Shown here: positions 1 through 64,000 of the stretch, one piece after another
Numbering within the stretch: the first letter of the stretch is position 1
Layout: each line of letters starts with the position of its first letter
Translations under genes and position numbers: made by a program
The notes under the pieces: generated by a model
The model's input: only the letters and a program-made list of their open reading frames with translations
What the model was told of the DNA's origin: nothing
Databases searched by the model: none
Assembly: GCF_011386835.1 (NCBI RefSeq)
Contig: NC_088793.1
Location: 170,066,001-170,130,000 of the forward strand
Direction: 5' to 3'
DNA from: Chrysemys picta bellii
Lineage: Eukaryota
DNA: 64,000 bases

Positions 1-1689
1 GAAACAGACTTAGTGGGAGCAGAATCAACCCTGAAACTGTCATTCCCTGAATCCAATTCACACAAACTTTTCTGAAGATTTTAAAATATTCAGTGAAATA
101 CCTACCAACCTCTCCCCCAGACCGCAAGCTTCCAACATGGTCACAATACCATCCTACTAAACCCTTTCTTTCTACTTCAGTCATGGGTGATCTGAGATGA
201 CTACGCCCATTCCAATGTTTTTAGAGAGTATCTGCTCTTTGCTCTGGGACAGAAGAACTCAGTAACTTCTCTGATGAGTTGTGGTGCTCTACCCATTTCA
301 AATTTTAGAAGCTCTCTCAATTTCACGCCTTGTGCGCTCTGTGAGATGCAAAGTCTAGATGATCACAGTAGGACCCTCTCTCACTTCCATCTCATAAGAA
401 GCTCTGATTGTGAGGAAATGGAGAGATTGATTTGAAATATCTGAACCCTGATGTTAACAGGGTTTCATTGCCCCAGAAACAGGTTGCTCAGTTGCCTCCA
501 CAAAACATCCAGAGGTTTCTCTAGTCTCCCTTTCATCCAAACTCTCAATTTCCAGTGATATTAATGAGAGTTACACACAGGCACATAAAATAGATCCCTA
601 TGGCTTTAAGCAGAAACACAGCCATTTGTACTACAAACAAACTGGCCGGTGAAAGAGAAAGTGTAGTTCATTTGTAATACATCCCCAGTGATGACACATC
701 CAAAGGATGGAATGTGGCGGGGACGACCGGAGCAAGACAAACAAAGAGAAAAGAATACAGATCTGCACTACTGGATCAGATAAATGTGATGAAGTGATCA
801 CTGTAGCGATAGGTGCACTTATGTATCTCCTTTGTACAACTATAAACTCTTTTTTTCTTAGAAAGTTTAGATACATTTAAACAGGTGGGCATCTATACCA
901 TCTCTCTGTGAGACACTGGAAAAGCTTAAAAAGCGATTTAAGGTGACATAAAACCATGGTACGGTTCACTCACCAGAGCACTGTAAAAGGTGAACATCGG
1001 AGGCTCATTCACCACTGCACTACTGCAGTTTTACACTATTGTTACTCCACTGATGTCAATGGAGTGAGTCCAGCATTCAGCTGGACATAGCACACTGGTG
1101 AACCAGGTCCATCTAAACAATATGTGTACAATGGAATCCTCTTATAAAGCAGCCCCATTTTTGATCATTATAATTGAATGATCGCCCAAGGTGAATCCAT
1201 GAAACAGGGAGTTTCCCTATAACAAACATGCACAGCGAAGCAAAATCATCATGATGCAAGGACAAAACAAGTTCTAATATATATTTCAATGCCAAAGTGG
1301 ATCAGTCATATTATTGTTGGCTCCAACTGGTTCTCTCATAACCTGTAATACACTTTAATCAGAACACTTTAAAAGGTGTAAGACTTTTTCCTGTCTTTGA
1401 GACCATCAGAGGCCAAGAAATTATTTCCATCACATCCTTAATAACAAATGCTTACTTATAAGTAGAAGTGAAGGGCAAAAGTATCAGACCCCTGGCATTA
1501 AACAAAGTTTTTCTTATTTAAAAGTGGGGAAGAGTGTTATGTTTTAATACCATGAGTGTATCCCTCTGCTCTTCTCCAGAATGACATATTTTTATTTTGT
1601 TCAGCTCTCAGCAGTAGTGACTTGTGTACAACCCTATACAAATTTAGCTTGCCTTTGCTGACTGGCTCTTTGCGCCAATCTCATTCTGC

Positions 1690-2040
1690 TCCTTCCCTTA
1701 CATCCATTCCAAGCCCCACTCTCACTGCTCTCCATGCCCCTGGCCAGCCTTTCTTTCCACCATTCCAATCCCCAATATGCCTCTTATTTTTCTGTGGTCT
1801 CTTCCATTCCCTTGCTCCTACAATGTCATATTCACTTGTTTCCCCTCTCATCCTACCCTGACCCCACATAATACATTAAAAAAGTCAAGCACACATATCA
1901 CATACATGGAGTGAGCACCATGTAGGACCAGGGCTATGGAACATAAACTCCTTAGGTCAGGGACTGTCTTTTGTTATATGTTTGTACAGCACCTAGCACA
2001 ATGGGGGTGTCTTTGGAATACAAATAAATAATTATAATAA
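1690..2040 (+). mobile_element. Ancient L2/MIR-like 3' tail fragment
   Basis: AAACTCCTTAGGTCAGGGACTGTCTT...GTACAGCACCTAGCACAATGGG followed by an AAT-rich tail resembles L2/CORE-SINE 3' ends. Highly degenerate; boundaries approximate. Confidence 0.45.
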
Positions 2041-2185
2041 TTCTGTATATTATATATATTATTTAATTATATTCACTGTAGGATTAACCTTTGTTTTGAG
2101 TACTTATTAGCTCTGTCAAAACTGGTCTAGGGTCCAAATCTTACAAAGTTTTGGGAGTATTTCTGTTGGAGTATTTATCATCAAC

Positions 2186-3876
2186 AGAGTTAAGGATAAC
2201 AAAAAAGGAGTTTTTAAACTATATTAGGAACAAAAATAATCCTAACAACGATATCGGCCCACTATTAGATGGAAATGGGAGAATTACCAATAATAATGAA
2301 GAAAAGGTAGGAGTATTCAATAAATACTTCTGTTCTGTTTGGGGAAAAGATGCATGATGTAAGTGATATAATATGACAACACTCCATTGCACTAGTATTT
2401 CAGGAGGATGTTAAAAAGCATCTACTAATGTCAGACATTTTTAAATCAGGAGGTCCAGATAACTTGCATCCAAGAGTTTTAAAAGAGCTGGATGAGGAGC
2501 TTGTTGGACTATTAAGGTTGATTTTCAATAAGTCTTGGAACACTGGGCAGTTCTGGAAGCCTGGAAGAAAGTTGTGTTTTGCCAGTATTTAAAAAGGGCA
2601 AATATTTGACATCAATCCCAGGCAAGGTAATGGAGTAGCTGATGCGGGATTAAAGGAGAGTAATATAATTAATGCTAATAAACATGGGTTTATGGAAAAT
2701 AGATCTGTCAAACTATCTTGGTATCTTGTTTAGATGAGATTACAAGTTTGGCTGATAAAAGTAATAGTGTTGATGTAATATACTTGGACTTCTGTAATGC
2801 ATTTGACTTGGTACCACATCACATTTTGATTAAAAGACTAGAATAAAAACATGGCACACGTTATATGGATTAAAAGCTGGCTAACTGATAGATCTCAAAA
2901 TATAATGGTAAATAAGGAATTATCATCAAATGGGTGCATTTCCATTGGTTTCCAGAGGTTTATTGGCCCTACACTACTTAACATTTTTATCAAGGGTCTG
3001 GAAGGAAACATGAAATAGTCACTAATAAAGGAATGGTAAATAATAAAGAGGACAGGTTACTGATACAGAGCTATATGGATCCTTTTGTAAACTGGGGTGA
3101 GAGAAAATGTGTTTTATTACAGGTAAATGTAATTGTGTACATCTAGGAACAAAGAATGTAGGCCACATTTACAGGATGGGGGACTCTATCCTGGGAGACT
3201 GACTGAACAAGATTTTTGTGGGGGGAGGGGCAAGGAGAGAATCTGCTGAACACGAGCTCCCAGTGAGACTCTGTGGCTAAAAGGGCTACTGCGATCCTTG
3301 GGTGCATAAACAGGGGACTCTCAAGTAGGAACAGAGAGGTTATTTTACCTCTGTATTTGGCACTGGTGCGACCAATGCTGGATTATTGTGGACAGTTCTG
3401 ATGTCCACAATTCAAAATGGGTGTTGATAAATTGGAAAGGATTCAGAGAAAAGGCACAAGAATTATTAAAGAATTAGAAAACATGCCTTATAGTGATAAG
3501 CTAATCTGTGATTGAGCTCCTTGTGTCTAACAAAGAGAAAGTTAAGGGGTGATTTAATGACAGGCTATGAGTACATACATCAGAACAAATATTTGTATTG
3601 GGCTCATCAATGTAGCAGAGAAAGTAATAACATGATCTAATGGCAGTAAATTGAAGATAGACAAATTCAGACTAGAAATAAGGTGTACATTTTTAACAGT
3701 GAGGATAATTAACCGTTAGAACAATTTAGCAAGGATGGTTTTAAAATCAAGATTGGATGGTTATCTAAAAAAATCTGCTCTAGGAATTATTTTGGGGAAA
3801 TTCTATGGTCTGTTTTATGCAGGAGGTCAGACTAGATGACCAAAATAGTCCTTTCTGGCCTTGGAATCTATTAATT
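2186..3876 (+). mobile_element. CR1 LINE, 5'-truncated, old (ORF2 RT region plus 3' UTR)
   Basis: Translates to CR1 ORF2-like KKEFLNYIRNK..IGPLLDGNGRITNNNEEKVGVFNKYFCSV, with GPDNLHPRVLKEL-like and AFDLVPH-like motifs. Many stops and frameshifts; CR1-like 3' end ...GTCCTTTCTGGCCTTGGAATCTAT. Confidence 0.9.
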
Positions 3877-5195
3877 ACTCCAGCACTTCTCAGGAGGCTC
3901 TCAGAATGCCACGGGAACAGGCCTCTACAGACTGAGCCCAGGTAGTTTTACAAAGACATGCACCAGCTGGCATCTGCTGCCAGGGGTGGTTGCCGTACAA
4001 TGAATACCCCTCAATCCTGACAGATGAACAGCAGACTTTGAGCTATAGTCTCAAGTCACAGTTTTTGCTAGATGAAAATTGGAGACCTTTGATGATTTTC
4101 ATATGCCATCTGGACATGGCCTAACTATATCCCATAGGAATGGGAAATTTTAAAAATTAATACTTCCACCTTTTGAAACTAAAAGGCAAAGTCTCTAGTG
4201 TGCCTGAACACAGCACGAGCTCAGGAACCAGACAGCTTTAATGTGGTGTCATTAATTTGACTTGACCAGAAGGATGTATGGTGTACTATATTGTATGCCC
4301 ATTGGGCCATATAAATAAAGAGATTTATTTATCAAGCGAAGTCAGAGAAATTCCATCCTTTCTAAGATGTCTCTTCCCTGACGCCAGCCATTCTGTAGCC
4401 TCACAGTTAGTCCATGTACTTGTTCACAATTTGAAGTATTTTGCTTTGCTTAATTGTCATTTGCTAAATACACCATTTACTTATCTTGGTGTTGCTTCCC
4501 AAATGCCTTGGAATTTCACTAATAAGTCCCTGTATAAATGAAAAGCTAATGAATATTAGAATCATTTGTACTGAATAGTTTGTGATAAATTTAGTCCCCT
4601 CATCTTTTTCTTCACATTCATGACTAGATAACAATTTTCTCTGAAGCATTCATTTTATTTTATGAAAGTTTCTACACTCTTCCTCTATTCTATGGCATAC
4701 TATTTAAATAAGGCTGCTGAGTTGTGATTGGTCACATAGTATTCTGTTAACTACTAAGATTATCAATTCAGATAGGTTTAGGTTTTTGATGGGAATGCTC
4801 ACGGACAGTCAATTTAAGAAACACTTCCTTTTAGTGATCAAGCACAACAGATTAAAATTCACTTTACATTAGGCTTAATGCTAGTACAACTGAATCCAGT
4901 GAGTACTCATGAGAAAACAAGAACACCACAATCATGGATAAGCCACATTCTTTTAAATATTCAAACAAACCTTTGCAGAACATTTTTTCACAGTACTGGC
5001 CAGGTTCTACTTGGATCTATTATGATAGGTTTCCCATGTTTATTACTTTGAAATATGATTATGTGTTTAGGAACAGCAAGAAAATACATACTATGGTCTT
5101 CAGTACATGAAGATTAAACATATACTTTCACTCATAATAACCTTGACTTTAAATTGAGAAAACAATAAAAAAGAGAACTAAAGTAACATCTCTGT

Positions 5196-5290
5196 GTCCT
5201 TGTCTATACTAGGAAATACAGACACCTACTTAACCACTGGAACTGCTCGATCAATTGCAGCAGCAGCCAACGCCTCTATGTAGACAGGAC
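5196..5290. mobile_element. Short MITE, GTCTACAC-type TIRs (Harbinger-like)
   Basis: Left GTCCTTGTCTATA and right TGTAGACAGGAC are imperfect inverted repeats. Confidence 0.55.
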
Positions 5291-5375
5291 TCGCATTCTT
5301 TACACTGTTAACCCTACTGCACCCTGTCATATAAGCCTTCTGAGAGTAATAGACACAGTGATAAAAACTCCTGAG

Positions 5376-6291
5376 TAGAGCTGACCAGGAATTTTCCATT
5401 TAAACAATTTTTCAACTAAAACAAGTTTCTGTAAAATCAAAATTTTCCACCGTAAAATTCCGATTTTTCCAAAGTTTGATAGTTTTCCATCTGGAAAACC
5501 TAAAGTGAATATTTCATTTCATGTTGGTTCAACCCGAATAAAAATAGTTTTGTTTGTTGAAGTGAACGGAAACATTTCATTTTTGACCCAGTTCAACATT
5601 AATCTGCCTCTGCCTCTGGTGCTGCTGTGCCTCATGGGCACTTTATGCCCCATTCTCCCTCAAGGGGCAGGCTCCTTGGCCAGAGTACATCTCCCGGGAT
5701 GCACCATGGGCTTCCCTCTAACCGAATTGCGCGGTGTATCACAGAAGTCAGATCACGGCAGAAGACGTAGCCCAGCCTGGCCCATAGAGAAGAATGGGGC
5801 ATTAAGCTCTCAAATGACAACTCTCATGAAGCATCATGGCACCAAAGGCAGATACAGTTTAGTGTTGAACTGGCTCAGAATGAAGCATTTCAGTCCAGCA
5901 AACCCAATGTTTTGATTCAGGAGTGTAGAGACATTTCATCTCAATCAAAAATGTCAAAACAAAATGTTTAGACACTTCTAAGTCAACATTTTTCCAAACT
6001 TTTTTTGGTCTGTGAAAAATTTCAATGTTGTGACTTTTTGTTCTGATTTGGGAGGGCTAGCTCGGTGGTTTGAGCATCGGCCTGCTAAACCCAGGGTTGT
6101 GAGTTCAATCCTTGAGGGGGCCACTTAGGGATCTGGGGCAAAATCAGTCCTGCTAGTGAAGGCAGGGGGCTGGGCTCGATGACCTTTCGGGGTCCCTTCC
6201 AGCTCTATGAGATAGGTATATCTCCATACATTTAAGCATCAAAGAGTCAAAATTCCTGCCGCATGGAAATCCTGATTTTCACGCAGCTCTA
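5376..6291. mobile_element. Non-autonomous hAT-like element (TAGAGCTG...CAGCTCTA ends) with a nested SINE
   Basis: Perfect 8-bp TIR TAGAGCTG/CAGCTCTA; AT-rich subterminal repeats and GC-richer middle. Same ends as the 13548 element. TSD not preserved. Confidence 0.7.
6050..6228 (+). mobile_element. Tortoise Pol III/SINE (tRNA-derived head, CR1-like tail)
   Basis: A-box-like TAGCTCGGTGG, B-box-like GAGTTCAATCC, and a tail GGGGGCTGG...ATGACCT...GGTCCCTTCCA matching CR1 3' ends in this window. Near-identical paralog at 57834. Confidence 0.92.
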
Positions 6292-6946
6292 TAGCCTCCA
6301 GAGTTGCTACACTATCGGTGCTGCTCCGCTGGTGGTGTTATGCTTCTCTATGTTGCCAGTGAGAGAGCGTATACTGTATGTGTCTCTCCGCCCTGGAGCA
6401 GGCTGTATCTGAACAAAACATTGCAGCAGCCTTTGTAGCAGGGAGTAGGAGTATTTCCATTTAAAGAAGTACAGAGAAAACAAGTGATAACAAAAATAAT
6501 CTACATACAAAAATAGGGCTAAGTTTGGGAAACAGTGTAATAATTGGCAGCTCCCATTTCTCACACAACATCTGCTCCAGTGGGTGTATCTCGATGCGGA
6601 TGGTTAACATGCTTGCTCAGTATGATTCAGGAAGCATGCTCTCTGTTTCACTGAAGGAGCCCTGCTTCAAAGTGCAAACTACTCGTCACAGGAAATAAGA
6701 ACCTGAAACTTGCAGAGAAAAGGATGTGGAATATACAGAAAGTTGGCAGATGTAACTGCGTGCCAGGGATGATCCCACAAATCCATAAATATTGATGACT
6801 TTGCAGTCTCTGAACGTGGATTATTCAGAACAGTGAAGCCTGCAGCTGCACATTCACAGCTTGTTATTCTCAAAAAGAACATTCCTAACCTGGGAATGTG
6901 CATATCTTTTCTGTCTCTAAGAGTTCCCCACTGTTCTTTTTAACAG

Positions 6947-7127
6947 AGCTAAAACAATGCTTTCCCCTCTGTCTCCCTGAATCGATACTTTATCATAATA
7001 ATGAAAAGGGACCCAAAAAAAGGCTCATGTTCAAAGACTTTTACCCCCTTATTACTAAATACTTCAGAGAGTATGCTGTAAGAATGGGGAAAGAATGTAA
7101 AATGTTCAGAATCACCTTTTTCCAAAA
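6947..7127 (+). CDS. Candidate internal coding exon, host gene unknown
   Basis: Acceptor CTGTTCTTTTTAACAG, donor AAA|GTATGT. Open frame ELKQCFPLCLPESILYHNNEKGPKKRLMFKDFYPLITKYFREYAVRMGKECKMFRITFFQK. Homology not recognised. Confidence 0.3.
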
Positions 7128-7599
7128 GTATGTTTCTTGTGGATAAACAGAGATGCATGATGTCACAGTGATCACAATGGATATGTTACATGTATCACAG
7201 ATAAATTGGATAGGTAAGATTCAATAATGTCAGAAAACATCTTCTCAATTCATGCACTTCGAAGATGGAACCCAACCAAACCTTTAGATTCAGACACCCC
7301 TTAAAACTTTATTCAAGTAAAATTCAGAGATCATGGCTAACTTTATGTAGCCAAAAATATTTACTGTACCATTATGCTGTGGATACCACTCCACAACTGG
7401 GTACCTGACTGACCTAATCAAGGATTTCTTGCCTCTGAAACAAATTACATTAGAAGGTAAACTGATTACAGCTCTGAACATTTCAAATGGGCTAGAGATA
7501 GCCTGAGCACAGTACTGATAGCCCCGAACTCCCAGACTCTGATCCTAGCTCAGACACAGATTTGTTGCACAACCTTAGTCATATCACTTAAATTCTCTG

Positions 7600-7860
7600 G
7601 CCATGTCTACACTACTGAGACTATAGCGGCATAGTTATGCCAGCATAATCCTATAGTGTAGATGCAGCCTACAACAACAGAAGGGCTTTTTCATCTCTGT
7701 AAGACCACCACTACCTCTGGGAGCATTGTTTCATTGACCTTGCTGCTTCTACACAAGGGGTTAGATCAGCATAGCTATGGTGCTCAGGGGTGTGGATTTT
7801 TCACAAATGGAAGAAAAGAGAGGAAATATTATATGAAGATCCACACAACTGACCATGAGT
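7600..7860. mobile_element. GTCTACAC-type MITE, degenerate
   Basis: Begins GGCCATGTCTACACTA; internal inverted segment ...TAGTGTAGATGC; right end eroded. Confidence 0.55.
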
Positions 7861-9285
7861 GAGGGTTCATTTTGGTGCCACAATGGGTAACTTTTAGGAG
7901 GTACCACCAGTCAAGAAGATGGCAAGCCCAAGTTGTCCAGCAAAGCATCTGAGACAAACCAAGATGAAGACAAACCAAAAGGATACAGGGCTGGCAAGTC
8001 CCCTCCCGAGTGATTCCCTCTTCCCTCCCCTCCCGAGAGCACACAATCATATTTTGAATGTTTACACACTCTACTGAAAGTGATATCTAATTTTGGTGAC
8101 TCCAGGGGGTGGAACTTATTTTGTGGCTGGAGTTTGGAAGAGCACCATTGACTCTCCAACTTGACCCCTGGCAAAATGTGGATTAAAAGTACTATCTACA
8201 GTACCTACTTCACAGTGGTGGTAAGTGTACTAATTGGATAATGTTTGCCTACTGCCTTGAAGATAAAATCATTAAATAATTAATGTTCTTTTATTTTAAT
8301 TTCTCACCAGCAGGCTATCACAACCTAAGACTTACAACCTTATCTGGCCACATTTAGTAGTGACTTTCTCTGTGAGTACTCCCACTGAATTGAGTGTGCT
8401 CAGAATCTGCTGTGCTCCAAGGAGGTAGGTTCGGGACATCATCTCTCCATCAGTGTCAAAAGCACTTAGGGCCACAAAAGGACGGCCCTGGGTGCTCCAA
8501 ATATAATCATGTGGTCATGTTTAGGACAGCACTTAAATATGTGCTTACATTTATGCACGTTTAAGCCATACTGACTTTTATGGGACTTAAAATAAGTACG
8601 TGCTTAAGTGCTGTCCTGAGTAGGGATGCTTTCCTAAGTCAGGAATTGCAAGTTACAGTACTCAGGAAAAAACAGGGGAGTGGAACTGGACTCATGCACA
8701 CACCATTAGTGGATATGCAACTAAGCATGTATGGTAATCAATATCATCATACCATAATTTCACCTTAGATATTGCTCCAGAATGCATCAGATAACATGGT
8801 TCATTTAGCCACAGTGATTGCTATTACCATGTTTACCAACAGTGGTATCACATATTGGTGTATTTTCATGCATATAGACTAGAAACAAACAGTGGCATCT
8901 CAGATACTGTGGTGTGGCAACTGTTGGTAAATGTTGACTTGTAAAGGGAGATCAATATATAAAGAATCACCAATACATCCTGCCTAAGTGGCAGGAAGTT
9001 AGCTCATCCAGAGACTTCATTTTAACCATCTTCCAAAATGTGAGGCAGAATAGAATGGATTCTTTGGACTCGTTTTTTGGTGGGCAGATGGTGGTGCTGA
9101 AATAATTTTTCATGTTGAAAAACAGATTTTCCATTCCAATAATGAGTTGTGTTCTGTATGAAATCCCAACTAAAGCAGTAGTGATTAATTGGCAGAAAAG
9201 TTAATTCAAAATGAGAATGCAGACAGAGTGTCCCCTTCATAGGCAGTAGTGTCTGTTTTAAACTAAGACAGATTTCTCTTTTTAG

Positions 9286-9326
9286 ATTGCCAATCAGTCT
9301 TTTAGGGGAAGGTAGTGCTGCTACAG
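9286..9326 (+). CDS. Candidate 41-nt exon
   Basis: TTTCTCTTTTTAG acceptor and CAG|GTAATA donor. The frame (K)LPISLLGEGSAAT is phase-compatible with the 6947-7127 candidate. Confidence 0.2.
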
Positions 9327-12300
9327 GTAATAAAAACCTTTCTTTAATTATATTTTTCAGGTTTTAAATGTCTTCAGATGTTTGAAAGGAACACCTCCAT
9401 ACAGATGTCTAAGGCATTTGTGTATTATGAATCTTTCTGACTTTTGTTTAAATGAATCACAAATTTGATAGTGAGATTTAGTCTGACTATTGGATTAGCT
9501 GTCATCAAGTTGTAGATTTCCTATTATGAATTGCAGGCAGTTAAAACTAAAATGGCCAGCATCAGGATCAACATGAATCTGGGATAGTTTTGTGTAATAC
9601 ATATATTGGGCAATTATCTACATTTTAGAATTTTTAGCATTATATTTTATGTCTGTGGGTATATTCCATTTCACACAGACTTCATGGTATGTTGCTCCCA
9701 GGGCACTTCCAGCTCCTTGCAGGATCAGACTTATTGTCTGTGTTTAGAATAGTCATTAATAATGTGGCTAGTTTAGGTTTCTCTCGTTCTGTGCTTCATT
9801 GTTCTGATTTTCTTTCCAGATGAGTGGCAGGAATGAACTTAGAAGCTCTTCCTTTTGAGCATATATATATTCAGTGTGGGATTTATATAGGCTATAAAGT
9901 TGAAAAAAACACCTTCCATGGACTCACTCCAGCTTACTTCAAACTCTCGCTCTCCCCCCTTTCCCTGCTCCCTTTGCTCACCTTGCCCTAATCTTCTCTG
10001 TCACCCTGCAGAAGCTGGCCACTGTTGGTACAAGAGCCCGGTGAGCTACTGCACACCATCAATCCCACTGAAGCCACATGGAGCTGCGGTTGCTCAGGTC
10101 TAGAAAGAATACATAATATGCAGCAGATATGCACAGATAACAGACATGGGTCAAGACATGGGGCCTCTAATTTGGGGTGTTGTAATAGTGCACACGCTAC
10201 TTGGACCCCTGGCATCCAAAAATAGAATCCACTTTTGAAACTTTGGGCCACAGTAATTCATAGTCATTGCCATTAGACTATCCCTCTACAAAAGCCTGAC
10301 CCTGACATCAATGGGAGCTGCAGGAGCTCAGTACCTCTCAGGATCAGGCCCTAACTCAAACTGCAACCCTTATACACAAGTCTGGAAAAGAATTACTCAT
10401 GTGAGTAGAGACTACAAGATTGGGCTCTAGCTTTTAATAAACAAACATTCTTAAGAATATAATCACTCTTGCTTTGCACAGTAAAACATTGCGTCTTTCC
10501 TTTTATTCCTGACATTTCCTTTGTGCAGTTGCATTAACATTAATTAACGTTTCCTCCATTAACACTCTAGGGCTTACTTAACATATTCCAGCACCTCCAA
10601 TGAGAGTTTTCTGTACGGATCCAGATGCTCAGATTTGCCTGATGGTAAATGATTAATCCTTTTTTCCTTTAATATTTATTTCTACATTAACTTCATAAGA
10701 TCTGACACCAGTGTGTTACCATTACAGATATATAAACACAGAAAAATTATTACACAGACTGAATCAAACCTGTGCATAGTGTGTGTGGTTGAATTTTAAA
10801 CGCAAACAGCTTCAGAGAGCTTATCCACATAAAAGTAATAATTAACATTCCTAAAGTAATAACTAGTCAGTCGGGTTTCGTTCAAACATTTGCATGCTTT
10901 CAATATGTGCGTGATATGCTTCAGTCTTAAAGCTGACAAAACACAGCAGGTTACTCAGCATGCATGAAAAGAGCTGACATTACAGTCAACGGTGACATTT
11001 TGTTTGAATGATCCTTCATGCAAGATTATTGCAGCATTCTGTGTGTTTCGTTTATGCAAAGTCAGAAGGCAAAATAACGGACATAATTGCACTATTTAAC
11101 ACTGCCGTTGCTTTCTTGCCTTCTGTCCCAGTACTTGATGTGTTGCTTTAGGTGAAAATTGCCACCACTGGATTCAAGTCAACTCCATTACAATCAATGG
11201 AGTTGTTCAAAAAATGACTTTGGGCCTTTGTGTTACTACCTTGGACATTAAAGGGGAAAACCCACAAAATTCTGTATTTTATTCACCTGTAATAAAGTCA
11301 TAAATATTACTGTACATCCCTAGGGCACCTTTTAACCAAAAGATCTCAAAATGCTTTACAATCTCCCACCCTTTCCCTAAACTGCTACTGGTATCTTTCA
11401 TGGAAAAATTCAAAGCCCCGTGGTGGTTTTTTCAAGATTATCCTCCTTATTCAGCTCCCATTGAAATCAGTCAGGCACTACAAGATGCTACAAGATGCTA
11501 AATGTATCTAATCAGGAAAGAGAAGCAATGATTTATGGTAGATTTAGTGGGAGTTAGATGCCTATTTGTCATTTGTGCCTTTGAAAATCTCCCCCGTTAT
11601 GTGCTCAATCCAGGCAGTTAAAAAAATTGCAAAACACTTACTGAGTGGATTTGAATAACACATACATATCTGGAAATCATGATGATCTGATTGCAGAAAA
11701 TTCATAGCAGAAAACCACCATAAGTAATAGTAAATTATTGAGTGTGAATTATTCAGTAAGTTCCAGTAATAATCTCTCCGGTTGCTGTTTGATGGAAGAG
11801 TTAGAAATAATATCTAGAAATCTTTGATACTGAAATAGTGGGTCCAGGAATTAAGAATCAGTGCCTTTATTATTATGTAAGCTACCACAGCTCCCAGGTT
11901 TACTGATTAAAGAAAGCATGAGAAATGTTGACAAATACATATGTGGATATACAAATAAGTATGGGAGACAAAAGGGTAAAAACGGTTTTTTAATACTCTA
12001 ACATATTAAGCTATTCTATATCAAAGAGTGCCTAATGATTTCATTCCACCCTTATTTGTACAGTACTAAGCCCAGTATCTAAGATGATATTTCATTTTAC
12101 ATCATTTGTTTCTTTAGATGTATTCCATAAAGACACTGTTTCAGCAAGGTCAGCAGGGCTCAGCTATGATTAACAATGAGTGAAGTTGCCAGCTTAATTC
12201 CCTTGCCCAGTGGGCTGAAAACTGCAGTGAGATCAAAACTCTTCTGCCTCAGGACCTACATCTAAGAGTCTGCATGTATCATTACATTATCCTGCCCACG

Positions 12301-13291
12301 CTTTCAACAGGAACAATGGTTCAGTTTTATGTTTATTCATCCTTGGCAGTCAGTTTAAGAAAAGGGGTTTTTAATGTAATCCTCCCCAATTGGGCCAAAT
12401 CTTGCAGTTGTAATTTAGCTCATGCAAAAATCCCTTTGATTTGGGGGAAGCTCTGCCTGAGTCAGGAGTGCAGGGTTTGGTCCTGTTCTCTTCCACTGTG
12501 CTCAATCACGGAAGTATCTGAGCACCTTCCAGCAATGTGGCTAACATCTGTCACGAGTTGTTCTCTCATCCTCTCCCCAGAGGGAAGAGTGTGTGCCCTG
12601 GAATATCTTGGACACACTCCTTGTGTCTTGATGATGCATGCTTAGCCAAGTTTGTCAGTGGAAATTTCGACTTGGAAGATTATTACATTTTGCAGCTCAG
12701 AGTGAGTTCAGCTATGTATCACTCTCACTATAAATTAGTCTATTGCAGGCGCCTCACTCACAAAAGCACAAGATAAGATGGAAATTAAAAGCAAACAACA
12801 CATTTTTGAAGGATTAATTAAGATTGCTTTGGGACGAACAAGGACGAAATAATACCACTGAAGTAATAAAGCTTGCCAATAGCATTTTAGAAAAGCACAG
12901 GGTAAGAGAAAGTAATTCAGTCATTAGATAACTGATCAACTCTTTCCCACTCTTTCCCCTCTCTTCATTCAGCTCCAGAACACCCACTTCCTACAGGAAA
13001 AATCCACAAGTCACTAGCCAATTTAATATATTAAAAAAAAAAGCAACAAAAAACCAAAAACACTTTTACTCTGTCATGCTGCATGCTTGAAAACCATATG
13101 ATCTTATATATGTTCCTCCCCTGCCTTTTATGGAATCGTGTCTGTTATTAGTTTGCAAGCTACTTGGGACAGGGACCACATTATTATTATTTCTATTGTG
13201 GTAGCACCTAGAAGCCCTAGTATGGACTAGGCCCACCCTTGAACAAATGCTCTACAAACAGAACCAAAAAATGGTCTGTGACCCAAGGAAC

Positions 13292-13426
13292 GAGGTTTTT
13301 AAGGTCAGGCTTGACGAAGCCCTGGCTGGGATGATTTAGTTGGGGATTGGTCCTGCTTTGAGCAGGGGGTTGGACTAGATGACCTCCTGAGGTCCCTTCC
13401 AACCCTGATATTCTATGATTCTATGA
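13292..13426 (+). mobile_element. CR1 LINE 3' end (young subfamily)
   Basis: GGTCAGGCTTGAC..AAGCCCTGGCTGGGATGATTTAG...GGTCCCTTCCAACCCTGATATTCTATGATTCTATG with (ATTCTATG)n tail. Same sequence as the 3' end of the 61381 element. Confidence 0.95.
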
Positions 13427-13547
13427 ATGTATTTCTATTATGAGGTGCCCAGCATACTTTCGGGCATTATTAAAATAGCACAAGATAAATAATAATCCAA
13501 AACCCAGATTAAATATGGTTAAAATGATGTGTCTGAGGTTTTGGGAC

Positions 13548-14127
13548 TAGAGCTAGTGAGAAAAATTCTCTTGAAACAGTTCTTTTTCTGTCAGAAAATG
13601 CTGTTTTGCTTAAATTGAATTTTCCCAAAAAAATAATCATATAGGTTTCAATGAAATGTCCAACAAATTCCTCCCTCCACCCGCATTGAAACAAAAACAT
13701 TTCATTTCTGAAAATTTCATTCTAGAAAGTTTTTATTTAGAAATTTATTTTATTTTCACTTTTATATTACTTTTATATAGTTTCTTGATATGTCAGCAGT
13801 CGAAGTCCATAATATGATATACCATATCATATCATGTCAGGAATAGTGCATAACATGAAATAACATCATTTATGTACTACCACCACTGCCATATCAAGAA
13901 ATTATAAAAATACAAATATAAAAAACATTAATTTAAAAATGCAATATTTATTTTTAAATGAAATTTCAAAAATGTTACTAAATAAAATTTTCAAAATCAA
14001 AGTTTTTCAGAATTTCCATTTCATGGGAAATTTTAAAGTATTTTTTTGTTTCAGTTTGGAATGAAAACCCATTTTGAAATTTCATAGTTTCCCACAAAGT
14101 GAAAATTCTGAGTTTTGACCAGCTCTA
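13548..14127. mobile_element. hAT MITE with 8-bp TSD
   Basis: TIR TAGAGCTA/CAGCTCTA; perfect flanking duplication TTTGGGAC (13540-13547 and 14128-14135); very AT-rich interior. Confidence 0.85.
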
Positions 14128-14849
14128 TTTGGGACATACCAACAAATCTGATTAATTCCAGAAAATGTTATCAGTAGCCACTGGAGTCAGTTAATGGCAG
14201 CCCTTCTTATACGATGGGAAAGTTAACCATTTGTAACCAGTGTCTGATGATTAGGGATAGTAAATAAAGTTCAGTCTTACCAGCACCTTTGTATGTTACA
14301 CTTTTATTAAAGAAATAATCTGTGAAACAGTAAAAATTCATACAGCATCTGCATTGAAACCTGAAATCTGATTGGCTGATGGGAACAGAATGGCTGATAG
14401 TGTTTAACCTTTCTTTCTAGGATATCTGAAAAGAACTAACAGTTCTTAGAAATTGTTTATATCTAAACGGCAAAGATAAATTACTAGTGTCCTACTGTAA
14501 CAGCAGCCAGTTTCCATATTTACATTGGTTGAAAAAAATTGTATGGTGCAGCTACTGCTATTTCCTGGCACCATATCTTACTTCCGTTCATTCGTTTTGT
14601 CTTATATTTTAAAACATCCAATTAAATTTTATGCTTCCCATGAAAAAAATCCAAAGAGGGAAAACAAAATATTATTTCTTACACTGATATGCTATTTTCT
14701 CTAGACTGTGATGTTATAGACTCATGGGGCTAAACTGAGCCCAGTGGAGTTATAGCAGGGATAAATATGCACCAAAAACGGCATTACAGTGTGGTTCTAC
14801 TCTGAAAGAAACTAAAAATGACACATTCTCACTCAGATATTATCATATT

Positions 14850-14970
14850 TATTTATTTGTATTACCATAGCATCTGGAAGCCCTAGTCATGGACCAGTAC
14901 CCCATTGTGCCAGGTGCTGTATAAACACAGAACAAAAAGATGACCCTGCCCCAATAGACTGACAATCTAC
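14850..14970 (-). mobile_element. Ancient SINE/LINE 3' tail fragment
   Basis: TTTATTTGTATT...AGCCCTAGTCATGGACC...CCCCATTGTGC...ACAGAACAAAAAGATG; related copy at about 13180-13290. Confidence 0.45.
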
Positions 14971-17259
14971 CCCTGTGTGTCACATCTGATTGCTTTAGCA
15001 AAAAACAGTAAATCTTTTCTGCTTCTTACTCCTGTCCGAGAGCAAGTTGGATTCTGTTCCTTCTTGTGCATCAAATGTGTTTATTAAATTCCAGTCACTT
15101 ACACCAGTGCAAATCTATTCAAGGCAATGGGATTGCACAGATAACACTGAGGGCATCATTGGGCCTACAGATTATTACTGTTAATGATGACCGAGGGGCA
15201 GAGCACTGCTCAACTCCCAGACACATGCATTGGTCAGGGTGGCACTTAGCAAGATCACCTTTTAATTTGAAAATTGAGCACAGTTGATATTGAAATCACT
15301 GGGAGACAACAAAGAATCCCACAATGCCATTTTTATAGTCACTTTTCCAAGCAGAACAGTATTTTATGGGTCTGATCCCACTGAAGTCAGCGGGAGTCTT
15401 ACCATGGACCTGAATGGGCTTTGGCTCTGGTCATAAAAACCCAAGACAAAAGAACAATCTGATGCTAAAAGAGGGCAGAACACCCAGTGAAAACATTAGT
15501 GTATGCACAAGCTAGAGATAAAGTTGAAATAACACAACATTTTAATAACATTTGCAACTTCTATCGCAAAGCTGCCCTCTTCTTCATAACTGAATGCAAC
15601 CCCAGTTTTAATAGTAGTTTTCCCTCAACAAAAGCAGCTTTCAGCTACCAACTGGAAAAAAATCAGATTTTGTTTTAATAAAAAAGATATCTACAGTACA
15701 GAAAAATATGAATTCTGAAAGCCAAGCCTCTGTTTTCCAGCAGGAGGAAGTTCAAGTGTGCCAGTTTCCAATAGTTCTTGGTTTGGATGCTGTAAGCATG
15801 CATGGTGTTTATTGACTTCTAAATTAAAGCAGTCAATCTGAAGACTGAATTGAAAAAAGAGGATAATGGAGGCCAGTCTTCCGTATACATACTGTGTGTG
15901 TGTAAAATAGCAATGATCAGCAAAGCTTTACCAAATGGATGCCACCAATTCAGATAAGATATTTTGAAAACAGGAAAAAGTATCGAGCCAAACATGCCAG
16001 TCCTTCCTTTTGTTTATCTTATTCTACTTTCCTGCTTTTTCACCATATCACTCAATCAATCCCATCCTTCTGTACAAGCAACCCTAGATGTCTCCTGGAT
16101 TGATTTATACTCATTACTGACTTCAATCGTTCTCCTTCATTTGCTTATTTTTTCCAGATGTCTATTACTAAAGCCGTGTGAATAATTCACTCGGCAAATT
16201 TACCTTCTTTTTCTGCTAGGGTTTTCTCAAATGGACTCATTGTGAGAAATTATTCACCACTTAATTACTATGAATAGTTCATCATCAGAGGATTGCTTGT
16301 GAGTATTCATGGAACTGGTGAACAGTGGCACTAGCCAGGGAATGGAAACAGAGCTCAAAGTTTTAGTCTTTACAAAGCCCTTTTCTCAGGGCTTTCTTAT
16401 TATTTACCAACAATCACAAAAGCAAATCAGCTAAAGAAACCACTGGAAAATAATTCCCCAGAGACTTTCCCCCACCTTAGTCAGACGTCTTCCCTTTTGA
16501 CCTAGCTTCCTTTCCTTTTATACCCCACCCTCAGAGCAGCCACATGACCAAATGGTGCCTATTAACTCTTTACAGGCTGCAGCACCTTCACCTTGTATAT
16601 CTAACATTTACTAGCATTGGCGTGACTATGCAGCTAAGATGATGTAGTGTTCTTATGAGCGATACAATGCTGCTATATAGGTTAAGCCTCTGAGCATGCC
16701 TTGCGTGTATTCAATGTTTCCAGAGGCCTGGGCAGACTAACTGAGCGTAGTGCTTATTCAGTTAATAAAATATTGTACTTTGTCTCCTCACAAACCTCAC
16801 TCTTGAATGCTTATTAACACACACTGTTGCAGCAGCTTCCCCCTCCCTGCTTTATTTGAGTCCCTGATACAAGCCAAAATTCCTGAACATTAATTTACTG
16901 GATTTTATTCATTAAAAATCTATATTCAAAATGAAGCAAATGTCCCAGTGCCAATACTTTTCAAGGCAAGTAATGTATAAATTCACCAGACCTACATTCT
17001 AAGCACAGTTTGTCAGCACAAAACATCATTTTATCCTTGTAATGCCACAAGCACATATAACCGTCAGCCATGAAATAAAATCAAAATAGGTCTAAAGGGT
17101 GAGTCCATAGCGGGTTTTTTTTTCCCTGTTAAAAAAGTATTTATTGGATTGCACAAAAGCTCCACTGAGATCTGCACTGCTGCAGTATCAATGGGCTGGT
17201 GAATTTCAAGGAAACACACAATTCTTTATTTTAACCATCCTTTCCTGTACACTACTTAC

Positions 17260-17372
17260 CTCTATAAGCATATTTGATTTGGAAACACTCAGTTTTCATA
17301 CCTCCATCAATAATCTGAAATGAACACTGGAGAGCTTTGGGGAAATATGAGGATGACATCATTACCAGGATC
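17260..17372 (-). CDS. Candidate internal coding exon (113 nt), host gene unknown
   Basis: Minus-strand acceptor CTTTTAATTATTTTCAG and consensus donor GAG|GTAAGT. Open frame ILVMMSSSYFPKALQCSFQIIDGGMKTECFQIKYAYR. Confidence 0.45.
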
Positions 17373-17802
17373 CTGAAAATAATTAAAAGTGACAGGTGAG
17401 CACAGCTGGGAAAGAGAGCTAAATTGATAACATATTTTGTCTGACTAATTATAACTTTTTAACCTACAAATCAGCATGGAAATATTAAAATACTGCAGTG
17501 TAGTTACTCTACTGCAAGTATGACTTCAATGTTCAACTATACCTAAAGGTAAATGCAATAGACCAAATGTTGATAAACATGGGCCCTATCTGGCAAAATT
17601 TTAGTTACATAAGTAGGCTTTCCTCATGCAAGTCATCCTACTGAAATCAATTTTACTCATGTGACTAAAGTTTTAAAGGATCCGATCCTATATTTGTATT
17701 TCTTGTGTCCCTGAGAGGATACTTAGCTGCATGACATCTTTGTGTTCATCATCATGTAGTTCTAATTTCTTCTGATTGAACTGACTGCGTATCTTGAGTC
17801 AA

Positions 17803-18014
17803 GTATCAGGGGGTAGCCGTGTTAGTCTGTATCTACAAAAACAATAAGGAGTCTGGTGGCACCTTAAAGACTAACAGATTTATTTGGGCATAAGCTTTCG
17901 TGGGTAAAAACCTCACTTCTTTGGATGCATCCGAAGAAGTGAGGTTTTTACCCACGAAAGCTTATGCCCAAATAAATCTGTTAGTCTTTAAGGTGCCACC
18001 AGACTCCCTGTTGT
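17803..18014. mobile_element. Penelope-like non-autonomous element, palindromic, 13-bp TSD
   Basis: Terminus GTATCAGGGGGTAGCCGTGTTAGTCTG shared with 20401, 31027 and 43368; 160-bp palindrome 17848-18007; TSD TATCTTGAGTCAA (17790-17802 and 18015-18027). Penelope assignment is from recognition of the terminus and the ribozyme motif. Confidence 0.8.
17927..17967 (+). ncRNA. Minimal type I hammerhead ribozyme motif (U4C core variant)
   Basis: GCAT-CCGAAGA-A-GTGAGGT TTTT ACCCAC-GAAA-GCTT-ATGC: stem I GCAU/AUGC, CUGANGA-like core, stem II hairpin, GAAA, palindromic AAGCUU in place of stem III. A mirror copy at 17888-17928 (minus strand) has the mutated core CCAAAGA. Confidence 0.65.
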
Positions 18015-20265
18015 TATCTTGAGTCAAAACATTCAGAAGAAATACCTACCCAGTATGGACGGTAAGAAAGTTTCACATACAAGGAAATTATTCTGTTTAT
18101 ATGGAAGCAGTATATTACACCAGGCAGTATGAATTACAGGTCATTGAACTTACATATAAACAAACACATTTTTAATTAAACTAGTTTATACTCCTCTTAT
18201 AAGAAACATTCATGAAGTCATTTCTGATAACTCCTATGGAACAGTTGATCCATCCTATTTGGAAATATATCTGAAACCTATCCAAGATTTTATGACTTTT
18301 CCAGAAGAATAATACGTCCTAGTTTTTCCAGCTGGAAAGGTTGGGCAAGTTCCATTTAATGAGTGTTTTTAAATCTCCCAAGTATTAACATCAGGACTAA
18401 AGCAAGATTCGTTAGTTGAGTATATAGTATATTTCACAGGTGTGTTTGATGAGACATTTTCATCAGTGATGTTTAGGAGACACGGCAATATAACTCTTTA
18501 TTCCTTTACATTTCCAAGTGTTCTTTGCAACAAATATCAGGAAACCGAAGAGTCAGCAAGAGAGGGTTAGGACAAAACTGTGTCTGAATGAACACTGAAG
18601 TGTTAACAATCTGACATTGCTCTCAATTTTCTTGGTTTTTCATCCCCCAAAGCAGTGATTTAACAACTAAAGCCTCTATTCAGCAGAAATGTTCCACTGC
18701 TTTTGCAATGCTCAAGCCAAGGAGGTCATGGAACAGGCTTTGGCACCCAGATGAGCTATTAAGCAAGAAACTTAGCTGGGCCACAGAACCAGATGCCTCC
18801 TGCAGAGAGCCTTCAAGAGGTGGAGATTTCATGTTTATGAGTGTCTCCATCCTTGCCCTCCTCTTATGCCCGATTCAGGAATTAAAACTGGTCTTGCAGA
18901 TGGAGAGTGAAGAAGACAATATACTGAAAAACCAATGATCTTCCTTCCAAAGTGTGGATTACCAATTAGGTGTCTCTTTAGCTCCCCTTTTTACTAAAAC
19001 AATCCTATCTGTTCTTTTGCCATTGGGATTCCTTCTACAACTGACTGGGGTTATTTATTCTCCACCAACTTTCGTTTTACTTTCAAATATTAGGGTTAAG
19101 TCTCTGCAGTGAGGCCCTAATACAACACCTACTAAAGTCAAAGGGAGTCTGTCCATTGAATTCAGTTTGGCATTGGATCAGGCCTTTAATTTTCAGCAGC
19201 CTCAGAGACCTGCTTCCCCTTGAAGCTGAACTTGGTGCATGCTCAGACTGTTCAATAGACTCCATATGGTCTTCACAATGGCCAAATTTCATTTGGCCAT
19301 TAAGGGAGGCAAAGAGAGAAGTTCCTTTGACTAAAAGGGAGGGAGTAGAAACCAGAGATTGAGTTCAACATCCAAGCAGGAAACATTTTTTTGTTTTCAT
19401 TAGAACTGGGAGAATTCTTTAAATAATTTTATGCAAACATCCTTACAGTTTTCTAAATGAGTCTGCTTTGATTATTTATACAAACCCTTTGTTTGCCAAA
19501 GGAGTGGATTTTGAGAATATTGCAGAATATTTGCAGAAAGACAATGTCAGATACCTAATCTTGAATATTCACATAGGAAATATGATTCTAAGAATTAGGC
19601 TCAATCAGAAACAATAGGAGGTGTCCCGTGTCTCCACTGAAAACAGCTCTAATTCTGAATTTCAAATACTCACAGCAAACTGGTGCTGAGTAATCCTTAC
19701 ACCAAATGTTAGCTCCTAAATTACTGAACAACAAAATTAAATTCTGCTTGTGAATGACTCATGAAAGAAAAAGAGAAGGAAATTTTGTTGAATGAATTAT
19801 ACATTATGAATTATTTGCTCAGCTCTATTTTTGATTCTTGGAGTCCCCCAGGGCCTGAGCTGTGAAAGATTGAGGAATACAAAATTGATTTAGTACCCTC
19901 ATTATACTTTTGATTTACTGATGATTTGCATCTTGGCTTGATAAGACACTTATGGTTCCAATGTAGAAGACAAACATGCGGTGGTTTAAGGGGACCATCT
20001 AGATACATCTTCTGTTCTCTGTGGAAGAACTGTGATCTTAAACAGTGACACCAGCAAACAGTTAAGACAAACTTCTGATGCACTTTCTAAATAGGTATAA
20101 TATATTGGGGAAATGACCTGGAGATTCTAAATAAGTTCCAGCTTGAAATACACTGCTTTGTCACTGAGAAAAGCAATCAAACAGCCATGGAGATTGGTGG
20201 ATGGGACTCAATATCTGACAAAATAGGAAAGAACAAAAGTTGGAAGAGGAATTTATTTAAAGTAA

Positions 20266-20352
20266 GGCCTGATTCTTCATCAGTGCAAATAATGAGTAAC
20301 TCCACTGAAGACAGAGGTGCTACACACGTGTAAATGAGAGGAGAATCAGGCC
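20266..20352. mobile_element. Short hairpin MITE (GGCCTGAT-type), example of a family abundant in this window
   Basis: Perfect 11-bp TIR GGCCTGATTCT/AGAATCAGGCC. Confidence 0.65.
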
Positions 20353-20400
20353 CATAGTCTTTAAGTTTATATGAAGATATTGCTAACAATAGATAGTCAA

Positions 20401-20443
20401 GTTTCAGGGTAGCAGCCGTGTTAGTCTGTATCCTCAAAAATAT
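20401..20443 (-). mobile_element. 43-bp terminal remnant of the Penelope-like family
   Basis: GTTTCAGGGTAGCAGCCGTGTTAGTCTGTATC matches the family terminus; flanked by AATAGATAGTCAA (20388-20400 and 20444-20456), with a third copy at 20461-20473. Confidence 0.7.
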
Positions 20444-21691
20444 AATAGATAGTCAAATTTAATAGATAGTCAAAATACTTTAAAGCAATATTTAAGTAAA
20501 GTAACGCAATTGGTTTATCTTTGGATATTTATTAGCTGTAAGAACTCTACACTGTTGAAATAATTTACAAAACTAACATGTTCACAAGAGCGATACATCT
20601 CAACAGCTCAGATCCTATGATCAAAATAACGCATTCATTTCATCATCATTCAATTGTCATGAACAGAACTAGCTCCTAATGAGTTTATGGTTCCATCATA
20701 GAAAGATCTGCCTTCAGGTAATAGAAACAACTGTATTTTCTTGACGCAAGCCCTAAATACTCTTTGCTTAGACACTCTTTTGTTGTGAACATCAAAATTA
20801 TGTTTCCATTGTTTAGAAACACTCTGAAATGGACCAAGTACGAAATATTGCCCACCAGACTTTGTTTCCTGTTCAACTCTTCCTTACTGTTGAGATTACA
20901 TGCACATGGAGCTCCGAAGCATAAAAGGCTCATTTTGTAAGTCTAATGTTAAAGTTATGTGCTGTTGCTCACTAGACCAGCTCCTAAAAAGCATATAAAA
21001 ATCAGAGGAGTAAAGGAGCCCAGTCTGGCAGCTGTGAAAACTTTCACTGCTAGCATAGCCAAGCAGATGCTTCAGCTTAACGTTTACCACCCGCCCCTTT
21101 AGAATAGTGGTCAGCAAAACCATCTCAGAATTCGGAGTCCTTTGAAGGACAGAACCATTGCAGGCTGCCAATCAGCGTAAAGGTGGCTTTATGTTCAGTG
21201 GTATTTTCATTTGTGGATATTCATTTGTATTGTATTTGAGGTTAATTTTAAAGCCAATAGAAGTGGTGAGGCATAAGCTGATACACCTGTCATGTTCCAA
21301 TAGAAAGATGTATGGAAAGAAGAGCACACAACAACTTGTATCATTAGACACACGGCACCCTCAGTCTCAGATGAAGTGTAAAGAAGACACCAAAACCTGA
21401 GGGTCTGTTACCCATACAAGGAAAGAGTGTATTCCCAACTATACTTTTTGTTCTTTATGTATGGACTGTATCCTGCACTACTAAAGTCAACAGGAGTTTT
21501 GCTACAGACTTCAACAGGGCAGGATTCAATAGAGCTGGATATACTGTTTATATAAAACTATTCCTCGAGGGACTGATACTCCAGTCTATACTCCCCACTG
21601 ATGTAAGGGTTGAAGAATCTAAAAGAAGTGCAACATGCCAACAGATTTGTTTGGTTTGAATGGGTATTATCTACATAGTTCAGAATCCTCC

Positions 21692-21818
21692 TGTGACCAG
21701 ACAGCAAATGTGAAAAACCGGGACAGGAGGTGGGGAGGGGGGGTAATAGGAGCCTATATAAGAAAAAGCCCCAAATATGGGGACTGTCCGTATAAAATCG
21801 GGACATCTGGTCACCCTA
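21692..21818. mobile_element. hAT MITE (TAGGGTGACCAGA-type TIR)
   Basis: Left GTGACCAGA...CGGGACA and right CGGGACATCTGGTCACCCTA; left terminus eroded. Confidence 0.7.
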
Positions 21819-23363
21819 CTGCTAGGCTTTCACCTCATCCAGATTATATTAGCACCAAAAATACATGTGGAATATTAGATGTGTGGATGCTGAATATACC
21901 TTTGTATGCAATGAATTGGGAGGGCTGCATATGGTAATTCACAAATGGCAAAACCATGAGTGAGTTGTGCTAAATCATCTCTAGCTCATTGAATAATAAT
22001 AAAAAAACCCAGCACATTTACTGTCCTTGGATGGAGTATTCTGTTTATAGTGGGACATGCAATATATTCTATTTTTTCCATTACTTTAATATCAGCGGGC
22101 TTCTGGGCGGTTGTTTGTGAAGACACCAGGAAGAGTCTAAGAATTACACAACCAAGTTAGTTTGATTGGGTTATAAGAGTTTGAAATTCTGGAAACAACT
22201 TGCAAGAATAGTTAACATTACAGTGGTTGCCATTAAATAGTCAATGTTAATCTACAGTTTCTACAGCACAGTTATCTCCTGTAACAGAGAAGGAAACAAC
22301 TTAGGAATCTCAGATAGTGTGTGCTGTAGAAACTATTGGTAAACATTGACTTCAGAGTGGCTGCCATTAAGTTGTCTATCTGCCTTTGGTACAGATATAA
22401 AATAACTCATCACACAGGAAATGAATAGCACAAGGGTGGATAACAGAATGTAAGTTTTCCATCCTCTGGTTAAAATGTGTCCTAGATACTTAATTAATGA
22501 TATTAATTAATAACAAAAGATAGGTAGTGAGTGACCAACAGGATTGGATGCCATCCAGTAGCTGGCCATAGGATCACTGCTTGTGAAACCAGATGTAGAT
22601 TTCAGTATATCTTTTAGTGGAGAAGTGTCCACATCATGAAAAATACAATCCTTGATAGAATCAGACTTACTAGAATTTCAGCTGGAGTCTCAAAACTTAA
22701 ATGACATGAAAAATATGCAACTATCCTTCCCTCTCCAGATGTGGATGTGACAGAATAGGGGTGATGCAGATCAGGGAGGCAGTGTTGTTGCTACTGTGGA
22801 TAAAATGGAAGACTTCAGTCACCATCAGCCCATCACAAAACTTTCACCAGTACTACATTCACAGAGATCTGTTCTGGGCTCAGTAGGGCCATTTATGCAG
22901 TGAAGAGTGGCATCAGGAGAAATTCTGCCTTCGGGACATAATCAATTGTGTCATGCAGCATACGCAAGCCTGCACAATAGTCCCGCTCCTGGCCCATTAG
23001 AAGGAACAGCATGTAGCACTCATCAACACAATACAGCTGGGAGAACAAAAGGATGAAGACTGAAGACACACTGAAAATAGTTCAGTTCCTGTTAAAAAAC
23101 AAATAAACAGTCTGAGAAGTTTCCATCAGTGCTATCAGATTAAAAAACTTCAGTCTTTTTTCACAATCCTGCAGAGGAATTCAGGTCTGTTTAAAACTCC
23201 TCAAAAGAAATACCTCTGCAATGATTTAATTCAGCAACCTCTCACTCCATGCCCAGCATTATATCTGCAGACTCCACCCACCACAGAAGAAATCTAATAG
23301 AGCAGGAGAGATATACTATGCCCTGGGGAAGGCAAGGCTGAGCATTATGGCTCACATATTCAG

Positions 23364-23598
23364 TAGAGCTGGGCAGAGGACAGAAGTTCCATTTCACAAA
23401 GGATTTCAAGATTTAGAAATTTGTCTTTCTTCTAAATCAGAGCAAAAACTGACATTTCAAAATTCTTTGAAAAATTTAAAAACAATTTCAGCTTATTCAA
23501 AGTGTTTGATTTTGATTGTTTTATATAATACAAAACAAAAACAAAATAAAAGAACAAAATAATTTCAAAATGGAAAATTGAAACATTTAATTCCCACA
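23364..23598. mobile_element. AT-rich TAGAGCTG-type element, left part, followed directly by a CR1
   Basis: Starts TAGAGCTGGG like the 5376 and 13548 elements; similar TTTCAAAAT-rich interior; right TIR not found. Confidence 0.5.
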
Positions 23599-24287
23599 AT
23601 ATCATAACACCACTATATAAATCCATGATATGCCCACACCTTGAATACTGCATATAGTTCTGGTTGCCCCATCTCAAAAAAAGATACATTAGAATTGGAA
23701 AAGGTACAGAGAAGGGCAATAAAAATGATTAAGGGAATGGAATAGCTTCCATATCAGGAGAGATTAAGGAGACTTTGATGTTCAGCTCAGAAAAGGGATG
23801 ACTTAGACTTAGGAAGGATATGATAGAAGTCTATAAAATCATGAAGGGTGTGAAGAAAAAGTGTTATTTACCCTTCACATAACGCAAGAACCAGGGGTCA
23901 CCCAATGAAATTAATAGGCAGCAGATTTTAAAAAAAAACATAAAGAAGTACTTCTTTACACAACTCACAGTCAACCTGTGGAAATTATTGCCAGGGGATG
24001 TTGTGAAGGCCAAAAGTATAACTGGGTTCAAAAAAGAATTAGTAAGTTCATGGAGGATAGGTCCATCAATGGCTATGAGCCAAGATGGTCAGGGACACAA
24101 CGCCATGCTCTGGGTGTCTTTAAACCTCTCAACTGCCAGAACCTGGGACTGGTTGATGGGGGATGGATCACTCAATAGTTGCCCTGTTCTGCTCATTCCT
24201 TCTAAAGCACTTGGCATTGGACTGTCAGAAGACTGGATACTGGCATAGATGGACCATTGGTCTGACACAATATGGCCATTCTTATGT
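23599..24287 (+). mobile_element. CR1 LINE 3' portion (end of ORF2 plus long 3' UTR subfamily)
   Basis: PLYKSM..PHLEYC..FW-like and LEKVQRRA.KMI-like coding remnants; 3' end TATGGCCATTCTTATGT. Paralogs at 43039 and 46457. Confidence 0.92.
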
Positions 24288-25324
24288 CAGAACTTTTTTC
24301 CCCCCACCTGAACAAAACTCCAGTGAAAATAATCTGATTTCACTTAAATCAACCTGATGGAATGGCATATTTCTCATGGAATATGACTGTCAAAGTTCTC
24401 TGATTCTACTCTTCTGCTACAGCCATCTGTTGGGGGTGGTGTACCAGTGCACTGTCCTGGCAGTTGCTCTGAGGGGATATCATGCCTAGAGCTCCAGCAA
24501 GCACAGATCTCAGTGCCACCCCTTCTAAAGATGAGGCATCTGCTCCACTCTATGTCAGCTAGTTCTATGAGCCAGAATGGGGCCTATTACCTTGCCTCTC
24601 TCTGCTAACTTTGAAGAAACTAGGAACAACACTGGATCAAGCCTTGTGTATTCTTGTTCTCAGAGGAGCACAAGGATGGTCATTTTGCCTGACTCCTGCA
24701 TGGATGGGCAAGGGGGAAACTCTTTATATTTCTCTCCAGCTGCCCATCCATACATGGTCTTGCCCTAAATATACAGTAGTAAAGTTGCTAAGAGATACTT
24801 GGCTGTTAGTTCAGTATAGCAATTTATACTAGGATGTAATGAATGACCGTTTTGTCATCAATCTGTCACAGTACAAATATTCTGACTACCGTAAAACAGC
24901 TTTAATAATATGCCTTTGGTTAGTGGCAAGAGTGGCTAAAAATGAATTCTTGTTGTTGGAATATTGCATTTCTATGAGGTTAACCGTACTTTGGCCAAAA
25001 TAAAGTTAGAAACTAGCCTTACAGTTTCATGAGAATGCAGCATAGTACACAACTTTGATAAGGAATTCCTCAATGATCCTTGCTTTCTGGCCCAATTCAG
25101 ACCTGACGTAAGTGAGCTTAATTCCAATGGACTTTACTAAAGTTACACTTGCTTAAACTAGAACTGAAATTGGCCCTCTGTGTACAGGTATGTCTACTGA
25201 TCTCTCGCTCAGCCAAATGTCATCCTCAAAAGAAGGCATATAATTCCTATGGATGTAAACTGGAGTCATGTCTGAAAAGAAGAGGTCAGAATTATTCTTA
25301 TGGACAGAGCTGATAGCATCACCT

Positions 25325-26460
25325 ATAGTTCAGGTTGCCTGACCATTTCCATTATAAGAGCCCATTTCAACTGCTTATAACTTAATTGAGACTTCAACCG
25401 TTCAGACAGAAAAGTCTCAGGCTGGGGTTCTGCCTTAGCCTGATTTTTTTTTTAAATCTAAAACCAATTCAGATGTTTCAGAGAATGAGATACGGGGCGA
25501 AGAATTTTTGCCCAGGTTAAAACATTTGTACAACCATTTATTTAACCGAGAAGCTCTAGCACCTCTATCTTTTGAGCAAGGACTTGAACTTTGGAAGGGT
25601 GGTGGCATTTGTGTCAGGTGTACCTTTTTCTACTCCTGGGACAATCTGCCCAAATTTGACCAAGTTATAAGCCTGTGAAAAATGAGTTGGCACATGCTTA
25701 GTAGAGATTTAAGAGTTTGGCAGATAAATTCGCAGAAGGTTCCATCTACATAGAGCATGCTCCATCCCCTCATAACTCCTCTGTGTGCCCAGACTGCGTA
25801 TGTGCCATCCTCACAGAGCAATCAAGCATGCTCCATCCCAGGGATGTAGGGTTAGAGCAGGATTTTCCCTGAAATTGCTCTTCCCATCTTCTGAAGGCCA
25901 CTGTGGTGCTGGGCATAGGAACAGAGGAGGGAGACATGCTACCCTTGCTGGCACTCAGATACCCTGGACAAGGAGGCAGCTGCCTGACTGGAATATAGAG
26001 GGGCAAGGAGCAGTTGGGATGGATGGAGAACAGGAGTGGGGTGGCCAGGGCACAGCTAGGAAGGGAAAATAGGACCACAGTAGGGTACAGAAGAAGGAAT
26101 GAGAAGATAAGAACTGGGGAGACAAGGAGTAGATGGTGGAGACAGGAGCTTGGGGGAAGTGCAATAGAAGCTGGGGGTAGGAACAGATGCAGTATCTGCG
26201 GAGCGGGTGGAACAGGGTGGGGGCACAGAAGTCAAGGGAGAATACGAAAAGGTGAGAAAGGGGGTTCAGGAGCACAGTGGGGGGCAGGGGCAGGAGAGTC
26301 AGGAGCGGGGATAGGAGCAAGGGGAGAACAGTGGCAGAAGCACCAGGAAAAAGGATAAGGATTGAAGCAGATGAGGACAGGGATAGACAGGTTTATAACT
26401 AGTAGAGAACACTCTGCTCCAGAATCTGGAATTAAAGGATTCCTGAGTCTCAGCCAGGAG
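25325..26460. repeat. Unclassified interspersed repeat with a purine/G-rich tract (about 25990-26390)
   Basis: Strongly strand-biased GGA/GGGG-rich low-complexity tract. The flanks look like a dispersed repeat, but no TIR or TSD was confirmed. Confidence 0.35.
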
Positions 26461-27214
26461 AATACACTATATCTATATAAATTTATTTAAGCAATTATAT
26501 AGCTTTACTTACCTTTGTTCAGATTCTCAAAGTTTACATTTTTTAATATATTTGAAAATGGCGAATGATGCATTTTTATTTACTAGATTTAAATTTTACT
26601 TGTGATTTGTGTCAATCTCTATTAGGATGGAAATTAAAATTCAATAATAAATGCACAAAAATAGCATTTTTAATTAATTAAACTACCTTGAATGTGCTGG
26701 ACAAACTTTTTTCTCATCAAAACATTTTGCATTTAAAACAGATTTATTAAACAACGGAAGTATCTGTTAGTGAATTGAATTGAGGGTTTCTAGTCACCCT
26801 GTTCTTGAAGAATTTAGAACTAGTAGATCTGATCCTCTCACACTTAGTTTTTAGTCATAGATTGGAAGAGGAAAACAAGCTTTCCTGTTTTTTCAACTTC
26901 CAATTGATTTCTTAACTTTGAATGAACTAGTCATTAAACTGAACTTGATGAATAAACTGAAATGAAGAAAATATTCTCTTGGCACCTGCAGAAGGGGCCA
27001 CTGCTCTCAAAAGCTGGTTTAGCTTTTTGTATTTTGATTCCAACGATTTTAACAGATTATAATAAATTTAGGCCTTACCATACGCTGTCAATTTAAAATT
27101 TAATTTTAAAGTAGTTTTTAAATTTAAGTCCTGATTTATTTAGAAAAGCACAATTTAAATAAAATAATCCCCCTTTTGGATTGAAAAAAATCTTCAACTT
27201 TTTATTCAACCTGT
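26460..27214 (-). mobile_element. hAT DNA transposon remnant with transposase C-terminal (dimerisation domain) fragment
   Basis: Minus strand 27004-26844 reads AVAPSAGAKRIFSSF, then after a frameshift VHSKLRNQLEVEKTGKLVFLFQSMTKN*, matching the hAT (S)SAxxERxFS...RNxL motif. Confidence 0.7.
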
Positions 27215-27520
27215 TGCAAAGTCAAGCACTCAAAAGTTAGGAAATACCAGATTTAAGGTTGCCCTTCATTCAGCCCCCTTGTGCATATGGATTATGACAG
27301 TCTTTAATCACATGATCACATACTATTTTTCCACAGGAATGCTGCCTCATTTGTGCACAGGATGGCTGGTGCTCAGGGCACGAATCAGGGATGCATGGTG
27401 AATGAAGCTGTTGTTTCCAAGACTCCTTCCTCGATTGTGGCAGAAGTTGGAAGATTTGTAGGGAATGAGGCAAGGGACTGCAGGAATAGAAAGGAAGGTC
27501 TTCTTTGCTAAGACAGTTGA

Positions 27521-28580
27521 GTGGCATCCTGGAAAATTGGATTCTATTCCTACCTCTGCCCCAGAGTTCCTATGTGAAGCTGGGCAAGTCACTTAAACCA
27601 AAATTTTCATAGGTGATCACTAATTGTGTGTTTCTCGTTTTCTGGGCACCCAGTGGAGATACCTGTAGTTTGCTTTGTAGAAGTGCTGAGCACAGCTGCA
27701 ACTGAAGTCAATAGGTGCTATGCTCTGAGCATATAAAGGGCTATAAAATGCTAAGCATTCTGGAAAAGAAATCTGGCCTCAGTGATCTCAAATTACACCC
27801 ACAAAAATAGTGGACAGTTGACAATTTTAGCCTCTGACCCTCACGTGAAAAAATGGGGATAATTCTACCACCTTATATCACAGGGGAGTTGTGAAGATAG
27901 ATTCATTAATTTTTGTGAAATTTTATAGTTCACATACTATAGCGATAAATAAGGCTATGTTTTAGTCACGGAGTTCACGGCAGTCACAGATTCTGAGACT
28001 TTACCAGACCTCCGTGACATCTAGGACATGAGGGACTCTGCGCCCCTGCCCTGCAACTGGGGCTAGCTGGAGTCAGGAACCTGCAGCCCCAGTCCTGCAA
28101 TTCCACTGGGGGCTGCAGCCAGGGCTGTGTGCCCCAGCCCCACAGCATCCTGGGTTTGGCGGGGGCTGCAGCCGGGGGCTGCAGCCGGGGCCATGCCCCC
28201 TTCACGGCTTTCCAGGGCCATACACTTCCCCCAACCCCCAGCTGTGGCTGGGGCTTGGCAGAAGCTGCAGCCAGGGCCATGCACCCCTGTTCCGCAGCTG
28301 TGGCCAGCTCTGGAGCTGGGGCTGTGTGCCCCCCATGGCTGCGTCCCTCACTGTGGCCGCTGTAGCTGGCCTGTCATCCCCCTACTCCCCCCGCATGGGA
28401 CTCGATTCCTCCCCTCTGCCTAGCCGAGTTATTTTTAGCAAAGTACGGACAGGTCACAGGCTCTGTAAATCTTTGTTTATTGCCTGTGACCTGTCCATGA
28501 TTTTTACTAAAAGTAACCGTGACAAAATCTTAGCTTGAGCGATAAGCACCATAGAAAAAACCCATGAGGAAATTAATAAT
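27521..28580 (+). mobile_element. CORE/MIR-like SINE split by two later insertions
   Basis: TGTGAAGCTGGGCAAGTCACTTAAACC (to 27599) resumes as CCTC...AAAATGGGGATAAT...CACAGGGG..GTTGTGAAGAT (27831-27949) and ends after the MITE at 28539-28580. Confidence 0.6.
27950..28538. mobile_element. hAT MITE with GC-rich internal GCTGCAGCC/GGGGCTG repeats
   Basis: TIR TAAGGCTATGTTTTAGTCACGG / CCGTGACAAAATCTTAGCTTGA; TSD GCGATAAA/GCGATAAG (7 of 8). Confidence 0.8.
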
Positions 28581-30901
28581 TTTATGGTTTGTGGTAAATA
28601 AGATATAGGACCACTCAGCAAAAGAACTCACATGGGGGAACACTTACTCATATGAATGGTTCCAATGGCCAGTGAAGCACTTAGGCGTGTGCCTAACTTT
28701 GAGCATGTAAATAGTTCCATTCAACTTCAGCAGAACAAACGTGCTTAAAATGAGGCCACATGCTAAAGTGCTTTTTTGAATCAGGGCAAACTGTAAGTAG
28801 CCGTTGTGCAGCCTAGCCCCAAGAATAGTTTGCCCTGATCTACTCATTAATTTATACTAATGGGTATGAGGTCCATTGCAGATTACTGAATATTGTGAGT
28901 AAGCAAATAAACATTTTTGTAATGACCCCCTTCCCAAACAAAACATAATAAGGATATTGCATTCCAAAATACACTTTGTTTAATGCCAAATAGCGCTTGC
29001 AAAATAATGTGGAAGTAATGTGAATAATATGCCTTACCTAGAATATCTGGGACCACTCCACTGACCAAAGTGAATAAAGGTTTGCACAGTCAAGCCCTTA
29101 GAAAACAATGTATCCAAGGAATTTAGCTCATTTCAGGGATGATTCTGAACAGGAGTACAAGCTTCAGAGTTTGTTTTTTAAAAAAAACACACTTATGTGT
29201 TATTTGAACTCATTCTAAATGCAGGGAATACCTGTTCAAACCAAAAAAAAAACCCTTAGTTAATAGGAAAAGAAAACTTCTAAAGAGGGTCAACTACTGT
29301 ACCCCATATTCATGCAAATATACCCTGTTCAACTCCTACGCTTAGCACTTATATAGAAATTCACATTTTAAAATCGTTGCTTACACTGTAACTAATTAAT
29401 CCTTGCTACATCTTTGTGAAGCAGGTGAGTATTCTGATCTGTCTATGAAAGACAATTTCCCCATTATATTGTATTTAATTGCCTGAACACAATGGGTAAA
29501 ATCCTGGACCCAGTAGACCCAAATCCTGGACCCAGGATTTCACCCAAGGAGTTTTTAAATGTCCATTGCATGATCCATTTCCTTCTCCTCTAACTTCTAA
29601 TGCTAAAGGCTGAGCTGACATGCCTTCCTCACCAACCCTCATTGAAATCAGTGGGAGTTTTAGGGTCACAAGACATGCAGAATCAGGCTCCTAATTGCCA
29701 TATGTTTACTTAGTAGTCCATTAATTTTTCAAGTAACATTTACAATTCCTCCCCCCCACCCGATTTTATCTCTGACTCCTATTAAATCATTAATAAATGG
29801 TAACAAGAGGAACATTATATAATCTTTGTTATTTTAATAACCAAAACTGTTTAAATTAGCTATTTAAAGTATTTCTCCAACTTTTTCTTCCATTTTTGTG
29901 TTTCTGCAGCTATTTTCTTACAATTGACTTGGCTAGACATTGCATCAGTCTTTTCCTAGACAAGCTAAAGAGTAAATGGCCATTTCAGTGTACGATTCTG
30001 TATCTGAGAGAGATAAATTGTTTATTGTTACACTGACTAGTCTCACAAGCCTCACTTTTTCTAGTAACATTAAAGCAACTGGTCCAACCACTTTTGCTAT
30101 TTTCTTTTTTCAAATATCTCCTCTAATAATACAAGAGCAAAAAGAAACAACATGACTATGTTCAACAACAAAAAAATCATTCCAACTCCCCTCTTCAATA
30201 ATATTATTTCATGCCTTGCTATGTTTTATTTTTACTTATTGTGTAAGTCAGTTCACAGATTTCTCTTTAGCCACAAATGACTCAATATTATTTCAGAGCT
30301 ATTATATAAATGTGCACAGGGGCCTGGACAACATACAGAGTCTCATAATTAATTCGGAGCCCTCAAACAAAAGCAAAGGTAAATGGCTCTCTCCAGGATA
30401 GACTATGAATATGATTTTTTTTTAAATACAGTAAATGAAACAAAATAAAATGGCAAAGGCTCTACCCCTGCTCCCACTGAAGTCAAAGAAAGCTTTACCA
30501 TAGCTTTAACCAGGACCTGGCTGATGGTTTATTTTACTGAAATTAAACATGTTTCCTCTTCTAAGTATAGAACAATGTAAAGCTGCGGTTCTGAAAAGCC
30601 ACAGTGGGACTACTCACAGCACATAACATTAAGCATATGCATAATGCCTCACTCTAGGCATCCAGGTGCCTAAGTCCCAGAGCAATCCACAAACCAGGGG
30701 AAGATGGTTGTTCTCAACTCATGTGTGGGGTCCAACCAGGTAGGCATGCTTACAGGCTGCCAAACTCCATACAAACAACTTAAGGGAGGAAGAACCTCCC
30801 TTCAGCCCAGTGGTTAGTGTACTCAGTCAGGCGGTGAGAGATACTTACTCCAGTTCAAGTCCCACCTCTGTCTGATTAGAAGGGATTTTGTATAGGGAAC
30901 T

Positions 30902-31027
30902 TGCATCCGAAGAAGTGGGTATTCACCCATGAAAGCTCATGCTCCAATAATCCGTTAGTCTATAAGGTGCCACAGGACTGCTTGCTGCTTTTACAGATCC
31001 AGACTAACACAGCTACCCCTTTGATAC
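30902..31027 (+). mobile_element. 126-bp Penelope-like element with 14-bp TSD
   Basis: TGCATCCGAAGAAGTGGG...GACTAACACAGCTACCCCTTTGATAC; perfect TSD TTGTATAGGGAACT (30888-30901 and 31028-31041). Confidence 0.85.
30903..30942 (+). ncRNA. Minimal type I hammerhead ribozyme motif (U4C variant, CUC cleavage triplet)
   Basis: GCAT-CCGAAGA-A-GTGGGT ATTC ACCCAT-GAAA-GCTC-ATGC. Confidence 0.65.
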
Positions 31028-33609
31028 TTGTATAGGGAACTGCCACCCCTCAGGTGAATGCCCTCAACACTGGGCTATAGAGCAATTTTCTTTCTCTAAG
31101 GCCCAATTATTTGATTAAATCATGGATACAGCTGGGCTTTACTTATATCACGTAAACAGTCTGTACAGCCATAGCCTCAGAATTTCTAACACTGAACTTA
31201 ATCAGGTAAAGTCAATTCTGCTTCAGAATTCAGTGCATGTCATGCTTGACACCTATACTAGAGAGGCATATAATCAGTATGAAAAGATGCCAGCCTAAGC
31301 ACAAATATTTTGAACTACAAAAATCAGGAAAAAAAAGTTTAGGATGCAGCATGTCCCCAGCTAACATGTATGATCCTCTCTTCACATGAATGAGGGGGAA
31401 AGTGCATTGTCTATTCTGACACTGTCCAGGCAGAGGTATTTGCTTGTTGCATAATGTTACCTTGCTTCTAGTGAGTTTGCGGAGTTTATACCCATAGACT
31501 ATACGACAGCATAATGATAAGTGATATCTAATGGCTCAAACGTAAAGGGGAACAGACACCTATTTAGAAGAAATGCTCTCTTAGCATTCAGTTCCAAATG
31601 TCTACATATCTGAGCCTCACAATAGCAAATTATTTCAGAATAATATATAGATTCTGCCGGAGGGGTGGAAGGGGCATGATTTATGTTTCTATCACATTAA
31701 AGTTCCTGCCATCATGAATCTTAAAGCCACAAGGGCTACTATTGTTCATATCCTTTCCATTTTCATCTCCCATCTGAATACATTCTTCTATGAGGATGGG
31801 GAAGAAGGCCTAGAAACACTCTGGGATTCAGTGAATTTAAAAGAACAAAATTTGTTTCTTATTTTTTTCTGTTGTGAAGCAGGAATTGCTTTTATATAAG
31901 GTTGGTTGTTTTAACAGAGCGAGACTAAACATTTATAAAATACAAGTAGGGGTTGAAATATTGCATTGTGGTCACTAACATTTTGCAGCAGCATATCAAG
32001 TTTCATGTTTCATCAGCTGAATAGAGTCTGTGTGCTGAGCTATTGTGGTTCGGTAGCTGACAGCAGTCAAGTAAGTGCTACTCTCTTCCTGACTTAATCA
32101 TTTCTATTACACTTGGTGTCAAAACAATAATGTCAGTGAAATGGGCTTGCTGACATTACAGATTAGAATTGAGTGATTCTGAATGTCCTGTGACTGAAAT
32201 GCATTTTATTTCTAGAAAATTGCACATTACAATTGCAAATTAAAGAGCTTAGATCTCAATAGGCTGTATCAACACATATGTAGCATGGACTCCAAGCTGC
32301 CAAAGAGATGATCAGTCATGAAATCCATGCTGTATAATGCATACTAGCAAGTTAGGAAATTCCTAAATGCTCTCTCTGTGCTGTGTTTGGAGATGAATTT
32401 GAATAACAATCATTCAACTGCACAAGCAGGAGAGGTGGAATGGTCTGATGGTTTTCACTAGGGCTGAGAGAGTGGCAAGTGTTCCATGAACAGAATAGCA
32501 TCATTGCTTTATGCCTTCCTTTCCCCATCCCCAACTTCCACAACCTATCAAAACATGTTCACAGGCCTTCACTTTAGAAATACATCCACGTCTTATAGCA
32601 GCAGCTGGAGTAGCAGTCTGCAGAAGGTCAGAGAGTGATTGAAAGCTACCAAGTGACAAGCTGTGGCTTTCAATGACAGCAGCCACCAGGTGGTCCTATT
32701 AAACGAGGATGGACATTTTCATGGCCTGAGGAGTTAATTTTGTGCCACCCGGAGAATAGCCTATGCTATAGGACTCTCCTACAGTCCCTATAATATCCAC
32801 ATGCAGTGGTGTTTACAGGAATACAAAGAGCTTTATAAAAGCAAGAGTTATAATGGCTCCCTCTCTCTTCCTTAAAAATCAGCAAAACAGAAGACATGAC
32901 AAGGGGAAAAAAGTGAGCCCTCCTGTGAGATGCTAGTAAAACTCATCTCACTAACATTGCCATGATCAGCTGTTTCTTAGAATAAAGCAGAACAATTGAA
33001 GCTCTCATATGTATTTTACAAGGAAATGGTTTGCTGCCAAAATAATGGTGTTTGTTTCTTTTACTAAACCAAGTTTTCAAAATGTTGGAACAAACCGGAG
33101 AAATCTGTGTATGCTCCTCATTATTAAGAACAAGAGCCACAATAAAATACACTCATAAGGCACTCACTATGTTTAAAGAATTGTTTATCCCCATGGGGAA
33201 AGAAAACCCGCACCAGCAGATCTCTAAGGTAGCAAGAGAGAGAGAGAGAGTGTAGCTGATGGACAGTGATTTACACCATCATCATGAAGTGGATTACACA
33301 TAAGGCTACATTTTCACCATTGTCAGGGGTAACTGGATGCTGCACACCCTCTTCTCCTTTTTTGCCAAAGTTGGTGCATAGAGTGAATGGGTTTGGGGAG
33401 GAGTGGGATGGAATCTTGGTACCACCTGTTATTTTTCCTGGCACGGGTGGTGCTGCAAGTGTTTTCTTTTCCAACAAGATGCTTAGGCAGTGGAGGTCTG
33501 TAGTGCCGAACACCCATGGCCACACTGTGAGGCTTTATTCCAGGCATCTAAGAGGTCCACAGGATTATTACTGACCTGGTGCAGCCAAGTTAATTATTGC
33601 TGATGGTGT

Positions 33610-34385
33610 AACTGCCACCAGTCGTTACTGGGCAGTGACCTGTCATGACTTCAAGTCCAATCTTCCAAGCTCGATGTCTGGGGACTTTGTCTCCAAGGTG
33701 GGCAACATGACCAAAAAGGGCCAGCCGGCAGTGGCCAATGATGACTTCAGTCCTCTCCAGGCCAGTTCTCACTGATACATCCCTATTGCTGATAAAGTCA
33801 TACCATCTTATACCCAGTAGTCACCACTAGCAATGCATGTGAAATGCTTCCAGCCTCCTGGTGTCTTGTTTAAGCAATGTCTATGTTTCAAATCCATATA
33901 AAAGGATCGCAGGTACACAGGTTTGCTAAATCCATACTTGGGTATATAGTTGAACCTTCTTTTGGCTCCAAACCCTATGCAGCTCCTTCATGGCTGAGGC
34001 TACTAAACCAATTCTCCTTAGGATGTCTGGCTGGCTGCACCTGTTGGATGACAGTTTACTGCCTACTTAGGTAAAGTCAACCATTACTTCCATGATATGT
34101 CTTGCATCACAACTTTTGCACTGACACTCAAGATTTTTGGTTTTGCCCAAGAAACCCTTAACCCAAGGACAGCTGCCTTGTGCTGTAAACTCTCTAGGAC
34201 ATCTTTGAGATTGTTTGTATCCGGACCGAAGACGACATCATCCACATAATCTAGGTCAGTAAAAGTTTAACTGACAGTTATACCGATATTTGCAGAGATA
34301 TGTTCAATGAACCAATTCATTGTGTGACAGAACAGGGCTGGGTCTAGGATACATCCCTGCTTCACCTCAGATCTAGTGTGAAACC
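33610..34385 (-). mobile_element. RTE-clade LINE fragment (RT and C-terminal region), degenerate
   Basis: Minus strand EVKQGCILDPALF (RT motif 4-like), DLDYVDDVV (YxDD) and RLALFGHVAHL (RTE-type RLxxFGHxxR motif). Confidence 0.75.
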
Positions 34386-34529
34386 TGTCAGACCTGTGTG
34401 TCCCCCAGTGCTCCCATGCCCCAAGTCATTAGTATAGGACTTGAATTAGCTTCAGGGGAATGTCAGGAAAACAGATACCTCCCCTCTCCCTTTAAGAGGA
34501 GCATGGTGCTTTCTATTCTAAGGGTTCTC

Positions 34530-34810
34530 GTCTCTCTCTCTACCATCAGCATTAGGTAACCTCTCTCTCTCTCTCTCTCCTCACTGAAATCTCCCCATTT
34601 TTCTGTCTATCTCCCCACCCCCACATTTCCATGGCCCTCTGTCTCTATCTCCCAACTGTCTCTGTGCCCATCAGTATTTCTCCATCCTTCAAAACTGAGT
34701 CTCCAAGCAACCCAACTGCCTGTCCTTGTTCCTTCCTCCATTCACCACCTCCCTCCACACACATAATTGAATGTCTCTGGAACTCCAGCAACTCGTTCTC
34801 TCTCCTCCCT
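34530..34810 (+). repeat. (CT)n microsatellite and pyrimidine-rich low-complexity tract
   Basis: (CT)n run at about 34561-34578 within a C/T-rich stretch. Confidence 0.7.
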
Positions 34811-36530
34811 CTATACACACACCGCAGAATGGTTTGGGTTCCCCCACCCCCACCTCAAACACATACCAGGCAAGAGTCCCATTTTGCCTGAGAATGCCCT
34901 GGGTTTTACAGACATATCCTGGATATTGACAGTCTCAGCTCACAGAAAAATGGAGGGATTTTCAGCTATGCAACTCTTCTCGTTCCTCATTAGATTTCTT
35001 TCTTTTTCCACAGCAGCTCACTCTCTCTATTGCATAGTCAAAATTAAATGACTAATTTCAGGTAGTCAGCACACTATCAGCTAGGCAAATAAATTGCAAA
35101 CATCTATTTGAATAAAAAAAGTGAATTTTCTTCAGAAGCATCCAAGACACTTATTTACTTACTGCCAACATGTGGATTACTTAATTTTGTTAGTAAGTAC
35201 ATTAATGCAAAGAAGAAGTGTCACAAATACTTGCGTGAATATGTATTCTGAAGAATACTTGAGCCAGAAGTAGTAGGCTGCCATCTTGAAAACTCTTTGG
35301 GAGTCATCCAAGTTTAAATGAAAGCTGAGATTTTCATGTAAATCATCTGACTCCATAAGCAGGGGCTTTAAGAAAAATGCTAAGTATTGTGAAATTTGTG
35401 ATTCAATCATGAGAGTTGGCAACATTAAATTCAACATCTCCAATCTAGGACCAGCTGGAATCCCAAATGAGTAGTGAACTAAACATTAGTGAACAGCTGG
35501 TGCTGGCAGAGGGCACATTCACTGGTGAACTGTGAATTGGTATGGGTTCTTCCAGGGGTGGCAGAATGGGGCAGCAGTGGGTGCTAACACCCCCACAATG
35601 AAAATGAAAATATTGTGGGGGCTCATCTATGTTTCCACCTACACAATATTTCCTCTCTACCTAGGGAGGGTGTGGGATGGGACAACCTGGGTCCTGCTTT
35701 GCCTCCTGCCAGTTCCCTTGGCACTAGGGAGATGGGGCACGGGGGGGTGAAGAGCAGGAGGATAGGGAGGCAACTGCTCTGGGGGCCTGGGGCGGGTACA
35801 CCATGCCGCCGCAGCTGCCCTGACCATGCCATTCCCTCAGCCTGCTGTGCATCTCCAAGCTCAGATGCCTGCCCTGCTGCTCACTCCCAAAGCAGCCCCT
35901 GGCACTGCCTAAGGCCCCTCTGGGCTCCGGCTTCTTGGTGCATACCTCCAGCCTGAAACCTCAGCCCCCGCCCCTGGTTTCTGCTACAGTTTCTTGTCAT
36001 TTTGCTCCAAGTTTCATTACTGTGCTGCCACAACTCTTCTGAGTTATGTGCCTATCAGCTTTTCTTTGTTTAACTGACAGAAAAAAATTCTGCATTTTCT
36101 ATTCAGCAGCAAGTCAGCCATGCACATATTGGAGCCAGAGATGTTGGTATGGAATTATGGGTGCAAGACATAGCAAATATTTATGTGTGTAATCACAGGA
36201 CATCTGTTCCTTTCCCACTATGGGTGGTCTGACTCAAAAAAATCCAGCAAGTTTACACCTTTGGCTATGCAGCCCAGCCAAAATAACTCTATATTTTACA
36301 GGACCTTGATTACGGCTGCTTGTTATTTTCCCTTCACTAATATTGATTTCATGCGTAACTGTACAGAACTAAAACAAAATCAGTCATCTCAAGTCAGAGA
36401 GAGAAACTGGAAAAGTAAGTGTAGCTAGAGATACACAACTAGCCCACCATGCCAATATATTTACCATTGATGAGATTTATATATATCAAGCCTGCCATAA
36501 CACATCCCCCTGCCAACCCCTACACTTTAT

Positions 36531-36734
36531 CAGGGCCGGCTCCAGGCACCAGCTTAACAAGCAAGTGCTTGGGGTGGCCAAGGGAGAGGGGCGGCACCTG
36601 CGGCAATTCTGGGGCGGCAGGTCCCTCACTCCCTCTAGGAGTGAAGGACCTGCCGTTGAACTGCCGCCGCCAATCGCGGCTTTTTTTTTTCTTTTTTTTT
36701 GCTTGGGGTGGCAGAAATGCTGGAGCCGGCCCTG
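36531..36734. mobile_element. hAT MITE, intact and apparently recent
   Basis: Perfect 14-bp TIR CAGGGCCGGCTCCA/TGGAGCCGGCCCTG; perfect 8-bp TSD CACTTTAT (36523-36530 and 36735-36742); CpGs retained. Confidence 0.93.
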
Positions 36735-39534
36735 CACTTTATGCCGGGGAGTCTATGGATTCTAATGGTAAGAACAAAGGACCTAGAGCCATGAACATCC
36801 AGGTTGAGTATCCAATGATTTACAGTTTGACCTTGGGTAAATCATGTAACCTTGACCTTCTTATGCTATAGTCTGCCCGCTGTCCTATTTGTTAAAAGAA
36901 TAGGACCTCACTGGAAACCAGATGCTGCATCTGAGCTGAGCTTTCCATGGTAAATAAATGACATCCATCCAGATACCATGTAATGCAGTCCATCAGGAAA
37001 AAAGGTAAATCATTTTCCAACAGGGAGTTTCAAACCCACACTCTGCTCTAAAACTATAATGAAAAGATTTTTTTTTTAATGGGAATACTGCTGCCACCTT
37101 CTAAATAGTTCACCTTTCACTTTCATCAGCTGTAGAATGCAGGTTCCTGTCCAGTCCAGGTCAGTGGCATGAATTAAAGTTGGTAGCATTTGATGGCTGT
37201 TTGGTGGTCTGATAGTTCTTTGTAGACAGGTGTTCATCCCACAAAACTCGCCATAATTGGCAGTAGTTAACACCATTAGTGGCAGCCTGCGAGAGCCCAG
37301 GGACTGAACGGCCATGGAAAATTATTTTCCTCTGACCTCTGGAAGTTGTCCCTCCAGGAATACTGGCAGGCCAGTGTGTGAATCCTGCACTGCTATTATT
37401 TGTGCTGTACAGTACTAGTCCTCTGGACACCGAGAGAATATGAGTCTCTGAAGCTGCCAATCCAGCCCCTAGTGGGAGCCTTAATATCACAATTCTAATT
37501 TAATTCAGTTATTAAAATATGAACACTTGGAACTTTGAATCTGAAGTTGTGTTCAAAGTGAACTTCCCTTTGAAGCGTCTGATGTCTCCACGTTACTACA
37601 GTGAAGTTCCTAAGTAGATTTTTATATCAGAAATGACACCTTTTTCCCCCTCCCTGGATACATCCTCCAGGTGGATCTGATTCTATTTCATTAAATGTCA
37701 CAGAAGATCGCTAGACAAACACACATGACATGATTCTCATGTATGAGAAGGGGAGGGCCTCATTTTATATAGGACAGATGCAAACCAGATGGACTTGAGC
37801 TTTTTTGGGGGCGGGGCGGGGGAAGCTAAGGAGGGCTTGGGGAGTATCCTGCTGACTGTAAATTACCAAATCCGCAAGGTTACATGGCTCTGTACTTCCC
37901 AGATTTCATCACTGGATTGAATTAGATCTTTCAGAAAAGAGCTGCTTCTTTGATAAAAAATTACAAAGATAAGATGCATACAGTGGTGACTACCTTTACA
38001 ATAGCAAGACAAAATCCCTCTGACTTCATTACTGGAAGGAAATAGAACTTTCTAATAAACTCAGGAAAGCTCATGGTCTTTCTATACAGTGGAAGTGGCC
38101 TGTTTGAGGAATCAGGTCTCAGACTTTCTTAAGAATAAGTGTACAAATATCTCTGCAGGTATGCAAGGCCTAAGAACTCTAATATTTTGCATCTGCATAA
38201 TCAAATTACAATACAACCTTTGAGCCAGGTGTTTCTTGCAGCTCATTAGAACAGGGTTCAGTTCTCTGTCTTGGTCTTGGATGCCTCACATTCATCAAAA
38301 ACAGCACATTCTGCCGTCCAGGCCATCAAAAATTAGTACTGATGGCTTTTTAAGTTTCTCCTCATACAGGTTGGCCAGGAGTATGGCAGCCACAAGAAAG
38401 GATGGCAAATGGGTGGAGGTGGGATAAACAGGAGAGCCTTGGACCTTAGAGAGTGAAGGTTCTTATTCCACATCGGGAAGAAAAAAAAATGAAAGGGAAT
38501 AGTAGATTAAAAACTGATCAGACTCAGAATTCAGAGTGAAATTCTGTGATTAGCTCAATTCCTCCTACCGGGCCTGGCTGTTGTAGTCTCAAAATGCGTT
38601 CTGTGGCCCAGGAAACACCTGTGTGTTGGTAAAGTGGGGTTAGGACAAGAGGGAAGGGGTACCTAAAAAGAAAATACATATTTAGAAGTATTTGAAAAAT
38701 CAAGGGCACTTTTATAACTAAAAAATATGTAGATAGACTTCATTTGCCAGTTTGATTTATGTGAATCCTGATTACTTTTAGCTATAGCTTTATTAACTTA
38801 ATACAGTAAAAGCATGTTAAGGTCAAGTGCATTAATTAACACCACCACAGTTAAAATGTTGCCATATCCATTTGCCATGTGGTGCATTGGATTCCTATGG
38901 CCAAAAACTTTATTAATTTAACAGCTTTCCATTTTTGAGTGCTCACTGCATGAACACATTGGCAGGTCCCATAACATGACACAAAACTTGGGAACCTACA
39001 AAACAGAGGATTATATAGTCTATTTAAATCTGAGCTAAAGAAGTGTCTGGAGTTCAAAAAGCACAAAGTCAGGAAATGAAGCTAAGGTTGTCTTCCTACC
39101 TTCACTCTGTTTCTTTGTGTGTATGCATTACAAGCCAGTCTTTATGGGCAATGTTTTCAAAAGAGCTAATTGGCTTAGGAGTTTAAGTCCTATTGAAAGT
39201 CAGTGGGACAGAGGCCCAGCTGACACACAGATATTGTACCGGTATAACTATTGTGCATAGGGGGATGATTTTTTGAAAAAAATAACAGAAAAACAGATTA
39301 GTTATACTGGAACGACCCCTAGTGCAGATACTGTTATACTGGTATAAGCACCTCCATGCTAGTATAACTGTGTCCCATAGGGACCTTTGCACCGGCTGAG
39401 AAGATGGCAGACAATTGTACACTCAACCCTGCCCCAACACATTCTTTTACCTCCCACTGTCAGGAGTAATCCTCAATTATTCCTTTATACCATTTTCTAG
39501 CCACTTCGTGCAGCTGGAACTAGGCTGAGGATCT

Positions 39535-39640
39535 GGACCTCAGTGACTTGCCCAGGATCACACAGGAAGCCGGTGTGGGAGCAGAAATAGAACCCAGATT
39601 CTTTGAATTCTATTTCAGTGCCTTGATCATCCTTCCTATT
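39535..39640 (-). mobile_element. CORE/MIR-like SINE fragment
   Basis: AGTGACTTGCCCAGGATCACACAG...GAAATAGAACCCAG is the reverse complement of the MIR core and B-box region. Confidence 0.65.
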
Positions 39641-42600
39641 TCCACAAACTCCTGCCTCATTCACTACAGTACCCAGCTGGTGGTGAATGAAGTGGGGCTG
39701 CTATTGGCTGAATAAGACAGCTGTCTGAGGAAACATTAGTTTGTGATCATGTAATAGACTCTATTGTATGCACAGAGAAGTACAGTTAAGGTTGTACACC
39801 AAACAAACGAAAGGCAGATTTACAACATAGAGGTGCTAGAGTCATTCATTTTAATGTTTTCTCTCTTAGCAGAAAAAAATGCTTTTGTCACTCTCCTTAC
39901 TTCAAAACAGCTCAGCCCCCTCCCCCCCCTTTTTTCTTAAGTCAAAGTTTCAGGAAAAAGTTTCTCTGATTCAGAGCAGCATATTAAATGTTATCTGCAA
40001 AGGTAACACTGAGAAAAGTTATAAACAATTGGAAACAGTCTTTTATAAATGGCAATACGTACTGTACTGCATAGTAGCAAACTGAAATCCTGCATGTTAT
40101 ACTTTATAAAAATTGTTTATAGAGCTCAAACGCTCTCTGGACATGAATGAATAATGATCATATATGTTTGCATGTTTACTCTGGGTATCTACGGAACGTG
40201 ACTTGATTGCTTCAAGTCATCTGGGGAAGAGTTAGCATCTGCCATTTTTTAAACATAAGGGCCCCAATCTTCTACTGAGCTACACTGGCAAGCCCCAATG
40301 TTTTCAACAGAGTTTCAAGTGGGTACACAGGTCTATCTGCATGGTGTTCTGTGCAGGATCAGGGCCAAAATAAATATACTCCATTACTGAGTGCAATACA
40401 ATCTAAACCTCATTTAGGAGGGCACATTTCCTGTAAGCACCACAGCAGAAGCGGGTCTTGTGGAGCAATGTGAAAGAGGAGACTGCCTGGCTATTTGTGC
40501 TAGCCCTATAAAGACACTGCAAGAGGCTATGAGTGTTATTCATTTATTTTAGGCCAGATTCTGCAACCTTCCTCATGCTGAGTTACTCTGAGCAGTCAGA
40601 CTGAAATCAATAGGGCTACTCACAGGGTAAAGAACTTCTTAACATGAATAAAGGTGGCAGGATATATCCCACTGATATTTTCTCTTTTCTCAAGTGCCCA
40701 TTGCTAGGATATAAAAGGCCAAAACAGTGATTAAAATTATTCTTGGTTATTGGTTATAGCTTAAGACAAGCCACCACAAATAAATGAAAAAATAATCCAA
40801 ACAAAAGAGCGATGATGAAAAGGAGGCGAATAAAGCCCAACACATAGCTGGCTCAAGCCTCTGAACACAGCAACAGAGAGATTCTAGTTGACATCTGCAG
40901 AGAGATCAACAGACAGATTCCCTGTAACAAGAAGGGCCTGCCTCTAGCCCAGCACAGATCGAAACTCTGGATGGAAAGCAAAGATAGCACAACTGATCTC
41001 AATAGCCTGGGAGAGGCACTGGGTGGGAGACTGGAACTCAATGGACACAGGCCTTATTTTTTTAAGAGCTTTATGTTAGTGCTGAACAGATATCTACAAA
41101 ACGATCTGCAAACATTCATCCAAATACAAAAGTCAGTTACCTTTGCCTGTGACTAAGTGATCATTTTCCAACAATATTCTAAGAAACTGGCCAAGGGTTA
41201 TTTGGTGAATAATTCTGAGAAACAAATGTACTCAAGAAAGCCATAAAGACTGTTTGTGGACAATTCATAAACAGAAAAGAGGTGAAAAATGTCAAGTTAT
41301 TTGCTAAGCTCCACTTTCTACCAGCTATAAAAGATCAGGCAGAACACAGAAGTGGATATGGCACTCTTATTATCAAGCCTTTAGAGCTGAAGAGGAGAGA
41401 CTCAATGACAAGAATTAATGTTGCTTTGGGGAGAAGCAGTGGAAATTGAAAACATACAAAGATGCTGTTCTTAGTGGGAAGGAGGTATGCTGCTTTTGTG
41501 AGCATTTTATGGCAGCTCCTGAAATTAAACTTCTATCGTTATTATGAGCTCAGAAAGGCTGTGCAAAATAAAAACCAGAGCTTGCTGCAGAATTTGGCCT
41601 AGAAAAATGTGATGATCTGCTCCCCACATTTCCTCTTCATCCTACCCCCCAAAACCTCCCCTCTCCTTTCTCTCTCTCTCCCCCCACCCCCAACTAGCAG
41701 TCCTGAAAAGTTGGGTGTTGCATAGCCACATCCAAGCACTGAGGTTACAGGCTGTTTAGGTGGAATTGTTTTAGCTTCTCTTGTCACTAGCAGATCCCAA
41801 GATATTGTCATTGTCACTTTGGAGTTCTTCAGCAAAATACACTAATGAAAGCTACACTAACTCCCAGCATCCAGGCAGTTAAAAGGTTAAATACTGTTGT
41901 ATCAAAGGGTACCCCTCCCCCACCCAGGACTTTTTGGTTTTCTCCACAGCTTGTCTGTAGGCACAAAGAAAAATGACTGCAAACGCTTGATAGTGAGCAT
42001 AGACCAATATGTCATTCACACGTGTGAGAATAGTTGTTCCTTTATAAGAAAAAAGATTTCCTAAGAATTAGCTGAGTTCCATAAATCAGCTTCATGTTGA
42101 AGCATGACATATGGCATTCCTCTCTACTGTCCAGTCAAAAGCTCTGTCTGGAAATGGATGCCTGTGAGAGACTTTTTTTTTAGATGCAAACACAAGAAAA
42201 ACCATGGTGTGATCTTTTCACGCTCCTGGCAGAAGTAGTTATGGACTTAGATATAAGTAAGCCACGTGAAAGAAGTGTTGTATCAATCCAAAGGACTGAT
42301 CAGTGTCGGTGATCCCTCATGGAGTAAGGCACTAAACAATCAGTCAGGTATCAAAATTTGGGCCAGATTTGGGGGGAGCATCAAGACTTGCACTTTTGTT
42401 TCACTGAGTGAACTCAAATGCCATTGTAAGAGTGGAAAGACCACCACTAGAGAGTGTTATGGGTCAGGGCTGAACCCAATGATTAACTCATAAATATAAC
42501 AAAACCTGCTGTAATGCAAGAAACAAAAATGCATAAGTTATTGAATGCAGTTGCTGTTACTTCCATGCTGTGAAGAGTTACTGACTGGTGGTAAATATTT

Positions 42601-43038
42601 ATATCACAACATTTAAGGCCTACTAGTTTGCCAGTTAATTCTGGTTTTTTCCTGCTCTGCTCTTGAGATTGTAAGGGGCAGAAGCATAAACAGCAGGTGG
42701 TATATGCAAGATCTAGTGCTTTGTAAAACTGGCAGGTGGTTCTAGTAAAAAAATCTAGAACAACCCAAATTTGAACTAAGTTCAAAGTTATACCCACTTC
42801 AAAATGTTTGAGTGACAATGGCATGTCCATCGTCAGGTCTGAAAAGGATCTCCCCTAAGGCCTTAATCCAATAGGATAACCAAAAAGGGAAAGGACAAGT
42901 GTTGTTGTACTTCATTTATACAAAAGAGTGTGATAAAAAGCTCTCTCTTTACATTGCACATCTTTCTGTTTTACTCATAGTATAACAAATAAGTACGTTG
43001 TAATCATATAGCACCTTTCAAGGGATCTCAAGGAGCTT

Positions 43039-43307
43039 AAGGCAAGACTATAACAGGGTTCAAAAAAGAACTAGATACATTCATGGAGGATAGGTCCATC
43101 AATGGCTATTAGCCAGGATGGGCAGGGATGGTGTCCCTAGCCTCTGTTTGCCAGAAGCTGGAAATGAGCGACAGGAGATGGATCACTTGATGATTACCTG
43201 ATCTGTTCATTCCCTCTGGGGCACCTGGCATTGGCCACTGTCAGAAGACAGGATACTGGGCTAGATGGACCTTTGGTTTGACCCAGTATGGCCGTTCTTA
43301 TGTTCTT
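43039..43307 (+). mobile_element. CR1 LINE 3' end
   Basis: GGGTTCAAAAAAGAACTAGA..AGTTCATGGAGGATAGGTCCATCAATGGC-like start through TATGGCCGTTCTTATGTTCTT; paralog of 23599 and 46457. Confidence 0.93.
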
Positions 43308-43367
43308 GTTAACAAGGGTAACTATTCCCACTTTGAAGACAGAGACAAGACAAACAGAAATTAAGGC

Positions 43368-43610
43368 TCAGAGGGGTAGCCGTGTTAGTCTGGATCTGTA
43401 AAAAGCGACAAAGAGTCCTGTGGCACCTTATAGACTAACAGACTTATTGAAGCATAAGCTTTCGTGGGTGAATACCCACTTCGTCAGATGAATGTAGTGG
43501 AAATTTCCAGAGGCAGGTATAAATATGCAGGCAAGAATCAGTCTAGAGATAACAAGGTTAGTTCAATCAGGGAGGATGAGGCCCTCTTCTAGCGGTTGAG
43601 GTATGAACAC
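43368..43610 (-). mobile_element. Penelope-like element 3' fragment (longer copy)
   Basis: Same terminus TCAGAGGGGTAGCCGTGTTAGTCTGG and body as 17803 and 30902; extends about 120 bp beyond the ribozyme; no TSD seen. Confidence 0.8.
43452..43491 (-). ncRNA. Minimal type I hammerhead ribozyme motif with canonical core
   Basis: Minus strand TCAT-CTGACGA-A-GTGGGT ATTC ACCCAC-GAAA-GCTT-ATGC: exact CUGANGA/GAAA core and perfect 6-bp stem II. Confidence 0.75.
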
Positions 43611-46456
43611 TTTCAGAAGTGCCTAAGTGAGCTAGGAGACTAAGTCCCATTGATTTTCAATGAGACATAGAATCCTAAGTCTTTTTTGAAAATGTTACCG
43701 TAAAACTCTTGCCAAGGTAACATTACATCAGTGTTAGAGTTGGGAATAAAACTCAGTCTTGAAGTACAATCACTCTGGCGCAAAGTGTCTAACTATTAAG
43801 CAGCCAGATACTCATAATGACCACATGCATGTGTATCTTTGCTGGGAATTCTTGGTACAGGAAAATTAAGATTATATGGACAAAACACAAATTCATCCAT
43901 CTGGTTCCCAAACATTTTGTTGAATGCCTCGCTTTGGAACTGTTGAAATGCAGTGTTGTAAGAAATGCCAATGGGGTTTGGGTACCTAACTGCCTTACAC
44001 TGCTTTGAAAAGCCCAGCTTCATTTCAAAGATGCCTAAGGGAAGCAGGTACCCACTCCCACTGAAATTCAATGGGAATGGGGTGAGTCAGGCACCTTTGA
44101 AAGTCTCAGCCTGCATAGTTATCTTTATATCTTTATGTAACCTGCAGGACTCTGGAGCAAGAAGTCTAGCAATTGACCTTGGAGCATAGAACTTGCTGCT
44201 TTCATTTGCATATTTTGCCCTTTAGTTTAGAAATATTTCCCTGCAAGCACTTGAGCCAGTGACGTTATTTACAGCTCTCTGAGCTGCATGCTTACTGAGT
44301 TAAATTTATTTAATAAACTCTGTTCTTTAATTAAATGTTTACTGATTGCATTGCAAAGCTGTTGCATTTTTTGCTTCCATGTGTTGAAAACCTGCTTCAA
44401 AACTGCAATAAAACCCATAAATTATGTGTTTTCAATTTAAACAAAAGTCATTAATTTTATCACTCAGATGTCAGTACATATCTTTCTCCTTTTATTGCAA
44501 TTTTAGACCTTTTTCAAAGTAGCAGAACAGATAATACATCTCTTGCTTAATCCATGGTGAAGTATCGGGCTGTTGGAATTCTTCTGTGTTTTGTAGTTCA
44601 CTGTAACTTTGTCCACCGCTCCCCTAACTCAAAGAGACCAGGAAATGGAAAACAGTTCCAAGATACAGTGCTGAGAATTGGTGAAGGCTTGCCAGTTCCC
44701 TATTCACAAATTAGAAACAGTATCTGGGCCTGAGGTTTGGAAGGCATTTAAGAACAGGAAACAAAATTCAGCTTTTCATCAGTCTCTTTCAGCTGTCAGG
44801 ACAGACCTAGTGTAGCTGGTCAAGTATTGCCATCTCATGGTCAAGACTGGAAGTAACAGATTTTAAGAGAATATGGGGCCTGTTCAGTATAGAACCCCCA
44901 CCGAAGTCCAAAAAGTGTGATTCTCCTTTCACCTGAGTTATTCCAGTGTCAATGACTGATCCAAAGCCCATTTAAATCAAGGGAATCCGTCCATTAACTT
45001 AATGTGAGTTACACCAGTGAAAGTAGAATCAGGCCTATTATGAATTTCAGCAGGGATTTTATATTCCCCGCTGAACTGCTTATTTTTAAATTGAACTCTA
45101 GCTTTCACAACCAGCTTCTGTAAAAGCATTAAAAGTAAAGAGAAGATTATATGTTGCTGCTGCTTACAGTTCAGGACACTAATAACCGTGCTTTCAATCA
45201 CAAATAGTTGCAAAAGTCTGGCTTATCCTGAAGAGTTTGATTCCATTTCAACCTCAGATGAAAGAAATTAGGGTCAGAGCTAAAGAATCTCTACTCTCAG
45301 TAATAAGTTACACTGACTTACAATTCTCACCCATATGTTATGCACCTACACAGCTGCAAATGCACATGCTTCAGTGAGATATCTTTTTAGATGGCTTGCT
45401 TTGAATGCCAGAATTAAGTTAGTGTTACTTGCCTTGTTGGCCAAAAACGCCTCTCCACTATAACAGTAAAATGAAGTACTAGAAAAACAGCTCTTCATGA
45501 CTATGTGCTCCTGCCAGCATTTTTAGAAATATAGTGGACAAAGCTAGCCCAGTTCTGATCAGTTACATTGGTGTCAATATAGAGTAACTCCACTGGTGAC
45601 AACACAATTGCTCCAGATTTACCCCCACACACACATAACTGATAGCAGAATTTGCCCCCAGGTTATTTTTCTTTTGATAGCTACTGGCACTAGGGCTAGA
45701 CCGAGGCTACCCTATTGTATGCGGGTATCAACAGTGATACAAGGAGCAAGGAGCTTTCTCCCAGTCTTGTACCATCACACAGGGACCAACCACAGTCTGA
45801 CTGAGGAACAGAGTCACTGTGCCCTGCCAGCAGTCTTAACCAACCCTGTAGAGACTGGGAATGAGCAAGGTCGGGGCCATGGCTCCACTCCCCGACCAGC
45901 TGTCCTGGTGTAGGTTTGAGGGGAAAATATATGCTGCATGCCTTCAAAGGGTGGAACATCTACTGCAGCAGCACATGGACTACCATAGTGCCAAATCATT
46001 ACTGATAATTACTTCTGGGGTTCCAAGTGCATCATGGTCCCCCAGTATCCTGCTCCAATGCAGTCTGTATCTTAAAAGGCTCTATCTGCTCTTGATTACC
46101 CAATACAATCTGATTGATTGGCTGGCTAGGTCACACTCACAGCTAGTATTCCACCCCCCACACCCTGTGGAACCTGGGTATGACACAGCTAAGCTTTGGC
46201 ATCCCATCATTTCATTTGCATACTAGCCTGAGCCAGCATAGGGGCTTGGGACCCGAGTTTGCATCCATGCTCTCTAGCAAGCCCTCTTGGAAGATGCTGA
46301 GAATGACACTGATAGACTCTGAAGAGAGCTGTATCCCTGAAGAGAGCTGCCTGTATCCTCCCTGTATCCTCTGAAGAGAGCTGCCTCCTGGGTTAACAGG
46401 AGATTTGTTGCATGATCAGCCATTGATGAGGGAACAGAGCAAAGGAAGAAAACCAG

Positions 46457-46970
46457 GAGATGACTAAGGCGGGATATGATGGTGGACTATAAAATCATGA
46501 ATGGAATGGAGAAAGAGAATAGGGAAGTGTTCTTTACCCCTTCATAGAACACAAGAACCAGGGGTCACCCAATGAAATTAATAGGCAGCAGGTTTAAAAC
46601 AAATGTAAGGAAGTACTTCCTCACACAATACACAGTCCACCTGTGGAACTCATTGCCAGGGCACGTCAGGGGATGTTGTGAAGGCCAAAAGTATAAGTGG
46701 GCTCAAAAAAGAACTAGATAAGTTCCTAGAGGATAGGTCCATTGATGATTATGAGCCAAGATGGTCAGGGACACAACGCCATGCTCTGGGTGTCCCTAAA
46801 CCCCTGACTGCCAGAAGGTGGGACTGGATGACAGGGGATGGATCACTCGATAAATTGCCTTGTTATGTTCATTCCTTCTGAATCATCTGGCACTGGCCAC
46901 TATCAGAAGACAGGATACAGGGCTAGATGGACCAGTGGTCTGACCCAATATGGCCATTCTGGTGTTCTTA
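46457..46970 (+). mobile_element. CR1 LINE 3' portion
   Basis: LRRDM..DYKIMNG-like and TRTRGHPMKLIGSRFKT coding remnants; same 3' UTR family as 23599 and 43039. Confidence 0.92.
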
Positions 46971-47162
46971 GTGGCACATGGGGCTCAGAGAATCCTTTCA
47001 AATAAAGATAAACTGAAGCCTCTCTTGTATTAGCACCGCCAGCTTTCCCAGCTATTGATGGCACCATTCACAGCTGCATTCTGGATTATACATTACCTAT
47101 AGAGTTTTGCCATCTGCACAAAATGCAGCAACAGAGTCTGAGCTCACAATCTTTGACTCCAA

Positions 47163-47447
47163 GGGCACGTCTTCACTACCCACCCGGATCGGCGGGTAGA
47201 AATCGATCTCTCGGGGATCGATTTATCGCATCTCATCTAGACGCGATAAATGGATCCCCGAATCGATGCGCGTACTCCACCTCGTCAGGAGGAGTAAGCG
47301 GCGTCGATGGGGGAGCTGCGGCGGTCGATTTGCCGCCATCCTCACAGCGGGGTAAGTCGAATAGGATACTTCGACTTCAGCTACGCTATTCGCATAGCTG
47401 AAGTTTGCGTATCTTACATTGCCCCCCCCTCTAGTGTAGACAACCCC
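47163..47447. mobile_element. CpG-rich GTCTACAC-type MITE (Harbinger-like)
   Basis: TIR GGGCACGTCTTCACTA/TAGTGTAGACAACCCC; internal hairpins; possible 3-bp TSD (CAA, alignment ambiguous). Confidence 0.8.
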
Positions 47448-49330
47448 AAGACTAAAGATCTCTACCCAGGGAACTGAAGCATATTCCCCTGAAAATCATT
47501 AAAGGCCAGGTTGTACCTTTAAGGAACAGCTTACAGTAGAAGGCTGAGCTAGAGGTCTCTATAGGAGCTCAGAGAAATACGGTCTGAGGCAGGCAGTTAT
47601 GGAAGAGCACACAGGCTCCACTATGCTTTGCCACACTCTTTTACAAATTGCAAATTTGCTCCCTTACTAGGTCAGTTACAGCTAAACTATGGCTCAGCCT
47701 TGGCCTACCCTTTTAGGGAGGCTGGCTCTCCTGTTGGTGTTAGCATTCAGTGTGCTCCGTGAGTGTAAAAAATTGGGATTTTGTTTGGCCCCTGTGCAGA
47801 GTTGAAAGAGAAGCTTCAAGGAACTTTTACCCTCTCTTCCTCTCCACCTCTTGCACGCTAGCACTGGAACAGAGACAATCTGGCTGCAAGAACAGTACCT
47901 AAAGGAGCTTGACCAGAAAAGAATGCTGAGCCAAGTTCTCATCCCAATGAAAAGAGATGAGCCTTTGAAGCAATATAAAGTAAATACTCGGCAATTCAGT
48001 CACTTTCTCTTTATGAGAGCCGCCCAGCTATCCTCAGTGCATAAGCATAAAACTTACTTCCAAAAGAAAACATCTGTAATTAAAGGGTTGCTCCCAGGCA
48101 TTGGGTGGCACTTCCATCAAATTGAGGTTTCTATTTAAAATGTTAAGTGAGAAGCATTACAAACTCACATCTGAAAGTTGCAAGACCCTTGATGGAAACA
48201 TCCTCATAGGATATAACAGAGAATAAGTTTTCCGTACAATTTTTAAACCGACATGTAGAATTTTATAGGCGCACTGGAATGCTCCAGGATTCTAGAACAG
48301 GACTCTTCAGCTGAGTGACCCTAAACCTGAGTATCAAAATCCCACATTAAGATTCAGCTTTATACTGCTAAGTCATTTTGGTAAGTGGGTGCAGTTAGCT
48401 CCAACTAGAATAAAGGGGTGAAAGTTTATCTTTAGGCCCAAGGGAAACAGGGAGTGGGGAACCCCTTTGGAGGGCCAAACTCAGGGGAAAGCATAAGCTA
48501 AGTGTTACAGTACAGTCTTCTTTTTGGGTTACCAATAAATCCAAATTCCAGAAAGGGAAGTGTTTGGACACTACCTCAGACTCCCGGTGCTCAGCCCTGC
48601 TTGAGAAGTGACTACATCTGTTCACACCACTAGTTACAAGCTCTACAGAAGGGATACCATCCTCTGGTCTTTTCTGAAATCTGCACAAGGGCCATGGTTA
48701 ATGCCAAAAGCCAATGCCCTCATAAACACTAACCGTTTATTCTTTCATCCATACACCACCTCCATTTTCAGTTGTTTTGTTTTGTTTTTTAAAATTAAGT
48801 TTTTGAGGGAGTATGGTGTTCTAGACTCCATAGCACTAGAATTGTGACTCTTTGGAAATTGATCCTGACACACATGCAATATCTAACATGTTAATGGTGC
48901 CCAGTCTTTATTTCTTTGAGTCTTGCATTCTGCTAAACCACCCAGCCCATTTTAGATTAGACGTGCAACGGTGAATACCACATCCTCTGAGTGACCCATT
49001 TTGTTTGTTTTGATTGGCCTGATGACAATACATGGGAGACAGTGAAGACTAACCACATTGTATAAAGATCTGGCAATTAAATAACAAAAACAGCCTCAAG
49101 CTCTAACTATTAAATTTCCTCCCCCTCCCCCTTTAAAAAAAAAAAAGCAAAACAGGAAGGTCTTTAGCCCGTTCACTTTTAAACTCAACAGATCTCAGCC
49201 TTAACTGATGATGCATCATAAATTCAACAAGATCTCAGTACATGTTTTGTCTTCAGATCCAGCCCTCGACCCCCATGTATTTGTAAAGAATGGATAAATG
49301 TAAAGTGTATGTGTGTGTTTATATATATAT

Positions 49331-49722
49331 TAGGGCTGTCAATTAATCACAGTTAATGCATGTGATTAATGCAAAACAAATTAACTACATTTAAAACTGT
49401 GATTAATCATGATTTTTTTAATCATACTGTTAACAATAATAGAATATCAATTTACATTTATTATAAGTATTTTTGGATTTTTTTCTACATTTTCAAATAT
49501 ATTGATTTCAATTATAACACAATACAAAGCATACAGTGCTCACATTATATATTTTGTTAAATTACAAAGTGAGCACTGTGGACTTTGTATTGTGTTGTAA
49601 TTGAAATTAATATATTTGAAAATGTAGAACAACATCCAAAAACAATAGAATATCAATTTAAATTATAAGTAACAATGTGATTAAAACTGCGATTAAGACT
49701 TTTTTAATCTCATGATTATAAT
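49331..49722. mobile_element. AT-rich palindromic MITE (TAGGGCTGTC..TTAAT type)
   Basis: Starts TAGGGCTGTCAATTAATC; long internal inverted repeat CTACATTTTCAAATATATT...GTGCTCAC / GTGAGCAC...ATATATTTGAAAATGTAG; right end eroded. Confidence 0.7.
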
Positions 49723-50575
49723 CTGTAGCTATAGCTATGTAGTCAAGATCTGTTTATAAAGAATTTTTCATCCAAGATCACTGCTTCCCCTTCACTTCAT
49801 CTCAGGTCACACCTGTGATGCCAGCACAGATGCCAACCCTACCGTGTACTGTGTATAATTATTCTATCAGACAGAATATTTATGCTTAGTAAGCAAAAAG
49901 CAAACATGCAATGGAGTATACGTTGATAGAACCTGATCCCGATCCCATTTACACCAATGACACCCCCATTGACTTCAAAGTCATTATTTCAAGTTTACAC
50001 TGGTGTGATTGAAAGGAAGCCAAAAATCAAGTGAACCCATTTTAATTATTGTTGTTCATTCAGTTTTGTATTCCATTTGCTGTTACTGAAGTGGTGTTTG
50101 CTTGATACAAGGACATCTGGTGCATCTGCCTCCTATCCATTTGTGAATTGTCTGCGAGTAGCGTACAATTTTCCTCACAAGTGATAATGGGCCAGATCAT
50201 GCCCCCTCACCCCCATGTAAAAATTGCACTGGAGGAATAAATAGGAATAAATAAATAAATAAGAAAGTTCTACACTGGGTCCCCTTGCAGAGTTTTCTCC
50301 AAAGTGTTCTGTCACAGAGTTAGGGGAAAGGTAGTGAGAAATGAGCAGGAGATTCATAGGATCAGTATAGAGGCCAATTGCCAATACACTGGCTCTGAGA
50401 ACTCCTAACGGAGTGGGAACCACTGTCACAGCTTTCCCTACAGGCCAATGCCATCAGAACCATCTGTAATGATCAATAGCCAGTAGGTGGTATCTTTTCT
50501 TAGTACTGAATTGTTGTCTTGTTTTGATATGAGGTTGTTGTTTTTGCTAGGGGGTGCAGAGAGGTGGCGCTAGGG

Positions 50576-51434
50576 TAGGATTGCCAACTTTCTAATCACA
50601 TAAAACCGAATACCCTTGCCCCGCCTTTGCCCTGCCCCTTCTACCAGGCTCCACCCCTTCCCCACCCCTTCTCTGAGGCAGGGGTTTGGAGAGCAGGAGG
50701 AGGTGAAGGCTCCAGCTGGGGGTGCAGGCTCCAGAGTGGGGCCAGAAATGAGGGGTTCATGGTGCAGGAGGGGGTCAGGCTCTAGCTGGGGGTGTGAGCT
50801 CTGGGGTGGAGCCAGGGATGAGGGGTTTGGGGTGCATGAGGGGGCTCAAGGCTGGGGCAGGAGGGGGTGCAGGAGGGGGTGCAGGGTCTGGGATCCGGGA
50901 GGAAGTTTGGGTGAGGGAGGGGGCTCAGGGCTGGGGCAGGGGGTTGGGACATGGGAGGGGGTGGGTTGCGGGCTCCAGGAGGGAATTTAGGTGCGGGGGG
51001 GGGCAGGGCTGAGGCAGAGAGTTGGAGGGGGGGAGTTGATTTGGCGTGCAGGTTCTGGCCAGGCAGTGCTTACCTCAGGCGGCTCCCGGAAGTGGCTGGC
51101 ATGTCTGACTCCTAGGCGGAGGAACCACGGGACTCCGTGCACTGCCTGCACCTGCAGGTACTACCTCCGCAGCTCCCATTGGCCACGGTTCCTAGCCAGT
51201 GGGAGCTGCGGAGTCAGCGCTCAAGGCAGGGGCAGCATTCAGAACCCCTGTGGCTGCCCCTGTGCCTAGAAGCTGAACATGCTGGCCACTTCCAGGACCT
51301 GCAGGGAGCCTGCCTTAGCCTCACTGCACCGCCAACTGAAATTTTAGCAGCCCGGTCAGCAGTGCTGACCAGAGCTGCTGGTGTCCCTTTTCGACTGCGT
51401 GTTCCAATCGAAAACTGGATACCTGGCAACCCTA
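50576..51434. mobile_element. hAT MITE with G-rich internal tandem repeats
   Basis: TIR TAGGATTGCCA/TGGCAACCCTA; TSD CGCTAGGG/CGCTATGG (7 of 8); GGGG-run repeats at about 50690-51040. Confidence 0.82.
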
Positions 51435-51561
51435 CGCTATGGGGAAGTTAAATCCTGCCTGTATGTGCTGATGTTGTTACTTGCAATGTTCCAATGAGTC
51501 CTCTGATTTCTAATAAGCATATTACACATCCTTAAAGAGGGATTTTACAGTTAAAAGGGTG

Positions 51562-51976
51562 TGTAACAGGGCCCAGTCCACTCCTGGCTTCTTGTATCAC
51601 AGAAACGTGCTCAGATGCCACTGGCTGGATAGCTACACTGTGCTGTTTATTTATGTCCCCTCCACAACACCTTTACAGTTTTGTACAACAATACTAGTTA
51701 CAACATTCTTTGTATTCTCAGCCTTTCTTCCAGAGCCCAAGAGGAGAGGAGATCTCCCTTCGGGGGATTTGAGTCTAGGTTCAACTAACCCTGCTCCCAC
51801 CCCTTGTATTTCCTTCCTGTGCCTTTTATCAGTCCTCAGCTGATGGGCTAATTAATCCTTCAGATCACCCAGCCTGCTATCCTGATTAGCTAATTACATT
51901 TCATTCCCAGACCTCTTGAGGGAGCCAATTAGTGCCAGAATGAAGCTCACCTGTTAACTCCCAGCAATCTGTCACA
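51562..51976 (-). mobile_element. Probable solo LTR (415 bp, Gypsy-like termini)
   Basis: TGTAACAG...CTGTCACA termini (TG..CA, inverted). On the minus strand a TATA-like GATAAAA (about 51825) precedes AATAAA (about 51650). TSD not clean. Confidence 0.55.
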
Positions 51977-52936
51977 GGGCTCTAGGGAAAGGATAATACA
52001 GCCCGAATCCTATTTACCTCTCTCAGTAGACCCTCCACTGGATGCTTGAATGGGAGAGGAGAAATAAAGTGCACAGTGCTCTCAATTCCCCTGCCCCCAC
52101 CTCATATGCCTTTTGCCCATGGCCAGCTCCCTCATCGCATGCAAATCCCTGACTCACAGCAGGCTTATACCAGGGGAAGGATTCTCTTCATCTTCTACTG
52201 TGTGCTCCCTGCTTGAAATCCCCCTGCCCTCCAGCTATAAATTGTGTGCTGCCCTCATTCATCGACTGAAGTAGAGGAAGATGGCAAGTCACATTCTGAA
52301 TAGGCCCACCAAATATTAATTATATACATCCTCCTATCTCTGCAGGAAGAACATAAAACCAACACACTACAGAAGTGACAAAAAAGCTACTTGCCTTTTT
52401 ATTCTGCTCCCATGTTAATTTGTCACCATTATCTGCCTATATCCATTTTACCACTGTGCAACCAAACAATCACCACAATTTAGAAGACAATGTGAATGGC
52501 AGCTAAGCATTGGTGGTAATGCTCCTTCTTTTCTGTATGTACAGTAAATGGTGACTTTTAAAAAACACCCAGCTATTAAAACAATATATTTACACAAGGA
52601 AGGACCACAAGGAGCCTTGAGCTAGCAGGCAAAAGGAAACAGCAGCAACAGCTACTGAGAAACAGATTATTTTGTAGAGAAGTTGTTCAACCTGCCATTG
52701 GCAAGCATCCACATTCTGAATTTAGATGCTGCTGAATCCCATCCAGAAAAATGTCTACACTTACTTACAAACACGGCCTGCAAGCCAAAATAATTGTTTC
52801 TTATAATGTGAATCTTGAAGAGCCATTTATTATTACGAATCAAAGATTCTATAAAAAGATTACATTGATGCAAATCCAGACCGTCAGGACCCCAGGTTGC
52901 CTGGGTGCTGAGGGCAGAGCTTATCATACTAGAAAT

Positions 52937-53247
52937 CAGGGGTCGGCAACCTTTCAGAACTGATGTGCCGAGTCTTCATTTATTCTCTCTAATTTAAGGT
53001 TTCGCGTGCCAGTAATACATTTTAACGTTTTTAGAAGGTCTCTTTCTATAAGTCTAGAATATATAACTAAACGATTGTTGTATGTAAAGTAAATAAGGTT
53101 TTTAAAATGTTTAAGAAGCTTCATTTAAAATTAAATTAAAATGCAGAGCCCCCTGGACCGATGGCCAGGACCTGGGCAGTGTGAGTGCCACTGAAAATCA
53201 GCTTGCGTGCGGCCTTTGGCATGCATGTCATAGGTTGCCTACCCCTG
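52937..53247. mobile_element. hAT MITE
   Basis: TIR CAGGGGTCGGCAAC/GTTGCCTACCCCTG; TSD CTAGAAAT/CTATAAAT (7 of 8). Confidence 0.87.
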
Positions 53248-56200
53248 CTATAAATTAAACCTAACTATTCCATCATAATTTAATGAAACCTCATTTTCTT
53301 GAGGTTGAAGATGTGGTGTTCAGTAATCACACCCAGACAAGAAGTCTGATACGTCTGTTTCATTAAATGTCTGAGTTCTACCTGATCAACATTACTTCAC
53401 ATGAGCCGTGACAACTGGTTCCAACTAGCTCTTTCCAGAGGTTCCCCACAGAAGATAGTGGAAGCCTACTATTCTTGCAGGATTTCAAAAGTTGTATAAT
53501 TCCTGTACACATATCAGTCATATGGACACAAATGAGAAGTGCTAGAACTTTCCAGCAAGACAAAATATTCAGTGTAAATGGGCCTGAGATGCAAGTTTCA
53601 ATTTCACAAATAGAATGCTCCAAGTGTAGGGAAGGTCATCCTTAATTCCAGGTATTACAGAGACACTATCGGCCTTAGTAGCAAAGTCCAAATTTGAACA
53701 ATAATTGAGGGGGTTCATAGCCTGGTCTGCTTTTTGGATCCATCCCTAATACTTGAGTATTTGTCATTATTTTAAGGAAACAGCCTACCTTAAAAATACT
53801 ATATACTGAATACCTTGGATCAGATTCGCCGGTGTGCCAAGTTCACTTTGCATGAACTGCTTTGTGAACTTAAAGCAATCAGAATTTGATCATGGAGACC
53901 ACCCTCCACTGTGTATTGAGAAACTCAGCTGGCATAAAGATGGTACAGGACGTAGCTCTGTTGCTGGTTCTGTAAACAACTTCCCCCAGCAAAAGGGGAG
54001 GCAGGTGTGGTGGCTAAAGGATGCATCTGGAGTGTGGCAGGGGACAACATGGCAGAGCAAGGCTCCACCATATCAGATTCTCCAGTTTTGTAAATACAAG
54101 CCCCACCCCGAGTTTTAAGGTTTAGACAGGGACCTGGCAGCTGAGAATCAGGGAGCCATGAGAAGCTCCCCTCCACTGTACCTGAGCAGAGGTCTTCTCT
54201 CAGACCTTAATCGGGGAAGTTCTTTCGGAGTAAAATTTGAGGCCCATATCTTTCTCTCACAGGGTAAAAATCACTGGAGGATCTAAGGTGGAGGAACCCT
54301 TGTTCCATCCAGGGACGAAGATTCTGCCTCATACAGAACAGGGTCCAGACCCCATACGACAAGGCTCTTCTGGGACCTTGTGATTTCATGTCAGCAATGA
54401 GCACCTAGGAAAGGGGGCAACCATATCTGCATTTTAGGGGAGTTTTCCAGAACAGGCTGCAGAATAGGAAAAGAAATGTACCCCTGGTAATCTGTGCAGG
54501 GCTGTTTGGAGGGAAATATGTGCCTGCTGCCTAGCTCCATCCACTAAGGGCCTGACTACACTGACTTTCAGTGGGACTTATTACCTATGATTTCAATGGG
54601 ACTCCTAGATCATTTTTGAAAATGGGTGCTTTTGAAAATTTTACCTTAAATCCTTGCCCATGCAAAATTTCCACTTCAGTCAAGGAGAGTTTTGCCTGAG
54701 TAACCATGGAATAAAAACTGGGTAAGGACTTTACGATTTGACCCCTAATCATTATATTTAAAAAACCCATGAAATGCTATTTGTATCAAATACTCAAAGC
54801 CAGATTTTCCTCCTCTTGCTGGTCACTCAAGTCAACAGTCATACTAATGCAAACCTCATGCAAGTGAGAGGAGAATCAAACCTTGCATATCTGAATGATA
54901 AATGACAGCTGTTTACAAGTCTTTTAGGATCTAGAAGGTAAATTCCAAAGAGCTTCTGACATGTAACAGGGGAGGTACTGATTTTAGAGCTGTAAACAGT
55001 TTCCAAAATACAGAAATAGATAGATGTATTGTATCATAGTTTATTTTCATATTTAAAAACATATACATAGCATACATTTTGTAATCCTAGCAAAACATTT
55101 TGAATACACTATTCATCTTTAACATAGCCAAAAATGTATCCCTGTATTCTCTGATCAAACCCGCAGATGTATGTCAAAATTGTCTGTCCTTCATGTATTA
55201 GTCATAGGTATTTTGCAACAAGAAATCTAGTAAACTTCAAATCTACTGTGACAGCATACATTTAACTCTACTAACAGAAGTTGGTGGTTTTCTCTTGGCC
55301 TGCAAATATTATATTTCCTTGTATACCAAATAATTAAACAGACAACATAGCTGTTTTGGAATATTATTAGATACCTATTTCTTGCAGAAAGATGTTAAGA
55401 ATAAAACACCACCCTGTATACTCTTTCTTACATAATTCTTACAAGAAGGAATATGGGAACATTCCTTGTTTTACAAGTCTAGTAGCGCTGTTTAAAATCA
55501 TGTCAAGAGAAAAGACAGTGTGAGGGGGTTTGTAGAGGGACTGCTATAATTACAGAATATTCAATCATTTAAAAGTTAACACAGAGTGGTATCAACTGAT
55601 GATATGATACCACAAGTACTATGATAATAAAAGCAGCATTTAAGAAATGTAAAAGAATTTCTGAATCCTCTAACTATGAAGGTCTGCATTGACAAGAATA
55701 TGTAGTATCCATCTACTTCTAGGTTCTACTGTTTTGTATAGCCGATACAGGGAACTAGAAGGTTGATTTTCAGCAGCAGTCTATATTTAGACTTGGAAAG
55801 ATGCCTCCTAGAAGCCATACTAAGGACAGAAAAGGTCAGCATTTTTGGCATTCAAATCAGAACTAAATGAGAAGGATTCAGTACTCTTCAACCCCTTTAA
55901 TATGCTGTCAGCTCCTTAGCAGCTAGGAAAGACGCTATCAGTAGAGAGACAAGAATGAGGTCCTTTAAGGAATGCAGAGAATCGCTCATGGAAGGGTAAT
56001 GGGGTTAAGGGGGGTGGGAAACGCATCACTTTGTACTGGAATGTCTCTCTTGGGATCTAGGGGATGCCTTCGATACACAGTTAAATTGTCAAAGCTGGGA
56101 GCCTCAACGGTAAAAGTTATCCTGAAGGAAATGAAAGAGATAAACAATGGCCTTATCAAGATTCACGACATCAACTGGAAAATAAAACCCACTACAGTCT

Positions 56201-56468
56201 GCAGATCAAAAAATATTTCTTGTGACTTTTTCAATTAAATTTCCAACAGTGCACAACATTTTCTATCCCTCAAATGATCCGTTTCTCAGATCAGGAAAAT
56301 AAAGCAGATAGTTTACCAGACAGGCCAAATATTTTCAACACCCCCAAGGTCCCCGGGATGGTCAGCCTGACTGCTCTTAATTGCTCATTTCATTAGTCTT
56401 TCCATGGTTTGACAATTGCCCTACACAGAGCAATAGCCTTAGGTTAGTTCCTTGTTGCTTTTCAGAGT

Positions 56469-56670
56469 GGAAGGATGGTCCAGTGGTTAGGGTGCTAGTC
56501 TGGGACTCAGGAGACTGAGGACCAAGTCCCTCGTCCCCCAGACTTCCCATGTGACCTTGGGCAAGATACTTTCCCTCTCTGTGTCTCCCTGTCCCATCTA
56601 TAGAATAGGGATATTAGCCCTTCCCTACCTCACAGTGATATTGCAAGGATAAATACATTAAAAACTGTAT
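56469..56670 (+). mobile_element. CORE/MIR-like tRNA-derived SINE
   Basis: A-box-like TGGTCCAGTGGTTAG, core TGTGACCTTGGGCAAG...CTCTCTGTG...CTACCTCACAG. Confidence 0.75.
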
Positions 56671-56728
56671 ACTATATTCTGGTCATTGTCATGGCAATGG
56701 GGTCCATATAAGTAGATACATTCACGGT

Positions 56729-56878
56729 CAGAGTCATCCCTTGAGTACGGTGAATCTGGGCAACCGCTGAGTGCCCCGTGGGCTGGTGCAGTTGGTCCCG
56801 GAAGTTATGGATTGGTTCCAGAAGTGACAGATTCGTCACTTCTGCCCCAGGCCCCGCATCCCCCTAGGGACGGCCCTA
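56729..56878. mobile_element. Degenerate small hAT-like MITE
   Basis: Right end TAGGGACGGCCCT is an imperfect inverted match to left TCAGAGTCATCCCT; GC/CpG-rich interior with hairpin AGAAGTGAC..GTCACTTCT. Confidence 0.4.
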
Positions 56879-57833
56879 TCCATGGTATCTGGTTAAGTCT
56901 ATTATGAATACACAGTGACTAACCCAAGAGGAAATATTTTCAGTAGCATCATTTGCAGAACTAGCGATAAGCAGCAAAAGTGATTTCTCCTGCATTTCCT
57001 TGGAGAACACAAACATCTTGGTTCATGGAGAAACAAATTAACAAAACTGCATTAAAAATAGTGGCCACCAGTCTGGCATCATGTAGCAGTAATTATCCTA
57101 ATGATAGAAAAGTATATTCTGATATTCTATAGTTAGCACCAAAATGACCCAGAACTTGTATTCCAGCCATTTCCCATAAATGGACTGCACAGTGCATTAC
57201 AACAGCTAAACCTTTGCTTCTATTTTATTGCCTCAGTCACAAGGATTTAAGCTCTATTTACACAAGTGGTTTGAGTTATAAAACACACATTATTACTTAT
57301 AAGTAATTGAAAATAGCCTCCCAGACAAACAGAGATTTGGCCACCTGAATTGTAAGTTTGCCTAGCAAAACTATAATTTGATAGGTGTGCAACAAATGGT
57401 AGATATCCGGCACTAATTCTTCTGCATGTCATTGGATACAAAGATGTAAGGGAAACAGTAGCAGAGGTATACCCACATATTTTTTCTTTAAGTCACTAGG
57501 AAAATGATGTGAAAATTGCAAACGTCTTCCATTAACTTTTTAAACTTTATTAATATGTTTTCAATTTAGCTGACAACTTCTCCTTTGCAGTTCCTCAAGG
57601 AATGTCTAGAAAAATAAGGTACTTGATAAAATGATTCCTTGTAGAATTTGGTTTCAGCTGTGCACTAAACTGTACAATAACATACAGAACCCAGTGCAGA
57701 CATAGGCCTTTTCCTCCGTAGGCTGGTGGGAACTAGAAATATTATATAATTGCTGTTCTCTCCTGCCCACAGGCTGAACAGCCTGGTTTAACAACACACC
57801 TTACAGGTCTGAGGGGAAGGAGAGCAGAGAAGA

Positions 57834-58022
57834 GGGCAGGGATAGCTCAGTGGTTTGAGCATTACCGTCCTAAACCCAGGGTTGTGAGCTCAATCCTTGA
57901 GGGGGTCACTTAGGGATCTGGGGCAAAATCAGTACTTGGTCCTGCTAGTGAAGGCAGGGGGCTGGACTCAATGACCTTTCAAGGTCTCTTCCAGTTCTAG
58001 GAGATAGGATATCTCCATTAAT
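57834..58022 (+). mobile_element. Tortoise Pol III/SINE
   Basis: TAGCTCAGTGGTTTGAGC...GAGCTCAATCCTTGAGGGG...CR1-like tail; paralog of 6050-6228. Confidence 0.92.
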
Positions 58023-60940
58023 TTAGTTTTAAGAGAATACAAAAATATTTCCAGTAAAAGATGTAAAAAAATTCCTGAATCTTTAACCAGAGTCTGATCT
58101 CACTGCCATTGAAGCCAAAGGCAAATCTATTAAATTGAATTGGACCTTCTTCTAAGAAAGTAATAAGGATAAGTACATCTGGCATGACTTGAGAAAACCT
58201 ACCCAGGATGCGTGGGATTGTGAGGCTACAAAGAACATCAACCACCAGCGTCAAGTCTTTAGGTTTCTGTTAATCCTGGGTAGCATTTTCAAAAGCACCT
58301 AAGTGACTTTGAAGCATTTTAGTAAATTTTACTACTACTTCCAAATCATTGTGTGTGTGTGTGTTCTTTCCAACACACACATGCATAGCATCCTTTTAAA
58401 GGACATGTTGTACTGGAATGCAGGAAGCTGTTATGCACTACAAATAGCAGCTTTGCTTAATTACAAAAGGAAAGGGGTTTTGTGTTTTTTGTTTTTAATC
58501 ATATTAGGAGTCTAAAGGAGCAAGCTACAGGAAAATGTGAAGTCTGAATCATGTAAATATTTCTAATTTTAGATACCAGTAGATAAAGAATGAATGTGAG
58601 ATGAGCTTGTTCAACAAAAGATAGTTTTTCTGCTGACCACCAATAGTGGGTTGAGATAAAATTTTAGGCAACAAATGTATTGCAGCATAACATCATTAGG
58701 TGACATCTTGCTAGATTTGTTTTAAGCAGGACTCCCCTCTGATTTCAATGAAAAATTCTGCCTAATAATCTTTGGCATTATGTACCCTTGCTTATCTGAT
58801 AACTTTTACTTGAGCATTTTAAAGTAGTTGACTGATTAAACATCACTGAAGTAAAATGTTGTTATCCTCATTATAGTTGGTAAACTGTGTCACAGAAAAA
58901 TGACTAGCCCTTACAGTGCTCATCAGTGCATTTTAAAAATCAAACACATCTGATTTTTGTTTTTGTTTTTTGCAGTTCCATAATAAGATTCTACACCGTC
59001 TGGAGTGAAATTGTGTGCATGTACTAATGATTTAAGATCTCTCTCAATCAAGAATAAAAATGTTTTTCCATTAGAACAAAATAAGCATCCCTTTCCTGAC
59101 TAGGATTTAACTATACAATTAAAACCATTAGTATCATCAATTGTTTTACCCTACATTCAAAAAGTAGTTTACAGGTTATCAAAAGCAGTTACGTAATTGA
59201 CTCTCACACAAATTTCACTAACACTGTGCAGCCCTTTGGCGGGGGTGGGGCCTATCCAGAATGAAGAATTGCTCCTGTTTAGAATAATTTATGGCCTAAC
59301 CCTGCAGTCTTTGCTCAGGCAAAGCTCCAATTAACTTAATTTGAAATTTTGCCTGAGTCAGATTTCTAGGGCTTTATAGGTAATGAATACATTTTAATTA
59401 TTTAAAATTTGCACTGCCGAAAAAATGAATGTAGTCTTTAGGACCACCTAGCGGAATACAAATACAATTGCAGCTACATGCTATTTTAGTTGATCTTGGG
59501 CAAACTTGTTCAAACAAAATAACTATCAAGTCTTAAACTGTTTCCTGAGCCTCAGCCAGCTTCCTGGGAGCAAAATTTATAAAATCTTTTGTGGCAGGAT
59601 GTTCTTGTAGTGCTATCAAAGTTCTGTTCTCAAAGCTACCGTGTTTGCCTTCTATAATAGCTCTCTGAAATCACTGGAGAGTCATAGTGCCAAGTCTCCA
59701 TAAGGAGATAAAAAGTCTATAATACACACATGAGAACACAACAGAACCACATTTTCTAGTAAGAGTATTCTGTATCAGAAATCAAACTCTGTAATGGAGT
59801 CCAGTCCCCTATCATCAGAATATGATCCTGAGAACAGTACTGAGTGAAGCGGACAGCCTGATGCTGAGTGTCACGAATGCAGGAAAAGAGCTTGTTAGTG
59901 TTGCAAAACAATTCTGAACCGCTCTGTTGTGTTGCTAGCTCATGTGAAACATGTACTTTCAGTTACTATGAAGTGGCAACTGCATTTCAGTTCTGGAGCT
60001 CAACTCTTTCAGTAAACTCTAGATCTGGGAGAGCCTGTGACAAAATACTTGGATCAAATGGCATAATACTGCTCTCAGTTAGAGTTGAAAATCTGAAGAG
60101 ATTCAAAGGAAGTCTAAAGAGTTTTTTTTAATATTGGCGTAAGAGAATAGAGTTTGGCTCCTCCTAGAGATCAGCGATAAAGACTTCTTTGATCATGTTT
60201 CCCTCCCTCCTTTCATACACCCCAACCCTGCATTCTACCAGCACAGGCTTGTTCGCTACTTTCTGTTCACTATATTTGCAAACCTAGGTGTTAAAATTAG
60301 GCTCCTAAATGCATATGTAAGGCCACTAAGAAGTAGAGGTGTCTTTGAAACTCCCATTGACTTGATTGGCATTTGTGAGTTCTCAGCAATTCTATAAATC
60401 AGCTATTTATGTAGATGCCTGTTGTGTTAATGAACACAACATGCATCTATTAATTTAGGAGAGTAATTTGAGGCACCCAGATTTGAAAACATCGACCTGC
60501 ATCAATAAGTGTTTTGTCCAATCTATTTTTAAATGACCACAAGATGGTACTTGTCCCATCACTTCCCTTGACTGTTTCTGCAGCCTAGAAAGCTACCCTT
60601 TGGAAATTCTTCCTGATAGTCTCTCTCTTTCCCTAAATGAGGGAGATTTTCACAGCACAAATGGCAATTAGGACTGATTGGTAGTGAACTGTCAATTGTG
60701 CCTTCAAAAATCAACCCCAATATACATAAATGCACATCCCACCAAGCAAGCCTAAGCTGAACTGAAAAGTTTATTTCCACTAAACTGAAAACAGCATATT
60801 GTAAGTCATTTAAAAATAGTTTTCTCTTCTCTGCACACATCCATCCAGATCTCTTTTTGAATGCAATAAAAGCTATAAATTTATCTAAAATGAAAGGTAG
60901 TCCTGAGCTTCCCCTTTTTGTCATCCCATCCTCATTACAG

Positions 60941-61027
60941 GTCCTTTCATCTCACTCCTCTAATTTGGGCTACAATTCACAAACACACACTCAGCCAACC
61001 AAACTTCTAGTTGCCCACTCACCTGGG
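60941..61027 (+). other. Candidate 87-nt cassette exon
   Basis: Long pyrimidine tract ending TTACAG, donor GGG|GTAAGT; length divisible by 3; only frame 0 is open (VLSSHSSNLGYNSQTHTQPTKLLVAHSPG). Confidence 0.2.
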
Positions 61028-61380
61028 GTAAGTAACTTTTTGACAGGCAAGTAAAATATCATTGGTGTTTTCAATGTTATCAACAATCATAGTAAAGGGG
61101 TGTTGAAGGAATGTTGTAGCTAAGCTGGTAAATGTTCACAACAATTTTGCACAGTTGGCACAACATAATGCAGCCACCCATGTTAGACCTTTCCTAAGCT
61201 TCAGCCTATAGAAATCCTGAACAGCAAAAACAGAACCTCTCTAACAAATCTGGGTCCAAAAGGGACTGACACAGAGCCTTAGGTTCTGTTTAACATCTTT
61301 CCCTGGGCTCCCTTTTATTACTCACAACCAAACACTGAACAAAGAAGGCTCTGCAACCTCCGTTAGTCTTTATGCATTCT

Positions 61381-64000
61381 CATAGAATATCAGGGTTGGA
61401 AGGGACCTCAGGAGGTCATCTAGTCCAACCCCCTACTCAAAGCAGGACCAATTCCCAACTAAATCATCCCAGCCAGGACTTTCTCAAGCCTGACCTTAAC
61501 CTCTAAGAAAGGAGATTCCACCACCTCCCTATGTAACCCATTCCAGTGCTTCACCACCCTCCTAGTGAAAAAGATTTTCCTAATATCCAACCTAAACCTC
61601 CCGCACTGCAACTTGAGACCATTACTCCTTATTCTGTCATCTGGTACCACTGAGAACAGTCTAGATCCATCTTCCTTGGAACCCCCTTTCAGGTAGTTGA
61701 AAGCAGCTATTAAATCCCCCCTCGTTCTTCTCTTCTGCAGACTAAACAATCCCAGTTCCTTCAGCCTCTCCTCATAAGTCATGTGCTCCAGCCCCCTAAT
61801 CATTTTTGTTGCCCTCCCCTGGACTCTTTCCAATTTTTCCACATCCTTCTTGTAGTGGGGGGCCCAAAACTGGACACAGTACTCCAGATGAGCCTCACCA
61901 ATGCCGAATAGAGGGGAATGATCACGTCCCTCGATCTGCTGGCAATGCCCCTACTTATATAGCCCAAAATGTCGTTAGCCTTCTTGGCAACAAGGGCACA
62001 CTGTCGACTCATATCCAGCTTCTCATCCACTGTAACCCCTGGGTCCTTTTCTGCAGCACTGCTGCCTAGCCATTCTGTCCCTAGTCTGTAGCAGTGCATG
62101 GGATTCTTCCGTCCTAAGTGCAGGACTCTTCACTTGTCCTTGTTGAACCTCATCAGGTTTCTTTTGGCCCAATCCTCTAATTTGTCTAGGTCCCTCTGTA
62201 TCCTATCCCTACCCTCCAGCGTATCTACCACTCCTCCCAGTTTAGTGTCATCTGCAAACTTGCTGAGAGTGCAGTCCACGCCATCATCCAGATCATTAAT
62301 GAAGATATTGAACAAAACCGGCCCCAGGACCAATTCTTGGGGAACTCCGCTTGATACTGGTTGCCAGCTAGACATGGAGCCATTGATCACTACCCGCTGA
62401 GCCCGACGATCTAGCCAGCTTTCTATCCACCTTATAGTCCATTCATCCAGCCCATACTTCTTTAACTTGCCAGCAAGAATATTGTGGGAGACCGTATCAA
62501 AAGCTTTGCTAAAATCAAGGAATCCACTGCTTTTCCCTCATCCACAGAGCCAGTTATCTCTTCATAGAAGGAAATTAGGTTAGTCAGGCATGACTTGCCC
62601 TTGGTGAATCCATGCTGACTGTTCCTGATCACTTTCCTCTCCTCTACGTGCTTCAGAATTGATTCCTTGAGGACCCGCTCCATGATTTTTCCAAGGACTG
62701 AGGTGAGGCTGACTGGCCTGTAGTTCCCCGGATCCGCCTTCTTCCCTTTTTTAAAGATGGGCACTACATTAGCCTTTTTCCAGTCATATGGGACCTCCCC
62801 CGATCGCCATGAGTTTTCAAAGATAATGGCCAATGGCTCTGCAATCACATCCGCCAACTCCTTTAGCACCCTCAGATGCAGTGCATCCGGCCCCATGGAT
62901 TTGTGCTCATCCAACTTTTCTAAATAGTTCTGAACCACTTCTTTCTCCACGGTGGGCTGATCACCTCCTTCCCATGCTGTGCTGCCCAGTGCAGCAGTCT
63001 GGGAGCTGACCTTGTTCGTGAAGACAGAGACAAAAAAGCATTGAGTACATTAGCTTTTTCCACATCCTCTGTCACTAGGTTGCCTCCCTCATTCAGTAAG
63101 GGGTCCACACTTTCCTTGACTTTCTTCTTGTTGCTAACATACTGAAGAAACCCTTCTTGTTACTCTTAACATCTCTTGCTAGCTGCAACTCCAAGTGCGA
63201 TTTGGCCTTTCTGATTTCACTCCTGCATGCCTGAGCAATGTTTTTATACTCCTCCCTGGTCATTTGTCCAATCTTCCACTGCTTGTAAGCTTCTTTTTTG
63301 TGTTTAACATCAGCAAGGATTTCACCGTTAAGCCAAGCTGGTCACCTGCCATATTTACTATTCTTTCTACACATCGGGATGGTTTGTTCCTGCAACTTCA
63401 ATAAGGATTCTTTAAAATACAGCCAGCTCTCCTGGCCCCCTTTTCTCCTCATGTTATTCTCCCGGGGATCCTGCCCATCAGTTCCCCGAGGGAGTATCAG
63501 TCTGCTTTTCTGAAGTCCAGGGTCCGTATTCTGCTGTTCTCCTTTCTTCCTTGTGTCAGGATCCTGAATTAGACCATCTCATGGTCACTGCCTCCCAGGT
63601 TCCCATCCACTTTTGCTTCCCCTACTAATTCTTCCCGGTTTGTGAGCAGCAGGTCAAGAAGAGCTCTGCCCCTAGTTGGTTCCTCCAGCACTTGCACCAG
63701 GAAATTGTCCCCTACACTTTCCAAAAACTTTCCTGATTTTCTGCGCACCACTGTATTGCTCTCCCAGCAGATATCAGGGGTGATTAAAGTCTCCCCTGAG
63801 AACCAGGGCCCGTCATCTAGTAACTTCTGTTAGTTGCCAGAAGAAAGCCTCGTCCACCTCATCCCCCTGGTCTGATGGTCTATAGCAGACTCCCACCACG
63901 ACATCACCCTTGTTGCTCACACTTCTAAACTTAATCCAGAGACTCTCAGGTTTTTCTGCAGTTTCATACCGGAGCTCTGAGCAGTCATACTGTCATACAA
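61381..64000 (-). mobile_element. CR1 LINE, relatively young, ORF2 (APE endonuclease plus RT) fragmented; runs off the window end
   Basis: GDFN endonuclease motif region near 63790; RT motifs [33 protein letters not shown] and [10 protein letters not shown]; C-terminal [15 protein letters not shown]; ATTCTATG tail at 61381. Several frameshifts. Confidence 0.97.

What the first reader, a model, noticed from the sequence alone, without database searches (positions are those of the whole stretch)
17790..43610. Putative ribozyme-bearing non-autonomous retroelement family with a fixed 5' boundary and a CAA target signature
Seen: four insertions (17803, 20401, 30902, 43368) share the terminus GT(A/T)TCAG..GGTAGC.CGTGTTAGTCTG. 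Three have 13-14 bp TSDs, and in all three the duplicated target ends in CAA immediately before that terminus (..GAGTCAA|GTATC, ..TAGTCAA|GTTTC, ..ATACAA|GTATC). Two independent copies begin or invert at the same point, TGCATC, which is the 5' strand of hammerhead stem I, giving a unit of about 126 nt. No Pol III A/B boxes or poly(A) tail are visible. Inferred: a short SINE/retrozyme-like unit mobilised in trans by a Penelope RT/GIY-YIG partner with a 5'-TTG target preference or priming microhomology. Hammerheads in Penelope elements are known; whether this short unit is described as a separate family I cannot check.
Basis: partly seen in the sequence, partly recalled or inferred. Interest (0 to 1): 0.7.

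Follow-up and report, generated by a model that had tools for sequence, protein, structure and literature searches.

The report
Penelope stubs marking the RNA start
These four inserts are short end-pieces of protein-coding Penelope-type jumping genes, not a separate ribozyme element; such pieces stop far more often than chance at one spot that likely is the capped start of the element's own RNA, a testable clue to how these poorly understood elements copy themselves.

Summary
The four insertions are real, but they are 3' ends (pLTR plus tail) of autonomous Penelope-like elements from three subfamilies, not a SINE/retrozyme family. Relatives run upstream into an RT/GIY-YIG gene and downstream into its ATG; intact 893-aa copies sit in 2,880-bp tandems; short and long copies carry the same variants. 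The 'CAA target signature' fails: TTG is the element's own next three bases, starts only 5 of 83 TSDs, and becomes CT in a subfamily whose tail continues CT. The 5' boundary is a strong hotspot, not a fixed end: 45 of 86 arms reaching it stop there, 29 of 101 run past. It lies 28-32 nt below a TATA-like box, shifts to the nearest pyrimidine-A in a non-palindromic subfamily and is often preceded by an extra G, so it likely is the capped transcription start, reached by internally primed reverse transcription. TSDs peak at 12 bp with C/G mirror flanks, and inverted copies pair a tailed with a tail-less arm, suggesting twin priming by a dimer. No RNA 5' ends could be tested. The scan reported this reading before in other genomes.

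The parts
17790..17802 (.). copy 1, TSD left copy (13 bp apparent; includes TTGAC shared with the element's tail continuation)
17803..17929 (-). copy 1, tailed arm: hammerhead-bearing pLTR + tail, subfamily B
17926..18014 (+). copy 1, inverted tail-less arm, joined head to head through the ATGCAT palindrome
   Evidence: (I2)
18015..18027 (.). copy 1, TSD right copy
20388..20400 (.). copy 2, TSD left copy (13 bp)
20401..20443 (-). copy 2: 43 nt, tail only, subfamily C type (GGCTGCTAC..GAAAC), no hammerhead
20444..20473 (.). copy 2, TSD right copy followed by a third copy of the target (20461-20473)
30888..30901 (.). copy 3, TSD left copy (14 bp apparent)
30902..31027 (+). copy 3: single-arm pLTR + tail stub starting at the 5' hotspot, subfamily A
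30902..30942 (+). minimal type I hammerhead motif (stem I 4 bp, CYGANGA, stem II, GAAA, 2-bp palindromic stem III; predicted cut after 30938)
   Evidence: sequence; stems; motif class PMC4209133; activity untested
31028..31041 (.). copy 3, TSD right copy
43368..43602 (-). copy 4: 5'-truncated copy running 109 nt past the hotspot; no TSD found
43518..43525 (-). TATA-like box (TATTTATA) about 30 nt upstream of the 5' hotspot, inside copy 4
   Evidence: promoter function inferred
43567..43602 (-). last codons and TGA stop of the RT/GIY-YIG ORF, inside copy 4

Best explanation
The insertions are short 3'-end copies (pLTR plus tail) of autonomous Neptune/Nematis-type Penelope-like retroelements, likely made when the element's own enzyme primes reverse transcription inside its mRNA just upstream of the ATG and runs off the RNA's capped 5' end about 127-133 nt away. 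Shown: element anatomy, intact coding copies, the 5' hotspot, two clusters of 3' ends (at the terminus and 30-46 nt upstream), 12-bp modal TSD, about 2 nt of target/tail microhomology. Inferred: (1) a TATA-directed Pol II start at the pyrimidine-A just before hammerhead stem I; (2) a dimer nicks both strands 12 nt apart, preferring C|N12|G; (3) each nicked end primes at one of two RT start sites, helped by 1-3 nt of pairing; (4) the two cDNAs stop at or before the RNA 5' end and are joined head to head (inverted copies such as copy 1), or only one is fixed (copies 2-4); (5) stubs lack the TATA box and would be dead ends; longer copies come from templates with sequence upstream of the pLTR (downstream pLTR of tandem transcripts, or circles).
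For: Autonomous origin: relatives extend upstream into RVT_1 + GIY-YIG coding sequence and downstream through TTGACACC into the ATG (L129, L103, L244); many 919-codon open frames, 893 aa from ATG, in 2,880-bp tandems; short and long arms share variants (D: 33:39 vs 11:10, p 0.63; 50 of 72 short arms identical to a long arm over 52 nt). Hotspot: subfamily B 45 of 86 arms reaching +1 stop at -2..+1, 0.13 per nt against 0.002-0.004 per nt further upstream; tail-anchored sample 34 of 59; subfamily D 47 of 100 arms end at -3/-2, and 20 of 34 single-arm insertions end at -3..+3. Start-site reading: AT-rich box at the same place in subfamilies A, B, C, D; peak at A(-1) in B, at A(-3) in D where -1 is T and there is no palindrome, spread over -3..-1 in A where both are A, also in non-palindromic ATGCGT copies; G precedes 14 of 20 D arms ending at A(-3) but 2 of 27 ending at -2 (p 2e-5), 15 of 18 insertions (simulated P 5e-5), 9 of them not templated by partner arm or target on my reading; genome-wide G 1327, C or A 1003, T (element continues) 4853. 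An untemplated G is attributed to copying the cap in L1/SVA (PMC3287187, passages). Twin priming: 34 of 44 inverted D insertions pair a tailed with a tail-less arm, none two tailed or two tail-less; single arms 16 tailed, 18 tail-less. Target: among TSDs of exactly 12 bp, C before in 29 of 44 and G after in 31 of 44; AC-N12-GT 18 versus 0-5 at other spacings in set 1. Microhomology mean 2.0 nt versus 0.69 simulated, 83 TSDs. Internal initiation at two sites, two-strand cleavage and a predicted dimer are reported for PAc (PMC11167929, main text read).
Against: No RNA 5' end was seen: only assembled contigs were available. The extra G is partly confounded: 6 of the 15 can come from the partner arm or the target; in B only 7 of 12 non-palindromic -1 ends have G, and in A only 3 of 12 ends at -3 (6 of 10 at -1). 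TATA-to-peak distance differs (28 nt in D, 32 in B). Many -2 calls in D are inflated by CTT microhomology with the partner arm, and perfect palindromes count twice among B arms. The spacing scan shows no peak at 12 in B set 2 (C-N12-G 15, C-N13-G 20 of 37 sites) or in D (14 versus 16 at N10; 32 sites). One B insertion (L206) has two tail-less arms. D. virilis Penelope has a TATA-less internal promoter (PMC2377424, passages), and PAc initiates at a site not homologous to the cut DNA in vitro (PMC11167929). All samples are the first hits on contig C1.
Confidence: 0.72

Rival explanations
1. Same autonomous element, but the 5' hotspot marks an RT stop or an RNA-processing/decay stop at the 5' edge of the folded hammerhead or of a protein footprint, not a transcription start.
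For: Cross-subfamily conservation begins sharply at TGCATC; the hotspot lies within 1-4 nt of the first stem I pair; no RNA start data.
Against: Stem I is the same 4 bp in B and D, yet the peak moves 2 nt to the next A; extra G before that A; conserved AT-rich box about 30 nt upstream.
Confidence: 0.14
2. One reading: a separate non-autonomous 126-nt SINE/retrozyme-like family that is transcribed and mobilised in trans, with a TTG target preference.
For: Abundant copies of near-constant length with TSDs; non-autonomous PLE derivatives exist (retrozymes, bioRxiv 10.64898/2026.07.22.740005; MRC1 in PMC8557442).
Against: No variants private to short copies in B or D (52-nt segment only); stubs lack the upstream TATA-like box; no head-to-tail arrays of the short unit were seen among the junctions inspected; ends do not fall at the predicted ribozyme cut (1 of 121); TTG starts 5 of 83 and 1 of 32 TSDs and is replaced by CT in 23 of 30 subfamily C copies versus TT in 51 of 84 A/B copies (p 8e-14).
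Confidence: 0.04
3. Ordinary random 5' truncation plus fold-back (self-priming) at the ATGCAT palindrome, as proposed for head-to-head PLE palindromes on an antisense template.
For: Perfect palindromic junctions at ATGCAT are common in B (26 arms); self-priming was proposed in PMC3846280 (passages).
Against: The hotspot persists in non-palindromic D and ATGCGT copies and in single-arm insertions; junctions often hold untemplated bases between arms; the two arms have their own defined 3' start sites.
Confidence: 0.1

Closest known systems
Canonical EN+ Penelope-like elements, Neptune/Nematis type (Craig et al. 2021, PMC8557442, passages; Arkhipova et al. 2013, PMC3846280, passages)
   Same: Single RT + C-terminal GIY-YIG ORF, CX2-5CxxC linker, pLTR, heavy 5' truncation, partial tandems, inverted 5'-truncated arm, 30-40-nt tail at one end, TSD of about 8-10 bp in rotifer examples, TATA box plus Inr-like sequence noted in a rotifer pLTR.
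   Different: The passages I read give no single-nucleotide 5' hotspot, no extra G, no 12-bp mirror-flanked target, and explain inversions by self-priming or EN-mediated resolution.
PAc, Poseidon element of Anolis carolinensis (Frangieh et al. 2024, PMC11167929, main text and part of methods read)
   Same: Internal RT initiation at two sites separated by the tail, cutting and extension of both strands, predicted dimer, hammerhead cleavage dispensable.
   Different: Poseidon clade; initiation 111-118 nt inside the ORF and stated to be non-homologous to the target; ATT preference. Here the start sites lie 3-12 and about 40-55 nt upstream of the ATG, with about 2 nt microhomology and C|N12|G flanks.
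[quoted passage not shown]
   Same: Type I minimal motif, short stem I, extra A before stem II, palindromic stem III; reported in turtle; mostly single motifs in truncated PLEs.
   Different: Nothing in the motif; the paper does not map ends of the short copies.
Non-LTR retrozymes (bioRxiv 10.64898/2026.07.22.740005, abstract, introduction, part of methods and passages; PMC7229834, search listing only)
   Same: Hammerhead-bearing, non-coding, pLTR-related.
   Different: Retrozymes are head-to-tail tandem units delimited by the ribozyme; these stubs are single or head-to-head, start about 37 nt upstream of the predicted cut, and are indistinguishable from the autonomous pLTR.
L1/SVA full-length insertions with cap-derived G, and L1 twin priming (PMC3287187, passages; twin priming recalled)
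   Same: Untemplated G at the RNA 5' end; inversion by priming from the second strand.
   Different: Here both arms copy the same stretch from two fixed sites about 35 nt apart, with no poly(A).

Membership tests
EN+ Penelope-like element | single ORF with RT and C-terminal GIY-YIG | tested here: met
   Pfam RVT_1 and GIY-YIG above cut-off; 893-aa ORF with DKG and YIDD; shown on genomic relatives, of which window copy 4 holds the ORF end
EN+ Penelope-like element | pLTR from tandem/partial tandem organisation | tested here: met
   2,880-bp tandems ORF-pLTR-tail-ORF
EN+ Penelope-like element | 30-40-nt tail at one end; inverted 5'-truncated arm | tested here: met
   window copy 1
EN+ Penelope-like element | minimal hammerhead in the pLTR | tested here: met
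   core and stems across subfamilies; one compensatory pair only; no Rfam hit
EN+ Penelope-like element | hammerhead self-cleavage | not testable with these tools
   no pile-up of 5' ends at the predicted cut, 1 of 121
Neptune/Nematis clades | CX2-5CxxC linker before the EN and two Cys inside GIY-YIG | tested here: met
   CNKPRCQLC at residue 734 and IICQQCPSAMYIG; criterion from PMC8557442
Neptune/Nematis clades | RT phylogeny separating Neptune from Nematis; match to a named Repbase/Dfam family | not tested
   no reference set on hand
Non-LTR retrozyme | head-to-tail tandem units each with a hammerhead | tested here: not met
   none among junctions inspected; tandems seen are full-length coding units
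Non-LTR retrozyme | unit ends set by ribozyme cleavage; circular RNA | tested here: not met
   ends at cut site 1 of 121; circular RNA itself not testable
SINE / independent non-autonomous family | own lineage with diagnostic variants | tested here: not met
   (52-nt segment, subfamilies B and D)
SINE / independent non-autonomous family | internal promoter (Pol III boxes or other) | not tested
   no scan run; an internal Pol II promoter as in D. virilis Penelope is not excluded

The most novel reading that the evidence does not exclude
The stubs are a genomic record of the whole integration reaction of Neptune-type Penelope elements: a dimer nicks a mirror-symmetric C|N12|G site, both DNA ends prime on one capped mRNA at two fixed sites flanking a conserved 9-bp pLTR-tail stem, and both cDNAs run off a TATA-defined cap site at the edge of the hammerhead. 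The dominant product of the 5' pLTR would then be a dead 'strong-stop' stub, and productive copies would need tandem or circular templates.
Probability: 0.5. Interest if true: 0.68.

Novelty: new member of a known kind. Interest (0 to 1): 0.48.

Why it matters
The element class and its anatomy are known, so as a 'new family' the finding is ordinary. Its value is mechanistic: how Penelope-like elements make tails, inverted arms and pLTRs is still open (PMC8557442 and PMC11167929 say so), and these tens of thousands of copies give nucleotide-level predictions for the RNA start, the two priming sites and the nick geometry that an existing in vitro assay can test. It also warns that solo hammerhead-pLTR copies should not be annotated as SINEs or retrozymes.

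Tried and rejected
Rfam scan of the window: no hammerhead family hit at E<=1. First DNA search ranked copies by likeness to a query that included TTG, so it was used only to find long copies, not for end statistics. RNA evidence: 24 runs listed, all contigs; laying four of them showed coverage but no starts, and cannot separate element transcripts from host introns or DNA. PDB sequence search with the full ORF: no match at E<=0.01. Splice-acceptor explanation of the boundary rejected: no AG before it in A, B, C or D. Ribozyme-cut explanation rejected. TTG/CAA as endonuclease preference rejected. The de-duplication collapsed distinct insertions (60); one search gives 78; TSD counts rest on the 60. 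Rows dropped: 38 of 121 without a convincing TSD, two segmental duplicates, 29 of 66 without TSD in set 2, 28 of 60 in D, 37 of 121 lacking an intact GATAC in the next-base test. A genome-wide count of B copies continuing upstream was not obtained; the sample-based hazard stands in for it. No structure or complex prediction was run. Literature searches found no paper describing the hotspot, the extra G or the 12-bp symmetric site; subscription papers (Arkhipova 2006, Evgen'ev and Arkhipova 2005), Repbase/Dfam entries and all supplements were not seen and may describe them.
Full report
Observation. The four insertions are at the stated places. Copies 1-3 have exact TSDs of 13, 13 and 14 bp that abut the terminus as CAA|GT(A/T)TC; copy 1 is a head-to-head pair joined at GATGCATC and copy 3 starts at TGCATC. 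But the shared terminus is the 3' end of the hammerhead-sense strand, copy 2 is only 43 nt of tail, and copy 4 has no TSD and runs 109 nt beyond TGCATC. Positions below are relative to the T of TGCATC (0).

What the unit is. Genomic relatives continue upstream into a reverse transcriptase plus GIY-YIG reading frame (Pfam RVT_1 and GIY-YIG) and downstream through TTGACACC into its ATG. A protein search returned 92 scored matches, many with 919-codon open frames (893 aa from ATG) and several in 2,880-bp tandems. The protein has the CX2-5CxxC linker that marks Neptune and Nematis (PMC8557442, passages). The 126-nt unit is therefore the pLTR plus tail of an autonomous element. Exact-pattern counts give 3,746 (A), 5,846 (B), 15,990 (C) and 12,494 (D, youngest). 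Window copies 3 and 4 are A, copy 1 is B, copy 2 is C type. Short and long arms carry the same variants at the same frequency in B and D, so no short-only lineage is visible.

The CAA signature. In a sample anchored inside the tail (121 arms, first hits on contig C1), 83 had TSDs of 11-18 bp; only 5 began with TTG in register, and TSD starts spread from -7 to +9 around the terminus. Overlap between TSD start and the element's own sequence averaged 2.0 nt against 0.69 simulated (3 or more: 33% versus 5%). In subfamily C, whose tail continues CT, copies are followed by CT in 23 of 30; in A/B by TT in 51 of 84. The signature follows the element, so it is element sequence plus priming microhomology, not a nuclease preference.

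The real target signal. TSDs peak at 12-13 bp apparent, mode 12 in the youngest subfamily (12 of 32). For TSDs of exactly 12 bp, C precedes in 29 of 44 and G follows in 31 of 44; AC-N12-GT occurred 18 times against 0-5 at other spacings in set 1. Against this, the spacing scan is flat in B set 2 and in D. I read a loose mirror preference C|N12|G, as a dimer nicking both strands would give; this is inference.

Two 3' start sites. Arms end either at the terminus or 30-46 nt upstream in a U-rich run. In D, 34 of 44 inverted insertions pair one of each, the other 10 involve shorter arms, and single arms are 16 tailed and 18 tail-less. This fits two initiation sites separated by the tail and two-strand extension as shown for PAc (PMC11167929), with one site per strand. 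An invariant 9-bp stem pairs the pLTR with the tail and encloses the upstream site (no covariation, so unproven).

The 5' boundary. It is a hotspot, not a fixed end. In B, 45 of 86 arms reaching +1 stop at -2..+1 (0.13 per nt versus 0.002-0.004 upstream) and 29 of 101 run past -12; in the tail-anchored sample 34 of 59 and 19 of 121; in D 47 of 100 arms end at -3/-2, 22 run past -12, and 20 of 34 single-arm insertions end at -3..+3. Only 1 of 121 ends at the predicted ribozyme cut. Three observations point to a transcription start. An AT-rich TATA-like box lies at the same place, about 30 nt upstream, in A, B, C and D; a TATA box with Inr-like sequence was also noted in a rotifer pLTR (PMC3846280). 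The peak follows the pyrimidine-A: A(-1) in B, A(-3) in D, which has T at -1 and no palindrome, both in A, while stem I is unchanged. And G precedes 14 of 20 D arms ending at that A versus 2 of 27 ending one base later, 15 of 18 insertions, 9 not templated by partner arm or target; genome-wide G 1327, C or A 1003, T 4853, so at least 2,330 of 7,183 arms stop at this one base. Untemplated G is the recognised trace of copying a cap (PMC3287187). Caveats: partner-arm templating explains part of the G; the excess is weak in B (7 of 12) and absent at -3 in A (3 of 12); no RNA 5' ends were available; D. virilis Penelope uses a TATA-less internal promoter (PMC2377424).

Mechanism. Most likely (0.72): mRNA starts in the 5' pLTR; the protein binds near the ORF start, nicks both strands 12 nt apart, primes at the two sites with 1-3 nt of pairing, and runs off the capped end after about 95 or 130 nt; the cDNAs are joined to each other (through ATGCAT where it exists, as in copy 1) or to the target. 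Stubs lack the TATA box and would not propagate. Element identity, hotspot, start sites, TSD length and microhomology are shown; promoter, cap, dimer and single-RNA use are inferred. Rivals: structural or processing stop at the hammerhead edge (0.14), random truncation with fold-back (0.10), independent SINE/retrozyme (0.04).

Novelty. Element class, pLTR, tail, inverted arm and hammerhead are described (PMC8557442, PMC3846280, PMC4209133). Eight literature searches found no account of the hotspot, the extra G or the symmetric 12-bp site, but key subscription papers, Repbase/Dfam and supplements were not seen. Earlier notes of this scan reached the same reading in other genomes; they are unchecked and are not counted as support. 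Verdict: a new member of a known kind; the proposed family is not supported, the mechanistic signature is worth testing. Interest 0.48.

Noticed in passing
L279:1545-1565 (G000:C1, about 373,765-373,790): Filler between the two arms of a subfamily D insertion reads like two to three telomeric repeats (GTTAGG-type), curious given the kinship of PLE RT and telomerase; one case only.
   Followed up: no
window 20444-20473: The target of copy 2 is present three times (a 17-bp tandem duplication at the 5' junction).
   Followed up: partly
pLTR columns 56-64 and 108-116 of alignment A2; window 30953-30961 with 31000-31009 approximately: A 9-bp stem between pLTR and tail is invariant in 12 of 12 copies from five subfamilies and encloses the upstream RT start site.
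   Followed up: partly
window 43518-43525: The subfamily A TATA-like box reads TATAAATA on the antisense strand, as noted for a rotifer pLTR (possible bidirectional promoter, PMC3846280).
   Followed up: no
G000:C1:335136165-335153733, C2:178346226-178360394, C2:236712567-236723973: Arrays of up to four intact 2,880-bp units followed by an inverted partial copy: a very young, high-copy subfamily D.
   Followed up: partly
window 37292-37460 (-): Sub-threshold Rfam match to uc_338 (E 3e-08, 46.8 bits); from memory this family derives from the ancient LF-SINE.
   Followed up: no
window 23800-24290, 43024-43307, 46460-46970, 13299-13418, 61380-63050: 3' fragments of what look like CR1 LINEs (label recalled); copy 4 lies about 60 nt beyond the end of one.
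   Followed up: no
window 49470-49642 and 5581-5880: Short inverted-repeat elements (80-nt arms with 13-nt spacer; nested arms), MITE-like.
   Followed up: no
subfamily B junctions L156, L168, L219, L227, L231: Several arms begin G-TGCATCC, with G in place of A(-1); unexplained.
   Followed up: no
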